This document shows positions 1-64,000 of a DNA stretch of 64,000 bases, piece after piece. The translations under genes and the position numbers were made by a program. The notes below the pieces were generated by a model. The model saw only the letters and a list, made by a program, of their open reading frames with translations. It was not told where the DNA came from and searched no databases. The stretch is from assembly GCF_030028105.1 (NCBI RefSeq), contig NC_092374.1:174988057-175052056 (forward strand), in the 5' to 3' direction. The DNA comes from Mobula birostris (taxonomy: Eukaryota). How positions within the stretch are numbered: position 1 is the stretch's first letter; every line of letters starts with the position of its first letter.

Positions 1-647
1 CATAACCACACTGCTCCATCACAAACACCACCATGATGGATCTCTGCACCCCGTCCAGTGCGATCTCATCCTTTTCCCCTCCTTGGGGACCACAGATACT
101 GATGGTATTTCTGAAAATCCCCATGTTTCAGGGTACTTACTGAGAGGGATGGGCCACCTCATCCTGAATCTGGGTCATTCCATAAGAAAGGAACAGAATT
201 AGGCCATTCGGCCCATCGTCTGTCTGCTCTGCCACTTCATCATGACTGATCCATTTCCCTTTCAGCCCAATCTCCAATCGAACCTCCTCTGTACCCTCTC
301 CAATGTCAGCACATCTCTCTCAGATAAGGGCCCAAACTGCTCACAATACTCCAGGTAAGACCAGCCCAGTGCCCTATAAAGCCTCAGCATTACATCCTTC
401 CTTTTATATTCTAGTCCTCTCAAAATAAATGTTCACATTGCATTTGCCTTCCTCACCACCCACCTAACCTGCAAATTAACCTTTAGGGATCCCCGCACGA
501 GGACTCTCGAGTCCCCTTGCACCTTAGAGTTTTGTCCTCGAGTGTGACACCTCCTCCCAAACGACCATGTGTGTGACCTGTCCTCCCCCTGCCCTCAGCT
601 GTTGTGTTATCACCCCTTCACCGTCCAGTACGTCAGCCCCCTCTGAC

Positions 648-769
648 CCTGCTGTACTCCTCGATGGGAATCCCATCCGGCAGGTGGGACACACAGGTGG
701 TCTTCCGCCCCCAGCCGAGTCTCCCACCAGGGCCCTCACCTCCCCACTCTGCACCTCAAAGAATACATT
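648..769 (-). pseudogene. TAP2/ABCB9-like ABC transporter exon (Walker A exon), frameshifted and internally deleted
   Basis: On the minus strand, acceptor ttttgcag is followed by NVFFEVQSGEVRALVGDSAGG/KTTCVSHL..DGIPIEEYSR and a GT donor. This resembles the TAP/ABCB9 exon NVSF..PGEVTALVGPSGGGKSTCV.LL...DG.P...Y. Confidence 0.7.
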
Positions 770-783
770 CTGCAAAAACAGCA

Positions 784-1085
784 TGTTTACAATCGAATTC
801 CAGTTCTTAATTAAAGCGAGACTTTCGTCTTACTTGGCTCTAAGTAAGAACTGGAATTCAATTGTAAACAAAGTGGGACAGCAGAAACCTGATTGGATGA
901 GGACTAACCAATCAGGAGGGATGGACAACAGGGTTAGAAACAGCACCGGACTAGACATCATCATTGCCCCTGACAAAGGTGGTAGAGTTTGTCATCAAAA
1001 CATCAGTTAAAGTCGATACCTGTATCCAGCTGGAGCCAGAGAATAGTTTATTCATCATATACATCGGGAAAGCACCAGATCCATT
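784..1085 (+). mobile_element. Penelope-like element terminal fragment with 5' fold-back
   Basis: Has a gattgg...ccaatc region and a degenerate 'cctgacaaaggtgg..gtcatcaaaacatc' hammerhead-type tail like those of Penelope termini. It begins with an 87-bp hairpin. Confidence 0.5.
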
Positions 1086-2500
1086 TTCCATATTAATCAA
1101 CTCCCAGAAAAATTTCACAGCCCACATCCTGGAAGGGCAATCATCCAGAATCTCTCGTCCCCTGTTATGGGCGTCTGGTGCTGCTGGACCAGAGGGTGTG
1201 AGATGGTGACACCAGGTGTCACATGGGGGGCACTAAGTGGGCAAGATAACAGCAACCCTCCCAGGGCCACAACTCTCTCCACTTCCCCACATTCTGGGGG
1301 TCATTACCAGCAGCCAGGAGTAGGCCCAGTAATCACATAACCAATGAGTGCTGTTCAGCCAATGGGGAGGACTGAGATTTGGCAGTTCCGTTCATCTACC
1401 TTCACTGCTTCCCAGAGAGGGACCTGGCACCTCCAGTTGCACTGACATGTTACCTGATCAACACCCTTGGGTCCAGAAACAGCCATTTGAGTCCCTCTCT
1501 CAATCATCGAGAACCCATTACTGTATAGAATCAAATCCTTTGCAGAGTCATATCCAACAGGTTGCTGTCGGTCTCTGTGTTCTTGAATTAGGACAGCTAT
1601 ATGTGTTTCTCATTGACATACAAAGTGAATTGTCCAGCTGTATCAGGGATATTTAATGAGGTTCAGTACGCAATGTCACTTTTAAAGTTTAAAATGCTTT
1701 CAGCTGTTCTTTGTTAAGAATCACAGGGTCATCTGATAACTTCTTGTCCTTCAGCAGAAAGTTGAGCATTAGTCAATTGATCTGCCACTAGTTTGTCAAT
1801 ACATTGATTAGCAATAGTTTCACCTGGCATTGGGTCAATCTTTTTGTTTCATCACGGTCACTCTCACATGAGTGGCTGGGAGCTGTTGTAGAGACAATGT
1901 TGTGTCATCCTGTACCTCCTCCGAGTTCAGACGGTGTCTCTGTACCCAGAGTCCTGTAATTCTGACCATGTGGTGGCACTGTTCACAGAGACCATTCAAT
2001 GTGAGCTGTAATTCCTTGGGCAGAAAGGGCAAACAGCAAAAAACAAACTTACTTTTGGTAATCACTCCTCTGCTAAAGTTTCCCCGGAAGCAAGGGGTCA
2101 CCAGCCCTTGTTCCACTATCGCACCTAAATCTACGATCTCTGAGGAATATCCAAGTTCTGTTCAGCACATGGTTGTAATACCTGAAGACAAAAACCCTAA
2201 CTCAAGCAGCACAATCGTAAGCGTCTTTATTTTATTTGCTGCAAGGGAAGCCATCACCGCACAGGAGACGACGGTAGCATCAAAAAAAACAAATAACGTA
2301 GTCACTCTTTTGTACACAAATGTTATCTACCCGTGCCAGTTCAGGGACAGGGTGTATTCTGATCGTCTGCTTAATCAGTGGACTCGGCATTCTTCCAGTA
2401 ACCAAATCTGCTTGTCTTTCTGCAATTTGTCATGTACCAACATCCATCAGCATAACGTTGTACAAACACAGTTAGCAAAGCATTTTGGTTCAAAGGTGAA
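1085..2500 (-). mobile_element. Degenerate endogenous retrovirus (class I/epsilon-like) pol and env remnant
   Basis: Minus-strand fragments: TTWSELQDSGYRD (RT, like YTWTRLPQGFRD); NKEQLKAF*TLK..LNIPDTAGQFTLYVNEK..AVLIQEHRDRQQPVGY (connection/RNase H); ITGDERFWMIALPG (env fusion-peptide-like). Many stops. Confidence 0.5.
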
Positions 2501-3330
2501 AGTAAATTTATTATCAATGTACATACGCGTCACCAATCTACATACAACCCCCAGATTCATTTCCTTGTGGGCATACTCAATATCAATAAAGTAATAACCA
2601 TAAAAGAATCAATGAAAGACTGCCCAACTTGAACATTCAACTAGACAACAAACTGCAAATACTAAAATAAATGAATAAATAAATAATAAGCAATAAATAT
2701 CGAGATCGTGAGATGAAGGGTCTTTGAAAGCGAGTCCATTTGTTGTGGGATCATTTCAATGATGGGGCAGGTGAAGCTGAGTGAAGTTAAGCCTCCGCGT
2801 TCAAGAGTCTGAAGGCTGAGAGGCGGAAATTGCTCCTGAACCTGGTGGCATGAGTCCCTGAGGCCCCTGTACCCGCCTCCCGATGGCAGCAGCAGGAAAA
2901 GAATACGCCCTAGGTGATGGGGTCCCTGATGATGGATGCAGCTTTCCTGTGACAGTGTTTCATGGACACGTGCTCAGTTGGTGGGAGGGCTTTACCCGTG
3001 ATGGACTTCTTGTAGATTCTCTGCCGAAGGGTATCAGTGGTTCCACACGATGCTGTGATGCAGCCAGTCAACATACTCCCCACCGCATATACACAGAAGC
3101 TGGTCAAAGTCTCACGTGTCACGCTGAGTCTCCACAAAATCATAAGGAGGCAGAGGGGTTGCCACTCATTCCCCGGTCTTACACCCAAAACCGGGACCCA
3201 AGACCCGTCCTGCAAAATAATAACACCAAGCAATTTGAAGTTGCTGACCCTCTCCACCTCTCACCCTCCAATGAGGAGTGGCTGATAGATCTGTTTTCCT
3301 TCTCCTGAAGTCAATAAACAGCTCCTTGGT
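2500..3330 (-). mobile_element. Rex1/Babar-type LINE 3' fragment
   Basis: ORF 2910-3257 MERVSNFKLLGVII...LTGCITA..AASIIRDP matches the Rex/Babar RT C-terminus. Confidence 0.75.
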
Positions 3331-3409
3331 CTTGCTGTCATCGAGTAAAAGATTGTTCCATTTTGTTGGAGAAAAATGCCATTTTGTTACGACAAGTGAA
3401 GTACATGTC

Positions 3410-3730
3410 CACATCTGACACACTTACAGATTCTTGCCCAGACACACTTACAGTATAGTCTCCCTGACATGCTTACTATGCCCTCACTGACACACTTACA
3501 ATATTCTCACCCTGACACACTTACAGTACACCTGCCACGACACACTTACCATCCCTCACTGACACACTTACAATATTCTCACCCTGACACACTTACAGTA
3601 CACCTGCCACGACACACTTACCATCCCTCACTGACACACTTAGTGTTCTCTCCCTGACACACTTACCATCCCTCACTGACACACTTACAATATTCTCACC
3701 CTGACACACTTACAGTGTTCTCTCCCTGAT
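3410..3730. repeat. Minisatellite, 72-bp higher-order unit built of ctgacacacttac sub-repeats
   Basis: ccctcactgacacacttacaatattctc recurs at 3481 and 3553 (period 72), with many ctgacacacttac cores. Confidence 0.9.
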
Positions 3731-3743
3731 AAACTGTAAGCGG

Positions 3744-3935
3744 GTGTCCTTGGTGGGACAGGAGCTCGTGCTGTTCGGGTGTCCTTGGTGGGACAGGAGC
3801 TCGTGCTGTTTATACTGTCGATCAGGTACATCTGCTATGACCTACAGAACTGCCTACAAGCAGCCGTCACAGCGGCAGTGGAGAGAGCCAATGCACAGGC
3901 ATTCTTCGAGAGGGTTGATCACTGATATAAAACCA
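3744..3935 (+). pseudogene. TAP2/ABCB9-like exon (Q-loop exon) with 35-bp tandem duplication and premature stop
   Basis: From 3779: VSLVGQELVLFILSIRYICYDLQNCLQAAVTAAVERANAQAFFERVDH*YKT, then A|GT. Compare TAP VA.VGQEPVLF..S...NIAYGL.....AA..ANAH.FI..L..GY.T. The first 35 bp are duplicated (3744 and 3779). Confidence 0.8.
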
Positions 3936-4167
3936 GTAACAGAGCACAGAATCACCCCTGTCACAGTCACATGGGACATGCTGAATGTTTGTGACTCTGG
4001 TAACACTAGTAACACTCATGATGAAGGGTCTTGGCCCAAAATATCATCTGTTTATTAATTTTCATGGATGCTGCCTGACCTGTTGAGTTCCTCCAGCATT
4101 TTGTCTGTTTATCTGTGAGGACTCTCTGTCCATTAGTGGTGGCAACCTGAAGTCTTTCTGTTGTCAG

Positions 4168-4303
4168 TATTAGAGGAGTCAGGTGCATGATCTCCGAGGG
4201 ACGGAAGCAGAGGATTGCCATCGTCCACGGTCCACTCCGAGAGCCCAGTATCCAGATCCTGGATGAGGCCACCAGTTCCCTGGACATCCAGATCGAGCAC
4301 ATG
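4168..4303 (+). pseudogene. TAP2/ABCB9-like exon (ABC signature and Walker B), degenerate
   Basis: After acceptor ttgtcag: [45 protein letters not shown], a decayed [35 protein letters not shown]. No intact donor. Confidence 0.8.
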
Positions 4304-5199
4304 ACCGGAATGTCTCAATATGTGAACAGTGTCACAGCTATCAACACTGCAGACCAATTCAAGGGCTGGTTCAAGCTTTCTTCAGCTTTCGTCATGTAAT
4401 GGAATTTGCAATATTAGACCTTATTCACAAAAAATGTCGCAGCGATTAACCTTGTCAATCAAATGTACTGGGGAGCAGGAGCTGCCATATTCCCGCCTGC
4501 TGCCCTGCTGTTATGGTTCGTGGATTATGACTGAAGAAACAAATGGCTGGAGTTGCCTAGCACCAAGCAGAAAGGTGTTTATTAAGTGCATCGAAAAACA
4601 ATTTTACATGTATTAGCAAAAAATACAAGAAAACTGTCAATATTTACAAAAAGCTATCTACCAGAAACAGAATAAATAGCTCCACACTATTTCCAGTGTG
4701 AAATCGTGGCAACTTGATCTCTCTGTCTCACTGAGAGCGAACCACCCCATTTTTAAAGCACGAGGAAATATCATCTTTAATCACCCACAAAGTTAACTTA
4801 ACATGAACGACACATGAATTAGAATATGATGCACCCCATAATGTAGTTACAATCATATTACAAAATAAACAGAACCATCTATCTTAAATATACTATGCAA
4901 ACAATATATACACACTTCCGTGTTATTAAAGAAATGGAAAGACAACCAATTCTAAGGATATACTGGGAAAATGACATTGAAGTGTGCACACTCTGCATGA
5001 GGGTAACAGAATGAAAAGGCAACGTGCGCATTTGTGTGTTTGTGTGAAAATGTGGATGTGTAAGGAACATGTTTACCAAGCACTCTCCGTCACAGTACCA
5101 CCCTCCTCTCCTTCAGCGATGATGTTTGGCTCCTGCCACAGACAGGCTGCAGGAAGATTCCTTTTCCTGCTTTATGATGGACACAGAATTTGAAGGGTT

Positions 5200-7150
5200 G
5201 GAGCTCCAGCTACCACTGTCTCACTCTGGCATTACGGCCCTTCATACTCTGAATCCATGTCAACACTCTGAGGTCTCTTTAAAGGTCAAACTCCCTGCAA
5301 AGGAGGTGGTACCAGAGGCCGCCAAGGGCCAAATTAACGGCCAGACACTCCTTTTCACTGGTGGAAGGCTTGGTTTCCCTTGGGAGGAGATGTCGGCTCA
5401 GGTAAAGGACAGGTCGCTCTTGTCCAGGTACTCCCGGGGTCAGCACTGCTCCAATACCTCCTCCTGGGGCATCCAGCTGGACAAAGACCTGTTTGTCAAA
5501 GTCAGGGCTCCGAGCTTTAAGGGTTTGAAAAGTGTTCTCGCACTCACTTATCCATGTCAGTGGGTTGCTTATAAACTTTCCAGTAAGATTAGTTTGAGGT
5601 GTGGCCAGAGTGGTGTATTAGCAATTGAACCTGCCATACCAGACCCAGGAAGGGCCTCACTTCCTTCTTGGTGTGAGGTAGAGGACTGTTGTAGATCATT
5701 TCCACTTTGTCCACCTGATCTCGAAACTTTCCATGTCCCAACTGGCGGCCTCGATATTTAGCTTCCCTTTTTGCTCACTCACAGTTTCGTAGATTGAGGG
5801 TGAGACCGGCAGCATGTATATTCCCCGCGGTCCATCGCAAATTGGTGAAGTGCAGTGACCACGCTTGCCTTTAGACAACCACATCATCCAGGCAGGCCAC
5901 ATTGCAGTCCTCACAACCTTGGAGGACTCGGTCCATCAGCCAGTGGAGCATTGCTGGGGAACCATGAAGACCAAGGGGCATCTCGGTGAATGGAAGCCGA
6001 CCCAGGGGGTGTGGAAGAGAGTGAGGGATTTTGTTTGGTCATCCAGGGGAACCTGCCAGTAGCCTTTACTAAGGTCCAGTGTAGTGATAGAGTTTGTCCC
6101 TTCAATCCTTTCTAGTAGGTCATCGATATGGGACATAGGATAAGCTTCAAAAAAAAAAAAAAAAAAAAAAAATGGCATTCAGCTTCCAGATCAATGAGTA
6201 ACCTCCGGGTGCCATCCTTCCCGGGGACAGTAACAATAGGACAGCTCCACTCACAGTCTGAAGGCTCGATGACTCCCAGCTCCAGCATGGTCCGATTTCT
6301 CATTATTCAGGGCTCCCACTGTTCACTCTGACACTCTGTGGCAGCATTGGTGTACTGAACCCTGATCCCAGTGGAATGTGTTAGGACCTTTGTCAGCCCT
6401 GGTCTCTGCTGGAACAACTGTGGAAAATCAGCAAACACTCTCTGCAGCTCCACTGGTTGTTTGCCATCGAGATGGGAGAGTTCAACCTTCCCAGGCCCCT
6501 CCAGGCCTCAATGACCCCTTCCAAATCATTAATGAGCACATCATCTGTACAAATACCAACAGGGGCAGGAGGACAGCATATCTCTCACGGCACCATTGCC
6601 TGCATAACTTGAGGGGCAGTTTTACCCCCTCGCACAGACCAGCATCCAAGTCAGGCAGAGGTTGCAACCCAGACTTTACTTTGGTTTTGGCACAAATCAT
6701 GGCAAAATAGGAAATGACACCCTCTACTACTGGGTTAACCGATGGAAGTGATTGGCTATTTCCCTCCTCAGTAACTCATATAACACAGGCAGATCTCACT
6801 GCATGATTCATGTCAGCCGATAGTTTCTCCAGCAAATCTGCCTTCATCAAGTGCTTATGCCAGAACTGCTCTTTTTAATGTAAGTTAAGCTTCAGTTAGG
6901 AGCCGAGTTTGAGTGCTTTCTTGTAACACTCTACAAACTTTATGATCTGTCAGTGCATCCGTAAACCCATTACCAAAGTACCAGCTTCTTCCATTCAGCC
7001 ACATATGATGAAATGGACTCTCCTTCCGTTTGACTCTGTTTATAAAACCTAAAGAGTTCTGTAATCAATAATGGCTTTGGTTCTATATGTCCCTGCATTA
7101 CTTTCACAATATCAGCAAAGCTCATTTCTGCTGGTTTGGTTGAAGCAAAC
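5200..7150 (-). mobile_element. Gmr1-like Gypsy LTR retrotransposon remnant (integrase upstream of RT)
   Basis: Minus order: integrase-like KSGLQPLP..RYAVLLPLL..LFSTVVPAETRADKG (~6700-6400); RT MLELGVIEPSDCEWSCPIVTVPGKDGT and AYPMSHIDDLLE..ITTLDLSKGYWQVPL (~6300-5940); then RNase H-like sequence. Confidence 0.7.
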
Positions 7151-9619
7151 TGTATGCCTTTAAACCTTGACCCCTGAATTAGATTAGATTATAAGGACAC
7201 TCAGTCCTCGTTTACTGTCATTTAGAAATGCATGCATTAAAAAATGATACAATGTTCCTCCAGAGTGATATCACAGAAACACAGGACAAACCAAGACTAA
7301 AACTGACAAAACCACATAATTATAACATATAGTTAAAACAGTGCAAAGCAATACTGTAATTTGATAAAGAGCAGACCATGGGCACGGTAAAAAACAAGTC
7401 TCAAAGTCCCGATAGCCTCATCTTCTCACGCAGGTGGCAGAAGGGAGAAACTCTCCCTGCCATGAACCTCCAAGCGCCACAAACTTGCCGATGCAGCGCC
7501 ATTGGAAGCACCCGAACGCAGCGGACTCTGAGTCCGTCCGAAAACTTTGAGCCTCCGACCAGCCCTCTGACACCGAGCACTGAGCACCATCCTCTGCCAA
7601 GCGCTTCGACCCTGCCCCGGCCGCCAAGCAACAAGCAAAGCCGAGGACTCAGGGCCTTCCCCTCCGGAGATTCTGTACCACACAGTAGCAGTGGCAGCAA
7701 AGCAGACATTTCAGAAGTTTCACCAGATGTTCCCTCGTGCTGTCACGTCCGTCTCCATCAAATCAGGATTGTGCACGGTCCCTACTTGACAGATAACAGA
7801 CACCACCAGCGGAGTGGCCGCTGTGAGCTGCGTCACATCACCATCTTCTCCTCCCACCTTCAGTGTTTTCTGTCTGTTTTAAATGGACTGCTGTGCTGTT
7901 TCCTTCACTCGCTGTTCCTCAGCGAGCTTCAACAGGTCAGTATCTATTGCTATATTTCGTAAATTCAAAACATTAAACCAATTGAAAGGAAAACAAGAGA
8001 GTTGGGAGAAGAGGCGTGTACTTTGTTTTGTCTTACTTTAAGCAGGGCACGCACTTATCACGTGGTAGCATGAAGATGTGCACAATTCGCGTATTTATAC
8101 ATATAACCCGTAATTAATTATTTAAAGAAACAAGAATGCTTAATACAAGATTACTCATACTTCTGAAATATTAACTACCCAACACCACACACACACCCCT
8201 GCAATCGCGGGGACACACCACTCCAAGCTGGCTGGGAATTGTCAGGTTGACCTGCCGTCACAACACTCCTTCAGCCCCGGAGTGGCAGCAGGACACTCCC
8301 GGATCTGCCAGAACGTCCAGTGAGAGTAGAACTGTCTTAATGATCAGACCTCTCTGTGACCTCTCCAAGATTACACCAGTGACCAACGGACAGACAGTTC
8401 ATGAAACTACTTTTACTTCTCCTTTCAAATATGATTCTAGTACTAATCTGTCTGTGATTGGAACCCATTGTTTACATTTTCTGGTGTGTCCTTGGGTTGA
8501 TTGAGTAAGCTGGCGCTTTGCTGTCTCCCCACTGGAGTTCGGTGAGATTTGGAGTGGAGTGCACAACTGGGAGGCCTGGAGATGGTGTGCAAGCCTATGA
8601 TCAACTTAATTGCTTCTCTCCGATTGAGGTTGAAGTCAACGAAGACGAGAGTGGAGGTCGGGCAGATGTTCGACACCACCTGCCTACATTTGACCTGACT
8701 TCCCCTCCTTTTCGCTATGTGCTGTCAGAGGAAATTACAGGAGTCTTGCAAACCACATTGCAATGATTGATGGGCTATGGATTCATTTCTGGGGACTTTG
8801 AGGTTCATGTTGCCTATGTTTCTGGATTCTGGTTGCTCTCTTTTGCTGTTTCTGGTGATCTGATCTGGGCGATTGTTGCAGACTGGGACATTTTGGCAAA
8901 GACTGGCTCTGTGGTCTAAACTAAACTAAGCTGAATTCTCCTCTTCTCTTGTATTGATGTTGATATTCTGTGTGCTGTTCGCTCGCAGTTTCCTGTTTGC
9001 ACAGTTTGTTCTTTTTTTCCCCCCACAGGTTGGGTGTTTGACATTTCCTTTGAACTGGTTCCATGATGTTTCTTGTTTCATGGCTGTCTGTGGGAGAAGT
9101 TATATTCTGTATAGATGCTTTGATAATAAATATACTTTGGCTTTGACCCTGGGGATGGCAGGGCATTCATTCATCTCACAGCCTCAAGGAAAAGCTGTTA
9201 CACAGCCTGGCAGTGCCCTGTGCCAGTGAAAAGAACACAGGGGATCATTCTGTGCCAGTGGATGGGACAGAGGGAGTGTCCTAGTTTACCCACGAGATCA
9301 AATATGTGCTTGCACCCTAAGAATGTAAGAACTGATATATATACTAGAAATGGGAACAATTCAGAGGAGATTCACCAGGCTACTGTCTGGGTGGGAGGGT
9401 CATCCTGTAAAGGAGGTTAGGTAGTTTATATCTGCATTCTCTGGAGCTTATGAGAATGAGGGGTGAGCTTATTCAAACATATAAGATTGTAACGGGGGTT
9501 AACAGTGTAGATGTTGAAACATTTCCGCCAGTGAGAGACACAAACAAGGGGTCATAGGTACAAGATAATGGGCCAGTCCTTTTACACTGAGGCTCATAGA
9601 ACATTCTTGCTTTTTGATA

Positions 9620-12490
9620 GTGGTGAGTCATAGAATTCTCTTTCTTTCATTATTAATCTTTTTGTTGGTTTAAAAGGAGCATAAATACAATCAAGAGAAA
9701 TATATATCAGTAACAATACAAACATACAAACCAAGATTGAGATGGACATTGTCAATCAGATTTCATTAAACTAGTGTAAAATATATAATTATAAACTGAA
9801 AACAGCAATTCTCATCAGTTTATGAAAAAAAGAAAAAACATTAAGTTTTAACTGAAGAGAAAAAAACCCACTATACTATATTAAAAAAAAACAAAAAACA
9901 AAAAAAAGTGACTGGCAGTCCATTTTGAGGATAGGACCAAAAAAAAAAAAGAAAGACTTCCTGATCAAAACTAAAACTTTGAAAAAAAAAATTGAAAGAG
10001 TAATAAATCAAATTAAATGAAAATATTGGATAAAGGGTCACCAGATTTGCTCAAATTTAAAGGATGTATCAAATGTCTGACTTCTTATTTTCCCTAAACT
10101 TAAACAGGACATGATGGAGGAAAACCAATGAAAGACTGTAGGTGGATTAGAATCCTTCCACTTCAATAAAATGGTTCTCCTAGCCAGCAAGGTCAAAAAG
10201 GCTATCATAAATTGAGCGGAAACAGGAATATGTAAGTACAGAGAGGAAATTAAGAACCTGGTGGCATGGTGTGAAGACAATAACCTATCCCTCAACGTCA
10301 ACAAGACGAAGGAATTGGTTGTTGACTTCAGGAGTAGCAGACTGCCCAACCCAATTTACATCAGTGGTGCGTAAGTGGAACTGGTCAAAAGCTTTAAGTT
10401 CCTCGGGGTCAATATCACAAATGACCTGACTTGGTCTAACCAAGCAGAGTTCACTGCCAAGAAGGCCCACCAGCGCCTTTACTTCCTGAGAAAACTAAAG
10501 AAATTTGGCCTGTCCCCTAAAACCCTCACTAATTTTTATAGATGCACCGTAGAAAGCATTCTTCCAGGGTGCATCACAACCTGGTATGGAAGTTGTCCTG
10601 TCCAAGACTGGAAGAAACTGTAAAAGATCATGAACACAGTCCAGCACATCACACAAACCAATCTTCCGTCCTTGGACTCACTTTACACCGCACACTGTCA
10701 GAGCAGTGCTGCCAGGATAATCAAGGACATGACCCACCCAGTCAACACACTTTTTGTCCCTCTTCCCTCCGGGAGAAGGCTCAGGAGCTTGAAGACTCGT
10801 ATGGCCAGATTTGGGAACAGCTTCTTTCCAACTGTGATAAGACTGCTGAACAGATCCTGACCCGGATCTGGGCCGTACCCAAATATCCGGACCTGCCTCT
10901 CGGTTTTTTGCACTACCTTACTTTCTATTTTCTATTTATGATTTATAATTTAAATTTTTACTATTTAATATCAATTTGTACTCCAGGGAGCGGGAAGCGC
11001 AGAATCAAATATCACTGACGATTGTATGCTCTAGTATCAATTGTTTGGTGACAATAAAGTAAAGCAAATATTTCCTGCTTCCGATGGGATAATCCCAAAA
11101 ATTGCCGTAAGCAAATTAGGTTGTAGATCCAGATCCAAAACTTTTGATAGTGTTTTAAAAACATCTCTCCAAAAGTTATCTAGCTTTACACAAGATCAAT
11201 CCATATGAGTTAAAGTGGCCAGCTCAGTGTTACATCTGTCTCAAATAGGATTGATATTGGAGAAAATAAGCGCTAGTTTATCCGTTGACATGCGAGCCTG
11301 GTACACTACCTTGACTGTATCAAGCAATGTCGGGCACAAATAGATGAGTTGTTAACCAAATGAAAAATTTTACTCCATTGATTATCTGAAAATGACTCTT
11401 GAAATTCCGATTCCCAAGCACATTTAATTTTATCATTAGATATCATTCATGAGTTCAATAACCATTTATAGATTATAGCTATCAACTCTTTTTGAAATAG
11501 TTTAAACTGAAAGAGGGCGTCTGTCATATTAGGTGGATAAGCAGAAGGGTAATTTGGCAACAAACCACGTAAAAAAAATTCCTAATTTGTAAATATCTAA
11601 AAAAGTGTACATTAGATAAATCATATTTATCCACTAACTGAGAAAAAGACATTAAACAGTCCCCTAAAAACAATTCTGAAGTTATTATTCCCTTGGGTTT
11701 CTAAATTAAAAAGGCCTTATCCAAAATTGATGGTTTAAAAAAATAATTGAGATGGATATTACTAGAAAGAATAAAATTATTTAACTCAAAAAATCTACGA
11801 AACTGAAACCAAATTCTTAATGAATGTTTAATAATGGGATTAAAATCTTGTCTACTAATCTTAGAAAACAAAAAGGGAAGAGAAGCTCCTAGTAAAGAGG
11901 CCAAAAAGAATCCTTTCACCGAGTTTTCCTCCAAATCCAACCATGAAGGACGTTCATGTATATCTGAATAGTGAATCCAAAAAGTAATATGGAATATTAA
12001 TTGCCCAATAGTACATTCTAAAGTTAGGTAAAGCCTTACCACAATCTTTTTTTAATTTCTGCAAGGGTTTAATCAATCTGGGATTTTTATTGTTCCAAAT
12101 TTAAGATTATAGAATCTATTCTGTCAAATAACTTTTTAGGATCAAAGGAAGGAACTGCCTGAAATATAGGTAAAATTTTGGTAAAACTATTTTAATAGCA
12201 TTAATCCGACCTACTAATGATAATGTCATAGGTGACCATTTAGAAAGTATTTGTTTGGTGTAGCCAATTAATGGAAAAAAATGTATAGAGATCCTTAAGA
12301 TTAGTAATTTTAATACCAAGGTAGGTAAAGTAATATTTAGTAATACCAGAAAGGTACTTGGTGATTTGGATCCGAGTAATTATTATTAGGAAATAGCTCA
12401 CTTTTACGTAAATTTAATTTATACCCAGAAAAACTAGAGTTCAGAAAATATAGATAACATAGAAGGAATAGATTTCTTAGGATCTGAAAG
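9620..12490 (-). mobile_element. L1-clade LINE 3' half, interrupted by a Rex/Babar insertion
   Basis: Fragments KWSPMTLSLVGRINAIKIVLPKF, NPIIKHSLRIWFQFRRFF and AFLTLLARRTILLKWKDSNPPT..W, plus an A/T-rich 3' tail near 9800-10000. Confidence 0.75.
10236..11066 (+). mobile_element. Rex1/Babar LINE, 5'-truncated, nested in L1
   Basis: ELVKSFKFLGVNITNDLTWSN..KKAHQRLYFLRKLKKFGLSPKTLTNFYRCTVESIL.GCITTWYG; ends ...caataaagtaaag. Confidence 0.85.
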
Positions 12491-12559
12491 AGTCATGGAA
12501 TTCTCTGCCCCAAGGGTGAGGGAGGCCAGATGACTGGACTTTGATGAAAAACAATGATG

Positions 12560-12680
12560 GTTTTGTGCAACACACATCAAAGTTGCTGGTGAACGCAGCA
12601 GGCCAGGCAGCATCTGTAGGAAGAGGTGCAGTCGACGTTTCAGGCTGAGACCCTTCATCAGGACTAACTGAAGGAAGAGT
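12560..12680 (-). mobile_element. Penelope-like terminal fragment with intact hammerhead ribozyme core (12630-12665)
   Basis: The minus strand reads AGTC-CTGATGA-AGGGTCTCAGCCT-GAAA-CGTC-GACT. Confidence 0.7.
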
Positions 12681-13331
12681 GAGTCAGGTTTGCAGACGAT
12701 ACAAAGATAAATGGAGGGGTGTTTACTGTTGCGGAAGCAGGGAGTCTGCAGAAGGATGTAGACAGATTAAGGGAATGGGCAAGGAAATGATAGATGGGAT
12801 ATAGTGTAGGGAAATTTACGGTCATTTACGGCACTTTGTTAGAAGAAATTAAGGCATAGTCTAGGAACTTGTAGCTTTCGACCCTCTTGACCTCAGCACC
12901 ACTGGTGTAGACAAGACTATATGCACTGACCTCCTTTCTGAAGGAGATGTTGAGAATGGATGTAAGTGTGGGTATAAATGCCACTAGCAAACTAACATGC
13001 AGGGATCACAGAGACATCATCCATTCAGACAAAATTACAGAAAACAATATAGGAAAACTAACAAGAGCCAAGATAACTTCTACAGAATCTCGATGAACTC
13101 AAATGCCTACTGATACAGAGAAGAGCTTGGTCAGAGTTTCACCCGACAAAGAACAATGACCGAACCAAGTGGGGTTGGTATGGCCCCCTGAAATATACCC
13201 TGGGGCGCAGAGGAATTTAGGCTCAAACCGAAAACAAATGCCCAAAGCAACAATTCTCAAAGTCAACAACTACAATACAGAACATTGAAATGTTGTGCTA
13301 ATTAAATTATCTCTCATCAAATACTGGCGAT

Positions 13332-14129
13332 TGTGACACCAAACCAAGCTATTGGACGATTGATGCTAATGAGAGAGATAAGAGAGACAATGGAGAAATT
13401 CTCAAAATACTAATAAGAGAAGAGAGAGGGATTAACAGAAAAGAAACACAATTGACATATTGACAGACCGGTTGCTTTGAACCTGAACTGTTTGAAGTTT
13501 GATGGACAGGCGATACCCCAGCAGGGGGATAAAAAACAGGTTCGCTAAGGCACGGGACACCACGAGACAGCAAGACCCTGAAAAGAGCGGTGTGCCCCCA
13601 CAAGTTGGTGCGAGTTTGGAGGTCTGATTCGCGGGAACCGACCGTAGGCTCACAGGGTGTAAAGGTACGATTGATGGGAACCTGGTGTGTGTGTCCGCCC
13701 TTGCCTGGGTGCCGGGTTCACCACAGAAGAACGATCGTATCCGGAACGGAGGGGTCACAGTTGGTGACCACAGCGGGATAGAAGACATCAAAGGTCTGCC
13801 TGAACCAAATTGCATCCCCCCCCTCTCTCTCTCTCCCCAACTGCACAACAGCGATTACTGCGAACTGTACTAAGCTGAACTGAACTCTGCATCACTTAAG
13901 ACTGATCATTTTACCCCTAGACTGCGATAGAGCTTGGTTTGATTCCTATTACCCTAGTTCTGTGTATAGGTGTGTATTATCATTGTTAACCTGCTGCATT
14001 TATATCCTTATGATTAGAGTACTGTGTTATTTATTTCTTTAATAAAACTTTATTAGTTCCTAGTAATCCAGACTTCAACAAGTGGTCCATTTCTGCTGGT
14101 TTGGCAACCCAGTTACGGGGTATGTAACA
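13332..14129. mobile_element. Solo LTR (798 bp)
   Basis: Begins TG (tgtgacacc) and ends CA (gtaaca). Internal AATAAA at ~14041. Flanks cgat/ggat suggest an imperfect 4-bp TSD. Confidence 0.65.
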
Positions 14130-14498
14130 GGATAAATACAAAGAGCTTAAAAATCCCCATAATACCAAATGGGACACCAGCCAAACAGTGAAAAGGCAGA
14201 GCTAGTTCAAAGACAAACAATTAGACACAAAAGGTAAACAATCCAAGCACAACGCACAAAGTGACGCTGAGCAAATAGAGACCACATATCAACTAACAAA
14301 ACAAGGCATTTAAATGACCCCTGGTTGTGTCAATCCCCTCCACGCCACCCCCTCCCCCCGCCACCTTCTGAAGGCAACTCCTGGCAATCGGGGTGAACCC
14401 GATGAAAATTAGCAAGCACATCAGGATCCAAAATACCATGGACTGGAACCAAACTCCTTTCTTCCCGACCATACCCGACCCAATCGACTAAGTACTGG

Positions 14499-14803
14499 CA
14501 ACACACATCAAAGTTGCTGGTGAACGCAGCAGGCCAGGCAGCATCTCTAGGAAGAGGTACAGTTGACGTTTCGGGCTGAGAACCTTCGCCAGGGCTAACT
14601 GAAGGAAGAGCTAATAAGAGATCCCCCCCCTCCCCCTCTCAAATCTCTTACTAGCTCTTCCTTCAGTTAGTCCTGACGAAGAGCCTCAGCCCGAAACGTC
14701 GACTGTACCTCTTCCTAGAGATGCTGCCTGGTCTGCTGCATTCACCAGCAACTTTGATGTGTGTTGCTTGAATTTCCAGCATCTGCAGAATTCCTCCTGT
14801 TTA
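14499..14803. mobile_element. Palindromic Penelope-derived mini-element with 14-bp TSD
   Basis: Arms ~14499-14622 and ~14640-14766 are inverted copies. TSD cgactaagtactgg at 14485-14498 and 14804-14817. Confidence 0.85.
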
Positions 14804-15927
14804 CGACTAAGTACTGGAACTGCCCTTTATCTTGCCGGGAATCCAGCAGTCTGTGGACAGTGTAAACAGGTTCTCTGTCTACGATTCTAGGAGGGGAGGT
14901 TTAAGAGTAGGAGCTGAAGGACTACAGAGTAGGGATTTAAGTTTAGAGATGAGAATTGTGGGATGGATTTGGAGAGAACTGGGAAGCTGTTATCTATAAC
15001 TTAGAGGATTGACCTTCTTAACAATCCTAAAGGCCCAATGAAGTGAGGCGCTAGCTTCCACTATTCAGTTTCAAGGGGGAGCTCGCGGGTCGAAAGCCAA
15101 ACCGGCTGACCCACACGGAAAGATTGACTGCTTCCTGTTGTCACAAAACTGTTGCCTCGCCAAAGCAAAGACCAAAGGCCTCTTGGCTTGAAGCTGTGTA
15201 CAGTGCTCGATAAACTATTTAGCAGATGGGACACCAACTTTCACCTTCTGTTTGGGAAAGAGAAGAGGCTTAAAGCCAAATTTAAATTCAAAATTGAAAA
15301 CAAGAATAAAAGCTCCAACAAGTTTATTTTTTCCACCCACAAACGAATGGTCAGACCAAGAGGACTTACCAAGATTTTGAAAGCACTCTTCGTTGCCTCG
15401 TTTCTGGCAACAAATCCTCTTGGAGTGACCATTTAATCTGAGCAAAGATTGCCCATAATGGACAGAAAAGTCCCAGGCTTGGAGAAATGAGCTGACATCC
15501 CTGTCAATACCATCCCATCAATCACATGTTTGTATGAATTTTGAGGTGCATGAAACCCCAGGGCAGGCTATTATTTCCAGATGTAGTCCCCCATTTGAAA
15601 TCCTCTGACATATGTTCGGGTGGCACAATACAAGTTTAATTTTTATCATCCGTCCAAACTACAAACAGATGCTCAGCCCATTCCAACCAGCAATGCCACT
15701 CTTCCAAGGACATTTTAACAGCCAACAACTCTCAATTGTCTATATCATAATTGGATTCGGCTGGTGACTGGTTGGAATCTCTGGAGGCAATTTGGAAGGC
15801 AACGGATATGGACGTCCAAAGAGGAAGATGTATTCCAAAGGAAAGATGACAAAACTGTGTCTGAGCCGTCGCAGGGTGATTGCAAAGCAGCCATGCGGGG
15901 CTCGGTTCCCGTCCCGGGGTGTCGAAG

Positions 15928-17240
15928 ATGGTGAAGGCTCGGTACCAGGGCCGCAGCTTGGCCAACCCATCCACCGCCAGCACCAACCCAGATCGGCCCA
16001 AAGATGGGGGAGGCCTCAAGAGGGATAGGGCAACTATTTGACGTCTGAATAGGTACAGCCAGAAGGAATGAAGAAACAACCATGGGAAGATTGTCAAGTC
16101 ACTGCAGTTCCAGTCAACAGTTACATCCGGCACCACATCTTGAGTGGAAACAAACATCAACTGGCTTGCTAACACTCAAGTCATAAAGCAGTCATCTCTG
16201 CAGCAATTCCAAGAAGAGATGGGCAGTGTTATGAAAGACCCTTATAGGGTAATTCTTAAAAAAAAAACAGCTTCCGATGTCTCTTCTGAATGACCGAATC
16301 ACACCTCCTAATTCAGAAGTACATATTCTGGATACAGAAACATTTGAAACAATCCAGTTGATTTCTTAGAGAAGCTTGTGTTCAGAACAGGAAAGCTTTT
16401 GAAGGGTGGAGAATCTGACATACAAACTGTGGCCAAAATGGTTTTGAATGATTGGCAAAGAGGGCGAATACCTTTTTATGTTAAACCGCCAGATGCTGAA
16501 GGCGACTCTCAGCCATTAACTATGTTAAAAGTGGAAAAAGAGCCAAACAAATCTGATCATGTGAAAGGGTTATCAGAAACAGCAATTGTTGAAAAAGAAC
16601 ATGAAAAAGCTGAAAATCCAATAGTACCACAAATAGTTGCATACGTAACGCAAAACTTTGGGGAAATCAACGTGGCGCCTGAATTTTCTGAGGCAGACCT
16701 TCTACCTGTGAACATTTCTTAAGATGAAGACGACATTTTGGATGAAGAAGAGGAAGAGGAGGAAGAGCAGGGTAACGAAGATAGTGATGGGAAAGAATCA
16801 ACTGGTGCTGAACTAAGTAAACTTCAGGAGGATAATCACCAGTGTGTGGACAAGCCAAAACAGACACTGCGGGATTTGGATGAAAAGATTGCAAAATACA
16901 GAAAGTTCTTGGATAAAGCCAAAGTAAAGAGATTCTCAGCTATAAGGATTCCTACGGGGCTCACCACAAAATTACTCACCCAAACAAGTCAAAAGACATC
17001 TGATCAAACACAGGAATCTACTGAAAATGGTGGTAGAAGAAAAAAAAGCTCAAGATGAATCAGAGAATGAAGAACCTCCTCCCAAACTTTCATTCAAAGA
17101 GAGGTGAAGGCTGGACCGTTTGTAGCACTCAAAGGTTGGGGGTGTCCGGTATTATGAAATGCACAATGTCAAGAACAAAAATAAAAATATAAAGAATCCT
17201 TCATCCAAATCACAGAAATGTAAAGAGAAATGATAACTTT
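15928..17240 (+). pseudogene. GNL2: GNL2 (nucleolar GTP-binding protein 2 / Nog2) processed pseudogene with large internal deletion
   Basis: MVKARYQGRS..NPSTASTNPDR at the start; VIKQSSLQQFQEEMGSVMKDPY; [11 protein letters not shown] joined directly to [45 protein letters not shown]; acidic tract; C-terminal GVRYYEMHNVKNKN. Intronless, with stops and frameshifts. Confidence 0.9.
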
Positions 17241-17289
17241 GAAGTAAAGAGACTTTCTCTTTTAAAAGATAGACTGTCTCTCAAGAGAA

Positions 17290-20040
17290 GTCAAAGCCAA
17301 CATGAAAGACACAGAGAGGGCATATAATAGAGCGAAAAATAGTGGGGAGTTAAAGGATTGGAAAGTTTTTAAAAACCACCAGAAGACAACTAAAAAGACC
17401 TTAAAAGGTGAAGATGGAATATGAAAGTAAGATAGTCAATAATATTAAATAGGACACCAAAAGTTTCTTCAGATACTTAAAATGTTAAAGAGAGGCAAGA
17501 GAGGATATCACACCGCTGGAAAACAATGCTGGAGAGGTAGTAATGGGGATGAACTGAGTAAGTATTTTAGAAACATAGAAAATAGGTGGAGTAGGCCATT
17601 CAGCCCTTCGAGCCTGCACCGCCATTTATTATGATCATGGCTGATCATCCAACTCAGAACCCTGCACGAGCCTTCCCTCCATACCCTCTGATCCCACTAG
17701 CCACAAGGGCCATATCTAACTCCCTCTTAATTATAGCCAATGAACTGGCCTCAACTGTTTCCTGTGGCAGAGAATTCCACAGATTCACCACTCTGTGTGA
17801 AGAAGTTTTTCCTAATCTCAGTCCTAAAAGGCTTTGCCTTTACCATCAAACTGTAACCCCTCGTTCTGGACTTCCCCAACATCGGGAACAATCTTCCTGC
17901 ATCTAGCCTGTCCAATCTCTTTAGGATTTTATACATTTCAATCAGATCCCCCCTCAATTTTTTAAACTCCAACGAGTACAAGCCTGGTTCATCCAGTCTT
18001 TCTTCATATGAAAGTCCTGCCATCCCAGGAATCAATCTGGTGAACCTTCTTTGTACTCCCTTTATGGCAAGGATGTCTTTCCTCAGATTAGGGGACCAAA
18101 ACTGCACACAATACTCCAGGTGTGGTCTCACCAAGGCCTTGTACAACTGCAGTAGTACCTCCCTGCTCCTGTACTCAAATCCTCTTGCTATAAATGCCAG
18201 CATACCATTCACCTTTTTCACCGCCTGCTGTACCTGCATGCCCACTTTCAATGACTGGTGTATAATGACACCCAGGTCTCGTTGCACCTCCCCTTTTCCT
18301 AATCAGCCACTATTCAGATAATAATCTGTTTTCCTATTTTTGCCACCAAAGTGGATAACTTCACATTTATCCACATTAAATTGCATCTGCCATGAATTTG
18401 CCCACTCACCCAACCTATCCAAGTCACCCTGCATCCTCTTAGCATCCTCCTCACAGCTAACACTGCCGCCCAGCTTCATGTCATCCGCAAACTTGGAGAT
18501 GCTGCATTTAATTCCCTCATCCAAGTCATTAATATATATTGTAAACAACTGGGGTCCCAGCACTGAGCCTTGCAGTACCCCACTAGTCACTGCCTGCCAT
18601 TCTGAAAAGGTCCCATTTATTCCCACTCTTTGCTTCCTGTCTGCCAACCCAATTCTCTATCCACATCAATACCTTACCCCCAATACCGTGTGCTTTAAGT
18701 TTGCACACTAATCTCCTATGTGGGACTTTGTCAAAAGCCTTTTGAAAATCCAAATATACCACATCCACTGGTTCTCCCCTATCCACTCTACTAGTTACAT
18801 CCTCAAAAAATTCTATGAGATTCGTCAGACATGATTTTCCTTTCACAAATCCATGCTGACTTTGTCCGATGATTTCACTGCTTTCCAAATGTGCTGTTAT
18901 CACATCTTTGATAACTGACTCTAGCATTTTCCCACCACTGACGTTAGGCTAACCGGTCCATAATTCCCTGGTTTCTCTCTTCCTCCTTTTTTGAAAAGTG
19001 GGGATTTTGCATCAGTCTTCATGATGGAGAAGCTAGTTCCAGCTGTCAGGGGTCATGAGGTGTGTGAAGTTACCATAACTAGAGAGAAGGTTCTTGGAAA
19101 GCTGAAAGGTCCAAAGGTAGATAAGTCATCTGGACCAGATGGTGTACACCCCAGGGTCATGAGAGGTGGGTGAAGAGATTGTGGAGGGATTAGTAATGCT
19201 CTTTCAAAAATCACTAGATTCTGGAATGGCTCTGGAAGACTGGAAAATTGCAAATGCCACTCCACTCTTCAAGTATGGAGAGAGGCACAAGAAATGAAAC
19301 TGTAGGTCAGTTCGTCTGATTTCAGTAGTGGGGAAGGTGTTGGAATCGATTATTAAGAATGAAGTCTCAGGGTTCTTGGAAGGACATGATAAAATAGGCA
19401 GAATTCAGTTCAATTTACTCAATAACAAGCTGGATAGAGAAAGGAGAATCGGTTGCTGTTGTGTACTTGGATTTTCGGAAAGCATTTGACGAGCTAGCAC
19501 ACAGGAGGCCTTTTAACAAGCTATGAGCCCATGGTGTTACAGCAAAGATTCTAGCGTGGATAAAACAATGGTTGATTGGCAGGAGGCAGAGTGGGAATGA
19601 AGGGAGCCTTTACTGGTTGGCAGCCGGTGTCCCACAAGGGTCCGTGTGGGAGCCGATAATTTTTACGCTATGTCAATGATTTGGATGATGGAATTGATGG
19701 TTTTGTTGCAAAGTTTGCAGATAATGTGAAGATAGGTGGAGGGGCAGGTAGTTTTGACGAAGTATAGGGGCTACGGAAGGACTTCGACAGATTAGGAGAG
19801 TGGGCAAAGAAATGGCCGATGGAATACTGTGTCGGGAAGTGTGTGATCACGCACTTTGGTAAAAGTTACAGGGTTGACTATTTTCTAGATGGAATGAAAG
19901 TACAATAAACACTGAGGCGCGAGGGGACTTGTGCAGGATTCCCGAAAGGTTAATTTGCAGGTTACGTCTGTGGTGAGGAAGACAAGTGCGATGTTAGCAT
20001 TCATTTCAAGAGAACAAGAATATAAAAGCACGGATGTAAT
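17290..20040 (+). mobile_element. CR1 LINE ORF2 fragment (host), interrupted by an antisense CR1
   Basis: EKVLGKLKGPKVDKSSGPDGVHPRV and further RT motifs, with many stops. Confidence 0.75.
17569..19002 (-). mobile_element. CR1 LINE 3' half (RT), relatively well preserved
   Basis: QHGFVKGKSCLTNLIEFFE..VDVVYLDFQKAFDKVPH; QGSVLGPQLFTIYINDLD; KFADD; VRPHLEYCVQFWSP. 3' tail (ttctatgtttct). atttt duplicated at 17564-17568 and 19003-19007. Confidence 0.9.
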
Positions 20041-20044
20041 GGCG

Positions 20045-21050
20045 TGGCCCATTTATCTTAGAAAGGATATACTGAAACTTGTGCGGCATCAGTTCGACAC
20101 AACTGTGTGACAAACCCGTGGCACAACCTGGGATCCGTCAAATCGCTCCGGAGCAGGCAGATTTCGGGAGCTGTTAGCACTCTCCCCGGGCTCGGTTTTC
20201 ACATCTTCCTCGAAAACGTAACCATCTCCTACAGCTGCTGCTCGTGCCTACTGACCATGGCTCTCTGCTTTGCCAGATCTGATCGCATATCGTACATTGC
20301 TGAGGTTATTTTTCTCGGTTCGGTCGTCACAGCGAACTCAAGTACAGGGATCACAGAGAAGTCAGCAATTCAGAAAAAAAACTAAAGATATATTACTGGA
20401 AATTAACTAGAGAAAAACTAACTGGAGCTAGGGTAACCTGTACAGAATTTGGACGAACTGAAATCACTGCAGAAACACAGAACTGAGCTGTCCGGAGTTG
20501 CTGTGATATTCACCCGGACATCAAGACGAGTTGTCCCGGTTCCAAACCGGCCAGGTGTTCGCACACCTTTCATCCGTGCTGGGTTCAGAATCGAGCTCGG
20601 AACTCGGCCTTGTAAGAAAAAAAAGACAAATGATGAAGAAACGACAAGGTTACCGTGCGAAGCGCCAAAAGGCGCAGACTGGAACAACACAGAAGAACTC
20701 AGTCTGAGTTTCACCTGACAGGGAACCACAACGAGAGAGCAAAGAGGAGTTGACATGCACCCCTCTAAAATACACACTGCAACACGTAGGAATTCAGGCC
20801 CAATCAGAAAACATCAGTGTCCAGACGAACCAAAACTCCCAAAGCCAACAACTACAAGACATTGAAAATACCGCGCCAATTAAATTCTCTAATCGAATAC
20901 AGGTGGTCAATGCAGAGATTAATTATCTCCATCATACCACACGAGGCACCTGCCAGATATAGTCCAAAGGCAAACAATTAAACACAAAAGGTAAACAGTA
21001 AGAGGACAACGCGTACCCACGGAGCGACTCTGAGCAAATGCGATCAGATT
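20045..21050 (-). mobile_element. Chromovirus 5' LTR-like sequence plus gag start
   Basis: Minus-strand NLPAPERFDGS (sushi-type gag motif) at ~20170-20130. The upstream block is visibly similar to 13030-13330 and 14130-14280 (e.g. caaa[g/a]caaacaatt[a/g]acacaaaaggtaaaca). Confidence 0.55.
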
Positions 21051-21759
21051 GTATATGGAAAAACAAGAATGAAGGAATATCTTGTGAGAAGAGAGAATGC
21101 CCTGGCACAAAAATGTATCTGTACAGATTTAGGAGACAGTATGCGGAAGGTTTCACCATTGGGATATTCTACAGATTGAAATGGTCCGGGAGAACGTTGA
21201 AAGACAATTACTCGGAAATTGCGGATACATGCAAGAGCTACAGACTATAGTTATTTGGTAACCTCACTGTTTGGGACATGCCCTCTTCTTCATACTAACA
21301 TCAGGTGGAAGCACTAAAGCCTGAAGACCCACGCTCATTAATTCAGGAGCAGCTCCTTCCCCTCCGCAATCAGATTTCTGAAAGCTCCATGAACACAATA
21401 TCATTATTCCTTTCCTTCCCAGAGTTTATTTGTTTTTTGTAAGTTACAATAATTGTCATTTTTTTTACTGCACTGTTGCTGTAAAATTACAAATTTCACA
21501 TCAGGTAAGTTAGTGATAATAAATTTCATTCTGTATCCGATCTCTGGGATGTGTCTGGCCGATTAAGGAAGCCTCTTTGCTGGATTTGGTTCTGGGGAAA
21601 GAGTTTGACCAAGTTTTGCATCTATCAGTCGGGAGCATCCAGTAACCAGCGATCGTAATATCATAAAGGGTTTGTGTACAAATGCGAAGGGACAACAGGA
21701 CACTCTGGAATTCAAATTGTCAATGCGACATAAGAATGACCCAGCCTAAGTAAATTGGA

Positions 21760-22700
21760 AACAAGACTTAGCAAAGAACCCGTCACTATATCAGTGCTAC
21801 ATCAGCTTCCATATCCAGCATATCATCTTCGTCATTTCCATCAGCTGCAGTGGAATACCACCTCGTCACACCTTCTCCTCATACTTCACTTTCGGCTTCC
21901 TGTAGGGACCACTCCCTTCATGACTCACTGGCCCACTCAACCCGTCCCTCTACAGGCGCCACAGGTGTCCCCATACCCTCTCTACCGCCACCATCTAGGG
22001 ACCTAAACACCCCTTCCAGGTGAATTTATATTCATCTTCACCACTTCCTAACTCCTCCACTGTTTTCAGTACTCCAGCCTGATTTACATCAGCGAGATCA
22101 AGGGGCAGCCATTTAGTAGGATCGTGTGTACTGTCCCCGCCATTTGCCTGTCCTTTCACCCTTTACGACCCAATGGTGTGTACATTCTACTTTCAGATTT
22201 CAGTTAGCAGTACCCTCTGTGTTTCCCTTTCCATTTCTGGTATTCTCTCTACCCTTGTTCACTCCCCCAGCCCCTTTATTCCACTTGTTACCCCAACCTC
22301 CCACACCACGACCGCACCGTGATCAGAGATGCCTATGCCTCTTCAGTTTTAAAAAATGGGTTTAAATACATCTATTTACTTGAGATTCTCCTTCCTTGGC
22401 CTACCCTTTCCATCTCCTCTGCCATCTGGATCCATCTGCTCATTACCCCTCCCCCTCTGGTTCTACCAGAGTCTGTCTCTGAACTCCATCGGTCCATTCG
22501 CTCGGCCCTCACCTGGTTCCACCCAACACCTACCATTCCCTGTCTCGCCACTTGGTTCACCTCTCTGGACTGGCTTTCCCCCCTCTGCACTCTCAATCCC
22601 ACGGCACTGACCATCCCTGTTCTTCCACGGATGCTTCTCGCGCTGAATTTATTTAGCAGCTTATCTACCTCCTTCAGTGTCTTCACTCACCTGTGGAGCC
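21760..22700. mobile_element. Degenerate Penelope-like fragments
   Basis: Decayed matches to the Penelope GIY-YIG and tail sequence seen intact at 28164-31909. Confidence 0.45.
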
Positions 22701-22879
22701 CCATCCACAGAGGAGGGGAAACAATAGTAGGAATAGCTTTATTCCTCCTTCCTGTGTCACCGGGGTTTGGTCCCCAGGGTCTGCTCCGGGAGCTGTAACC
22801 GCAGGACCCTGTCTTTCCCTCCCGTTCCTACGCTTTGGATTTTTTTCCTAAACTCTATTCAACCCGTCGTCCACACATA

Positions 22880-23141
22880 CAGCTATTTTTCTGATTGGAC
22901 GGATGCAGAAATTGGTAACTTTATTTCCGAGCGACTCAAACTTCAGTGACCACTCTCGTCCAGAGTCCAATGACACTAAGCAGAGGCAAATGATGAATGG
23001 CATCCCGCGGACCAATCAGCGTGCAGTTCGGACACCGCGCACAGTCCGCAGAAGGGAGTGATGAACCGAGTGCGATTGATACCAGACTGAGCCCGGGCGG
23101 AGGACTTGGGAACTCGAAACAGTTCTGATTGAGAGGGAGGA
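22880..23141 (+). promoter_or_regulatory. Putative MHC class I gene A promoter (CpG-rich; CCAAT/TGAC motifs)
   Basis: ccaatgac at 22967 and cgcggaccaatc at ~23006-23017; both motifs recur upstream of gene B. Confidence 0.55.
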
Positions 23142-23193
23142 ATGGTGTTGCGTCTACTACTGCTGGCCCTCCTGTGTGGAGGGGTCTCCGCAG
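23142..23193 (+). CDS. MHC class I gene A exon 1, signal peptide MVLRLLLLALLCGGVSA
   Basis: ATG, hydrophobic core, G|GTGAGT phase-1 donor; paralogous to the gene B leader. Confidence 0.85.
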
Positions 23194-24959
23194 GTGAGTG
23201 AAGAGGCAATGGTCAGCGGGACATTCAGCCCCCGGTCAGTAGGTGAGCGGATGGACACAGCGTGATCGTCCCTCGTCAAGATGTCAAGGTCCCACGCCAC
23301 CCAGCCTGAGCACAATGAGTATCAGTGTGGGGGTAGGAGGTTGATGTGGTGGGAGCCCCCCCCCCAGAGACGGCACACGGGAGGGGAAGTAGCGAGGGAA
23401 GTGCGGGGGGGGGATGGGTTAACCTCGGCACCTTCACTGACCTGGGATGGAGATGGGCAGAGGTCTGATTTATAGCACGGTATGGACGAGCCAGTTCAGT
23501 CCTCCGTCCCCATGCTGGAGAACTGCTTCCTCCCGACACGTTCATGACTGCGGTAAAGCTGTGCAGCGGGAATTTCCGCAGCTTGGCCCAAGAGGACAGT
23601 TCGGACTGGGCTGTGCGAAGCAGGTTAAATGTGTTACAGGAGTGTCAGTAAGTGAAGCACCTTGGCATTGTCAAGGCATCTGATCATCAGACGGGTGTAT
23701 GTACTGGCCAACGCTGACCACCGTATCAGAGATAGTGTACTTGTCCAATCCCTCCCTCCTTCCCACCCACTCGTTTTTCTCAGTTTCCCAGTTCTGGACC
23801 TGAAACATTAACTATGGTGCTGGCTCAGCTGTTCAGAAATTCCAGCGTTTTCCGTTTCTGATGTTGGAGGGACAATGTGGGTAAAATGGTGGAACGGAGG
23901 TGCAACTGACCAGAGGGGGTTGTGCATAGATATACAACATCCCTCCTATACCTTTCCCAATCAAGCCCAGCTGAATCCCATCACCCCTACTGGGGCAGGG
24001 GCCGCCGACTGCAGATCGCTAGAATCCTAGCCAGTCTTTCAAGTTGTCCCCAGGTGCAGCCCAGCAGGTGTCTTCTAATCGAAGATCCTTCCTCGTCCAG
24101 AGATGAAATCTTCGGAGTTTCTGTCGCTCTGGGTTTTTACGGAATGAGGCTGCAAGCACCGTGCCTCCTTTCTTTCTCAGCCGGTCCTGGAACCGTCCTT
24201 GCCGGATTTTTCCTACTCAAGTGTCCAATTGCCTCTTAAATGCAATGCTCGGGTTAGTCTGCCCCACATCCTCAAAGTTCAAATGTCAATGTACATTTAT
24301 AATCAAAGTTTGTATACGTTATACTTGCGGTTCGTCTCCTAACAGGCAGCCACGAAAATAAATAAAACCTAAAAGAACCCATCTGAAAAAGACTGTCGAA
24401 CACCCAATGTGCGGAGGGGGGAAAATCCTCGTGCAAACAATAGCTGCAAGCACATAGCATTCTGAAATGAAGTCCGCCAACAGAGCCCCGTAGTTCAGCG
24501 CAGAGCAGAGTCACGGAGCAGCGATATGAACCAGCCCCTCCTTTGCCCCAGGCCCCCTCACCCTGACCTCTTCAACCTACCGGGAGCCAAAATCAAATAT
24601 AGGGTTCAATCGCCTCGATACCGCGCCGCCAAGATTCGGACTGTAACCAATCTTTCCGATTCGGCCCTGTGCTTGTCTCCTTTCAAACAATCGAGTCCAG
24701 TCTCTCCAATCCGCTCTGGTGCCCCGACCGCGCCGCCTCAATTCGGCCGGTAACTGACCTTTGTAATTCGAAAGATCGATCTTCGGGTCTTCCCCGCTCT
24801 CGGTGACGGGCCCAACGCCTCGGTTCTGCCCACATCAGATTGCCTCCGAGTCCAAAGGGAAGTTACAGGCTATTACTTGCCAAAAATATTGTGATTAACA
24901 AAGTATTTAATTGTTTTCCTTGTCTTGTTATCCACCAGCCTGAAGTCGCCAAGTCATCA

Positions 24960-27900
24960 GCGCCTTCTTCAACTCACCACTAGCAATGAATTTCAAATAC
25001 CAACACTCTCTGTGTAAATACAACAGATTTCCTGTAAAGCTGCTGCCTCTTACCTTAATTCTGACCCCAAGTTTTCATACCCCTATGAAAAGGATTTTGA
25101 TTTTCTATCCTATCTATGGCTCTTATCTTACATATCAGGTCACCTCTTGGCCTCCAATGGTATGCTGAGCAGCCATGTTCACAGTAGCCCGACCACTGTC
25201 TTATGCATTTCCATTATAGGGAGAATGAGATCTTCTTTACCTTCCCCATCTAGGATAATCCGAAAATTATCCGTACATCAAGAACAAAGGGCTAATTGGG
25301 GAGAGCAGATGTCCCTGAAGGATCAGTGTGGTTGTATATATGGGGAGCCAGAGGTCTCAAATAAATACTTCACATCTCCACTTAACTGGGGAGAAGGTCA
25401 GGTCCATGCTGGGGAACTCAGGAAAGACTACAGAGACATCCTGAAACATTTCAATATTACAAATGAGGTGTTGGTGTTCTTGAGGTGCATAAAAATGGAT
25501 AAATCCATGGGTCTGAATGAGAGTATCCGAGGATATTATAGGAATGAAGGCAGAAATTGGTAGGGCCCTGGGAGATCAGTTTCTTCAATAGACAAGGGTA
25601 TGGTACCAGAAGATTGGAAGATACCTGATGTTATCCTTTTATGCAAGAAAGATTGCATGGGCAAGCTGGGAACTACAGGCTGTTGAGCCTAATGTTAGTG
25701 TGGGAAAATGTACCAGATGGGATTCCGAGAAACTGGATCTACCTGTATTTGGAAAGGCAAGGGCTGTGAAACTGTTTCTCACAAATCTGACTGAAGTCTT
25801 TGGAGAGGGGACCAAGAGGATTGACAAGGGATTGGCAGTAGATGTTGCCAACATGGACTCCAGAAAGGCTTTTGATAACGTCCTACATGGTGGACAGGTC
25901 CAGAAAGTGAGAACATATGGGATCCAGGGTAAGCTAGCCAAATCAATATCAGTGGGACGAGTCAGAGTGTTGTCCTTTCATTTAGTTTTTGTCAGTAGCT
26001 TCCCTACTACTGCCCTGTACTTACCAGGACTTTCCCTTTTACCACAAAAGAACAATTATTCAAGATCACAGTTCATAAAGATCATTATCAGGCCCTATCA
26101 ATCTTATCTCTTGCGCCTCTCAATAACCTGGGTATATCCCAACAGGCCCTATGGACTTATCCACTTTCATGTGCTTCAAAGACCTTACATGACCTCTTTC
26201 TTTAGAAGCCCAGCTTCTTAGCATGTTGCACACTGACCTCATCGTGTTGGGTGCCACGGTAGTGGAGCAGTTAGTGTGACATTATCACAGCTCAGGGCAT
26301 CAGATTTCGGGCTTCAGTTCTAGCGTCTTCCTCAAGGAGTTTGTACTCCCTCCCCAGAGCATGCCTGGGTTTTCTCCGGGTACTCCAGTTTCATCCTACA
26401 GTCCAAAGATGTGCCAGTTAGTTGGTTAATTGGTCATTTTCAATTGATCTGTGATTAGGACTAGGCTAAAATTTAAATGGGGGTTGCTGGCAGTTTGGCT
26501 CGAAAGGCTGGAAGGGCTTGTCCTCTAAATAAATAAATAGACAGACAGGCATTGAAGAAGGTAACCAAACAGACAGCCTGTGCAGAGGATTGTCAAAAAT
26601 TACAGAGGGATCTTAGCCAGTGGTGTAAATGGTTCATGCAATGACAAATTAGTTCAGATAAGTATGAGGTTCCGCAATTTAGGAAATCAAATCCCGGCAT
26701 GACTTTCAAGGTGAATGGTTGGGAGTGTTGTCGAAGAGGTACCAGGGTCTTCAACTACAAAGTTCTCTGAAAGTGGCATCACAGGTAGATAGGGCGGCAA
26801 AGAAGGGTTTTGGCAAGTTCACCTTCATCAGTCAAGGCACTGAGTATGGAAATTGATTTATTATTTCTGGGACATTGGAGCAGTTTCATTTGGAGTATTG
26901 TGATCTGTTTTGGTCAGTCTGTTTCAGGAAAGAAGCCATTAAGTTGTAATGCACCAGAAGTGAGTTATGAGCATGTTCCTTGGGCTGGAAGGACTGTTAT
27001 GGAGAGTGGTTGAGTGGCTTGGGAGTTTTGTCATTGGAGATTAGGAGAATGAGGGATGATCTTGTCAAAGTGTGTAATGAACAGGATAGAGAATTGGTGG
27101 ATGCTGTGTACATGAATTTTCAGAAGACCATTGGCAAGGTGCCTCACACGAGGCTGTTTAACAAGGGACCATGGTATTACAGGAAAGATATCGCATGAAT
27201 CGCGCATTGGCTGATTGGCAGGAAGCTAGAAGTGGTAATAATAGAAGCCTTTTCTGTTTGGCTGCTGGTGACTAGTGCTGTCTGCAGGAGCTGGTGTTGG
27301 GAGCGCGTCTCTTTACCTTGTATGTCAATGATGTGCATGATGGAATTGATGGCTTTATGGCGCAGGTTGAGGATGACACAAAGATAGGTGGAGGGACAGG
27401 TAGTGGTGAGGAAGCAAGGGGTCGGCAGAAGCACTAGGCAGATTACGAGAAGGGACAAAGAAGTAGCGGATGGAATGCAGTGTTGGGAATTGTATGGTCA
27501 TGGATTTTGGTAGAAGGAGTAAAGGCATAGAATATTTTCTAAATGGAGAGAAAATTCACAAGTCTGAGGTGCAAAGGGATTCGGGAGTTCTTGTGCAGGA
27601 TTTCGTGGAAGGGAAATGCGATGTTAGCATTCATTTCGAGAGTACTAGAATATAAAAGCAAGGATGCTAAGGATGTTTAGAAAGTTAAGGCTTTCTAATG
27701 CACTGGTGAGGTCTCACTTGGAGAGTTGTGAGCAGTTCTGAGCCCCTTATTTAGGACAGGGTGTGCTGACATTGAAAAGGATTCAGAGGAGGTTCATGAG
27801 AATGATTCCGGGAATAATATCGTATGAGGAGTGACTGATGGCTCTGGGCTTGTGCTCGCCAGAATTTAGAAGAATGAGGAAGGATCTCATTGAAACCTTG

Positions 27901-28163
27901 AATGTTAAGATGGCGGTGCCTGCTCAATGGGCTGAATAGCTCATTGTGCTTCTATGCCTTCTGTTCTTATGGTAACATCTTGAGGGTGAATGCTCACAAT
28001 CTTTTTCCTAGTGTTGGGTGATCAAGACTTGTGGGAAAAGGTTTAAGGTGAAGGGAAGATAAGTTAACAAAGGGAAGCTTCTGCACCCAATGTGTGGCTC
28101 ATCTTTGCCAGAGAAGGTTCCAGATTAAGTGGTTGAGTCAGGTACATTAACAACATTTAAAAG
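24960..28163 (+). mobile_element. Multiple decayed CR1 LINE fragments (intron 1 of gene A)
   Basis: LFLTNLTEVF..T..IDKGLAVDVANMDSRKAFDNV; VDAVYMNFQKTIGKVPH. Confidence 0.65.
26245..26470 (+). mobile_element. tRNA-derived V-SINE-like element
   Basis: tRNA-like head followed by the gggttttctccgggtactccagtttcatcctacagtccaaagatgtgc V-domain-like core. Confidence 0.6.
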
Positions 28164-31100
28164 CTGCACACACAAAATGCTGGAAGAATTCAGCAGGCCA
28201 GGCAGCATCTATGGAAAAGAGTACAGTTGACGTGTCAGGCCGAAATACTTCTGCGGGACTGGAGGGAAAAAAAGCTCAGGAGTAGATTTGAAAGGTGTGG
28301 AGGGGGGGCGGTGGAGAGAAGCACCAGCTGATAGATGAAATCTGGAGGGCTGGGGGGGGGGAATGAAGTAAAGAGCTGTGAAGTTGGTTGGTGAAAGAGA
28401 CAGAAGAACATGGAAGAAAGAAAAAGGGTGAAGGACACCAGAGGGAGGCGATGGGTGGGTATGGAGACGAGGTGAGAGAGGGAAATGGAGATGGGAAATA
28501 GAGAAGGGGGGTTGGGGGCATTACTGGAAGTTCAAGAAATTGACCTTCATACCATCAGGTTGGAGGCTACCCAAACGGAATACAAGGTGTTGTTCCTCCA
28601 GCCTAAGTGTGGCCTCATCACGACAATGGAGGAGGCCATGGAGGGACATATTGGAGTAGGAATGGGAAGTGAAATTAAAATGGGTGGCCACTGGGAGATC
28701 CCGCTTGTTCTAGCGGATGGAGCATAGAAGCTCGGCGAAGCAGTCTTCCAATCTATGTTGTGTCTCACCGAAATACAGGAGGCCACACCGGTAGCACCGA
28801 ACGCAGCAAATGACCTCAACAAACTCACAGGTGAAGTGTCGCCTCACCTGGAAGTACTGTTTAGGGCCCTGGATAGTAGTGAGGGAGGAGGTATAGGGGC
28901 AGGTGTAGCACTTGTTTGGCTTGCAAGGATGAGTGCCAGGAGGGAGATCAGTGGGGAGGGATGAATGGATGAGGGAGTCATGCAGGAAGCGGAAAGTCAG
29001 GGGGGGGGGGAAATGTGCTTGGTGGTGCGATTCCGTTGGAGGTGGCGGAAGTTTTGGAGAATTATGTGCTGGATGCGGAGACTGGTGGGATGGTAGCTGA
29101 GGATAACAGGAACCCTATCCCAGGTAGGGTGGCCAGAGGAGGGAGGTTGGGGTAAGAGCAGACGTGCATGAAATGGAAGAGATGCCATTGAGGGCAGCAT
29201 TGATGGTGGAGGAATGGAAACCCCTTTCTTTGAAAAAGGATGACATCTCTTTCATTCTAGAATGAAAAGCATCATCCTGAGAGCAGATGCAGTGCAGGTG
29301 GGTAAATTGAGAAAAGGGGATGGCATTTTTACAAGTAGTAGCATGGGATGGGGTGTAGGCTAAGTGGCTGTGAGAGTCCATGGATTTGTAATAGACATCA
29401 GTAGATAAGCTGTCCCCAGAAATAGAGACAAAGAGATTGATAAAGGGAAGGGAGGTGTTGGAAATGGACCAGGCGAATTTAAGGGCAAGGTGGAAGTTGG
29501 AGGCAAAGTGGATGAAGTTGGCGAACTCTGCACGGCTGCAGGAAGCAGCACCAAAGCAGTCGTCGATGTTGCATAGGGAAAATGGGGGGCAGCCACCGGT
29601 GTCGGCTTGGAACATAGACCATTCCATGTAGCCAACAAAAAAGGCAGGCACAGCTGGGACCCATGCAAGTGCCCATGGCTACACCTTTTGCTTGAGGGAA
29701 GTGGGAGGAGCCAAAGGAGAAATTATTTAGAGTGGGGACAAGTTCCACTAAGTAGAGGAGAGTGGTGGTGTAGGGGAACTGGTTAGGTCTGATGTCCAGA
29801 AAAAACAGAGAGGTTCGAGGCCTTCCTGGTGGGGATGGAGGTGTATAGGGACTGGATATCCATAGTAAAAATAAGATGATGAGGGCGGGGAACTTGAAAT
29901 CCTTGAATAGATCAAGAGCGTGTGAGGTGTCACAGATGTAGGCGGGAAGGGACTAAACTGGGGGGATAAAACAGAATCGAGGTATGCAGATATGAGTTCA
30001 GTGGGGCAGGTACAAGCTGAAACAATGGGTCTACCTGGACAAACAGGTTTGTGGATCTTGGGTAAGAAGTAGAAACGGGAGGTGTGGGGTGCAGGAACTA
30101 TGAAGTTGGTGGCGGTGGGTGGGAGATCCCCAGAGTCAATAAGGTTGGTGATGGTGTGGGAGACAATGGCTTGGTTTTCCTTAGTGGGGTTCTGTTTGAG
30201 GGTAAGTAAGAGGTGTCTAAGAGTTGGCTCTGGACCTCAGCAAAGTAGAGGTCAGTACGTCAGACTACTACAGCGCCTCCCTTATCTGCGGGTTTGATGG
30301 TGAGGTTAGGATTAGAGCGAAGGGAGTGGAGAGCCGATCGTTCGGAAGAAATTGGGTTGGAATAGGAGAGAGGAGTATTAAAGTCTAGACAGCTAATATC
30401 ATGTCAACAGTTGGCAATGAAAAGGTCCAGAGCAGGTAGAAGACCAAGGTGGGGCATAAAGGAAGAGGAGAATGGTTGAAGATGGGAGAAGGGGTCATTG
30501 GTGCGTGGTGGAGATTCCTTGCCAAAGAAATAGGCTCGGAGATGGGGATGGCAGAAGAAGAGCTTAGCGTTGTGGCGGGTGTGGAACTCACTGAGTCGTG
30601 GGCACAGGGGGACAAAGCTGAGGCCCTTACTGAGGACAGAACATTCTGCCTCAGAGAGGGGGAGGTCAGAGGGAATGGTAAAGACCCGGCACGGATGGGA
30701 GCTGGGATCAGAGGTGGTTGGGGGTTGATAGTGTCTGAGGGGAAAGGAGGTTTGGGGTGTTCGGGATGGTGGAGGGAGAAAAGAGGGAGTCTCTGAGAGC
30801 CCAAGAGCTGGCGGTGGGATCTGAAAGAAACGGGATTGAGGAATGGCAGTGGGGGAGGGGGAGATGGGGGTGCCAGCAGCAGCTCCTGAAGACCCAGCAT
30901 GGAGGTCAAGGCCGGGGTTGGAGTTGCAGGTTGCACAATAGGCACTTTGGTGATGTCTGAGGTCATTGGAACCTGCACTCATGGTGGTGGAGTCCGGGTT
31001 TTGAATCTGCTCTGGATAGTTAGAGCCGTTGAGATCAGCAGCAGAGATCGCGGTCTGGAGGCGTCTGGGCCTGCTGGCGTAGGAGTCAATAGGTTTGGTG

Positions 31101-31909
31101 GTCTGTAGACGGGTGATCTTCCAATCCTTGCAGGACGTGAGAAAGTCGAAGAACCGGCGATTGAGAATCCCATTGAGCATCCTTGCAAGCGGAACAAGTG
31201 CTACACCTGCCCCTACACCTCCTCCCTCACTACCATTCAGGGCCCTAAACAGTCCTTCCAGGTGAGGCAACACTTCACCTGTGAGTCTGTTGGGATCATA
31301 TACTGTGTCCGGTGCTCCCGGTGTGGCCTCCTGTATATCAGTGAGACCCAATGTAGATTGGGAGACCGCTTTGCCAAGCATCTACTCTCCGTCCACCAGA
31401 ACAAGTGGGATCTCCCAGCGGCCACCCATTTTAATTCCACTGTTGTGATGAGGCCATATTTAGGTTAGAGGAACAGGTCGGTTATCCTCCAACCTGATGG
31501 CATGAACGTCGATTTCTCAAACTTCCAGTAATGTCCAACATCCCGCATCCCATCCCAACCATTTCCCATCCCCTTTTCCCTCTCTTATCTCATCTCCATG
31601 CCCACCCATCACCTCCCTCTGGTGTTCCTTCCCCCTTTTTCTTTCTTCGGTGGGCTTCTGTCTCTTTCACCAACCATCTTCCCAGGTCTTTACTTCATCC
31701 CTCCCACCCAAGTGTCACCTATCACCTGGTGTTCCTCTCCCCCGTCTCCCCACCTATGAAATCTACTCCTCAGCTTTTTTTTCTCCAGTCCTGCCGAAAG
31801 GTCCAAAGTACTTTTTCCACAGATGCTGCCTGGCCCGCTGAGTTCCTCCAGCATTTTGTGTGTGTTGCTCGGATTTCCAGCATCTGCGGGTCTCCTCTTG
31901 TTCGTAATT
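28164..31909 (-). mobile_element. Penelope-like element (RT plus GIY-YIG) with an inverted 3' copy at its 5' end
   Basis: KGVAMGTCMGPS.ACLF.G, .IDDC, SHPATTCKNAIPFSQF. The plus-strand copy at ~31170-31870 reads GIIYCVRCSRCGLLYI.ET..RLGDRFA.H. TSD taac/taacatttaaaag at 28148-28163 and 31910-31925 (1 mismatch). Confidence 0.85.
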
Positions 31910-32289
31910 TAATAACATTTAAAAGGTACTTTGATAGGTACATGGATAGGAAACAATCAAAGATCAATCTTGGCAGTTGTTTCTTTGGGAAATCAGTATC
32001 CAACATGGTATACTTGTTGAGAGGGCATTGATCTCTGAGTATTCCAGATACCACGTACCCGTCCTTACCGCCCTACCTGGTGGTTACCCACCTTCTCTTT
32101 CTGGGCCTGCAACGTGACCAGATCACTAGGTGAACCTTCTACCAGATTCTCTGCATCACAGTGAGTCCAGCAACCCTGTGTGGCCAGCGATGAGCTGTGG
32201 CTGGAGGCACATCCCGCAACAGTAGTTAATGAGGTGTGGAAATGTCTCTATACTCCCATATCCTGCAGACGCGACAGACCAATGTCCTC

Positions 32290-32483
32290 ATCTCGAATTC
32301 TTTTATCCCCAGTCTTTTCTACGTGCAGAGAAAATAGTTGCCTGCATGTGAGAGGAAATTGGAGCTCCGAGATGAAATCCACACATTCATGTGCAGAATG
32401 TACAAACTCCTTGCAGAGTTTAGCTGGAATTGAACCCAGATCCTTGCCACTACAAGGTGCTATGCTAACCACTACATTACTGT
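32290..32483 (-). mobile_element. tRNA-derived V-SINE-like element
   Basis: Minus-strand A box tagtggttag, B box ggttcaattcc, then a V-domain-like core. Confidence 0.6.
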
Positions 32484-33347
32484 GCAATCCCTTCACTAAA
32501 GGCCAAATGTTATCTCACAGAATGGCCTCTCCCTCTTTTCCTGCCCTTCCTATCACTTTCCTCCACCAGTGATCCCACAAATTCCTCCTGTCCCACTGTT
32601 GCCTCTGGTTCTGTCGACTGAGCGACGTCCTGACCATCAATGGAGAATGTGTCGGACAGTTAGATCCTGTCTCTGCTTTGAATGTGGTTTTCCAGAGACA
32701 GCGGCATATGGGACAGAGGTCACCCTCTTGTGGGAGGTGTAATAGCCTCCCCCCGTCTTCGGACACCCTGGCAGTAACCCCAGGAACACCTCTCAGTACC
32801 CAGGAGTCACTGTGGGTCAGAGGTGAAGTGAGAAGCACTCTACAGGAGCTGGAAGAGTGCTGCTACTGGTGGGGAACTTGGTGCAAGTTCTCAGCTGGTC
32901 TCTCCACTGACAGCAGGGAGAAACTAAACCAGGGAGGGAGCACATACAAGTCCTCACCCCGATTGGGAGTTTTCCCTCCTGCACTGAGCACATCCCTATC
33001 CTCCCAGATCCACTTACCCTGACCTCAGAGAGACACACTGATGATTGAACCCAGTCTGGTCTGGGTGAACATGTCTTGTTTCATAACCCCACTCCATCAC
33101 CGGGTTGGGACACCACAGCTCATGGATATAGGCAGCTCAGCCAGGGATCTGCAGATGTGATCAGGGATTTGGACTCTCACTGTCTTCAGGTGCGGCTGAA
33201 ATGCCCCTTGGGGTGAGGGGGCAGTCCTGATTCTCTGGTTTTAGGACTCTGATTCTCTCAGGGGGTTGGGGGTGAAGCCCAGCATCTTGGAGTCAGGGTG
33301 CTGGTTTCAGGTATAAGTTCTTCTCTGACTCTCTGCTCCGGTTCCAG

Positions 33348-33608
33348 GCTCTCACTCTCTCCGTTATTTCTACACGGCGGTGACCCCGGGGTCGGGGGTC
33401 CCTGAGTTCATTACCGTCAGGTATGTGGATGAGGAGCAGATCAGTTACTACGACAGTGTGTTGAGACAGACGGTTCCCCGTCAGCAGTGGATGGCGGAGA
33501 CTCAGGGACCTGACTACTGGGAGTGGGAGACAAGGATCTCTCAGGGCGATGAGCAGTGGGCCCAGGCCAAAATCCAGACCCTCATGAACCGGACCAACCA
33601 GACGAGTG
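33348..33608 (+). CDS. MHC class I gene A alpha1 exon, cassette 1
   Basis: ttccag|GSHSLRYFYTAVTPGSGVPEFITVRYVDEEQISYYDSVLRQTVPRQQWMAETQGPDYWEWETRISQGDEQWAQAKIQTLMNRTNQTS G|GTGAG; 261 nt, phase 1-1. Confidence 0.93.
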
Positions 33609-33799
33609 GTGAGTGGGGAACCATGCTGCGGGGAGGGGTGGCAGAGGGGAACACACAGTTGTGGGGATTAGGTGGGTGATGGCAGGCATGGTGTTGTGGT
33701 TGGGGGGGGCTGATGGTAGAGATGGTGGGGTGGGGAGGGGTATAGAAGGTGACGGTGGGGTTTGTGGGGTGGTGGAGGTGATGGTAGTGATTGGGTGGG

Positions 33800-34770
33800 G
33801 CATGCAATGGACTGAGGTGGGGGTGCTGGCTGTGACATTAGCGATTGTGGGCTGTGAAGTGAGGGATGGTGGGTGTTAGCCGGGGTGACATTAGGGATTG
33901 TGGGGTGGCAGGAGTGACGTTAGGGCACGTGGGAAAGGTGGCAGGGATGGCATTAGGGATTGGGTGGCGGGGGTGTTGGGCGTTGTTGGGTATGGCAGGG
34001 GTGATGTTAGGGATCTTGGGGTTGGAGGGGTGTTGTTGGGAATTGTGGGGGATAGCAGGGGTGACGTTAGGGATCATGGGGGGTGGTAGAGGTGACGTTA
34101 GGGATTGTGGACTGTGAAGTGAGGGATGGTGGGTGTTAGCAGGGTGACATTGGGGATTGTGGGGTGCAGGGGTGATGTTAGGACATGTGGGAGGGATGGC
34201 AGGGATGACATTAGAGATTGTGGTGGCGGAGTGTTGGGGATTGTTGGGGATGGCAGGGGTGATATTAGGGATTATGGGGGTGTACAGGAGTGACATTAGG
34301 GATTGTGGGGTGGTAGTGGTGACGATAGGACATGTGGGAGGGGTGGCAGGAATTACACTGGGGTTTGGGGTGGCAGGGGCGACCTTAGTGATCAAAGGGA
34401 TGTACGGGGTGACGTTAATGATCATAGGGATGTACAGCGGTGATGCTAGTGATCATGGGGGTGTACAGGGGTGACGTTATTGATCATGGAAGTGTACAGG
34501 GGTAACCTTAGTGATCAGAGGGATGTACAGGGTGACGTTAGTGATCATAGAGTGTGCAGGGGTGACGTTATTGATCATGGGCATGTACAGGGGTGACGTT
34601 CGGGAACATGGGGATGTACAGGGGCGATGTTAGGGAACATGGGAGTGTACAGGGGTGATGTTAGGGAACATGGGAATGTACGGGGTGACGTTAGGGAACA
34701 TGGGAATGTACAGGGGTGATGTTAGTGATCATGGGGGTGTACAGGGGTGACGTTAGTGATCATGGGGGTG
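33800..34770 (+). repeat. G-rich 31-bp minisatellite in the alpha1-alpha2 intron (cassette 1)
   Basis: Unit approximately atgggggtgtacaggggtgacgttagtgatc, grading into diverged G-rich variants. Confidence 0.85.
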
Positions 34771-35535
34771 TGCAGGGGGCTGCGGGAGGGATGGTGGGGG
34801 TGTCGTCAGTGATCTTGCAAGGGGTGGCAGGGGTGATGTTAGGGATTGTGGGGCTGGCAGGGGTGACAGTGGAGATTGTGTGGGGGTGACAGTTGATGGT
34901 AAGTTTTGAGCGGGGGTGGGGGTGAGAGTAGGGGCAGTGTGGGGGTAGGATGTTGACAATAAAGAATGTTTGAGTGAGGGGGTGATGATAGGGAATGTGC
35001 AGGGGTGTGGGAGGTGATGGGGGAGAGTGCGGGTGTGAGGGGGGAGGGAGTGACATTAGGGACCGTATGGGGTGGGGTGTGTTGGGAATTGTAGGGCTGG
35101 TGGGGATGACATAAGGATTTGTGGTGGTGGGATGGCAGGGATTGTGTAGGGTGACAGTGGGGATTTTGGAGATGGTTGTGATGGTAGGTTTTGTCTTGGG
35201 ACTGAAGGTGGGGATCATACAGGGTAGGGTGATGGTAGAGACGGGGCAGGAGTCAGATGCAGTGGTGGGGAGAGAGAGTGACGGTAGGGTGTGGGTGGGG
35301 ACCGTGTTGGAGGTGAGGGGTGACATGGAAGGTGATGGTAGGGATGGGTCAACGGTGGGTTGCGGTGAAGAAGTGACGGTGGGGTCTGTGCAGCGGTGAC
35401 AGTAGGGACTGTGAAGGCTGGGGGAACGTGTGGGTGAATATTGGTTCTGCCTGGGGGAGCGGAAGTAAAAGCCACATCTGCAGGATGGAAAGTTGTCCAC
35501 AGCCCCACAACTCGCCAATGGATGATGTGTTCCAG

Positions 35536-35808
35536 GGATCCACTTTCTCCAGAGGATGTCCGGCTGTGAGCTCCGTGATGACGGGACCTCCACCGGGTTC
35601 CTGCAGTACGGCTGGGACGGGTCAGACTTCATCACCTTCGACAAGGACCGGATGGTGTGGGTGACCCCTGTGCCCTGGGGTGTCATCACCAAGGACAAGT
35701 GGGATCGGGACACGGCCATGAACCAGGGTTGGAAGGGATACCTGGAGCAGACCTGCATCGAATGGCTGACGAAATACGTCAAGGCTGGGGGTAGTCACCT
35801 GAAACCCA
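35536..35808 (+). CDS. MHC class I gene A alpha2 exon, cassette 1
   Basis: GIHFLQRMSGCELRDDGTSTGFLQYGWDGSDFITFDKDRMVWVTPVPWGVITKDKWDRDTAMNQGWKGYLEQTCIEWLTKYVKAGGSHLKP; 273 nt, AG/GT flanked. Confidence 0.95.
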
Positions 35809-36007
35809 GTGAGTGCATGGGGTGGGGTCAATGTGTGTGCCAGGGAGTGGAAGTCAGTGTCTGCAACCCCCATCTCCACCCTCCCCTGCCCACCCCTTCC
35901 CACCTTCACTGCCCCCGTCACCTCCTCTGCAACACCCCCCACGCAGTCTCCTCTTCCCATCACCTTCCTACCTCCACTCAATGCTTCCTCTTTCTCTCCC
36001 ACCCCAG

Positions 36008-36271
36008 ATCCCCCCGAAGTCTCGTTCACCGCCTCCGAGGACGGCCGCCACCTCTCCTGTGTGGCCACTGGATTCTACCCTCAGTCCATCGACATGACTA
36101 TTCTGCGGGACGGCCGGATCCTGGAGGAGACCCATTCCCACGGGATCCTCCCCAATCACGACAACACCTACCAGCTGACCAGGACGGTGCGGGTGGAGCC
36201 CACGGACACAATAAAGTTCTCCTGTCGGGTGGAACACCGGAGTCTCTCCGAGCCCCTCGTCCTGTTCCTCG
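36008..36271 (+). CDS. MHC class I gene A alpha3 (C1-set Ig) exon, cassette 1
   Basis: PPEVSFTASEDGRHLSCVATGFYPQSIDMTILRDG..ILPNHDNTYQL..FSCRVEHRSLSEPLVLFL G|GTAAG; 264 nt. Confidence 0.95.
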
Positions 36272-37278
36272 GTAAGAAACACCACTGGTTGTGCGGTACA
36301 TGGGCGTCCAGTGTCGCCCATCTTCACCCCACCATTCCCCACCACGTTTCCTTCTCGCATTATAACAGTATCCGTGTTGTCTCGGCCTCTCTCTGTAGGG
36401 TCATGGAGAAGAACTGTATAGTACAGTATTGGCCCTTTGGCCCACAAAGTTGTGCCGACCTCTTAACCCACTCCACGGTCAATCTAACACATCCCTCTCA
36501 CAAATTGTCCATTTTTCTTTCATCCATGTGCCTAACTAAGAGTCTCTGATCTGTCCTTAATGTGTCAGTCTCCATCACGACCACAGCAGTGTTCTATGCT
36601 CTCCTCTGACATCGCCCCGACACTTTCTGCAATCACCTTAAAAAGATGTTCTTTGGTATTAGGCGTTGCTTCTTGGTTAAGGCAAAAGCTGGTTGTCCAC
36701 ATTATCTGTGCCTCTTATCGTCTCATAGACTAACTGTCACTTTGTGCTCTACTTTCCCCCAGTGCAAGAGTCAGCGGGTCAGACTGTATGGAATTAGTTC
36801 CTTCGGCCTGACCTCAGTTCTCAGCTGGTCTCTCCGCTGACAGCAGGGAGAAACTTAACCAGGGAGGGAGCACAGACGAGTCCTCACCCCGTTTGGGAGT
36901 TTTCCCACCTGCTCTGAGCACATCCCTATCCTCACAGAGCCACTTACCCTGACCTCAGAGAGACACACTGATGATTGAACCCAGTCTGGTCTGGGTGAAC
37001 ATGTCTTGTTTCATAACCCCGCTCCATCACCAGGTTGGGACACCACAGCTCATGGATATAGGCAGCTCAGCCAGGGATCTGCAGATGTGACCAGGGATTT
37101 GGACTCTCACTGTCTTCAGGTGCGGTTCAAATGCCCCTTGGGGTGAGCGGTCAGTCCTGATTCTCTGGTTTTAGGACTCTGATTCTCTCAGGGGGTTGGG
37201 GATGAAGCCCAGCATCTTGGGTCTCAGGGTCCTGGTTTCAGGTATAAGTTATTCTCTGACTCTCAGATCCAGTTTCAG

Positions 37279-37539
37279 GCACTCACTCTCTCCGTTATTT
37301 CTACACGGCGGTGACCCCGGGGTCGGGGGTCCCTGAGTTCATTACCGTCAGGTATGTGGATGAGTTGTTGATCAGTTACTACGACAGTGTGTTGAGACGG
37401 ACGGTTCCCCGTCAGCAGTGGATGGCGGAGACTCAGGGACCTGACTACTGGGAACGGGAGACAAGGATCTCTCAGGGTTATGAGCAGTGGGCCCAGGCCG
37501 AAATCCAGACCCTCATGAACCGGACCAACCAGACGCGTG
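37279..37539 (+). CDS. MHC class I gene A alpha1 exon, cassette 2
   Basis: tttcag|GTHSLRYF...VDELLISYYDSVLRRTV...YWERETRISQGYEQWAQAEIQTLMNRTNQTR G|GTGAG; 261 nt, open. Confidence 0.92.
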
Positions 37540-37769
37540 GTGAGTGGGGAAACATGTTGGGGGGAGGGGTGGCAGAGGGGAACACACAGTTGTGGGGATT
37601 AGGTGGGTGATGGCAGGCATGGTGTTGTGGTTGGGGGGGGCTGATGGTAGAGATGGTGGGGTGGGGAGGGGTGTGGACGGTGACGGTGGGGTTTGTGGGG
37701 TGGTGGAGGTGATAGTAGTGATTGGGTGGGGCATGCAATGGACTGAGGTAGGGGTGCTGGCTGTGACAT

Positions 37770-38500
37770 TAGCGATTGTGGGCTGTGAAGTGAGGGATGG
37801 TGGGTGTTAGCCGGGGTGACATTAGGGATTGTGGGGTGGCAGGAGTGACGTTAGGGCACGTGGGAAAGGTGGCAGGGATGGCATTAGGGATTGGGTGGCG
37901 GGGGTGTTGTTGGGCGTTGTTGGGTATGGCAGGGGTGATGTTAGGGATCTTGGGGTTGGAGGGGTGTTGTTGGGAATTGTGGGGTATAGCAGGGGTGACG
38001 TTAGGGATCATGGGGGGGTGGTAGAGGCGACATTAGGGATTGTGGGGTGCAGGGGTGATGTTAGGGTATGTGGGAGGGATGGCAGGTAGACATTCGAAAT
38101 TGTGGTGACGGGGTGTTGGGGATTGTTGGGGATGGTAGGGGAGAGGTTAGGGATCATGGGGATGTACGGGGTGACGTTAGGGATCTTGGGGATGTACAGG
38201 GGTGATGTTAGGGATCATGGGGGTGTACAGAAGTGACATTAATGATCATGGGGGTGTACAGGGGTGAAGTTAGGTATCATGGGGGTGTACAGGGGTGAAG
38301 TTAGGGATCATGGGGATGTACAGAGGTGACGTTAGTGATCATGGGGGTGTACAGGAGTGACATTAATGATCATGGGGGTGTACAGAGGTGAAGTTAGTGA
38401 TCATGGGGATGTACAGGGGTGAAGTTAGTAATCATGGGGGTGTACAGGGGTGAAGTTAGTGATCATGGGGTTGTACAGGGGTGACGTTAGTGATCATGGG
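37770..38500 (+). repeat. G-rich 31-bp minisatellite (cassette 2)
   Basis: Period 31 checked at 38341, 38372 and 38403. Confidence 0.85.
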
Positions 38501-39274
38501 GGTGTGCAGGGGGCTGCGGGAGGGATGGTGTGGGTGTCGTCAGTGATTTTGCAAGGGGTGGCAGGGGTGATGTTAGGGATTGTGGGGCTGGCGGGGGTGA
38601 CAATGGTGATTGTGTGGGGGTGATGGTTGATGGTAGGTTTTGAGCGGGGTGGGGGTGAGAATAGGGGCAGTGTGGGGGTAGGATGTTGACAAAGAATGTT
38701 TGGGTGAGGGGGTGATGATAGGGAATGTGCAGGGGTGTGGGAGGTGATGGGGGAGAGTGTGGGTGTGAGGGGGGAGGGAGTGACATTAGGGACCGTATGG
38801 GGTGGGGTGTGTTGGGAATTGTAGGGCTGGTCGGGGTGACGTAAGGATTTGTGGTGGTGGGATGGCAGGGATTGTGTGGGGTGACAGTGGGGATTTTGGA
38901 GATGGATGTGATGGTGGGTTTTGTCTGGGGGCTGAAGGTGGGGATCATACGGGTGGGGAGGGGTGGGGTGATGGTAGAGACGGGGCAGGAGTCAGATGCA
39001 GTGGTGGGGAGAGAGAGTGACGGTAGGGTGTGGGTGGGGACCGTGTTGGAGGTGAGGGGTGACATGGAAGGTGATGGTAGGGATGGGTCAACGGTGGGTT
39101 GCGGTGAAGAAGTGACGGTGGGGTCTGTGCAGCGGTGACAGTAGGGACTGTGAAGGCTGGGGGAACGTGTGGGGGAATATTGGTTCTGCCTGGGGGAGCG
39201 GAAGTAAAAGCCACATCTGCAGGATGGAAAGTTGTCCACAACCCCACAACTCGCCAATGGATGATGTGTTCCAG

Positions 39275-39547
39275 GGATCCACTTTCTCCAGAGGATGTCC
39301 GGCTGTGAGCTCCGTGATGACGGGACCTCCACCGGGTTCCTGCAGTACGGCTGGGACGGGTCAGACTTCATCACCTTCGACAAGGACCGGATGGTGTGGG
39401 TGACCCCTGTGCCCTGGGGTGTCATCACCAAGGACAAGTGGGATCGGGACACGGCCATGAACCAGGGTTGGAAGGGATACCTGGAGCAGACCTGCATCAA
39501 ATGGCTGACGAAATACGTCAAGGCTGGGGGTAGTCACCTGAAACCCA
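39275..39547 (+). CDS. MHC class I gene A alpha2 exon, cassette 2
   Basis: As cassette 1 except TCIKWL in place of TCIEWL; splice sites intact. Confidence 0.93.
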
Positions 39548-39746
39548 GTGAGTGCATGGGGTGGGGTCAATGTGTGTGCCAGGGAGTGGAAGTCAGTGTC
39601 TGCAACCCCCATCTCCACCCTCCCCTGCCCACCCCTTCCCACCTTCACTGCCCCCGTCACCTCCTCTGCAACACCCCCCACGCAGTCTCCTCTTCCCATC
39701 CCCTTCCTACCTCCACTCAATGCTTCCTCTTTCTCTCCCACCCCAG

Positions 39747-40010
39747 ATCCCCCCGAAGTCTCGTTCACCGCCTCCGAGGACGGCCGCCACCTCTCCTGTG
39801 TGGCCACTGGATTCTACCCTCAGTCCATCGACATGACTATTCTGCGGGACGGCCGGATCCTGGAGGAGACCCATTCCCATGGGATCCTCCCCAACCAGGA
39901 CAACACCTACCAGCTGACCAGGACGGTGCGGGTGGAGCCCACGGACACAACAATGTTCTCCTGTCGGGTGGAACACCGGAGTCTCTCCGAGCCCCTCGTC
40001 CTGTTCCTCG
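39747..40010 (+). CDS. MHC class I gene A alpha3 exon, cassette 2
   Basis: PPEVSF..LSCVATGFYP..ILPNQDNTYQL..TTMFSCRVEHRSLSEPLVLFL; splice sites intact. Confidence 0.93.
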
Positions 40011-41017
40011 GTAAGAAACACCACTGGTTGTGCGGTACATGGGCGTCCAGTGTCGCCCATCTTCACCCCACCATTCCCCACCACGTTTCCTTCTCGCATT
40101 ATAACAGTATCCGTGTTGTCTCGGCCTCTCTCTGTAGGGTCATGGAGAAGAACTGTATAGTACAGTATTGGCCCTTTGGCCCACAAAGTTGTGCCGACCT
40201 CTTAACCCACTCCACGGTCAATCTAACACATCCCTCTCACAAATTGTCCATTTTTCTTTCATCTATGTGCCTAACTAAGAGTCTCTGATCTGTCCTTAAT
40301 GTGTCAGTCTCCATCACGACCACAGCAGTGTTCTATGCTCTCCTCTGACATCGCCCCGACACTTTCTGCAATCACCTTAAAAAGATGTTCTTTGGTATTA
40401 GGCGTTGCTTCTTGGTTAAGGCAAAAGCTGGTTGTCCACATTATCTGTGCCTCTTATCGTCTCATAGACTAACTGTCACTTTATGCTCTACTTTCCCCCA
40501 GTGCAAGAGTCAGCGGGTCAGACTGTATGGAATTAGTTCCTTCGGCCTGACCTCAGTTCTCAGCTGGTCTCTCCACTGACAGCAGGGAGAAACTTAACCA
40601 GGGAGGGAGCACAGACGAGTCCTCACCCCGATTGGGAGTTTTCCCACCTGCTCTGAGCACATCCCTATCCTCACAGAGCTACTTACCCTGACCTCAGAGA
40701 GACACACTGATGATTGAACCCAGTCTGGTCTGGGTGAACATGTCTTGTTTCATAACCCCGCTCCATCACCAGGTTGGGACACCACAGCTCATGGATATAG
40801 GCAGCTCAGCCAGGGATCTGCAGATGTGACCAGGGATTTGGACTCTCACTGTCTTCAGGTGCAGTTCAAATGCCCCTTGGGGTGAGCGGTCAGTCCTGAT
40901 TCTCTGGTTTTAGGACTCTGATTCTCTCAGGGGGTTGGGGATGAAGCCCAGCATCTTGGGTCTCAGGGTCCTGGTTTCAGGTATAAGTTATTCTCTGACT
41001 CTCAGATCCAGTTTCAG

Positions 41018-41278
41018 GCACTCACTCTCTCCGTTATTTCTACACGGCGGTGACCCCGGGGTCGGGGGTCCCTGAATTCATTACCGTCAGGTATGTGGAT
41101 GAGTTGTTGATCAGTTACTACGACAGTGTGTTGAGACGGACGGTTCCCCGTCAGCAGTGGATGGCGGAGACTCAGGGACCTGACTACTGGGAACGGGAGA
41201 CAAGGTTCTCTCAGGGTTATGAGCAGTGGGCCCAGGCCGAAATCCAGACCCTCATGAACCGGACCAACCAGACGAGTG
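41018..41278 (+). CDS. MHC class I gene A alpha1 exon, cassette 3
   Basis: GTHSLRYF...YWERETRFSQGYEQWAQAEIQTLMNRTNQTS G|GTGAG; 261 nt, open. Confidence 0.92.
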
Positions 41279-41499
41279 GTGAGTGGGGAAACATGTTGGG
41301 GGGAGGGGTGGCAGAGGGAACACACAGGTGTGGGGATTAGGTGGGTGATGGCAGGCATGGTGTTGTGGTTGGGGGGGGCTGATGGTAGAGATGGTGGGGT
41401 GGGGAGGGGTGTGGACGGTGACGGTGGGGTTTGTGGGGTGGTGGAGGTGATGGTAGTGATTGGGTGGGGCATGCAATGGACTGAGGTGGGGGTGCTGGC

Positions 41500-42240
41500 T
41501 GTGACATTAGCGATTGTGGGCTGTGAAGTGAGGGATGGTGGGTGTTAGCCGGGGTGACATTAGGGATTGTGGGGTGGCAGGAGTGACGTTAGGGCACGTG
41601 GGAAAGGTGGCAGGGATGGCATTAGGGATTGGGTGGCGGGGGTGTTGTTGGGCGTTGTTGGGTATGGCAGGGGTGATGTTAGGGATCTTGGGGTTGGAGG
41701 GGTGTTGTTGGGAATTGTGGGGTATAGCAGGGGTGACGTTAGGGATCATGGGGGGGTGGTAGAGGCGACATTAGGGATTGTGGGGTGCAGGGGTGATGTT
41801 AGGGTATGTGGGAGGGATGGCAGGTAGACATTCGAAATTGTGGTGACGGGGTGTTGGGGATTGTTGGGGATGGTAGGGGAGACGTTAGGGATCATGGGGG
41901 TGTACAGGGGTGACGTTAGTGATCTTGGGGATGTACAGGGGTGACATTAGTGATCATGGGGGTGTACAGGGGTGACGTTAGGGATCTTGGGGATGTACAG
42001 GGGTGATGTTAGGGATCATGGGGGTGTACAGGAGTGACATTAATGATCATGGGGGTGTACAGGGGTGAAGTTAGGGATCATGGGGATGTACAGGGGTGAC
42101 ATTAGTGATCATGGGGGTGTACAGGGGTGAAGTTAGTGATCATGGGGATGTACAGGGGTGACGTTAGTAATCATGGGGGTGTACAGGGGTGAAGTTAGTG
42201 ATCATGGGGTTGTACAGGGGTGACGTTAGTGATCATGGGG
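41500..42240 (+). repeat. G-rich 31-bp minisatellite (cassette 3)
   Basis: Same unit as in cassettes 1 and 2. Confidence 0.85.
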
Positions 42241-43014
42241 GTGTGCAGGGGGCTGCGGGAGGGATGGTGGGGGTGTCGTCAGTGATTTTGCAAGGGGTGG
42301 CAGGGGTGATGTTAGGGATTGTGGGGCTGGCGGGGGTGACAATGGTGATTGTGTGGGGGTGATGGTTGATGGTAGGTTTTGAGCGGGGGTGGGGGTGAGA
42401 ATAGGGGCAGTGTGGGGGTAGGATGTTGACAAAGAATGTTTGGGTGAGGGGGTGATGATAGGGAATGTGCAGGGGTGTGGGAGGTGATGGGGGAGAGTGT
42501 GGGTGTGAGGGGGGAGGGAGTGACATTAGGGACCGTATGGGGTGGGGTGTGTTGGGAATTGTAGGGCTGGTCGGGGTGACGTAAGGATTTGTGGTGGTGG
42601 GATGGCAGGGATTGTGTGGGGTGACAGTGGGGATTTTGGAGATGGATGTGATGGTGGGTTTTGTCTGGGGGCTGAAGGTGGGGATCATACGGGTGGGGAG
42701 GGGTGGGGTGATGGTAGAGACGGGGCAGGAGTCAGATGCAGTGGTGGGGAGAGAGAGTGACGGTAGGGTGTGGGTGGGGACCGTGTTGGAGGTGAGGGGT
42801 GACATGGAAGGTGATGGTAGGGATGGGTCAACGGTGGGTTGCGGTGAAGAAGTGACGGTGGGGTCTGTGCAGCGGTGACAGTAGGGACTGTGAAGGCTGG
42901 GGGGACGTGTGGGTGAATATTGGTTCTGCCTGGGGGAGCGGAAGTAAAAGCCACATCTGCAGGATGGAAAGTTGTCCACAACCCCACAACTCGCCAATGG
43001 ATGATGTGTTCCAG

Positions 43015-43287
43015 GGATCCACTTTCTCCAGAGGATGTCCGGCTGTGAGCTCCGTGATGACGGGACCTCCACCGGGTTCCTGCAGTACGGCTGGGACGGG
43101 TCAGACTTCATCACCTTCGACAAGGACCGGATGGTGTGGGTGACCCCTGTGCCCTGGGGTGTCATCACCAAGGACAAGTGGGATCGGGACACGGCCATGA
43201 ACCAGGGTTGGAAGGGATACCTGGAGCAGACCTGCATCGAATGGCTGACGAAATACGTCAAGGCTGGGGGTAGTCACCTGAAACCCA
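43015..43287 (+). CDS. MHC class I gene A alpha2 exon, cassette 3
   Basis: Protein identical to cassette 1 alpha2; AG/GT intact. Confidence 0.93.
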
Positions 43288-43509
43288 GTGAGTGCATGGG
43301 GTGGGGTCAATGTGTGTGCCAGGGAGTGGAAGTCAGTGTCTGCAACCCCCCTCTCCACCCTCCCCTGCCCACCCCTTGCCGCCTCCTCTGCCCACCCCTT
43401 CCCACCTTCACTGCCCCCGTCACCTCCTCTGCAACACCCCCCACGCAGTCTCCTCTTCCCATCCCCTTCCTACCTCCACTCAATGCTTCCTCTTTCTCTC
43501 CCACCCCAG

Positions 43510-43767
43510 ATCCCCCCGAAGTCTCGTTCACCGCCTCCGAGGACGGCCGCCACCTCTCCTGTGTGGCCACTGGATTCTACCCTCAGTCCATCGACATGAC
43601 TATTCTGCGGGACGGCCGGATCCTGGAGGAGACCCATTCCCATGGGATCCTCCCCAACCAGGACAACACCTACCAGCTGACCAGGACGGTGCGGGTGGAG
43701 CCCACGGACACAACAATGTTCTCCTGTCGGGTGGAACACCGGAGTCTCTTCCTCGTCCTGTTCCTCG
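43510..43767 (+). CDS. MHC class I gene A alpha3 exon, cassette 3 (in-frame 6-nt deletion near the end)
   Basis: ...FSCRVEHRSLFLVLFL G|GTAAG; 258 nt versus 264. Confidence 0.92.
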
Positions 43768-44880
43768 GTAAGAAATACCACTGGTTGTGCGGTACATGGG
43801 CGTCCAGTGTCGCCCATCTTCACCCCACCATTCCCCACCACGTTTCCTTCTCCCATTATAACAGTATCCGTGTTGTCTTGGCCTCTCTCTGTAGGGTCAT
43901 GGAGCAGAACTGTATAGTACAGTACTGGCACTCTGGCCCACAAAGTTGTTCCGACCTCTTAACCCACTCCACGGTCAATCTAACACATCCCTCTCGCAAA
44001 TTGTCCATTTTTCTTTCATCCATGTGCCTAACTAAGAGTCTCTGATCTGTCCTTAATGTGTCAGTCTCCATCACGACCACAGCAGTGTTCTATGCTCTCC
44101 TCTGACATCGCCCCGACACTTTCTGCAATCACCTTAAAAAGATGTTCTTTGGTATTAGGCGTTGCTTCTTGGTTAAGGCAAAAGCTGGTTGTCCACATTA
44201 TCTGTGCCTCTTATCGTCTCGTAGACTAACTGACACTTTGTGCTCTACTTTCCCCCAGTGCAAGAGTCAGCGGGTCAGACTGTATGGAATTAGTTCCTTC
44301 GGCCTGACCTCTCATTAATGATCACATATTTGCATATCTGATCCCATTTCCTTGCCATCTCTATCTTGGTTATTCATATACCTGTCTAGATCTATCCTCA
44401 GTGATATGAGAGTCTGCCTTCTCCACTTCTTCAGTGTGTTTGATTCCAGCCACTCCCTGGGTTTGGGTGAAACATTCCTTCCTCCGGTCACTCCCAGTGA
44501 TCTTGCTCCTCACTGACCGATTCTGATCTTGGACTCCTCTGCTCCGGGAAATCAGTTCCTCCTACCTGCCCCACCTGAGCCTCTCATTACCGTGTGCATC
44601 CATACCTGGTGAACCTGACCAGGGTCAGGGTCAGTATTAGGGTAAATGGTCACTCCAAACCTCCCACTGACCACTCTGTCACACACCAGCTTTGTTCTGT
44701 CTCATGGCCTTACAATGAGTTCGGGCACCTGGTGATCCTGTTGGATGTGTCTCCTTTCACAGCTTGTACCTTGAGTTCTGTTTGATTGGGATTCAGAGCT
44801 CACTGGGCAGGAGATGAATCTATCTGGTTATAAGCTGGGGATGTGGGACCATTCTCATTGACTGTCTCTGTGTTTTACAG

Positions 44881-44910
44881 CCGGGGACAATGGCTACAAT
44901 CCAACTAAAA
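44881..44910 (+). CDS. MHC class I gene A cytoplasmic exon (AGDNGYNPTK)
   Basis: gtgttttacag|...A|GTATGT; 30 nt, phase 1-1. The GYNP motif is typical of fish class I tails. Confidence 0.75.
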
Positions 44911-45178
44911 GTATGTTCACTGTAAATCACAGCTGGATGGTTGTGTGACATTGTTCATGTTCACTGGGTCTCATCAACAGAACAGGGGTTCTGTGCGTGT
45001 GTGTGTCTCTGTGTCTGTGTGTACAACACCTTTGTGCATGTCTCTGTCGGTGTGTGTGATTATCCGTATATACCTGTGTTTGTGCAGTGGTGTATTGTAT
45101 GCATGTGGCTGTCTTTGTTTCTCCGTGTCTGCACTGCATTGGTAGTAAATACTTTCCTGCCTGTCCTTCCATTCACAG

Positions 45179-45225
45179 CTTCTGACAAAGGAGAATCCTT
45201 CTCCAACTCCTCTGCCATGGCCTGA
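45179..45225 (+). CDS. MHC class I gene A last coding exon (TSDKGESFSNSSAMA*)
   Basis: ccattcacag| acceptor, serine-rich SD..S.SNSSA tail, TGA followed by a G|GTAGG donor. Confidence 0.78.
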
Positions 45226-45798
45226 GGTAGGAACCGTGTTGGGCTCTGGTCAATGCTGGGCTTCCCAGCTCTTGTCACTGGAGCTGGAGCTGGTCATTAC
45301 AGCACAGTCTGGGCACTGAGAAACCCTGGTCCGGAACCAGAGCTGTGGGATGGGCTGTAACCAGTCCCCACAGCACCTCACCATAGGAATGGCCTCCTGC
45401 TCTGTTCCATTCCAGGGATCCAGTGCCCAGTTTTCCTGAAGTTTGTCACTGGAAATGCTGTTTCTTCCCAGGGTTGCCCCCCACTGGTGTTTTGTGGCCA
45501 GGGGTGTGCTCAGGTGTTGTAGGGAGAAGTCGGGGGTGTGGAGGGTGGGTTGTTGTGGGGGGCTTATGGTGCTGGGGAAGATGGGTTTTTTATGGGTGTG
45601 GTGTGGTGCAGGATGGGTTCCGTGTCTAGATTATATTGCAGTAGTTGTTGGGAACTGGGAATCGCTGGATATTATTCCCAGTGATGGGTGGGGCATTTCG
45701 GTGGGTTTTATTGTCAGTGTTGGGGAGCTTTGTTGTTGATGTCTCTGTGGGTTTGCCTCACTCTATAACTATCTCTCCTCATCTCTCTCCCTCTGCAG

Positions 45799-46323
45799 AA
45801 AATTCAATTCACAGCAAGATGTTGATGAAGAGATCAAGGGGAACAGAGTGTAATCCTGGGGCTTCGGATGATTAACGAGTTAACCTTTGATTTGGGCATT
45901 GACCCTCATGTTTGGGAATACTGATAATTTGCTGATTCACTGCAGGAGCCAGACTATAATGCTGCTTTTCATAGAAAGCTGAATCACTTTAATGTGTTTG
46001 GGATGAAGTGAAGGGGTTTAGTGCGGAACAGCTCTGACCCACAGCTCAGTCCTGGTCAGCATCTGGAGACTCACAGCTGGGTGAATAGATTTGCTCATTC
46101 AGTCAATTTGACTGTTGACCTAGAGTGGTTCTGTCCCCTGTGGGATGGGAGGGGAGTGGGTGGCAGGTCCTGGAGTTAAGGTGTCACCTTGACCCATGGG
46201 CTGTGGGGGTGATCACAGGGAGATCTGGAAATGTGACTTTTATGCCGGGGGAGTGGGAGGTAGGATGGGAAGTGTTTGTTTGTGCTTTACTGTCAAGGCT
46301 CTTTAATACTGAATCCAAATAAA
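45799..46323 (+). other. Probable 3' UTR exon of gene A ending at a polyadenylation signal
   Basis: Polypyrimidine acceptor ctctccctctgcag ending at 45798; AATAAA at 46318-46323. Confidence 0.45.
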
Positions 46324-47289
46324 GTCGACATGTACCCCATCTCCCTGACTGCAAAAGATTGTGGTGTTGGGAACATTGGGATTTGAAGGATGCAGCCACC
46401 AGGTCTCTGGACAAAATGGGAGTGATGTGTGGCAGGGATTTAAGGAGGTGCTGGCTGATACTTAGCCCAGCTCCATGCTGCCTAAAAGTGAGGGAGGGGC
46501 TGCCTTTGTGGGAGAGTGGGTGAGAAAACACAAGGAGTGGTTGCTGCTGGGGCAACAGTGACCAGGCAGAGAGCTGACAAAGACCATGTTTATGTTACCT
46601 TATGTGAGGATGGAAGTCAAGGAATTGTTTAATTGCACCATTTGAATCAAGTTTAATATCACTGGCATATGTTGTGAGATTTGTTGCTTGGTGGCGAAGT
46701 GTCGAGAGTCTGCTGGCTACCTCACAGTCCTACAGCATGGAAATGCGTTCTTCGGTGGACTGTGTCCATGCTGACCATCAATGACCCATCTATGTTATTC
46801 CCACTCACAGACACTTCGTCCACAACCTTCTCTGCCTTGCTGTCTCAAATGCTTGTCTGGGTATTTCTTAAACATTGTGAGATTCTCTCCCTCCACCACC
46901 CCATCAGGGGGTGTGTCCCACATTCCAACCACCCCCCCCCCCACTGCCTGTGTGAAAGTTCTTCCCCATATCCCCTCTTCACCGTTGCCCGAACCCCATC
47001 TCTCTAGTTTCAGACACATTTGCCATGGGGAAGGTTTCACATATGGACGACCCTGTCTCTGCCTGTGATAATTTTGTACGTCTATCAGGGTCTCCCCTCA
47101 GCATCCTCCACTCCAAAGGGGCTATCAATTCTCTCCTTTACAGCCACACTGCTCCACCCCAGACAACATTTTTGTGAACTTCTGCACCCTGTCTAGTGCA
47201 ATCATGTCATTTTCGCCTCCCTGGAGACCACAGATACTGATTTCTGACAATCCTCTTGTGCAGGGTTCATTACTGAGACTGGGGCTGTT

Positions 47290-48100
47290 CCAGTTTGCTC
47301 ACATAGCAGATTTCCTTGAATTTAAAATCCCTGAAGTTAAAATCAGGATGCTTATTACTGACTACAGCTCATCATTCAATACCATCATCCCCTCAAAACT
47401 AATCAATAAGCTTCAAGACCTTGGTCTCAATATCTCCTTGTGCATTTAGATCCTCGATTTCCTCACTTGCAGACCCCAGTCACTTTGAATTGGCAACAAC
47501 ATCTCCTCCACAATCTCCATCCGCACAGGTGCTCCACAAGGATGTGTCCTTAGCCCCCAGCTGTACTCGCTTTACACGTATGACTGTCTGGCTAAGCACA
47601 GCTCCAATACCATATTCAAGTTTGCTGATGACACCACTGCTGTAGGCCGAATTAAAGGTGGTGACGAATCATCATATAGGCAGGAGATTGAAAATCTGGA
47701 TGAGTGGTGCCACACGCTGTGTCAGCAAGATCAAGGAGCTGATTATCGACTTCAGGAGAAGGAAACCAGAGGTCCATTAGCCAGCCTTCATCGGAGGATC
47801 AGAGGTGGAAAGGCTGAACAACATTAAACTCCCCTATGTTATTATTTTGGAGGACCTGTCCTGGGCCCAACACTGAAGTCCAACTGCAAAGAAAGTACAG
47901 AGACACCTCTACGAAGATTCAGCATGACCTCTAAGACTTTGACAAACCTCTATAACTGTGTAGTGGGGGGTATATTGACTGGCTGCATCACAGCCTGATA
48001 TGAGTATACCAATGCCCTTGAGTGGAAAATGCTACAACAAGTAGTGGATATGGCCCAGTCCATCACAGGTGGACTCAGTCCCCACCACTGAGCACATCTG
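47290..48100 (+). mobile_element. Rex1/Babar LINE RT fragment
   Basis: VKIRMLITDYSSSFNTIIPSKLINKLQDLGL; [11 protein letters not shown]; KFADDT. Confidence 0.8.
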
Positions 48101-49399
48101 GACTGAATGCAGCCAAACAGGGCTGAGGAATGACCGGCACTTGCAGCATATTCGGGCAGCAGTGAGAGATGGACCGCCTCACCCTGAATCCAGGGCATTC
48201 CAGCAGCCTGATCCCAAACACCAACATCACTTACTCTGGTTGACATCTGGTCAGGCCCGGTAGTTCTTGTCCTCAGCTTGACTATTCTCCCACTGGAGTA
48301 CAGCTACTGAGGCAGGTTGGAGGGATTACTCCCTACCACACAAAAGGCTATTCAGCTCATCAGAGCCATGCCAGCTCCTTATAATCATTTTGTTCCTTCT
48401 TGATTCAGCAGTAGACATTTGCGTATATATTCACAACCAAAAAAGACACTGAACATGTGTTAAACCACAATACATCACTTTATTGAAGTTCTATAAAACA
48501 CAAAATACAGAAAGAAAAACAAATGGTTAATAAAGTAGCAGTTCGGGATACAAACTAATACCTACCATCCATAAATGAGCTGATTGGCAGAACGCTGACA
48601 AGCATTCATGCAGTTCCCACTCCTTCATGACCCTCACCCTATCCCTCCCCTTCCCCCTCTCCCTTAACTTTCTCAAAATGCTGCAAGCTAACACCACTTT
48701 GTCTTACACATTTCAATTTGATTTTAGAGCATAGGAGGGAGGAGTCACGTTCTGGAGAAGCCCCTGTTACCTTGGAAGTCTAGGGTTGTGGAAAGGGCAT
48801 GGCTCTCAAAGAGTGGGTGATCCCTGCACAGTGAGATTCCATGGGGGGGGGCATTGGGCAGTCCTGGCGTGGGAGTGATGACCATATGTCTCTGGGACAC
48901 CCTGCCCACAGGATCCATCTGACAGAAAGCAGTAATTTAAAGCTGAGCTCTGGGCCAGCTTCCTCTGACAGAGGGTGGTGAATCACTAGAGGCCTCAGCC
49001 CCAGAGTAGTGGGGGCTGGATCATTAGAGATGGTTCAGGTCGAGTTAGAGAAATATTTGCACAGTCGAGGGTCTGAAAGCCATGGGAACTGGCCCAGAGG
49101 AGTTGAGGCCAGTGGCAGAATGGACACAATGGAGCACCCTTTAAATTCCTGGTCGTGAACATAACCTTGGGGGAAATAGTGCACCAGAAAACAAAAGAGC
49201 TGACTGTTGACTTCAGGAAGGGGAAAGAGAACAAACTTGTGCTAGTCTGCTTGGGGAAACACTGGTGGGGAGAGTCAGCAGGTAAAATCCCTTCTTCAGG
49301 CTCCTTGCTACCTCAACACCACCTGTCCCTCCACCTGTCTGTATTGTCTGTAAATTTGGCCACAATGCCAACAGTTCTGTCAGTGGTCCCCTTGCACAC

Positions 49400-50500
49400 T
49401 GCTGCAGAACAGTATTGGGCAACCAACCAGAAAAGTCCCCATTTATTCACACTCTCTGCCTCCTGCCAGTCAGCCAGTCATCTATCCACGCTAGCTCCTC
49501 TCCTGTAATACCACGGGCTCGTATCTTGCTAAGCAGCCTCGTGTGAGGCATCTTGTCAAAGACTTTCCGAAAATTTAGGTGAACAATATCCACCCTCGAC
49601 TCTCCTTTGTCTATCCTTCCTGTTATTTCCTCAAAGAATTTCAACACATTTGTCAGGCTAAAAGACAATATCACATATTCCCCTCGAGGAGTTTACAACC
49701 TGAGGGTATGAACATTCAGTTCCCCAGTTTCAAGTAACCTATCCCCTGTCCCTTTCTGTCTCTTTCTGCTCAAATCAGACTACCTCACACAAACCTTTCT
49801 ATCCGAATGCCTCAAAGAGTCCCCGACCACTGAGCTTTTCCCCACTCCCGCACTCCCCCACACTCTCCATCAGCTCATCACCAGCACATCCTTCCCACTG
49901 GGTGCTCTCCCCCCACTGTTCCCATATGCCCTCCCCAGCAAATAGTTGGTATCTGATGAAGAGGTTTGCACCTTCTTCAACTCACAGGTTAGGTACTGGA
50001 AAAGTGGGGGATGACTCGTGTTGTCCTCTTGTTTAAAATGGGCCACCTTAGAAGCCAGGAAAATACAGACCGTGAGCCTTCCATCAGTGCTGGAGAAGGC
50101 GCTGAGGGGCAGAATTTAAGTTCACATGGAAAGGCAGGGACTGATGAGAAGTCAGCATGGCTTTAAGAAAAGGAGATTATGTATCACTGATCCAATCTGT
50201 TTCATTTTTGATGCACTTTATGAGAGAATTGATGAAGGTAAACTGGTTCACATGATTTACATGGATCAGTAAACTTTTTGAGAAGATCCTGCACGGTAAG
50301 CTGCTCGAGAGGCTCAGGATCTGAGTTGTATTGGTGAACTGGGTGTAGAGTTTGGTCTGGTGGTCGGAGGCAGAGCGTGGTGGTGGATGGGTGTTTATCT
50401 GATTGAGTCTATAACAATGTAGCACAGGGTTCATTGCTGGGACCTTTGTTGTTTGTAAAATACCTCAATAGCACAGTATTTGGTGCAGTTACAGACAATA
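49400..50500. mobile_element. CR1 fragments in both orientations
   Basis: LTNVLKFFEEITGRIDKGE..VDIVHLNFRKVFDKMPH (minus strand) and QHGF..RRL (plus strand). Confidence 0.65.
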
Positions 50501-51269
50501 AGGAAGGTCATCTAAGGATCGAGGTGTATGGGGTGTCTAGGGAGGGGTAGCACTTCTGTTGGGGGGGGCCTGCCGTGCCCTTTTTCAGGGCAGCTCGTCC
50601 ACCTTTTGACCCCACCGGGCACTCAGCTCTCACCTGTGGCTCCAAGCAGCTGTACCACGTGCAGCAGCCACACCCCAGTAAACCGTCTTGGCAGACAGGC
50701 CAAACCAGATGAGGGTAGCCGAGGGGTCTTCGACCCTTGGTGAGGTAGGGGATCTGACTGTCCCAGCATGTGAAGTCTGGCCATGGCGGATTGAGCGGAA
50801 GAGACCAATTAATGGTCCAACGGTCAAGACTTTTGAAGAAGAGGAGTGCGGTCGGTAATACCGTTCCGGCTGACCCGAAGTGCACTGAGAGCCGTAAGCG
50901 TGAAGGATTGGGGTGCTTTCTGTTCTGGCTAACAATGGATGGTGCAATCCAGGGTATACTACGATCGAGGAACATATTTGCAGACTGGATATTGAACTTT
51001 TTACTGTTGGACTTCGGCCACATTCCACCGTGATACAACACTGGGTGTCATGGGAGGTTGTTCCTGCCTGTGACCATTGAATGTGCAGCTCCTCCCATGG
51101 AGGGTCAGACACCCTGAGCCAATAGACTGGTCCTGGACTTATTTTCCATCTGGCATAGTTTGCATTTTGTTGTTTGATTGTTGGTGGTTTTTGTATTGCT
51201 ATACTTATGCTCTATTCTTGGTTGGTGTGGCTGTAACGAAACCAAATTTCCCTTGGGATTATTAAAGTA

Positions 51270-51298
51270 TATCTATCTATCTATCTATCTATCTATCT
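51270..51298. repeat. (TATC)n microsatellite
   Basis: About 7 tatc units. Confidence 0.9.
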
Positions 51299-51499
51299 AA
51301 GAAGGCAGGCCAGCAGGCATTTGTGGAGCTAAGAGCACGACAAGGCTCTTAGACGTCCTAGTCATCCACTGCAAGAGCTGGTGATCTCTTTAAACTCACC
51401 TGGCAGAAGGCAAAGGCAAGCCACTGCTGGAACTTGCCAAGTACATGATTTCCCAATATGTCAGAGCGGTGTGGAGGGAAATCGTCCGCCAACTGGAAA

Positions 51500-54400
51500 C
51501 TCCAGATGTGACCTTACGACGACGACATCTAAGGATCAAGAAACATCAAGGATTAGAGCGAGAGTCAAGGATCATAGACAAGTGTGTTCCCACAAAATCA
51601 TTCAGAGTCTTCACCAACCAGGAGCCCTGGATGAACTATGAGAGCCACAATCTGCTGAGGACCAGATCAGTTAAGTGACTATGTTAAATACATACGATCC
51701 CTGGAAAACAGGGTTGGGGTAGTCCAGGCATGGTAGTGCGTGCCAAGTGGCAATTCTGGACAAAACTTGAATCACAGAAGGATGCTCGTCAGTTGTAGCA
51801 GGGTTACCACCACGTACAAAGTGAAATCAAGTGACATAGGTGACAACGAAGTTTCGCTCCCAGATGAGCTCAATGCCTTCTATGCTCGCATTGAGCAGCA
51901 AAACATGGAGACATCATCATGACATCCCACGGCCCCCAGTGATTCTGTGATTTCGGTCTCTGTGCTGACATGAAAGCATCTTTCAGGTGGGTGAACCCAC
52001 AGAAGCATCCAGCCCTGGCTGAGTAGTGAAGTCCTGGACTGATCAACTGGCTGAAGTATTCACTTATAATGTTAACCTCTTGTTTCTTGAGGTTACCGCC
52101 TGCTTCAAGCAGGCTACAATTATACCAGTGCCTAAGAAAAACACGGTAACCTGCTTCAATGACATCCACTGTGATGAACTGCTTTGAGATGTTGGTGATG
52201 AAACACATCAACTCCTGTCTGAGAAGTGACTTGTATCTGCTCCAATTTTCCCACCCTTGCAAGAGGTCAACAGCAGATACCATTTCATTGGCTCTTCACT
52301 CAATCCTGGAACATATGGACAACGGAGATGTATACATCAGGATGTCTTTTATTGACTTTAGCTTGGCATTCAATACTATCACCCACTCAAAACTAATCAA
52401 TATGCTTCAAGACCTAAGTCTTAATACCTCCTGTGCAACTGGATCCACTATTTCCTCAGTTGTAGACCCCAGTCAGTTCAGATTAGCAACATCTCCTCCA
52501 CAATCACTGTCAGCACAGGTGCACCACAAGGCTGTGTGCTCTACTCACTTTACACTTATGGACTGTGATGCTAAACACAGCTCCAATGCATTTTTAACTT
52601 TGGCGATAAAACCACTGTTGTTAGCCGAACCAAAGATGGTGACAAATCAGCATATAGGAGGGAGACTGAAAACCTAGCTGAGTAGTGCCACGACAACAAC
52701 CTCTCGATGTCAGCAAGATCATAGATCTGATTATTGGCTACAGCAGGAGGAGACCTGCGGTCCATGAGCCGGTCCTCATCAAGGAATCAGAGGTGGAAAG
52801 GCTCAGCAACTTCAAATTCCTCGGTGTTACCATTTCAGAGGATCTGTACTGAGTGCAGCACATCAGTACCATTGCAGATAAAGTATAGCAGCTCCTCTAC
52901 TTTCTTAGAAGTTTGCGAAGATTCGTCATGCCATCTAAAACTTCGACAAACTTCTGTAGGCGTGTGGTGGAGGAGTATATTGTTTGGTTATATCATGGCC
53001 TCGTATGAAAATACCAATGCCTTAAATGGAAAAGACTACAAAAATAGTGGATAAGGCCCAGTCCAACACAGTAAAACCCTCCCATTGATCACATCAACAT
53101 GGAGTGCTGTTACAGGAAAGCAGCATCCATCGGGAAGGACCCTCACCATCCAGTCCGTGCTCTCTTCTTGCTGCTGCTATCAGAAAGGAGGGTCAGGAGC
53201 CTCAGGGCCCACATCACCAGGTTCAGGAACAGTTACTTCCCCTCAACTCTCAGGCTCCCGAACCACCGGGCATAACCTCATTCACCCCATCACTGAACAC
53301 CTCCCACAACCGACGATTTTAATGCTCAGCCACTCTTCGTCTCATGTTCTTGATACTTATTGTTTATTATTATTATTTTATTTATTTATTTATTTTTTTA
53401 ATTTCAAAATATACTTTATTCAAAAATAAATATATACAATAAACCATTCAATAACTTTTCATCCTTTACATACGTTTCCATTATACTCAGTAAAATATCC
53501 GTGTTTATAGCCACCCACGTGGCACTCCAGTAGTTCAGCTTAGCATATCATTGTTGAGGGGTATACTCCTCACCCACCGACCCCTCCCACTCCCATGGGT
53601 GGAGAAACCTATACTGTGGTCCTTCCCCACCGGGCCCTTGCGGTGGCTGCACCAAGTTTCAGTGCGTCCCTCAGCACGTACTCCTCCAGCCGAGAATGTG
53701 CCAGTCGGCAGCATTCTCCCACGGACATCTCCATGTGCTGATAGATCATCAAGTTTCGGGCCGACCAAAGAGCGTCTTTCACCGAGTTGATGATCTGCCA
53801 GCAGCACCGGATGTTGGTCTCCGTGTGCGTCCCCGGGAACAGCCCGTAGATCAGAGAGTCCTCTGTTACGCAGCTGCTGGGGATAAAACGTGACACCAGC
53901 CCGTCCATCCTCCTCCACACCCTCTCTGCGAACTGACAGTGTACGAAGAGGTGGGTCACAGACTCCTCCTCACTGCAGTCCTCCCGTGGGCAGTGGGGTG
54001 CGGAGACGACGTTCCGGGCGTACAGGAGGGCTCTGACTGGGAGGGCCCTCTCACCGCCAGCCAGGCGAGGTCTTGGTGCCTGTTGGTGAGATCTGGCGAT
54101 GAGGCATTTTGCCAGATGAACTGGACAGTCTGCTCAGGGAACCACCCCACTGTGTCCATCACGTCCTTCTCCTGCAGTGCCTGCAGGACACTTCGTGCCG
54201 ACCACTGCCTGATGGCCTTGTGGTCAAAGGCGTTCTCCTGGAAGAACTTTGCTACGTGGGACAGGTATGCCGGCAACGACCAGCTGACTGGGGCGTTGCG
54301 CGGGAGTGGGGCCAGACCCATCCTTCGCAGCCAGGGCGACAGGTAGAACCTGGGCACATAGTGGTACTTGGTGCCCACATACCTGGGCTCTACACACAAC

Positions 54401-55675
54401 CTGATGCAGCCACATACGAAGCTGGCCATCAGGGTGAGGGCGACATTGGGGACGTTCTTGCCCCCGTTGTCCAGGGACTTGTGCATGGCGGTCCGTCTCA
54501 CCCGCTCCATCTTGGATCCCCAGACGAATCTGAAGACAGCCCGGGTGATTTCCGAGCTGTAGGAGCGGGGGACGGGCCAGACCTGCGCCAAGTACAGCAG
54601 CCCTGAGAGCACCTCACACCTGATGACCAGGTTCTTGCCCGTTATCGACAGGGAGCGCCCTCCCCACAGTCCCAGTTTCTGTTTCACCTTGGCAGTCCGC
54701 TCCTGCCAGTTCTTGTTGCACGCCTCAGCCCCTCCGAACCAGATCCCCAACACCTTCACGTGGTCAGACCTGATGGTGAAGGGGACGCTGGATCGGTCGG
54801 GCCAGTTGCCAAAGAGCATGGCTTCGCTCTTCGTGCGGTTGACCCTGGCCCCCGACGCTAGCTCGAACTGTTCGCAGGTGCCAATCAACCTGCGAACTGA
54901 CCTCGGATCAGAGCAGAAGACGGTGACGTCGTCCATGTACAGGGAGGATTTCACTTGGGTCCCTCCACTGCCTGGCAGCGTCACCCCTCTTATGCCCTCA
55001 TCCCTCCTGATGGCTTCCACAAAGGGTTCTATGCAGCAGACTAACAAGACAGGGGAGAGGGGGCAGCCCTGCCTGACTCCAGACCTGATGGGGAAGCTGT
55101 CTGTTTCCCACCCATTGACCTGGACTGCACTACGGATGTCTGTGTAGAGCAGTCTGATCCAATTCCGGATTCCCTCCCCAAATCCCATTTTGGAGAGCAC
55201 GTCCGCCATGTACGTGTGCGATATCCTGTCGAAGGCTTTCTCCTGGTCCAAGCTGACCAGGCAGGCGTCCACCCCCCTGTCCTGCACGTAGGCGTTGGTG
55301 TCCCTCAGCAGCGCGAGGCTGTCTGAGATCTTCCTGCCCGGTACAGCACAGGTTTGGTCTGGGTGGATCACCTGTCCCAGAGCAGACTTGACCCTGTTGG
55401 CGATAGCCTTGGACAGGATCTTGTAGTCCACATTCAGGAGAGAGATGGGTCTCCAATTCCTAATGTCCTCCCTTTCCCCCTTCTGCTTGTAGATTTTTCT
55501 CTTTTTGCATTTGCACAGTTTGTTGTCTTATGCAAATTGATTGTCCTTTTTGTTGGGTCTGGTTATTCATTGATTCTACTGTGCTTCTTTGTATTTGCTG
55601 TAAACGCCCACAAGAACATGAATCTCAGGGTTGTATATGCAGATATAAATTTACTTTGAATTTTGAACTTTGAAG
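51500..55675 (+). mobile_element. Rex1/Babar LINE whose 3' tail is split by the Tx1 insertion
   Basis: KSFRVFTNQEPWM; TSTVMNCFEMLVMKHI..STADTISLALHSILEHMD. The tail resumes at ~55494 (tttttctctttttgcatttgcacagtttg). Confidence 0.8.
53375..55493 (-). mobile_element. Tx1-clade (L1 group) non-LTR element, 5'-truncated, near-intact RT
   Basis: 491-aa ORF DYKILSKAIANRVK..DQTC.VPGR..SLDQEKAFDRISH..GVRQGCPLSP..YMDD; C-terminal ES.THLF..C knuckle in a second frame; A/T-rich 3' tail. Confidence 0.9.
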
Positions 55676-55899
55676 GAATGAATAAGTCAGATGGAAGATT
55701 GACCGGAGCTGAGGCAGACAGAATTTAATCGAATTAAGTGTGAGATAATGCACTGTGGGATGCCAGATTCTGTGAGCTGATCGGGAGTAAATGGCCCAGA
55801 TGGATCTCTCTCGTGGACTGGAGTATGCAAGTTTCTGTCAATGCAGTCTCCACTCACTCCGCCGTCCCCGGCAACAAATGATGCGAATTATAGCTCTGG

Positions 55900-56157
55900 C
55901 CCTGAATGAAAGGTTTCCAAGCGATTCGATTTGCTCCGCCTGGAGACCAATGACGCAAACAGGTATGAAGAGCAGGTACGAATCTCGATTGGGTCACGGT
56001 ATCGCGCGGACCAATCGACACGCAGACCGGGGATGAGCCCGCCCGGCGCCGGGCAGGATAGGAAGATCTTTCGGCGGCCGTGAGCCGAGTTGGATCGCAC
56101 CGTGCGCTGGCGGGGGACTGGGAAACTTGAGACGGTGCTGACAATGATAGAGTGACG
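55900..56157 (+). promoter_or_regulatory. Putative MHC class I gene B promoter
   Basis: CpG-rich; ccaatgacgca at 55947 (CRE/X2-like TGACGCA), attgg at 55988, cgcggaccaatc at ~56005-56016. Confidence 0.6.
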
Positions 56158-56206
56158 ATGCCGCGGCTACTACTGTTGGCCCTCCTTTGTGGAGGGGCCT
56201 CTGCAG
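56158..56206 (+). CDS. MHC class I gene B exon 1, signal peptide MPRLLLLALLCGGASA
   Basis: ATG, hydrophobic core, G|GTGGGT phase-1 donor. Confidence 0.85.
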
Positions 56207-57030
56207 GTGGGTGAGAAGTCAGCGGGGCACCCAGATCCCGGTCAGTGACAGGCTGGACACGGGGTCACATTCCCCCCGATAGGGTTTGAGCAGCTGGGGA
56301 GACGGTAACAGGCCCGGATCTGGGGTGAGGGTCCTATACCGCTCATCCTGAGCTCAGCGAGTTTCAGCTTGGGGGTGGGGGTGGGGGTGGGGGTGGGGTG
56401 GGAGTGGTTGGAATCCAGAAACTGCGCACGGGGTGAAGAGGGCGGGGAGAGGTGGAATAACCTCGGCACTTTCACTGACCTGGGCCGGAACAGTGTCACT
56501 GAACAAGTGGACAGTGGGACACCAGGGATCTGGTTAGCACTGGGGTTTGCGGGGTGGCATGGGAAGAGCCCATTCGGTCCCCTTTACAGTACTATGCACT
56601 TTTCTTGGGGACATATCTACAGCTGGGAAGCCTGAGACTCTTGCACAGTACTCTACCTGTTTAAGTGGAGTGGAGAACGAGTCTGTCAAACTGGCGAGAG
56701 CAGAGGCTGCTGGGAATGACGAGGGTGGAGCGCCGCGGGAGGGGTACGGGACAAGTGGCAGAGAAGGAGAGCCAGGGGCGGTGGGTGGTGCAAGTGCAGA
56801 CACACTCCGCCCTGAGACACCAGGCAAGGCCATTTGATTCCAAACAATTGGTTTCTTGATCACTACAGAATATCTATCTGTTTCTTCCTGCTCCCTCCGC
56901 TCTCCCTGCCCCTTTCACACTCTCAGTCCACAGTAGAGACCCATATCAGAATCAGGTTGATCATCACTCACATATGTCATGAAATTTGTTTTTTTCTTGC
57001 GGCAACAGTACAGTGCTATGCATAAAATCA

Positions 57031-57590
57031 CTATCTTCTTCTTCGTGTGCCTTGCGCGTTACACGCTCGGGGGATCATGGCTTTCCACACCGAACGATCC
57101 CACGCAGCGTCAATGATATCTCGCACACTTAGATCTGTTAGTTCTTTAACAGTGTCCATATATTTTCTTCTTTGCCTTCCTCTTTCGCGTTTCCCAGGCA
57201 TACGGCCTTGTAATGTAAGGCATTCCATTTCTCCCTTTCTGATGACATGGCCCAGGAATTTAAGTTTCCTCTCAGTTAATGTTCTCATTAAAGATCTTTT
57301 AGTATGGGCACTTTGGAGTACTATCGCATTAGTTACCCTATCTCTATATGATCTTTTCAGCATTCTTCTAAGAAACCACATTTCTGTTGTTTCTAAGTTT
57401 CTTTTGAGTTCTGGTGTTATAGACCATGTTTCGGAAGCACACAGCAAGATTGACCAGATGTAGCATTTCAGTAGCCTAAGCCTTGTTGTCATAGAAATGT
57501 GTCTGTTGGTAAAAATGGGTTTCATTTTTTGGAAGTTGGGATTAGCAATGGCAATTCTTCTTTTCATTTCTACTTTACTACGGTGCAAAA
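57031..57590 (-). mobile_element. RTE-clade LINE 3' end
   Basis: LRLLKCYIWSILLCASETW..EMWFLRRML..W.DRVTN..FLGHVIRK..G.RERGRQRR; (GAA)n tail. Confidence 0.85.
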
Positions 57591-58979
57591 CTCTTAGGCA
57601 CTCCAGCCATGTAAAGACTTTCGCACTGAACTGTGTTTGTGCTGGAGCACTGTGGCCTCCGGACACGTTAATGACTGAGACACGAGCGTGCAGGGGACAC
57701 TTACACAGCTTGGATGGCCAGGGGACAGAGAGAGGGTTCTTACTGGATAGTGTAAAGCAGCTTAACTGGGGTACAGGAGGTAAGGAGGTGAAGCATCCTG
57801 GCAGAGAGGAGAGAGGTTAAATGGTGGAACTGAGGTTGTGCAGACCAAAGGGAGCTGGTGTAAGTAGACAAAGTCCCAGCAGGTCAGGGCCTGTTACGGG
57901 CAGTTGTTGATATACTCCTGAGATTCACACAGAAAGGCACAGAGTACAAGATCATGGTGAAAAATGGCCAGGACTCAACTGGAACTGTGTCCAGACCTTG
58001 GAATGACGGGAGACAGTATGTGGGGTGTGCGGTGCTCCCAGGGATTTCAGCTGCAGGGTCGGGTGGGGGATACTGGGATGGTTTTCCCAGCCAGTATTAG
58101 TTGGGTAGAGAGATATCAAAGTTTGGGAGGTCAGTGACTCTCCCAAGCAGACCAGAGCAGCTGGTAGCCCACAGAAATGGGGGAAGTGTCTAGGATGTTA
58201 GCAGATCATCGTTTCCAACCACCATGGAGTACCATGGCCCCTGCAGACTCAGACTCCCCCTGACAAGCTCCCGCCCCTGAAAAGACCCTACCTCCATAGA
58301 ATCGAACCCCTGTCCACCTCCAACCTCTGCAGGGACCCGCCTGCTGTCCCTGCAGAATCCACTACCTGCACACCTCCCATCCTTGTGGAGATGCCAGATT
58401 CACAAAGACCACCTCCTGCCCCTACAGAGATCCTCCTGCTTACCTGCTGGGGAACTCCTGGCTGCCTGTTGTTAGCTAACAAAGTAAAGTGCTGAAATGA
58501 AGCCTTTGGCCCATCACAACTGTGCTGACCCATTTGTCCACATCATGCCTATATCCTTCTACACATTGCCTATCTAAGTGCCTCAAATGTAGTGTTTGCA
58601 CCTACCTACACCACCTTCTCTGGCAGCAAGTCTCAGATGTCACCCACTCTCGCCCAATCCCATTCTTAAATTCATGTCTGCATCCTCTTGGTTTGAATAG
58701 GGTCAAACACAGGGAAATGGGTCTATCCATTGGGCATTTTTGTTGGCATGGACAAGTGGGGCCAACTTGCCTATTTCGGTAATGTGTTGCTCTATGACAC
58801 AAGACACTTGCTTGATTCCAGTTTCCTTCACGTACCATATGCCAAGGGAACGTATTGAATGTCTTAGCCTAAAACATTGACTCTTTATTCCCTCCCATAG
58901 AAGCTCCATGACCTGCTGAGCTCCTCTAGTATTTTTGCGTGTGCGTCACTCTGGATTTCCAGCGTCTTCAGAATCACTT

Positions 58980-61500
58980 GTATTTATAAGTTCTTGCCAT
59001 ACGCCGCCTCTTTTCCATCTGATCAAAACGTCTGTCCTTCCTCATCCAAGGACGACTTGCTATCTTCGCCTTTCCTAAATGGCCCTGAACTAACTCCTTT
59101 TAAGATCCTCCCAATCGTCAGCTATTGTTTTACCTGCAAATATCTTCTCCCATCCTACCTTTGTCAGGTCTTTTCTTGCACCAGTGAAATTACTTTTCCA
59201 TCTGTTCAGGATCTTAACTTGGGAACCCTTCCTATAATTACCTTGGAATTTGCAGAATTATGGTCATTGTTCCCAAAGCATTCTCCCACGAACACTTCCA
59301 CCTCAGGCCTGATTTCATTTCCTGGGTACGCTAAATGTGCAGCATAGTCTCTGGCAGTGCTCTCCATGTATTGTATGAATAAACTATCTTGGATACACGT
59401 AACAAATTTCATTCCATCTAAGTTCTTTGCACTGAATTGATCTCACTCAATACTGGAGAATATAAAATCCCCACTACTATAACTCTAACACATTTCTGCA
59501 ACTCGCTTACATATCCATCCTAATTCAAATTTATGGAAGAGAGGCCTCTCATGTAATCCTAGCAAACTGACCACCCCTCTCTTATTCCTAAATTCTACAG
59601 ATATGGCTTCACTGGAAAATCTCTTCAGAATCTCCTCTGCAGTGACTTTCTCCTCAATAAGCAGTTCAACTGCCTCTCATCTTTGTCATTCCACTGTCAC
59701 ATCTGAAACTTCTTTACTTGGAAACTGTCCTTCCCACAACCACGTTTCCATGATTGCAATTACTGTCACACCACTACTGAGTTTCCCACTTCCAATCAAC
59801 TTAGTTTCAGCCCTCTTGAGTAGTGTAAGCAGTACTCTCTGCAAGGATATTGGTCCTCCTCCAGTTTAGGTGTAACCTGACCTTCTGGTACAGGTCCCAA
59901 CTGCCCTGGAAGGAATGCCTGTTATCCAGACAGCTAAGGCCCTCCCTCCTGCATTAATCCTTCATGGTTTTGAAGAGAAGGTACAGGGAATGGTTAATAG
60001 ATGATACTAATATAGCTAGTGCTGATGACTGTGAAGATCAGGATTTACAGAGAGATCTTGATCAATTGAGGAAGTGGGCCAAGGAATGGCAAATAGAGTT
60101 GAATTTGTTTAAGTACAAGGAGTTGCACTTTGGAAAGTCAAATAGAGTAGGAAGTTCCATGGGGTGTGTTGTAGAACAGAGGGATCTAGGAATACAAGTA
60201 CATGGTTCCCTGAAAGTGGTGTCACAGAGTGGTGAAGGTGGCTTTTGATATGCTGGGCTTCATCAGGCCTAGAAGTTGAGATGTTATATTGCAGCCTCAC
60301 CAACATATTGAATGACTGCACCTGGAATATTGTGTTCAGTTTTAGTCACTATACAATTGGAAAGATGCTCTTAAACTGGAAAGAGTTCAGGGGAGATTCA
60401 TGAGGATGTTGCTAGGTCTCGAGGGTCTGAGTAGGTTAGGACTTATTTTCGTTGGAGCACAGGCAAATGAGGGGTGATCTTGTAGAGGTATATGTAGTCT
60501 TAAGGGGCACAGACAGAGTGGATGTACAGTCTGTTTCCCACGATTGGAGAATCAAGAACCAGAGGATATAGAGAGAAGAGATTTATTAGGAACCTGAGGG
60601 TGATCAGTATATGAGGAATGAGCTGCCAGTAGAGGTGGCTGAGGCAAGTGAATTAATGACATTCAAACAGACTTGGACAGGTTTAGAGGGATAAATGGGA
60701 CTGGCTTGGACGGGAATCTGGTCAGTATGGACCAGTTAAGCTGCAGTGCCTGCTTTTGTGCTCTGACTGACTGTGCAGGCATATACTCATCTGTCCTGTC
60801 CTGGTCTCCACCCTCACAAGCACGATGCTCCAGGAGTAATCCTGAGATTACAGCCATAGAGTTCCTGCTTTTTACCTTCTCCTATCTCCCTAAAGGTCCT
60901 CTGCAGGAATTCACCCCTCTTTCTACCTGTAGCTTTAGTATCAACATTTATAATTACCTCTAGCTTTGCTCTCTCCCCCTTCAAACCTTTCAGTACGCAG
61001 TCCGAGAAATCACAGGCCCTGGCACCAGGGAGGCAGTACACCATCCTCGAGTCTCACTCTCAGCCACAAAACACCTTTACTTAACAAAATCCTTGTCACT
61101 ACTCTTCGCTGTAACTTTGTCCACCAATATCAGAGCCAACAATGATGCCACAATCTCGGCTGCTGTTACCACTTTCCTCTGAGGTATTTTCCCCAGCAGT
61201 GTCCGACATGGTTGAGAGGGCAGTGACCACAGGAGCTCCGAGTACTACTGGCCTGTCCTTATTGCCCTACCTAGTGGTCACCCACCTCCTCTTTCTGGAC
61301 CTGTGATGTTATCGACTCACTAACCAAACCTCCTATCACATTCTCTGCAGCCAGAATGCTTCATAATGAGTTGAGGTCTGCCCCGAGCAGTAGCTGGACC
61401 CGCTTTCTGCAGGGATAGTCAGTGGGATATTACAAAGTCTCTGATCTCCAATGTCCTGCAGGAGGTGCACACCACTGCCTTAGCCTCCATATCCTTTATC
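58980..61500. mobile_element. CR1 fragments (endonuclease, RT and ORF1 pieces, both strands)
   Basis: PEVEVFVGECFGNNDHNS (endonuclease, minus strand); QRDLDQLRKWAKEWQIELN..ELHFG (RT, plus strand). Confidence 0.65.
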
Positions 61501-61645
61501 CCTAGTCCTTCCATGTGGAGACAAAACACACAAAACCTCAAAGGTTCAACTTATTATCAAAGTACACACTCTGAAATTCTTCAATTCTCCGGGTAGCAAC
61601 GAAACCAAGAGAGAAAAGAAAGGCAGTACGATCGTCAGCCCCCAA

Positions 61646-61785
61646 GTCCCACCTCCCCACAAAGAAACAGGCACTTCAACCCTCAAATCCCACCTCCCCA
61701 CAAAGAAACAGGCACTTCAACCCTCAAATCCCACCTCCCCACAAAGAAACAGGCACTTCAACCCTCAAATCCCTCCTCCCACACA
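61646..61785. repeat. 41-bp tandem repeat, about 3.4 copies
   Basis: cctcaaatcccacctccccacaaagaaacaggcacttcaac at 61681 and 61722, with partial flanking copies. Confidence 0.9.
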
Positions 61786-62410
61786 AAAATATGAGCAAAA
61801 CAGATCAAGCACGTCGACCCCCAAATCCCTCCTCCCATGCAAAAAATGAACAAAGCGGATCAGGCACATCGACCCCGAAATCCTTCCTCCCGTACAAAAA
61901 AAAACAGCAAAATGGATCAGGCATGCCGACCCTCAAATCCCCCTCCCCCACAAAACGACGAGAAGATCAGAGATTAGTCCAAAGTCCAAATCCAAAGAGC
62001 ACAGAGAAACCTGGACAATACTCTTCTGGGCCGGACACAGGAGCAAGCCTTTCCCTCTCAGGTACAGAGTAACCGATCAAAAGACAGGCAGCTGGCGCTC
62101 ACCCTCTGGTCTCGCTTCTGTGCTTCAATCGCCCTCACAGACCTCAGAGAGACAGAGAGTGACTTAACCCATCCGGCCCTGCTGAACATGTCGTGTTCCA
62201 TGGACCCCACAACTCAGGTCATCCAGGAAACTGCAGCTGTCTCCAGTTGGGACTCACATGGCTCCTTGGGCGAGGGGTCAGTCGTGATGGAGACCCTGAT
62301 TTACTCGGGGGTTCAGAGTTGTACCACGGGTCCCCCCCCCCCAGTTTTTCGGACCCTGATCATGGGGTTCGGGGTCTCGAGGCCTCCCTGACTCTCTGCT
62401 CCAATTCCAG

Positions 62411-62671
62411 GCTCTCACTCTCTCCGTTATTTCTACACGGCGGTGACCCCGGTGCCAGAGGTCCCCGAGTTTGTGGTGGTCGGGTACGTGGACGAGGAGC
62501 AGATTGTTTACCACGACAGTGTGCTGGGGCAGACGGTGCCCCGGCGGGGGTGGATGGCGGAGAGCCAGGACCCCGACTACTGGGAGCGTGAGACGCAGAA
62601 CCTGCGGGGCAACGAGCCGGGCTTCAAGGCTGACATCCAGACACTGCAGAAGCGAACCAACCAGACGGGCG
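62411..62671 (+). CDS. MHC class I gene B alpha1 exon
   Basis: GSHSLRYFYTAVTPVPEVPEFVVVGYVDEEQIVYHDSVLGQTVPRRGWMAESQDPDYWERETQNLRGNEPGFKADIQTLQKRTNQTG; 261 nt, AG/GT flanked. Confidence 0.95.
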
Positions 62672-62812
62672 GTGAGTGGGACACCAGGTGGGGGCAGAGT
62701 GGGTGTGGAGATGTGTCAGGTGGCGGATGAGCGAGGGAGGAACAGCACTTGTGGGAAAAGGGGACGGTTCCCACCCCACTCTCAGCCCACACTGATGGAC
62801 GGTGTGTTCCAG

Positions 62813-63085
62813 GGATCCACACTATCCAGTTGATGTACGGTTGTGAGCTCCATGACGACGGGACCACCGCTGGGTTCATGCAGTACGGCTGGGACGGGTC
62901 AGACCTGATCAGCTTCGACAAGGACCGGATGGTGTGGGTGACCCCTGTGCCCTGGGGTGTCATCACCAAGGACAAGTGGGACCAGAACACGGCCAGGAAC
63001 CAGCAGTTCAAGGGATACCTAGAGCAGACCTGCGTCGAGTGGCTGAAGAAGTACGTTCAAGATGGGGGGAGTCACCTGGAGCCCA
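62813..63085 (+). CDS. MHC class I gene B alpha2 exon
   Basis: GIHTIQLMYGCELHDDGTTAGFMQYGWDGSDLISFDKDRMVWVTPVPWGVITKDKWDQNTARNQQFKGYLEQTCVEWLKKYVQDGGSHLEP; 273 nt. Confidence 0.95.
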
Positions 63086-63260
63086 GTAAGTGGTGGTGGC
63101 GTCCGGTGTGTGTCTGTGGGGTGGGGGTGGAATGGTGGGTTGGCGTGTGCTGGGAGTTTTCCGTGTGTGTTATGCATGTCTGGGGGGTAGGGTCAGTATG
63201 TGAGTGGAGGGATCAGTGTTTTTACGCGAGTACCCCCCGCACTGTCTCCTCTCACTGCAG

Positions 63261-63524
63261 ATCCCCCCGAAGTCTCCTTTATCACCTCGCTGGATAACCG
63301 CCACCTCTCCTGTGTGGCCACTGGCTTCTACCCTCAGTCCATCGACGTGACTATTCTGCGGGACGGCCGGATCCTGGAGGAGACCCATTCCCACGAGATC
63401 CTCCCCAATCACGACAACACCTACCAGCTGACCAGGACGGTGCGGGTGGAGCCCACGGACACAGGAAAGTTCTCCTGTCGGGTGGAACACCGGGGTCTCC
63501 CCAAGCCCCTCATCCTGTTCCTGG
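63261..63524 (+). CDS. MHC class I gene B alpha3 exon
   Basis: PPEVSFITSLDNRHLSCVATGFYP..FSCRVEHRGLPKPLILFL G|GTAAG; 264 nt. Confidence 0.95.
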
Positions 63525-63786
63525 GTAAGAGACACTCACCGGTGGGGCGGTACAGAGGCAGGGAGAGAGAGGGAGCACTGGTGACCACTGGCCTTGGTGT
63601 GGATAGAGGGAGGGGGGTCAGAGGTGCTAAGACAGGATGATGGGCCTTGAATAGGATGAAAAGACCGGGGAAGTCAGTCTCCCTCTGTTGGACAGAAGGG
63701 TGTAAGGTGGGGGAAAGTTGGTGTGGAAACAGACTGGGAATCTTGGTCCCTGTGCCTAACCGACTGTTTCTCTGAAACTTGGCCAG

Positions 63787-63894
63787 TTCTGAAGTCCAGC
63801 TATATACCTCTCATGGTCATTGCCGTGCTCGTGGTCCTGGTGATCCTGGTCGTCTTCGCTGACGTTGTGAGTTATCCCTTCTACAAGAAGAAAG
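63787..63894 (+). CDS. MHC class I gene B transmembrane exon
   Basis: VLKSSYIPLMVIAVLVVLVILVVFADVVSYPFYKKK G|GTAGG; 108 nt, phase 1-1. The cytoplasmic exons lie beyond the window. Confidence 0.88.
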
Positions 63895-64000
63895 GTAGGA
63901 CTGGAGGGAGATGTACTGTTCCCCAGGGGAAGTGAGTTTGGGAAGGAGAATGTCGTCTCGGCACTCCAGCCTCTCTACTCAAAAGGATGCCCTGTCCTCA

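What the first reader, a model, noticed from the sequence alone, without database searches (positions are those of the whole stretch)
23142..45225. One MHC class I transcription unit with three tandem alpha1-alpha2-alpha3 cassettes
Seen: there is one leader and promoter (23142) and one set of tail exons (44881, 45179). Between them are three complete alpha1/alpha2/alpha3 sets, all nine exons open with intact AG/GT and phase 1-1. I found no leader-like or tail-like exon inside the duplicated units. Inference: splicing leader + 9 exons + 2 tail exons gives 2517 nt, about 838 aa, i.e. a chain with three peptide grooves and three Ig domains. Alternatively, whole cassettes could be used mutually exclusively or mixed, giving several grooves from one promoter. 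Established: class I heavy chains normally carry a single alpha1-alpha3 set, and I know of no described multi-groove class I chain.
Basis: partly seen in the sequence, partly recalled or inferred. Interest (0 to 1): 0.92.

Follow-up and report, generated by a model that had tools for sequence, protein, structure and literature searches.

The report
Manta ray three-groove secreted MHC-I gene
A manta ray gene strings three complete MHC class I peptide-binding units behind one signal peptide with no membrane anchor, and it is spliced that way in RNA; no published description was found, and it would act like a natural soluble "MHC multimer".

Summary

**Structure.** Window 23142-45225 (Mobula birostris) holds one leader exon, a 10-kb intron and a clean tandem triplication of a 3.74-kb unit. 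The units are 32886-36815, 36816-40554 and 40555-44311. Each carries open, phase 1-1 alpha1, alpha2 and alpha3 exons. No leader or transmembrane (TM) exon lies anywhere inside or after the array.

**Match to a public model.** The spliced window sequence translates exactly to RefSeq model XP_072115023.1, an "uncharacterized protein" of 836 aa.

**RNA evidence.** An RNA contig from the same species joins an alpha3 end by GT..AG to a cassette-2-type alpha1, then to alpha2. Another contig joins the cassette-3-type alpha3 directly to the last coding exon and skips the intact 30-nt exon at 44881.

**Other species.** The same architecture is assembled independently in M. hypostoma (3 cassettes), Hypanus sabinus (2) and Pristis pectinata (3). 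Each lineage has its own linker at internal cassette junctions only.

**Conservation.** All 33 alpha exons are open. Classical peptide-anchoring residues, disulfides and glycosylation sites are kept, and no hydrophobic segment follows the signal peptide.

**Not shown.** Secretion, beta2-microglobulin (beta2m) binding, peptide loading and function are inferred. The third cassette of this individual rests on the assembly and could not be confirmed from raw reads.

I found no paper describing this. The scan's other notes on this window agree.

The parts
22860..23141 (+). Class I-type promoter region with CCAAT/Y-box motifs (CTGATTGG, GACCAATCAG)
   Evidence: Conserved in an alignment with the multi-cassette genes of M. 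hypostoma, Hypanus and Pristis, and with ordinary class I promoters.
23142..23193 (+). Leader exon encoding the signal peptide MVLRLLLLALLCGGVSA, ending in phase 1 at a G|GTGAGT donor
   Evidence: 89% identical to the leader of ordinary class I protein P0011. It is the first exon of the model that equals P0129.
23194..33347 (+). Intron 1, 10.15 kb and rich in repeats
   Evidence: The matching introns are 7.9-13.7 kb in the other three species. The leader-to-alpha1 splice itself was not in the stretch where reads were laid.
32886..36815 (+). Tandem unit 1 (3930 nt), containing cassette 1
   Evidence: Self-BLAST breakpoints and repeat families D2-D10.
33348..33608 (+). Cassette 1 alpha1 exon (ancestral EEQI motif)
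   Evidence: Pfam MHC_I E 6.5e-21; AG/GT flanks.
35536..35808 (+). Cassette 1 alpha2 exon
   Evidence: Pfam MHC_I E 3e-23; GTGAGT donor.
36008..36271 (+). Cassette 1 alpha3 exon (C1-set Ig domain)
   Evidence: Pfam C1-set E 3e-13.
36816..40554 (+). Tandem unit 2 (3739 nt), containing cassette 2
   Evidence: The inter-cassette stretches 1-2 and 2-3 are 99.4% identical.
37267..37539 (+). Cassette 2 alpha1 exon, including a 12-nt 5' extension (DPVS linker) made by a derived upstream AG
   Evidence: An X9 RNA contig joins alpha3 to this acceptor. Its three letter differences from cassette 3 match the number of sites at which cassettes 2 and 3 differ. The AG is absent from cassette 1, Hypanus and Pristis.
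39275..39547 (+). Cassette 2 alpha2 exon
39747..40010 (+). Cassette 2 alpha3 exon
   Evidence: the joint 40010->41006 in RNA.
40555..44311 (+). Tandem unit 3 (3757 nt), containing cassette 3
41006..41278 (+). Cassette 3 alpha1 exon with the same 12-nt linker extension
   Evidence: Its three private letters were not seen in any contig laid.
43015..43287 (+). Cassette 3 alpha2 exon
   Evidence: The alpha1->alpha2 joint 41278->43015 is seen in RNA runs X9 and X10.
43510..43767 (+). Cassette 3 alpha3 exon, with a 6-nt in-frame deletion near its end
   Evidence: An X9 RNA joint runs 43767->45179.
44881..44910 (+). Intact 30-nt cytoplasmic-tail-type exon (GDNGYNPTK), phase 1-1; skipped in the one 3' junction seen in RNA and in all RefSeq models
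45179..45226 (+). Last coding exon (A-SDKGESFSNSSAMA, stop codon 45223-45225), followed by a donor leading to 3'UTR exon(s)
   Evidence: (joints and loose ends at 45226/7).
33988..34778 (+). G-rich 31-nt minisatellite in the alpha1-alpha2 intron; the same array recurs at 38137-38512 and 41864-42251

Best explanation
This is a genuine, transcribed derivative of the classical-type MHC class I gene family of rays.

**How it arose.** The exon block alpha1-alpha2-alpha3 was duplicated in tandem inside one transcription unit, and the transmembrane exon was lost. All alpha exons are phase 1-1, so the spliceosome joins each alpha3 to the next alpha1 in frame.

**The product.** The mRNA encodes a signal peptide, three complete class I ectodomains joined by 4-residue DPVS linkers, and a 15-residue hydrophilic tail. 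That is 836 aa, about 94 kDa before glycans.

**Shown here.** The gene structure; the alpha3->alpha1->alpha2 and alpha3->last-exon splices in RNA; exact identity of the spliced sequence to a RefSeq model; presence in four ray species; an intact ORF; and conserved class I structural and peptide-anchoring residues.

**Inferred.** The chain enters the ER and each cassette folds like an ordinary class I ectodomain. Each would then pair with beta2m and load a peptide. Lacking any anchor, the complex would be secreted as a soluble, trivalent (in Hypanus bivalent) peptide-MHC-I. Its most likely role is as a high-avidity soluble ligand or decoy for class I receptors on T or NK-type cells, with an immunomodulatory effect.
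For: **Structure.** The triplication has a single junction type. There is no internal leader or TM exon. All exons have AG/GT flanks, and the spliced translation equals P0129 (XP_072115023.1) exactly.

**RNA.**
- X9 contig record 25 (473 nt, word depth 723) consists of 53 nt of alpha3, a GT..AG joint 40010->41006, a full alpha1, the joint 41278->43015, and 147 nt of alpha2.
- Its alpha1 shows 3 letters unlike cassette 3; two are listed (41076 G, 41206 A). Cassettes 2 and 3 differ at exactly three positions in this exon (41076, 41206, 41275), so the contig is most simply cassette 2's alpha1.
- X9 also has the joint 43767->45179 at depth 1568.
- X10, RNA of a coded related organism about 96% identical (probably M. 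hypostoma), has alpha3->45179 and alpha1->alpha2 joints, and contigs crossing the unit junction 40554/40555.
- Intron bins have zero depth in X9, so the contigs are not from contaminating DNA.

**Cross-species.**
- The M. hypostoma locus has three cassettes with the same breakpoints. Hypanus has two and the Pristis genome has three.
- All 33 alpha exons are open.
- Exons show 0 indels where about 7 are expected from flanking-intron rates between Mobula and Hypanus.
- The probability of no stop codon under random substitution is 0.05 (Mobula vs Hypanus) to 0.003 (vs Pristis) per cassette.

**Linkers only at internal junctions.**
- Mobula has a derived AG before the internal alpha1 exons.
- Pristis has a 27-nt in-frame insertion at the end of its internal alpha3 exons.
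- Hypanus uses a 30-nt exon as linker.

**Protein features.**
- The only hydrophobic window is the signal peptide. Each cassette has four Cys, and an NQT site falls at the same place in each.
- Alignment to the closest solved structure, a class I chain (6LUP, E 1e-103), keeps the Y7, Y59, R84, T143, K146, W147, Y159 and Y171 equivalents.
- Few positions conserved in ordinary class I are changed.
Against: - There is no protein-level evidence.
- There is no full-length cDNA. Contigs cannot show that one molecule carries all three cassettes, and the leader->alpha1 splice was outside the laid stretch.
- Only one contig in one run shows the alpha3->alpha1 joint. A back-splice (circular RNA) would give the same junction, although linear splicing is far simpler here.
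- Cassette-3-private letters (41206 T, the 23-nt insert near 43365) appear in no DNA or RNA contig. DNA word depth over the cassettes (12-14) is not above the flank (6-30). Logan contigs drop near-identical variants, so this is uninformative, not contrary.
- Constraint is weak. dN/dS between species is 0.47-0.88, and exon divergence is about equal to intron divergence.
- RefSeq also lists exon-skipping isoforms that would break a groove.
Confidence: 0.85

Rival explanations
1. The locus is a transcribed but functionless relic. A class I gene lost its TM exon and gained internal duplications, and it is spliced by default. Its product is unstable or irrelevant, and the gene is drifting toward pseudogenisation.
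For: dN/dS is high at 0.47-0.88 between species and about 1 between the Pristis cassettes and the ordinary Pristis gene. Exon divergence is about equal to intron divergence. Exon-skipping isoforms are modelled. Cassette 3 carries a 6-nt deletion at the alpha3 end.
Against: - All 33 alpha exons in four species are free of stops and frameshifts, while introns accumulate indels.
- Positions conserved in ordinary class I are almost all kept.
- Linkers evolved only at internal junctions, in three different ways.
- The derived TTG-TTG/AGG/CGG motif and a K->Q change are shared by Mobula and Hypanus, so the gene predates their split.
- High dN/dS is usual for class I genes.
Confidence: 0.1
2. The cassettes are used mostly one at a time or shuffled, in mutually exclusive or mixed fashion. 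The gene would then yield several ordinary-sized soluble class I chains with different grooves from one promoter.
For: All exons are phase 1-1, so any combination stays in frame. RefSeq isoforms X2-X5 and Hypanus X5 skip single exons. Cassette differences fall largely in alpha1, 12 of the 18 differences between cassettes 1 and 2.
Against: The observed RNA contig joins alpha3 to the next alpha1 at depth 723, against 1568 for the 3' terminal junction. No listed joint or RefSeq isoform drops a whole cassette or joins the leader to an internal alpha1. Dedicated internal linkers make sense only for concatenated chains.
Confidence: 0.07
3. The third cassette of this M. birostris assembly is an assembly over-expansion of a true two-cassette gene, for example by stacking alleles of cassette 2.
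For: Cassettes 2 and 3 are 99.4% identical. The private letters of cassette 3's alpha1 and its 23-nt intron insert are in none of the laid contigs, and DNA depth is not raised. Hypanus has only two cassettes.
Against: - An independent assembly of M. hypostoma has three cassettes with the same breakpoints, and Pristis also has three.
- The cassette-3-type alpha3 end is joined to the last exon in RNA run X9.
- Logan contigs collapse near-identical copies, so absence proves nothing.
- Even if true, a two-groove chain remains.
Confidence: 0.06
4. It is an annotation artefact in which neighbouring separate class I genes are fused by read-through. That is what the long shark and teleost models are.
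For: Such fused models are common. The three shark models inspected (P0046 Mustelus, P0094, P0121) contain internal leaders and TM segments. The long teleost models in the same search were not inspected.
Against: Here there is no leader or TM sequence between cassettes. The 1007-nt spacer is purely intron-derived. The alpha3->alpha1 splice is seen in RNA.
Confidence: 0.02

Closest known systems
Classical-type elasmobranch MHC class I heavy chains (UAA lineage). The closest solved structure is PDB 6LUP; an ordinary gene lies at 56158-64000 of this window (P0007).
   Same: Leader/alpha1/alpha2/alpha3 exon plan in phase 1. A cassette is 68-83% identical per exon to an ordinary stingray class I protein, P0011, and matches 6LUP at E 1e-103. 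Peptide-terminus anchoring residues, disulfides and the N86 glycan site are the same. The promoter is of class I type, and the locus lies among class I genes.
   Different: Three ectodomain sets per chain instead of one, no transmembrane exon, and alpha3 spliced directly to the last tail exon. Derived G->R, EQ->LL and K->Q changes in alpha1.
Naturally soluble class I molecules. Salmon Sasa-ULA is called soluble in PMC2846915; mouse Q10, HLA-G5 and exon-5-skipped soluble HLA are from my own knowledge.
   Same: A signal peptide and a class I ectodomain without a membrane anchor. As in exon-5-skipped HLA, alpha3 is joined to cytoplasmic-tail coding sequence.
   Different: Those carry one groove per chain. 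Any multivalency (HLA-G dimers) comes from disulfides, not from a concatenated polypeptide.
Engineered peptide-MHC multimers (dimers, tetramers) and single-chain class I constructs, for example PMC10794645
   Same: Several class I ectodomains held in one soluble particle, which is what gives laboratory multimers stable binding to low-affinity receptors.
   Different: Those are man-made, held by streptavidin or Fc, and present a single allele. This is a germline-encoded head-to-tail chain whose grooves differ slightly.
RefSeq Gnomon models: XP_072115023.1 (M. birostris, 836 aa), XP_062904366.1 (M. hypostoma, 838 aa), XP_059826596.1 (H. sabinus, 573 aa) and LOC127585898 (P. pectinata, 573 aa)
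   Same: The first is exactly the product of this window. The others are the same architecture in other rays.
   Different: They are automatic predictions labelled 'uncharacterized protein' or 'hereditary hemochromatosis protein homolog', with no published analysis that I could find. The Pristis model uses only two of the three genomic cassettes.

Membership tests
MHC class I heavy chain | alpha1-alpha2 peptide-binding superdomain (Pfam PF00129) | tested here: met
   All alpha1 exons tested and the alpha2 exon exceed the gathering score (E 1e-20 to 1e-23). One search shows all nine exons open and homologous.
MHC class I heavy chain | Membrane-proximal C1-set Ig domain (alpha3) | tested here: met
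   PF07654 at E 3e-13, 50 bits against a cutoff of 21.
MHC class I heavy chain | Two conserved intradomain disulfides and the N86 glycosylation site | tested here: met
   exactly four Cys per cassette at identical spacing, and an NQT site at the same place in each cassette.
MHC class I heavy chain | Exon plan with separate leader, alpha1, alpha2 and alpha3 exons, all phase 1 | tested here: met
MHC class I heavy chain | One alpha1-alpha2-alpha3 set per polypeptide | tested here: not met
   Three sets in one ORF. The alpha3->alpha1 splice is seen in RNA.
MHC class I heavy chain | Transmembrane anchor after alpha3 | tested here: not met
   No TM exon by tblastn at E<=10. The best hydropathy window is the signal peptide. 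In Pristis the TM exon lies inverted.
Classical (peptide-presenting) class I | Conserved residues binding the peptide termini (Y7, Y59, R/Y84, T143, K146, W147, Y159, Y171) | tested here: met
   Alignment of cassette 1 to 6LUP. The same residues are in cassettes 2 and 3. The numbering equivalence to HLA is from my own knowledge.
Classical (peptide-presenting) class I | beta2-microglobulin association and peptide loading | not testable with these tools
   Few positions conserved in ordinary class I are changed, but binding itself needs biochemistry.
Classical (peptide-presenting) class I | High allelic polymorphism | not tested
   Only one haplotype per species was available.
Soluble class I molecules (Q10, ULA, sHLA type) | Signal peptide present, no membrane anchor or GPI signal | tested here: met
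   The C-terminus SNSSAMA is hydrophilic.
Fused read-through gene models | Leader and TM/cytoplasmic segments between successive ectodomains | tested here: not met
   in contrast to P0046, P0094 and P0121.

The most novel reading that the evidence does not exclude
Rays have evolved a germline-encoded soluble multivalent peptide-MHC-I at least twice: once in the stingray/manta lineage and once in sawfish. Each origin has its own way of losing the TM exon and its own linker. The protein would be secreted with two or three beta2m and peptides and act as a natural 'MHC multimer'. It would engage CD8/TCR or NK-type receptors with high avidity to tune or silence lymphocytes. All four carrier species bear live young (my own knowledge), so a role in tolerance between mother and embryo is one conceivable use.
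Probability: 0.25. Interest if true: 0.95.

Novelty: new variant of a known kind. Interest (0 to 1): 0.85.

Why it matters
Every class I heavy chain described so far has one groove. Multivalent soluble peptide-MHC is known only as a laboratory reagent or as weak disulfide dimers.

A conserved gene encoding two or three grooves on one secreted chain would be a new molecular format in antigen-presentation biology. It occurs in one of the oldest jawed-vertebrate lineages. It gives a direct handle on what soluble class I does in vivo, and it may be an example of repeated evolution of the same architecture.

It is also directly testable. The cDNA is defined, the species have reference genomes and RNA data, and the protein should be detectable in body fluids.

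Tried and rejected
- **Frameshift in the small exon.** I first misread the exon at 44881 as 31 nt and frame-shifting. Reading the sequence showed it is 30 nt and in frame.
- **Assembly artefact for the whole array.** Rejected on four independent assemblies and on the RNA splice evidence.
- **Fused neighbouring genes.** Rejected because no leader or TM lies between cassettes. The long shark models inspected (Mustelus, Stegostoma, Scyliorhinus) are such fusions and are not relatives of this architecture.
- **Copy number from DNA contig depth.** Uninformative. Depths are summed across contigs, and near-identical copies collapse.
- **Junction-spanning protein fragments.** A search with alpha3+linker+alpha1 in the 5.8-billion protein set found none beyond ordinary class I.
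- **Literature.** Five searches found no description of the gene. The cartilaginous-fish MHC paper PMC10751288 mentions Pristis once, only for the span of its class Ia region. It has no occurrence of 'soluble', 'secreted' or 'transmembrane'.
- **Whole-cassette protein tree.** Cassettes cluster by genus, so the tree alone cannot separate independent origins from concerted evolution. Rare shared motifs and the alpha1-only DNA tree were used instead.
- **Structure prediction.** Not run. The tool returns no inter-domain error map and cannot include beta2m, so it could not test the points that matter.

Full report
**Observation.** The window has no N. Positions 32886-44311 are a head-to-tail triplication with a period of about 3739 nt and copies 94-100% identical.

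Self-BLAST shows one clean junction type. The 1007-nt spacer between cassettes consists of the 544 nt that follow alpha3 joined to the 462 nt that precede alpha1. The units are therefore 32886-36815, 36816-40554 and 40555-44311.

Each unit carries an alpha1, alpha2 and alpha3 exon with AG/GT flanks. The lengths are 261, 273, and 264 nt (258 in cassette 3), so all are phase 1-1. They match Pfam MHC_I and C1-set well above threshold.

A leader exon (23142-23193) lies 10 kb upstream. Two tail-type exons follow the array, at 44881-44910 and 45179-45225.

tblastn with an ordinary stingray class I protein, on both strands at E<=10, finds no other leader or tail piece in the units and no transmembrane exon anywhere after them. 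It readily finds the TM exon of the ordinary class I gene that starts at 56158.

**Identity of the locus.** A protein search returned RefSeq models with repeated class I domains from rays. Cluster look-up gave the longest isoforms:
- XP_072115023.1, Mobula birostris, 836 aa
- XP_062904366.1, M. hypostoma, 838 aa
- XP_059826596.1, Hypanus sabinus, 573 aa

The following exons of the window translate exactly to the M. birostris protein: 23142-23193, 33348-33608, 35536-35808, 36008-36271, 37267-37539, 39275-39547, 39747-40010, 41006-41278, 43015-43287, 43510-43767 and 45179-45225. The window is therefore giant manta ray, and the gene is already modelled automatically, as an "uncharacterized protein".

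**RNA evidence.** All runs were available only as Logan contigs. I laid two RNA runs of the same species (X9, X12), one RNA run of a coded related organism about 96% identical (X10, probably M. hypostoma), and one DNA run (X1) on 39700-45300.
- In X9 a 473-nt contig (word depth 723) has four parts. They are 53 nt of an alpha3 end, a GT..AG joint 40010->41006, a complete alpha1, and the joint 41278->43015 into 147 nt of alpha2.
It adds Asp-Pro-Val-Ser between the domains.
- The contig's alpha1 shows three letters unlike cassette 3, and two of them are listed (41076 G, 41206 A). Cassettes 2 and 3 differ at exactly three positions in this exon (41076, 41206, 41275). The contig is therefore most simply alpha3 (cassette 1, or identical cassette 2) -> alpha1 (cassette 2) -> alpha2.
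- A second X9 contig joins 43767 to 45179 (depth 1568). This is the cassette-3-type alpha3 end spliced straight to the last coding exon, giving ...LVLFL-A-SDKGESFSNSSAMA-stop and skipping the intact 30-nt exon.
- X10 shows alpha3->45179 and alpha1->alpha2 joints. It also has contigs that cross and break at the unit junction 40554/40555, as expected for a tandem repeat in that organism too.
- Intron bins have zero depth in X9, so genomic DNA is not the source.

The limits of this evidence are as follows:
- Exon depths are dominated by ordinary class I paralogues.
- The leader->alpha1 splice lay outside the stretch.
- Only one contig shows the alpha3->alpha1 joint, and a back-splice would look the same.
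- Contigs cannot prove that one molecule has three cassettes.
- Letters private to cassette 3 (41206 T, a 23-nt intron insert) were in no contig, and DNA depth gave no copy-number signal. Collapsing of near-identical copies is a sufficient explanation, but the third copy in this individual is not independently verified.

**Other species.** I fetched the loci for M. hypostoma (L002), Hypanus (L003) and Pristis (L001).
- M. hypostoma has three cassettes with the same breakpoints (548|465). Its two spacers are 100% identical to each other.
- Hypanus has two cassettes in a ~6-kb unit that includes the 30-nt exon.
- The Pristis genome has three cassettes, although its RefSeq model uses two.
- None has a sense-strand TM exon.
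- In Pristis an intact TM exon lies inverted about 420 nt after the last alpha3. It is 87% identical to the TM exon of the ordinary Pristis gene.
- All 33 alpha exons are open.

Linkers exist only where one cassette is followed by another, and they differ by lineage.
- In both Mobula species the internal alpha1 exons have a derived upstream AG (ctctcAG|ATCCAGTT...). It is absent from cassette 1, Hypanus and Pristis.
- In Pristis the two internal alpha3 exons carry a 27-nt in-frame insertion before the unchanged donor, giving a proline-rich DLPEPIPQ-type linker. The terminal alpha3 does not carry it.
- In Hypanus the 30-nt exon serves as linker in isoform X1, and its second copy has a stop.

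I read this position-specific remodelling as the best indirect sign that the concatenated polypeptide is what selection sees.

**Selection and age.** Pairwise dN/dS is 0.47-0.67 between the two Mobula species, 0.66-0.88 between Mobula and Hypanus, and 0.58-0.67 against Pristis. Exon divergence is about the same as intron divergence. Constraint on amino-acid sequence is therefore weak or mixed with diversifying change, as is common for class I.

The reading frame, however, is protected. There are no exon indels, against about 7 expected from flanking-intron rates between Mobula and Hypanus. The chance of no stop codon under random substitution is 0.05 to 0.003 per cassette comparison.

In a protein tree, cassettes cluster by genus. 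That fits either concerted evolution or separate origins. Rare shared characters help to resolve this:
- A four-nucleotide GAG-CAG -> TTG-TTG change, together with AGG and CGG codons, occurs in cassette 2 of Hypanus and in cassettes 2 and 3 of M. birostris. It also occurs in all three M. hypostoma cassettes, and in no other of the 129 class I proteins collected.
- A K->Q change is shared by all eight Mobula and Hypanus cassettes.
- In an alpha1-only DNA tree, Hypanus cassette 2 groups with the Mobula cassettes to the exclusion of Hypanus cassette 1, with 88/96 support.

The two-cassette gene therefore probably predates the manta/stingray split and has since been partly homogenised.

Pristis lacks these marks. 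Its cassettes are only dS 0.07-0.09 from the ordinary Pristis gene, against about 0.3 from Mobula. Its promoter also matches that ordinary gene. Either it arose independently or it has been converted by the classical locus. I lean toward independent origin but cannot decide.

**Predicted protein.**
- The only hydrophobic window is the signal peptide (score 1.9, against 3.7 for the TM of an ordinary chain).
- The mature mass is 94 kDa and the pI 5.4.
- Each cassette has exactly four cysteines and the conserved glycosylation site. There is no spare cysteine and no GPI-type tail.
- The closest solved structure is a class I chain, 6LUP (E 1e-103). The alignment keeps the residues that hold peptide termini in classical molecules.
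- Few positions conserved in 26 ordinary elasmobranch class I proteins are altered.
- Differences between cassettes lie mostly in alpha1, 12 of the 18 between cassettes 1 and 2. By my recollection of HLA numbering, several fall at helix positions facing the groove (62, 66, 70, 77). That agrees with another note of this scan but rests on few sites.
- The LL and G->R changes lie on the underside of the alpha1 sheet, near where beta2m sits in known structures (own knowledge). Whether internal cassettes bind beta2m normally is open.

**Mechanism.**
- Shown: internal tandem duplication of a phase-symmetric exon block, loss of the anchor exon, in-frame splicing alpha3->alpha1 and alpha3->tail, and a class I-type promoter.
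- Inferred: ER entry, folding of each unit with beta2m and peptide, and secretion as a bi- or trivalent soluble complex.
- Speculative: action as a high-avidity ligand or decoy for class I receptors. All four species are live-bearing (own knowledge), so this could concern tolerance of embryos. No data here address tissue or function.

**Novelty.** Ten-plus years of fish MHC reviews and the recent cartilaginous-fish MHC paper were searched by full text without finding such a gene. Soluble single-groove class I molecules are known, for example salmon ULA (PMC2846915). Long multi-domain models in sharks, and probably teleosts, are read-through fusions with internal leaders and TMs.

This is a new architecture within a known family. 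It is present in public annotation but apparently undescribed.

Noticed in passing
window 22689-22736 (minus strand): A second, divergently oriented class I leader-like exon with an intact GTGAGT donor lies about 400 bp upstream of the gene's ATG, apparently sharing the promoter. Its start codon is ATA in M. birostris but ATG in M. hypostoma (L002:5548-5601) and Hypanus (L003:5556-5609). No matching alpha exons were found in the window.
   Followed up: partly
window 56158-64000: An ordinary class I gene identical to RefSeq protein P0007. Leader at 56158, alpha1 at 62410, alpha2 at 62812, alpha3 at 63257 and TM exon at 63792. It runs off the end of the window.
   Followed up: partly
window 53959-55431 (minus strand): A 491-aa ORF with a reverse transcriptase domain (RVT_1, E 1e-31). 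It is a retroelement between the two class I genes.
   Followed up: no
window 33988-34778, 38137-38512, 41864-42251: A G-rich 31-nt minisatellite fills much of every alpha1-alpha2 intron. It accounts for the strong positive GC skew of the region and for most length differences between units.
   Followed up: no
window 40074-40260 and 44001-44187: A ~190-nt very high-copy repeat with DNA word depth about 30,000 in run X1. Many contigs break there, and it lies about 300 nt before the unit boundary. Whether it had a role in the duplication is untested.
   Followed up: no
window 44337-45208: RNA contigs in X9, X12 and X10 cover this intron-plus-exon stretch at only about 94-96% identity. They point to a transcribed paralogous or allelic copy elsewhere.
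   Followed up: no
L001:35707-35802 (Pristis pectinata): A complete, open TM exon with splice sites lies inverted just after the last alpha3 of the sawfish multi-cassette gene. A 42-nt tandem repeat follows each alpha3.
   Followed up: partly
L003:22742-22771 and 29337-29366 (Hypanus sabinus): The 30-nt cytoplasmic-type exon lies inside the duplicated unit. The first copy is used as an inter-cassette linker in RefSeq isoform X1. The second copy carries a stop codon.
   Followed up: partly

What the first reader, a model, noticed from the sequence alone, without database searches (positions are those of the whole stretch)
43768..45225. Gene A has cytoplasmic-tail exons but no intact transmembrane exon: possible secreted class I
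Seen: gene B has a 108-nt TM exon 262 nt after alpha3. No hydrophobic, splice-flanked equivalent is visible between gene A's last alpha3 (43767) and its tail exon (44881), or within any duplicated unit. Direct alpha3-to-tail splicing stays in frame (..VLFL-AGDNGYNPTKTSDKGESFSNSSAMA*). Established: soluble class I-type molecules exist (ZAG/AZGP1, mouse Q10, TM-skipped HLA isoforms). Inference: the product may be a secreted, multivalent class I, or this may be a decaying gene.
Basis: partly seen in the sequence, partly recalled or inferred. Interest (0 to 1): 0.78.

Follow-up and report, generated by a model that had tools for sequence, protein, structure and literature searches.

The report
Anchor-less three-headed MHC class I gene
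A manta ray MHC class I gene has let its membrane-anchor exon decay, yet it is still transcribed and keeps three intact peptide-binding units in one reading frame, so it probably makes a secreted, multi-headed version of a molecule that normally sits on the cell surface.

Summary
Gene A (Mobula birostris; RefSeq "uncharacterized protein", XP_072115023-27) has no usable transmembrane (TM) exon between its last alpha3 exon (ends 43767) and its tail exons.

- **TM exon.** It matches gene B's TM exon (score 39.5; random windows 22.0 +/- 2.9, 0 of 600 as high). Its acceptor is lost, and all three frames carry stops.
- **RNA.** One contig joins the cassette-3 end of alpha3 to the last coding exon (43767>45179), then to the 3'UTR exon (45226>45799). 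All five RefSeq isoforms end the same way.
- **Product.** Signal peptide, up to three alpha1-alpha2-alpha3 cassettes with all peptide-end-binding residues kept, a hydrophilic 15-residue tail and no anchor.
- **Relatives.** Anchor-less tandem models exist in M. hypostoma (3 cassettes) and Hypanus sabinus (2). Pristis pectinata has 3 cassettes, and its intact TM exon is inverted.

Secretion and function are inferred, not shown. The finding is a new variant of the known soluble class I kind (mouse Q10, HLA-G5, iguana Amcr-UA). I found no paper describing it. The scan also noted the triple cassette separately (s1-145051).

The parts
23142..23195 (+). Gene A leader (signal peptide) exon, MVLRLLLLALLCGGVSAG
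   Evidence: tblastn with P0037 is 100% identical. ATG and GT donor read.
33348..36271 (+). Cassette 1: alpha1 33348-33608, alpha2 35536-35808, alpha3 36008-36271
   Evidence: Open frame; AG/GT sites present.
37279..40010 (+). Cassette 2: alpha1 37279-37539 (alternative acceptor at 37267 gives the linker DPVSG), alpha2 39275-39547, alpha3 39747-40010
41018..43767 (+). Cassette 3: alpha1 41018-41278 (alternative acceptor at 41006), alpha2 43015-43287, alpha3 43510-43767. Its alpha3 has a 6-nt deletion near the 3' end (RSLFLVLFL instead of RSLSEPLVLFL).
   Evidence: Very high RNA depth on alpha2 and alpha3, and a GT..AG joint at 43287>43510.
43768..45178 (+). Stretch removed as one intron in the RNA contig (joint 43767>45179)
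   Evidence: table 5: joint listed as 43766>45178, GT..AG (cut +1), in X1 at depth 1567.5.
43768..44311 (+). 3' end of the 3.74-kb duplicated unit. It matches 36272-36815 and 40011-40554 at 97.6-98.0%. The unit boundary is at 44311/44312.
   Evidence: A contig of organism B's DNA and the fitting part of one of its RNA contigs both end exactly at 44311 (table 8, records 11 and 28).
43833..44230 (.). High-copy interspersed repeat inside the intron
   Evidence: In the DNA run X13, depth is 15,590 and 4,207 in these two bins, against about 20-60 in the flanks (table 2).
44686..44740 (+). Relic of the TM exon (statistically supported core). Acceptor AG changed to TG, indels, stops in all three frames, not hydrophobic.
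   Evidence: Local alignment to gene B's TM exon scores 39.5. Shuffled queries give 22.2 +/- 3.2 (0 of 300). Random windows give 22.0 +/- 2.9, maximum 29.5 (0 of 600). Identity is 77% over 52 columns. The minus strand is not significant. The 3' half is not alignable.
44881..44910 (+). Cyt1-like micro-exon (A)GDNGYNPTK(T). Its splice sites look intact, but it is skipped in the RNA contig and in all five RefSeq isoforms.
45179..45226 (+). Last coding exon (Cyt2): (A)SDKGESFSNSSAMA, stop TGA at 45223-45225
45799..46340 (+). 3'UTR exon. AATAAA at 46318.
   Evidence: Joint listed as 45224>45797, GT..AG (cut +2), in the same X1 contig. High RNA depth over 45823-46220. Poly(A) signal found.
63787..63894 (+). 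Gene B's intact 108-nt TM exon (comparison)
   Evidence: P0004 residues 283-318 match at 100%. Kyte-Doolittle score 3.41.

Best explanation
Gene A is an expressed MHC class I gene of Mobula birostris. Its TM exon has decayed into an unspliceable pseudo-exon, so the splicing machinery joins the last alpha3 exon straight to the last coding exon.

The resulting open frame has these parts:
- a normal signal peptide;
- up to three classical-type alpha1-alpha2-alpha3 cassettes in tandem, linked by about 13 residues (EPLVLFL-DPVSG);
- a 15-residue hydrophilic tail, which is the former cytoplasmic end.

It has no membrane anchor. The protein should therefore enter the ER, and each cassette should fold like an ordinary class I heavy chain with beta2-microglobulin and peptide. 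The whole should then leave the cell as a soluble molecule with up to three peptide grooves.

Shown: absence and decay of the TM exon, the TM-less in-frame mRNA, intact cassettes, and counterparts in other rays.

Inferred: translation, beta2-microglobulin and peptide loading, secretion, and any role such as a soluble multivalent ligand for CD8/TCR or NK-type receptors.
For: **No anchor.**
- There is no hydrophobic segment in the intron and no TM homology at protein level.
- A significant TM relic sits at 44686-44740 with a lost acceptor, stops and a frameshift.
- In the 836-aa product, only the signal peptide passes a hydropathy threshold.

**RNA.**
- Runs X1-X3 cover exons at depths of 10^4 to 10^5 and the introns at or near zero, so they are RNA.
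- One 238-nt X1 contig (depth 1567.5) joins 43767>45179 and 45226>45799, both GT..AG. It starts at 43720. That is about where 31-letter words become specific to cassette 3's 6-nt deletion.
- The stop lies 1-4 nt before the last exon junction, as in normal family members. Nonsense-mediated decay is therefore not expected (inference).

**Annotation.** RefSeq isoforms X1-X5 (836, 745, 745, 745 and 654 aa) all end ...VLFLASDKGESFSNSSAMA.

**Intact cassettes.**
- All nine exons are open with AG/GT sites.
- Y7, Y59, R84, N86, K146, W147, Y159, Y171 and the four cysteines are kept in all three cassettes. T143 is also kept (ITKDKW, read from the alignment).
- Pfam finds 3x MHC_I and 3x C1-set.
- The closest solved structure is nurse shark class I 6LUP, E = 7e-97.

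**Other species.**
- M. hypostoma LOC134346730 has 3 cassettes and no TM. Hypanus sabinus LOC132394446 has 2 cassettes and no TM.
- Mobula and Hypanus cassettes share the derived motifs EQWAQA and GIHFLQR, and their downstream cassettes share RYVD(E/D)LLISYYDS. They form one clade on alpha1-alpha2 (support 83/93).
- Pristis pectinata LOC127585898 has 3 intact cassettes, and its TM exon is inverted in place.
Against: - No protein evidence exists for translation or secretion.
- The alpha3>Cyt2 joint rests on one contig in one RNA run. RefSeq may have used the same RNA, so the two are not independent.
- I did not test the inter-cassette alpha3>alpha1 junctions with reads. The number of cassettes per mRNA is therefore known only from gene models, which also show exon-skipped forms.
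- dN/dS among the cassettes is uninformative (0.6-1.2 on 5-19 differences).
- alpha3 is homogenised with paralogues (dS 0.10-0.13 against 0.57-0.73 in alpha1). Gene conversion, rather than selection, could be keeping the cassettes intact.
- The cassettes are 97-99% alike, so the current array is young.
Confidence: 0.62

Rival explanations
1. Gene A is a transcribed but functionless gene on its way to becoming a pseudogene. Loss of the TM exon was the first lesion. The cassettes look intact only because the tandem array is young and is repaired by gene conversion from working class I neighbours.
For: - The TM exon is clearly dead.
- The cassettes are 97-99% identical.
- alpha3 dS against gene B is only 0.10-0.13, which indicates exchange with paralogues.
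- dN/dS among cassettes is near 1 on very few changes.
- Cassette 3 carries a 6-nt deletion at the end of alpha3.
Against: - The same anchor-less tandem layout is present in M. hypostoma and Hypanus sabinus, with shared derived motifs and a common clade. An analogous gene exists in Pristis.
- There is no stop or frameshift in any of the 11 cassettes examined, while the roughly 110-nt TM relic collected several disabling lesions.
- All peptide-end-binding residues are kept.
- The gene-specific RNA contig is abundant (depth 1567.5).
Confidence: 0.2
2. The protein is made but not released. It stays in the ER or peptide-loading complex, for example as a peptide sink or regulator, or it is held at the surface through another protein.
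For: Nothing here is direct. The cassettes keep the features needed to engage the loading machinery. The former cytoplasmic tail is retained and conserved across species (ASDKGES(F/S)SNSSA(M/L)A in Mobula and Hypanus, ATDKGESSSSSSATA in Pristis), which hints that the tail still matters.
Against: There is no C-terminal hydrophobic stretch of the kind a GPI signal needs, no KDEL-type ending, and no second hydrophobic segment. Known TM-less class I molecules such as mouse Q10 are secreted (PMC2483932, discussion).
Confidence: 0.12
3. A working TM exon exists but was missed, either elsewhere in the gene or in an alternative isoform. The molecule would then be a normal membrane class I with extra domains.
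For: Only the 78 joints that one search left unlisted. Also, a low-depth contig (X1 record 3, 1057 nt) from a related copy covers part of the intron with about 6% differences.
Against: - Six-frame hydropathy and homology searches find nothing from 43768 to 45178 apart from TG-microsatellite translations.
- Mature RNA depth in the intron is zero in X2 and X3 for most bins.
- None of five RefSeq isoforms, nor the models of three other species, has a TM.
- The relic's acceptor is gone.
Confidence: 0.03

Closest known systems
Mouse H2-Q10 (secreted liver class Ib)
   Same: It is a class I gene made soluble by a lesion in the TM exon (a 13-bp deletion, frameshift and early stop). It is secreted and still binds a classical-like peptide repertoire (as reviewed in PMC2483932; see also the rat counterpart in PMC2188359).
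   Different: Q10 keeps and translates part of its damaged TM exon and has a single alpha1-alpha2-alpha3 unit. Gene A skips the dead exon entirely, keeps the last cytoplasmic exon as its C-terminus, and strings up to three units in one chain.
Soluble HLA isoforms (HLA-G5/G6; exon-5-skipped HLA-A/B/C)
   Same: These are TM-less class I molecules produced at the RNA level, and they are released from cells (PMC2483932, discussion).
   Different: In humans the TM exon is intact and skipping or intron retention is optional. Here the exon is dead, so the soluble form is obligatory. The human forms also have one groove each.
Marine iguana Amcr-UA
   Same: It is a non-mammalian class I gene whose cDNA and genomic sequence lack the TM and cytoplasmic parts, and it is proposed to be secreted (PMC2483932, abstract).
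   Different: It has a single cassette, is non-classical and conserved, and has no tail. Gene A keeps classical-type groove residues and a tail exon and is tandemly multiplied.
Ray and shark classical class I (UAA-type; nurse shark structure 6LUP; M. birostris XP_072115033, here P0002)
   Same: Each cassette is about 60% identical to 6LUP (E = 7e-97). The cassettes are 64-85% identical, exon by exon, to a TM-bearing M. birostris class I. Exon phases, signal peptide and tail exons are the same.
   Different: Gene A has no TM, three cassettes instead of one, and skips Cyt1.
ZAG/AZGP1
   Same: It is a soluble protein with the class I fold (established knowledge).
   Different: ZAG is an old, separate lineage without beta2-microglobulin or peptide binding. 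Gene A is a close relative of peptide-presenting genes, so ZAG is a weak analogy.

Membership tests
MHC class I heavy chain (peptide-presenting, classical-type) | alpha1-alpha2 platform domain plus a C1-set alpha3 domain | tested here: met
   Pfam MHC_I in 3 stretches (E = 1.7e-145) and C1-set in 3 stretches (E = 6.5e-41) in P0306. 6LUP match at E = 7e-97.
MHC class I heavy chain (peptide-presenting, classical-type) | Residues that hold the peptide ends (Y7, Y59, Y159, Y171, T143, K146, W147, R/Y84), the two disulphides and the N86 glycan site | tested here: met
   All are present in all three cassettes. T143 was read from ITKDKW. The roles of Y7, Y59, Y159, Y171 and W147 follow PMC8236899. 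Hypanus has H at position 7.
MHC class I heavy chain (peptide-presenting, classical-type) | Type I membrane anchor (TM exon plus cytoplasmic tail) | tested here: not met
   No TM. Only a relic remains. The mRNA skips it.
MHC class I heavy chain (peptide-presenting, classical-type) | High polymorphism, broad expression, association with beta2-microglobulin and peptide | not testable with these tools
   No population data, tissue labels or protein data were available.
Soluble (secreted) class I molecules, Q10 / HLA-G5 type | Signal peptide present, no TM, no GPI-type hydrophobic C-terminus in the translated product | tested here: met
   Hydropathy of P0306 and the other isoforms flags only residues 1-19. 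The C-terminus ASDKGESFSNSSAMA is hydrophilic.
Soluble (secreted) class I molecules, Q10 / HLA-G5 type | TM-less mRNA actually made | tested here: met
   X1 contig with joints 43767>45179 and 45226>45799. This is one contig in one run.
Soluble (secreted) class I molecules, Q10 / HLA-G5 type | Protein found outside cells | not testable with these tools
   Needs proteomics or an expression experiment.

The most novel reading that the evidence does not exclude
Rays carry a previously undescribed class of obligatorily secreted, polyvalent peptide-presenting class I molecules, with two or three grooves on one chain.

This class has been maintained since before manta rays and stingrays split. It arose a second time in sawfish by a different lesion: inversion of the TM exon rather than its decay.

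Such molecules would act as natural soluble "MHC multimers" that engage T-cell or NK-type receptors at a distance.
Probability: 0.3. Interest if true: 0.88.

Novelty: new variant of a known kind. Interest (0 to 1): 0.72.

Why it matters
Soluble class I molecules are known, but their roles remain unclear and each known example carries one groove. This one is genomically hard-wired, expressed and classical-looking, it strings two or three grooves on one secreted chain, and it recurs in several ray lineages. That would be a natural counterpart of the MHC multimers that immunologists build to bind T cells with high avidity.

The hypothesis is testable. Multivalent soluble peptide-MHC might be used physiologically for tolerance, for decoying receptors, or in maternal-embryo or mucosal settings. 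All four of these rays are live-bearers, which I note from general knowledge.

The locus also gives a clean example of two different structural routes to the same product, exon decay and exon inversion. Finally, it warns that "uncharacterized protein" multi-cassette class I models in automated annotations may be real genes rather than fusion artefacts.

Tried and rejected
**Searches that came back blank or blocked**
Two isoforms were not on record. I therefore could not test whether the same TM lesions are shared across Myliobatiformes.
- A search for protein fragments spanning the alpha3>alpha1 linker (P0306:497-620) found no candidates. This says nothing either way.
- Eight literature searches and look-ups in four papers found no description of TM-less or tandem-cassette class I in cartilaginous fish. 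The library is incomplete.

**Analyses that gave nothing usable**
- The 3' half of the TM exon and its donor region are not significantly alignable in gene A (score 15 against a null of 16.8). I claim only 44686-44740 as relic.
- The Pristis TM exon alone does not align significantly to gene A (19 of 300 shuffles as high).
- A tblastn "TM" hit at 45029-45124 is a translated TG microsatellite and was rejected.
- The hydrophobic window at 44818-44874 lies in the acceptor's pyrimidine tract and is out of frame, so it was rejected.
- dN/dS among cassettes rests on too few changes to use.

**Limits of the reads and the tree**
- Read laying saw contigs only, so it gives no expression ranking and no strand. 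The stretch excluded alpha1, so inter-cassette joints were not tested.
- The full-cassette tree does not resolve Mobula plus Hypanus. Only the alpha1-alpha2 tree does, and only moderately.

**Assembly artefact considered and rejected.** The independent M. hypostoma model also has three cassettes. A contig of organism B's DNA and the fitting part of one of its RNA contigs both end exactly at the unit boundary 44311.

**Process note.** I redid this from coordinates.

Full report
**What the window is**

Gene B's leader, alpha3 and TM exons match M. birostris protein P0004 at 96-100%. Gene A matches XP_072115027 and its sister isoforms exon by exon at 99-100%. The window is therefore giant manta ray MHC class I DNA.

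**Anatomy of gene A**

- The leader exon is at 23142-23195.
- Three tandem units of about 3.74 kb follow, with boundaries at about 32886, 36816, 40555 and 44311.
- Each unit carries an alpha1, alpha2 and alpha3 exon with normal AG/GT sites and phase 1.
- The leader is not part of the unit. The three cassettes therefore share one promoter and one 3' end, as the scan also noted separately (s1-145051).
- After the third alpha3 (43510-43767) come four features:
  - a 1,113-nt intron;
  - a 30-nt Cyt1-like exon (44881-44910);
  - the last coding exon, Cyt2 (45179-45226, stop at 45223-45225);
  - a 3'UTR exon from 45799, with AATAAA at 46318.

**Checking the observation**

The intron is 262 nt and the TM exon is 108 nt at 63787-63894.
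- In gene A's intron, no six-frame window reaches a TM-like hydropathy. The best is 1.96, out of frame and inside the acceptor's pyrimidine tract. Gene B's TM scores 3.41.
- Relaxed tblastn with eight ray class I proteins finds alpha1, alpha2, alpha3, Cyt1 and Cyt2 but no TM on either strand.
- The inter-cassette spacers have none either.
- The absence of a usable TM exon is therefore real.

**What happened to the TM exon**

- A nucleotide comparison shows that part of it is still there. Gene B's TM exon aligns locally to 44686-44740 with a score of 39.5.
  - Shuffled queries give 22.2 +/- 3.2, and none of 300 reaches the observed score.
  - Random windows of the same size from elsewhere in the 64 kb give 22.0 +/- 2.9, with a maximum of 29.5, and none of 600 reaches it.
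  - Identity is 77% over 52 aligned columns. The minus strand gives nothing.
- In a three-way alignment with gene B and the sawfish exon, three changes stand out:
  - the acceptor AG reads TG;
  - there are indels;
  - every frame has stops.
- The 3' half and the donor are no longer recognisable.
- The intron is also swollen by a high-copy repeat at about 43833-44230, where DNA depth is roughly 4,000-16,000 against about 20-60 in the flanks.
- The exon therefore decayed in place. It was not deleted by the duplication, whose boundary at 44311 lies upstream of the relic.

**RNA**

- Three small runs (X1 and X2 from organism A, X3 from organism B) cover alpha2, alpha3, Cyt2 and the 3'UTR exon at depths of 10^3 to 10^5 and leave the introns at or near zero. 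A DNA run (X13) covers everything evenly. The three small runs are therefore RNA (table 2).
- In X1, a 238-nt contig (depth 1567.5) consists of three pieces joined by GT..AG joints at 43767>45179 and 45226>45799 (tables 5 and 8):
  - 47 nt of the alpha3 end;
  - the Cyt2 exon;
  - 144 nt of the UTR exon.
- The contig starts at 43720. That is about where 31-letter words begin to include cassette 3's private 6-nt deletion, which ties it to gene A's last cassette rather than to a paralogue. Paralogue ends appear separately as loose ends (table 7).
- The mature mRNA therefore lacks both a TM exon and Cyt1. The frame is kept (G|CT = Ala), giving ...CRVEHRSLFLVLFL-ASDKGESFSNSSAMA*.
- Limits: this is one contig in one run, contigs cannot rank expression, and 78 further joints were not listed.

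**Annotation**

RefSeq models five isoforms of 836, 745, 745, 745 and 654 aa. They differ by skipped cassette exons, but all carry the same TM-less end. Hydropathy flags only the signal peptide. Pfam sees three MHC_I and three C1-set domains.

**Is it alive?**

- All nine ectodomain exons are open.
- Every cassette keeps the residues that bind the peptide ends, the N86 glycan site and both disulphides (roles per PMC8236899).
- The nearest solved structure is nurse shark class I 6LUP (E = 7e-97).
- dN/dS among cassettes is uninformative because there are too few changes. Against gene B it is 0.44-0.48.
- alpha3 is nearly homogenised with gene B (dS 0.10-0.13, against 0.57-0.73 in alpha1). Exchange among paralogues therefore blurs any dating.

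**Other species**

- *Protein searches.* They recover M. hypostoma LOC134346730 (838 aa, three cassettes, linker DPVPG, tail ASDKGESSSNSSAMA). They also recover Hypanus sabinus LOC132394446 (573 and 563 aa, two cassettes, tail ASDKGESSSNSSALA). In the longest Hypanus isoform, a Cyt1-like exon serves as the inter-cassette linker. None of these models has a TM.
- *Shared features of Mobula and Hypanus.* Their cassettes share motifs that are absent from TM-bearing ray class I: EQWAQA and GIHFLQR in every cassette, and RYVD(E/D)LLISYYDS in the downstream cassettes. They form one clade on alpha1-alpha2 with support 83/93. The full-length tree leaves them unresolved. This points to one anchor-less tandem gene older than the manta-stingray split, with later homogenisation.
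- *Sawfish (Pristis pectinata).* I could read the locus of LOC127585898 as L001. It has one leader, three intact cassettes, Cyt1 and Cyt2.
  - Its TM exon is intact, with its own AG and GT, but it lies on the opposite strand.
  - A segment of about 335 bp (L001 37547-37881) is inverted relative to the neighbouring classical gene (L002), while the flanks are collinear.
  - Its cassettes group with the sawfish classical gene (support 99-100).
- *What this implies.* Either the layout arose twice by different lesions, or an old gene has been overwritten by local gene conversion. In either case, anchor loss and cassette multiplication go together in three ray families.

**How it most likely works**

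- With a signal peptide and no anchor, GPI-type end or retention motif, the default fate is secretion.
- Each cassette has what it needs to pair with beta2-microglobulin and hold a peptide.
- About 13 residues link one alpha3 to the next alpha1, which should allow a beads-on-a-string arrangement (inference).
- A soluble chain with two or three loaded grooves would bind CD8/TCR or NK-type receptors with more avidity than a monomer.
- Soluble human class I is reported to trigger death of activated CD8 cells (cited in PMC2483932), so a dampening or decoy role is the most economical guess.
- None of this is shown.

**Comparison with known systems and novelty**

- Lesion-driven soluble class I is known. 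Examples are mouse Q10, which has a 13-bp deletion in its TM exon, the iguana gene Amcr-UA, and the splice forms of HLA-G (PMC2483932, PMC2188359).
- Three things are new here: the obligatory skipping of a dead exon with retention of the last tail exon, the tandem multiplication of complete classical-type cassettes in the same chain, and the recurrence across rays.
- I found no paper describing this. The gene models sit in RefSeq as "uncharacterized protein".
- I rate it a new variant of a known kind, with interest 0.72.

**Confidence**

| Claim | Probability |
|---|---|
| Gene A makes TM-less, in-frame mRNA | about 0.9 |
| The product is a secreted, functional multi-groove class I | about 0.6 |
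| Transcribed pseudogene | about 0.2 |
| Product made but retained in the cell | about 0.12 |
| A TM exon was missed | about 0.03 |

Noticed in passing
L001:37547-37881 (Pristis pectinata LOC127585898); compare L002:13605-13940: The sawfish three-cassette class I gene has an intact TM exon (own AG and GT, hydrophobic ORF) lying inverted in a roughly 335-bp segment. The flanks are collinear with the neighbouring classical gene. This is a different structural route to an anchor-less product.
   Followed up: partly
Proteins P0040/P0201/P0202 (Salvelinus namaycush LOC120027542), P0204 (Archocentrus), P0045, P0206 (Clarias), P0207 (Podarcis muralis): Automated annotations of teleosts and a lizard also contain class I models with 2-3 complete cassettes. 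Several have no TM and repeat the same hydrophilic spacer after each cassette. The lizard model has two cassettes plus a TM. Tandem-cassette class I may be more widespread than rays. I did not check whether these are real genes or fusion artefacts.
   Followed up: partly
window 37267-37278 and 41006-41017 (versus 33336-33347): Cassettes 2 and 3 carry a new upstream acceptor (tctcAG) 12 nt before the usual alpha1 acceptor. RefSeq uses it to give the linker DPVSG. Cassette 1, which follows the leader, lacks it. M. hypostoma has the matching linker DPVPG.
   Followed up: partly
window 43741 region (cassette 3 alpha3) versus 36245 and 39984: The third alpha3 has a private 6-nt deletion plus one substitution, turning RSLSEPLVLFL into RSLFLVLFL. 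M. hypostoma's third cassette does not have it.
   Followed up: partly
window gene A exons versus gene B exons (62411-63524): Synonymous divergence between genes A and B is 0.57-0.73 in alpha1, 0.27 in alpha2 and only 0.10-0.13 in alpha3. This suggests sequence exchange that homogenises alpha3 among paralogues.
   Followed up: partly
window 34363-34808, 38044-38622, 41721-42392: A 31-bp minisatellite array sits in the alpha1-alpha2 intron of each cassette, and a 60-bp array lies just upstream of it (33963-34341, 37837-38223, 41575-41815).
   Followed up: no
window 44883-45208: All three RNA runs hold a low-depth contig that starts at Cyt1 and reads through the Cyt1-Cyt2 intron with 12-18 differences from the window. 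It is probably unspliced RNA from a closely related second copy or allele. A 1057-nt X1 contig resembling 44337-44881, with 32 differences, lacks 43866-44140 and 44168-44336.
   Followed up: no
window 46619-46817 and 47216-48210: These are very high-copy interspersed repeats (DNA depth 25,000-140,000 in run X13) downstream of gene A. 47333-47912 has a 74-80% copy at 52327-52900.
   Followed up: no
Protein P0305 (Hypanus sabinus LOC132394446 isoform X1): In the stingray, a Cyt1-like exon (AGNKGYNPTK) lies between cassette 1's alpha3 and cassette 2's alpha1 and is used as the linker. The stingray repeat unit therefore includes Cyt1, unlike the manta unit, which ends 544 nt after alpha3.
   Followed up: no
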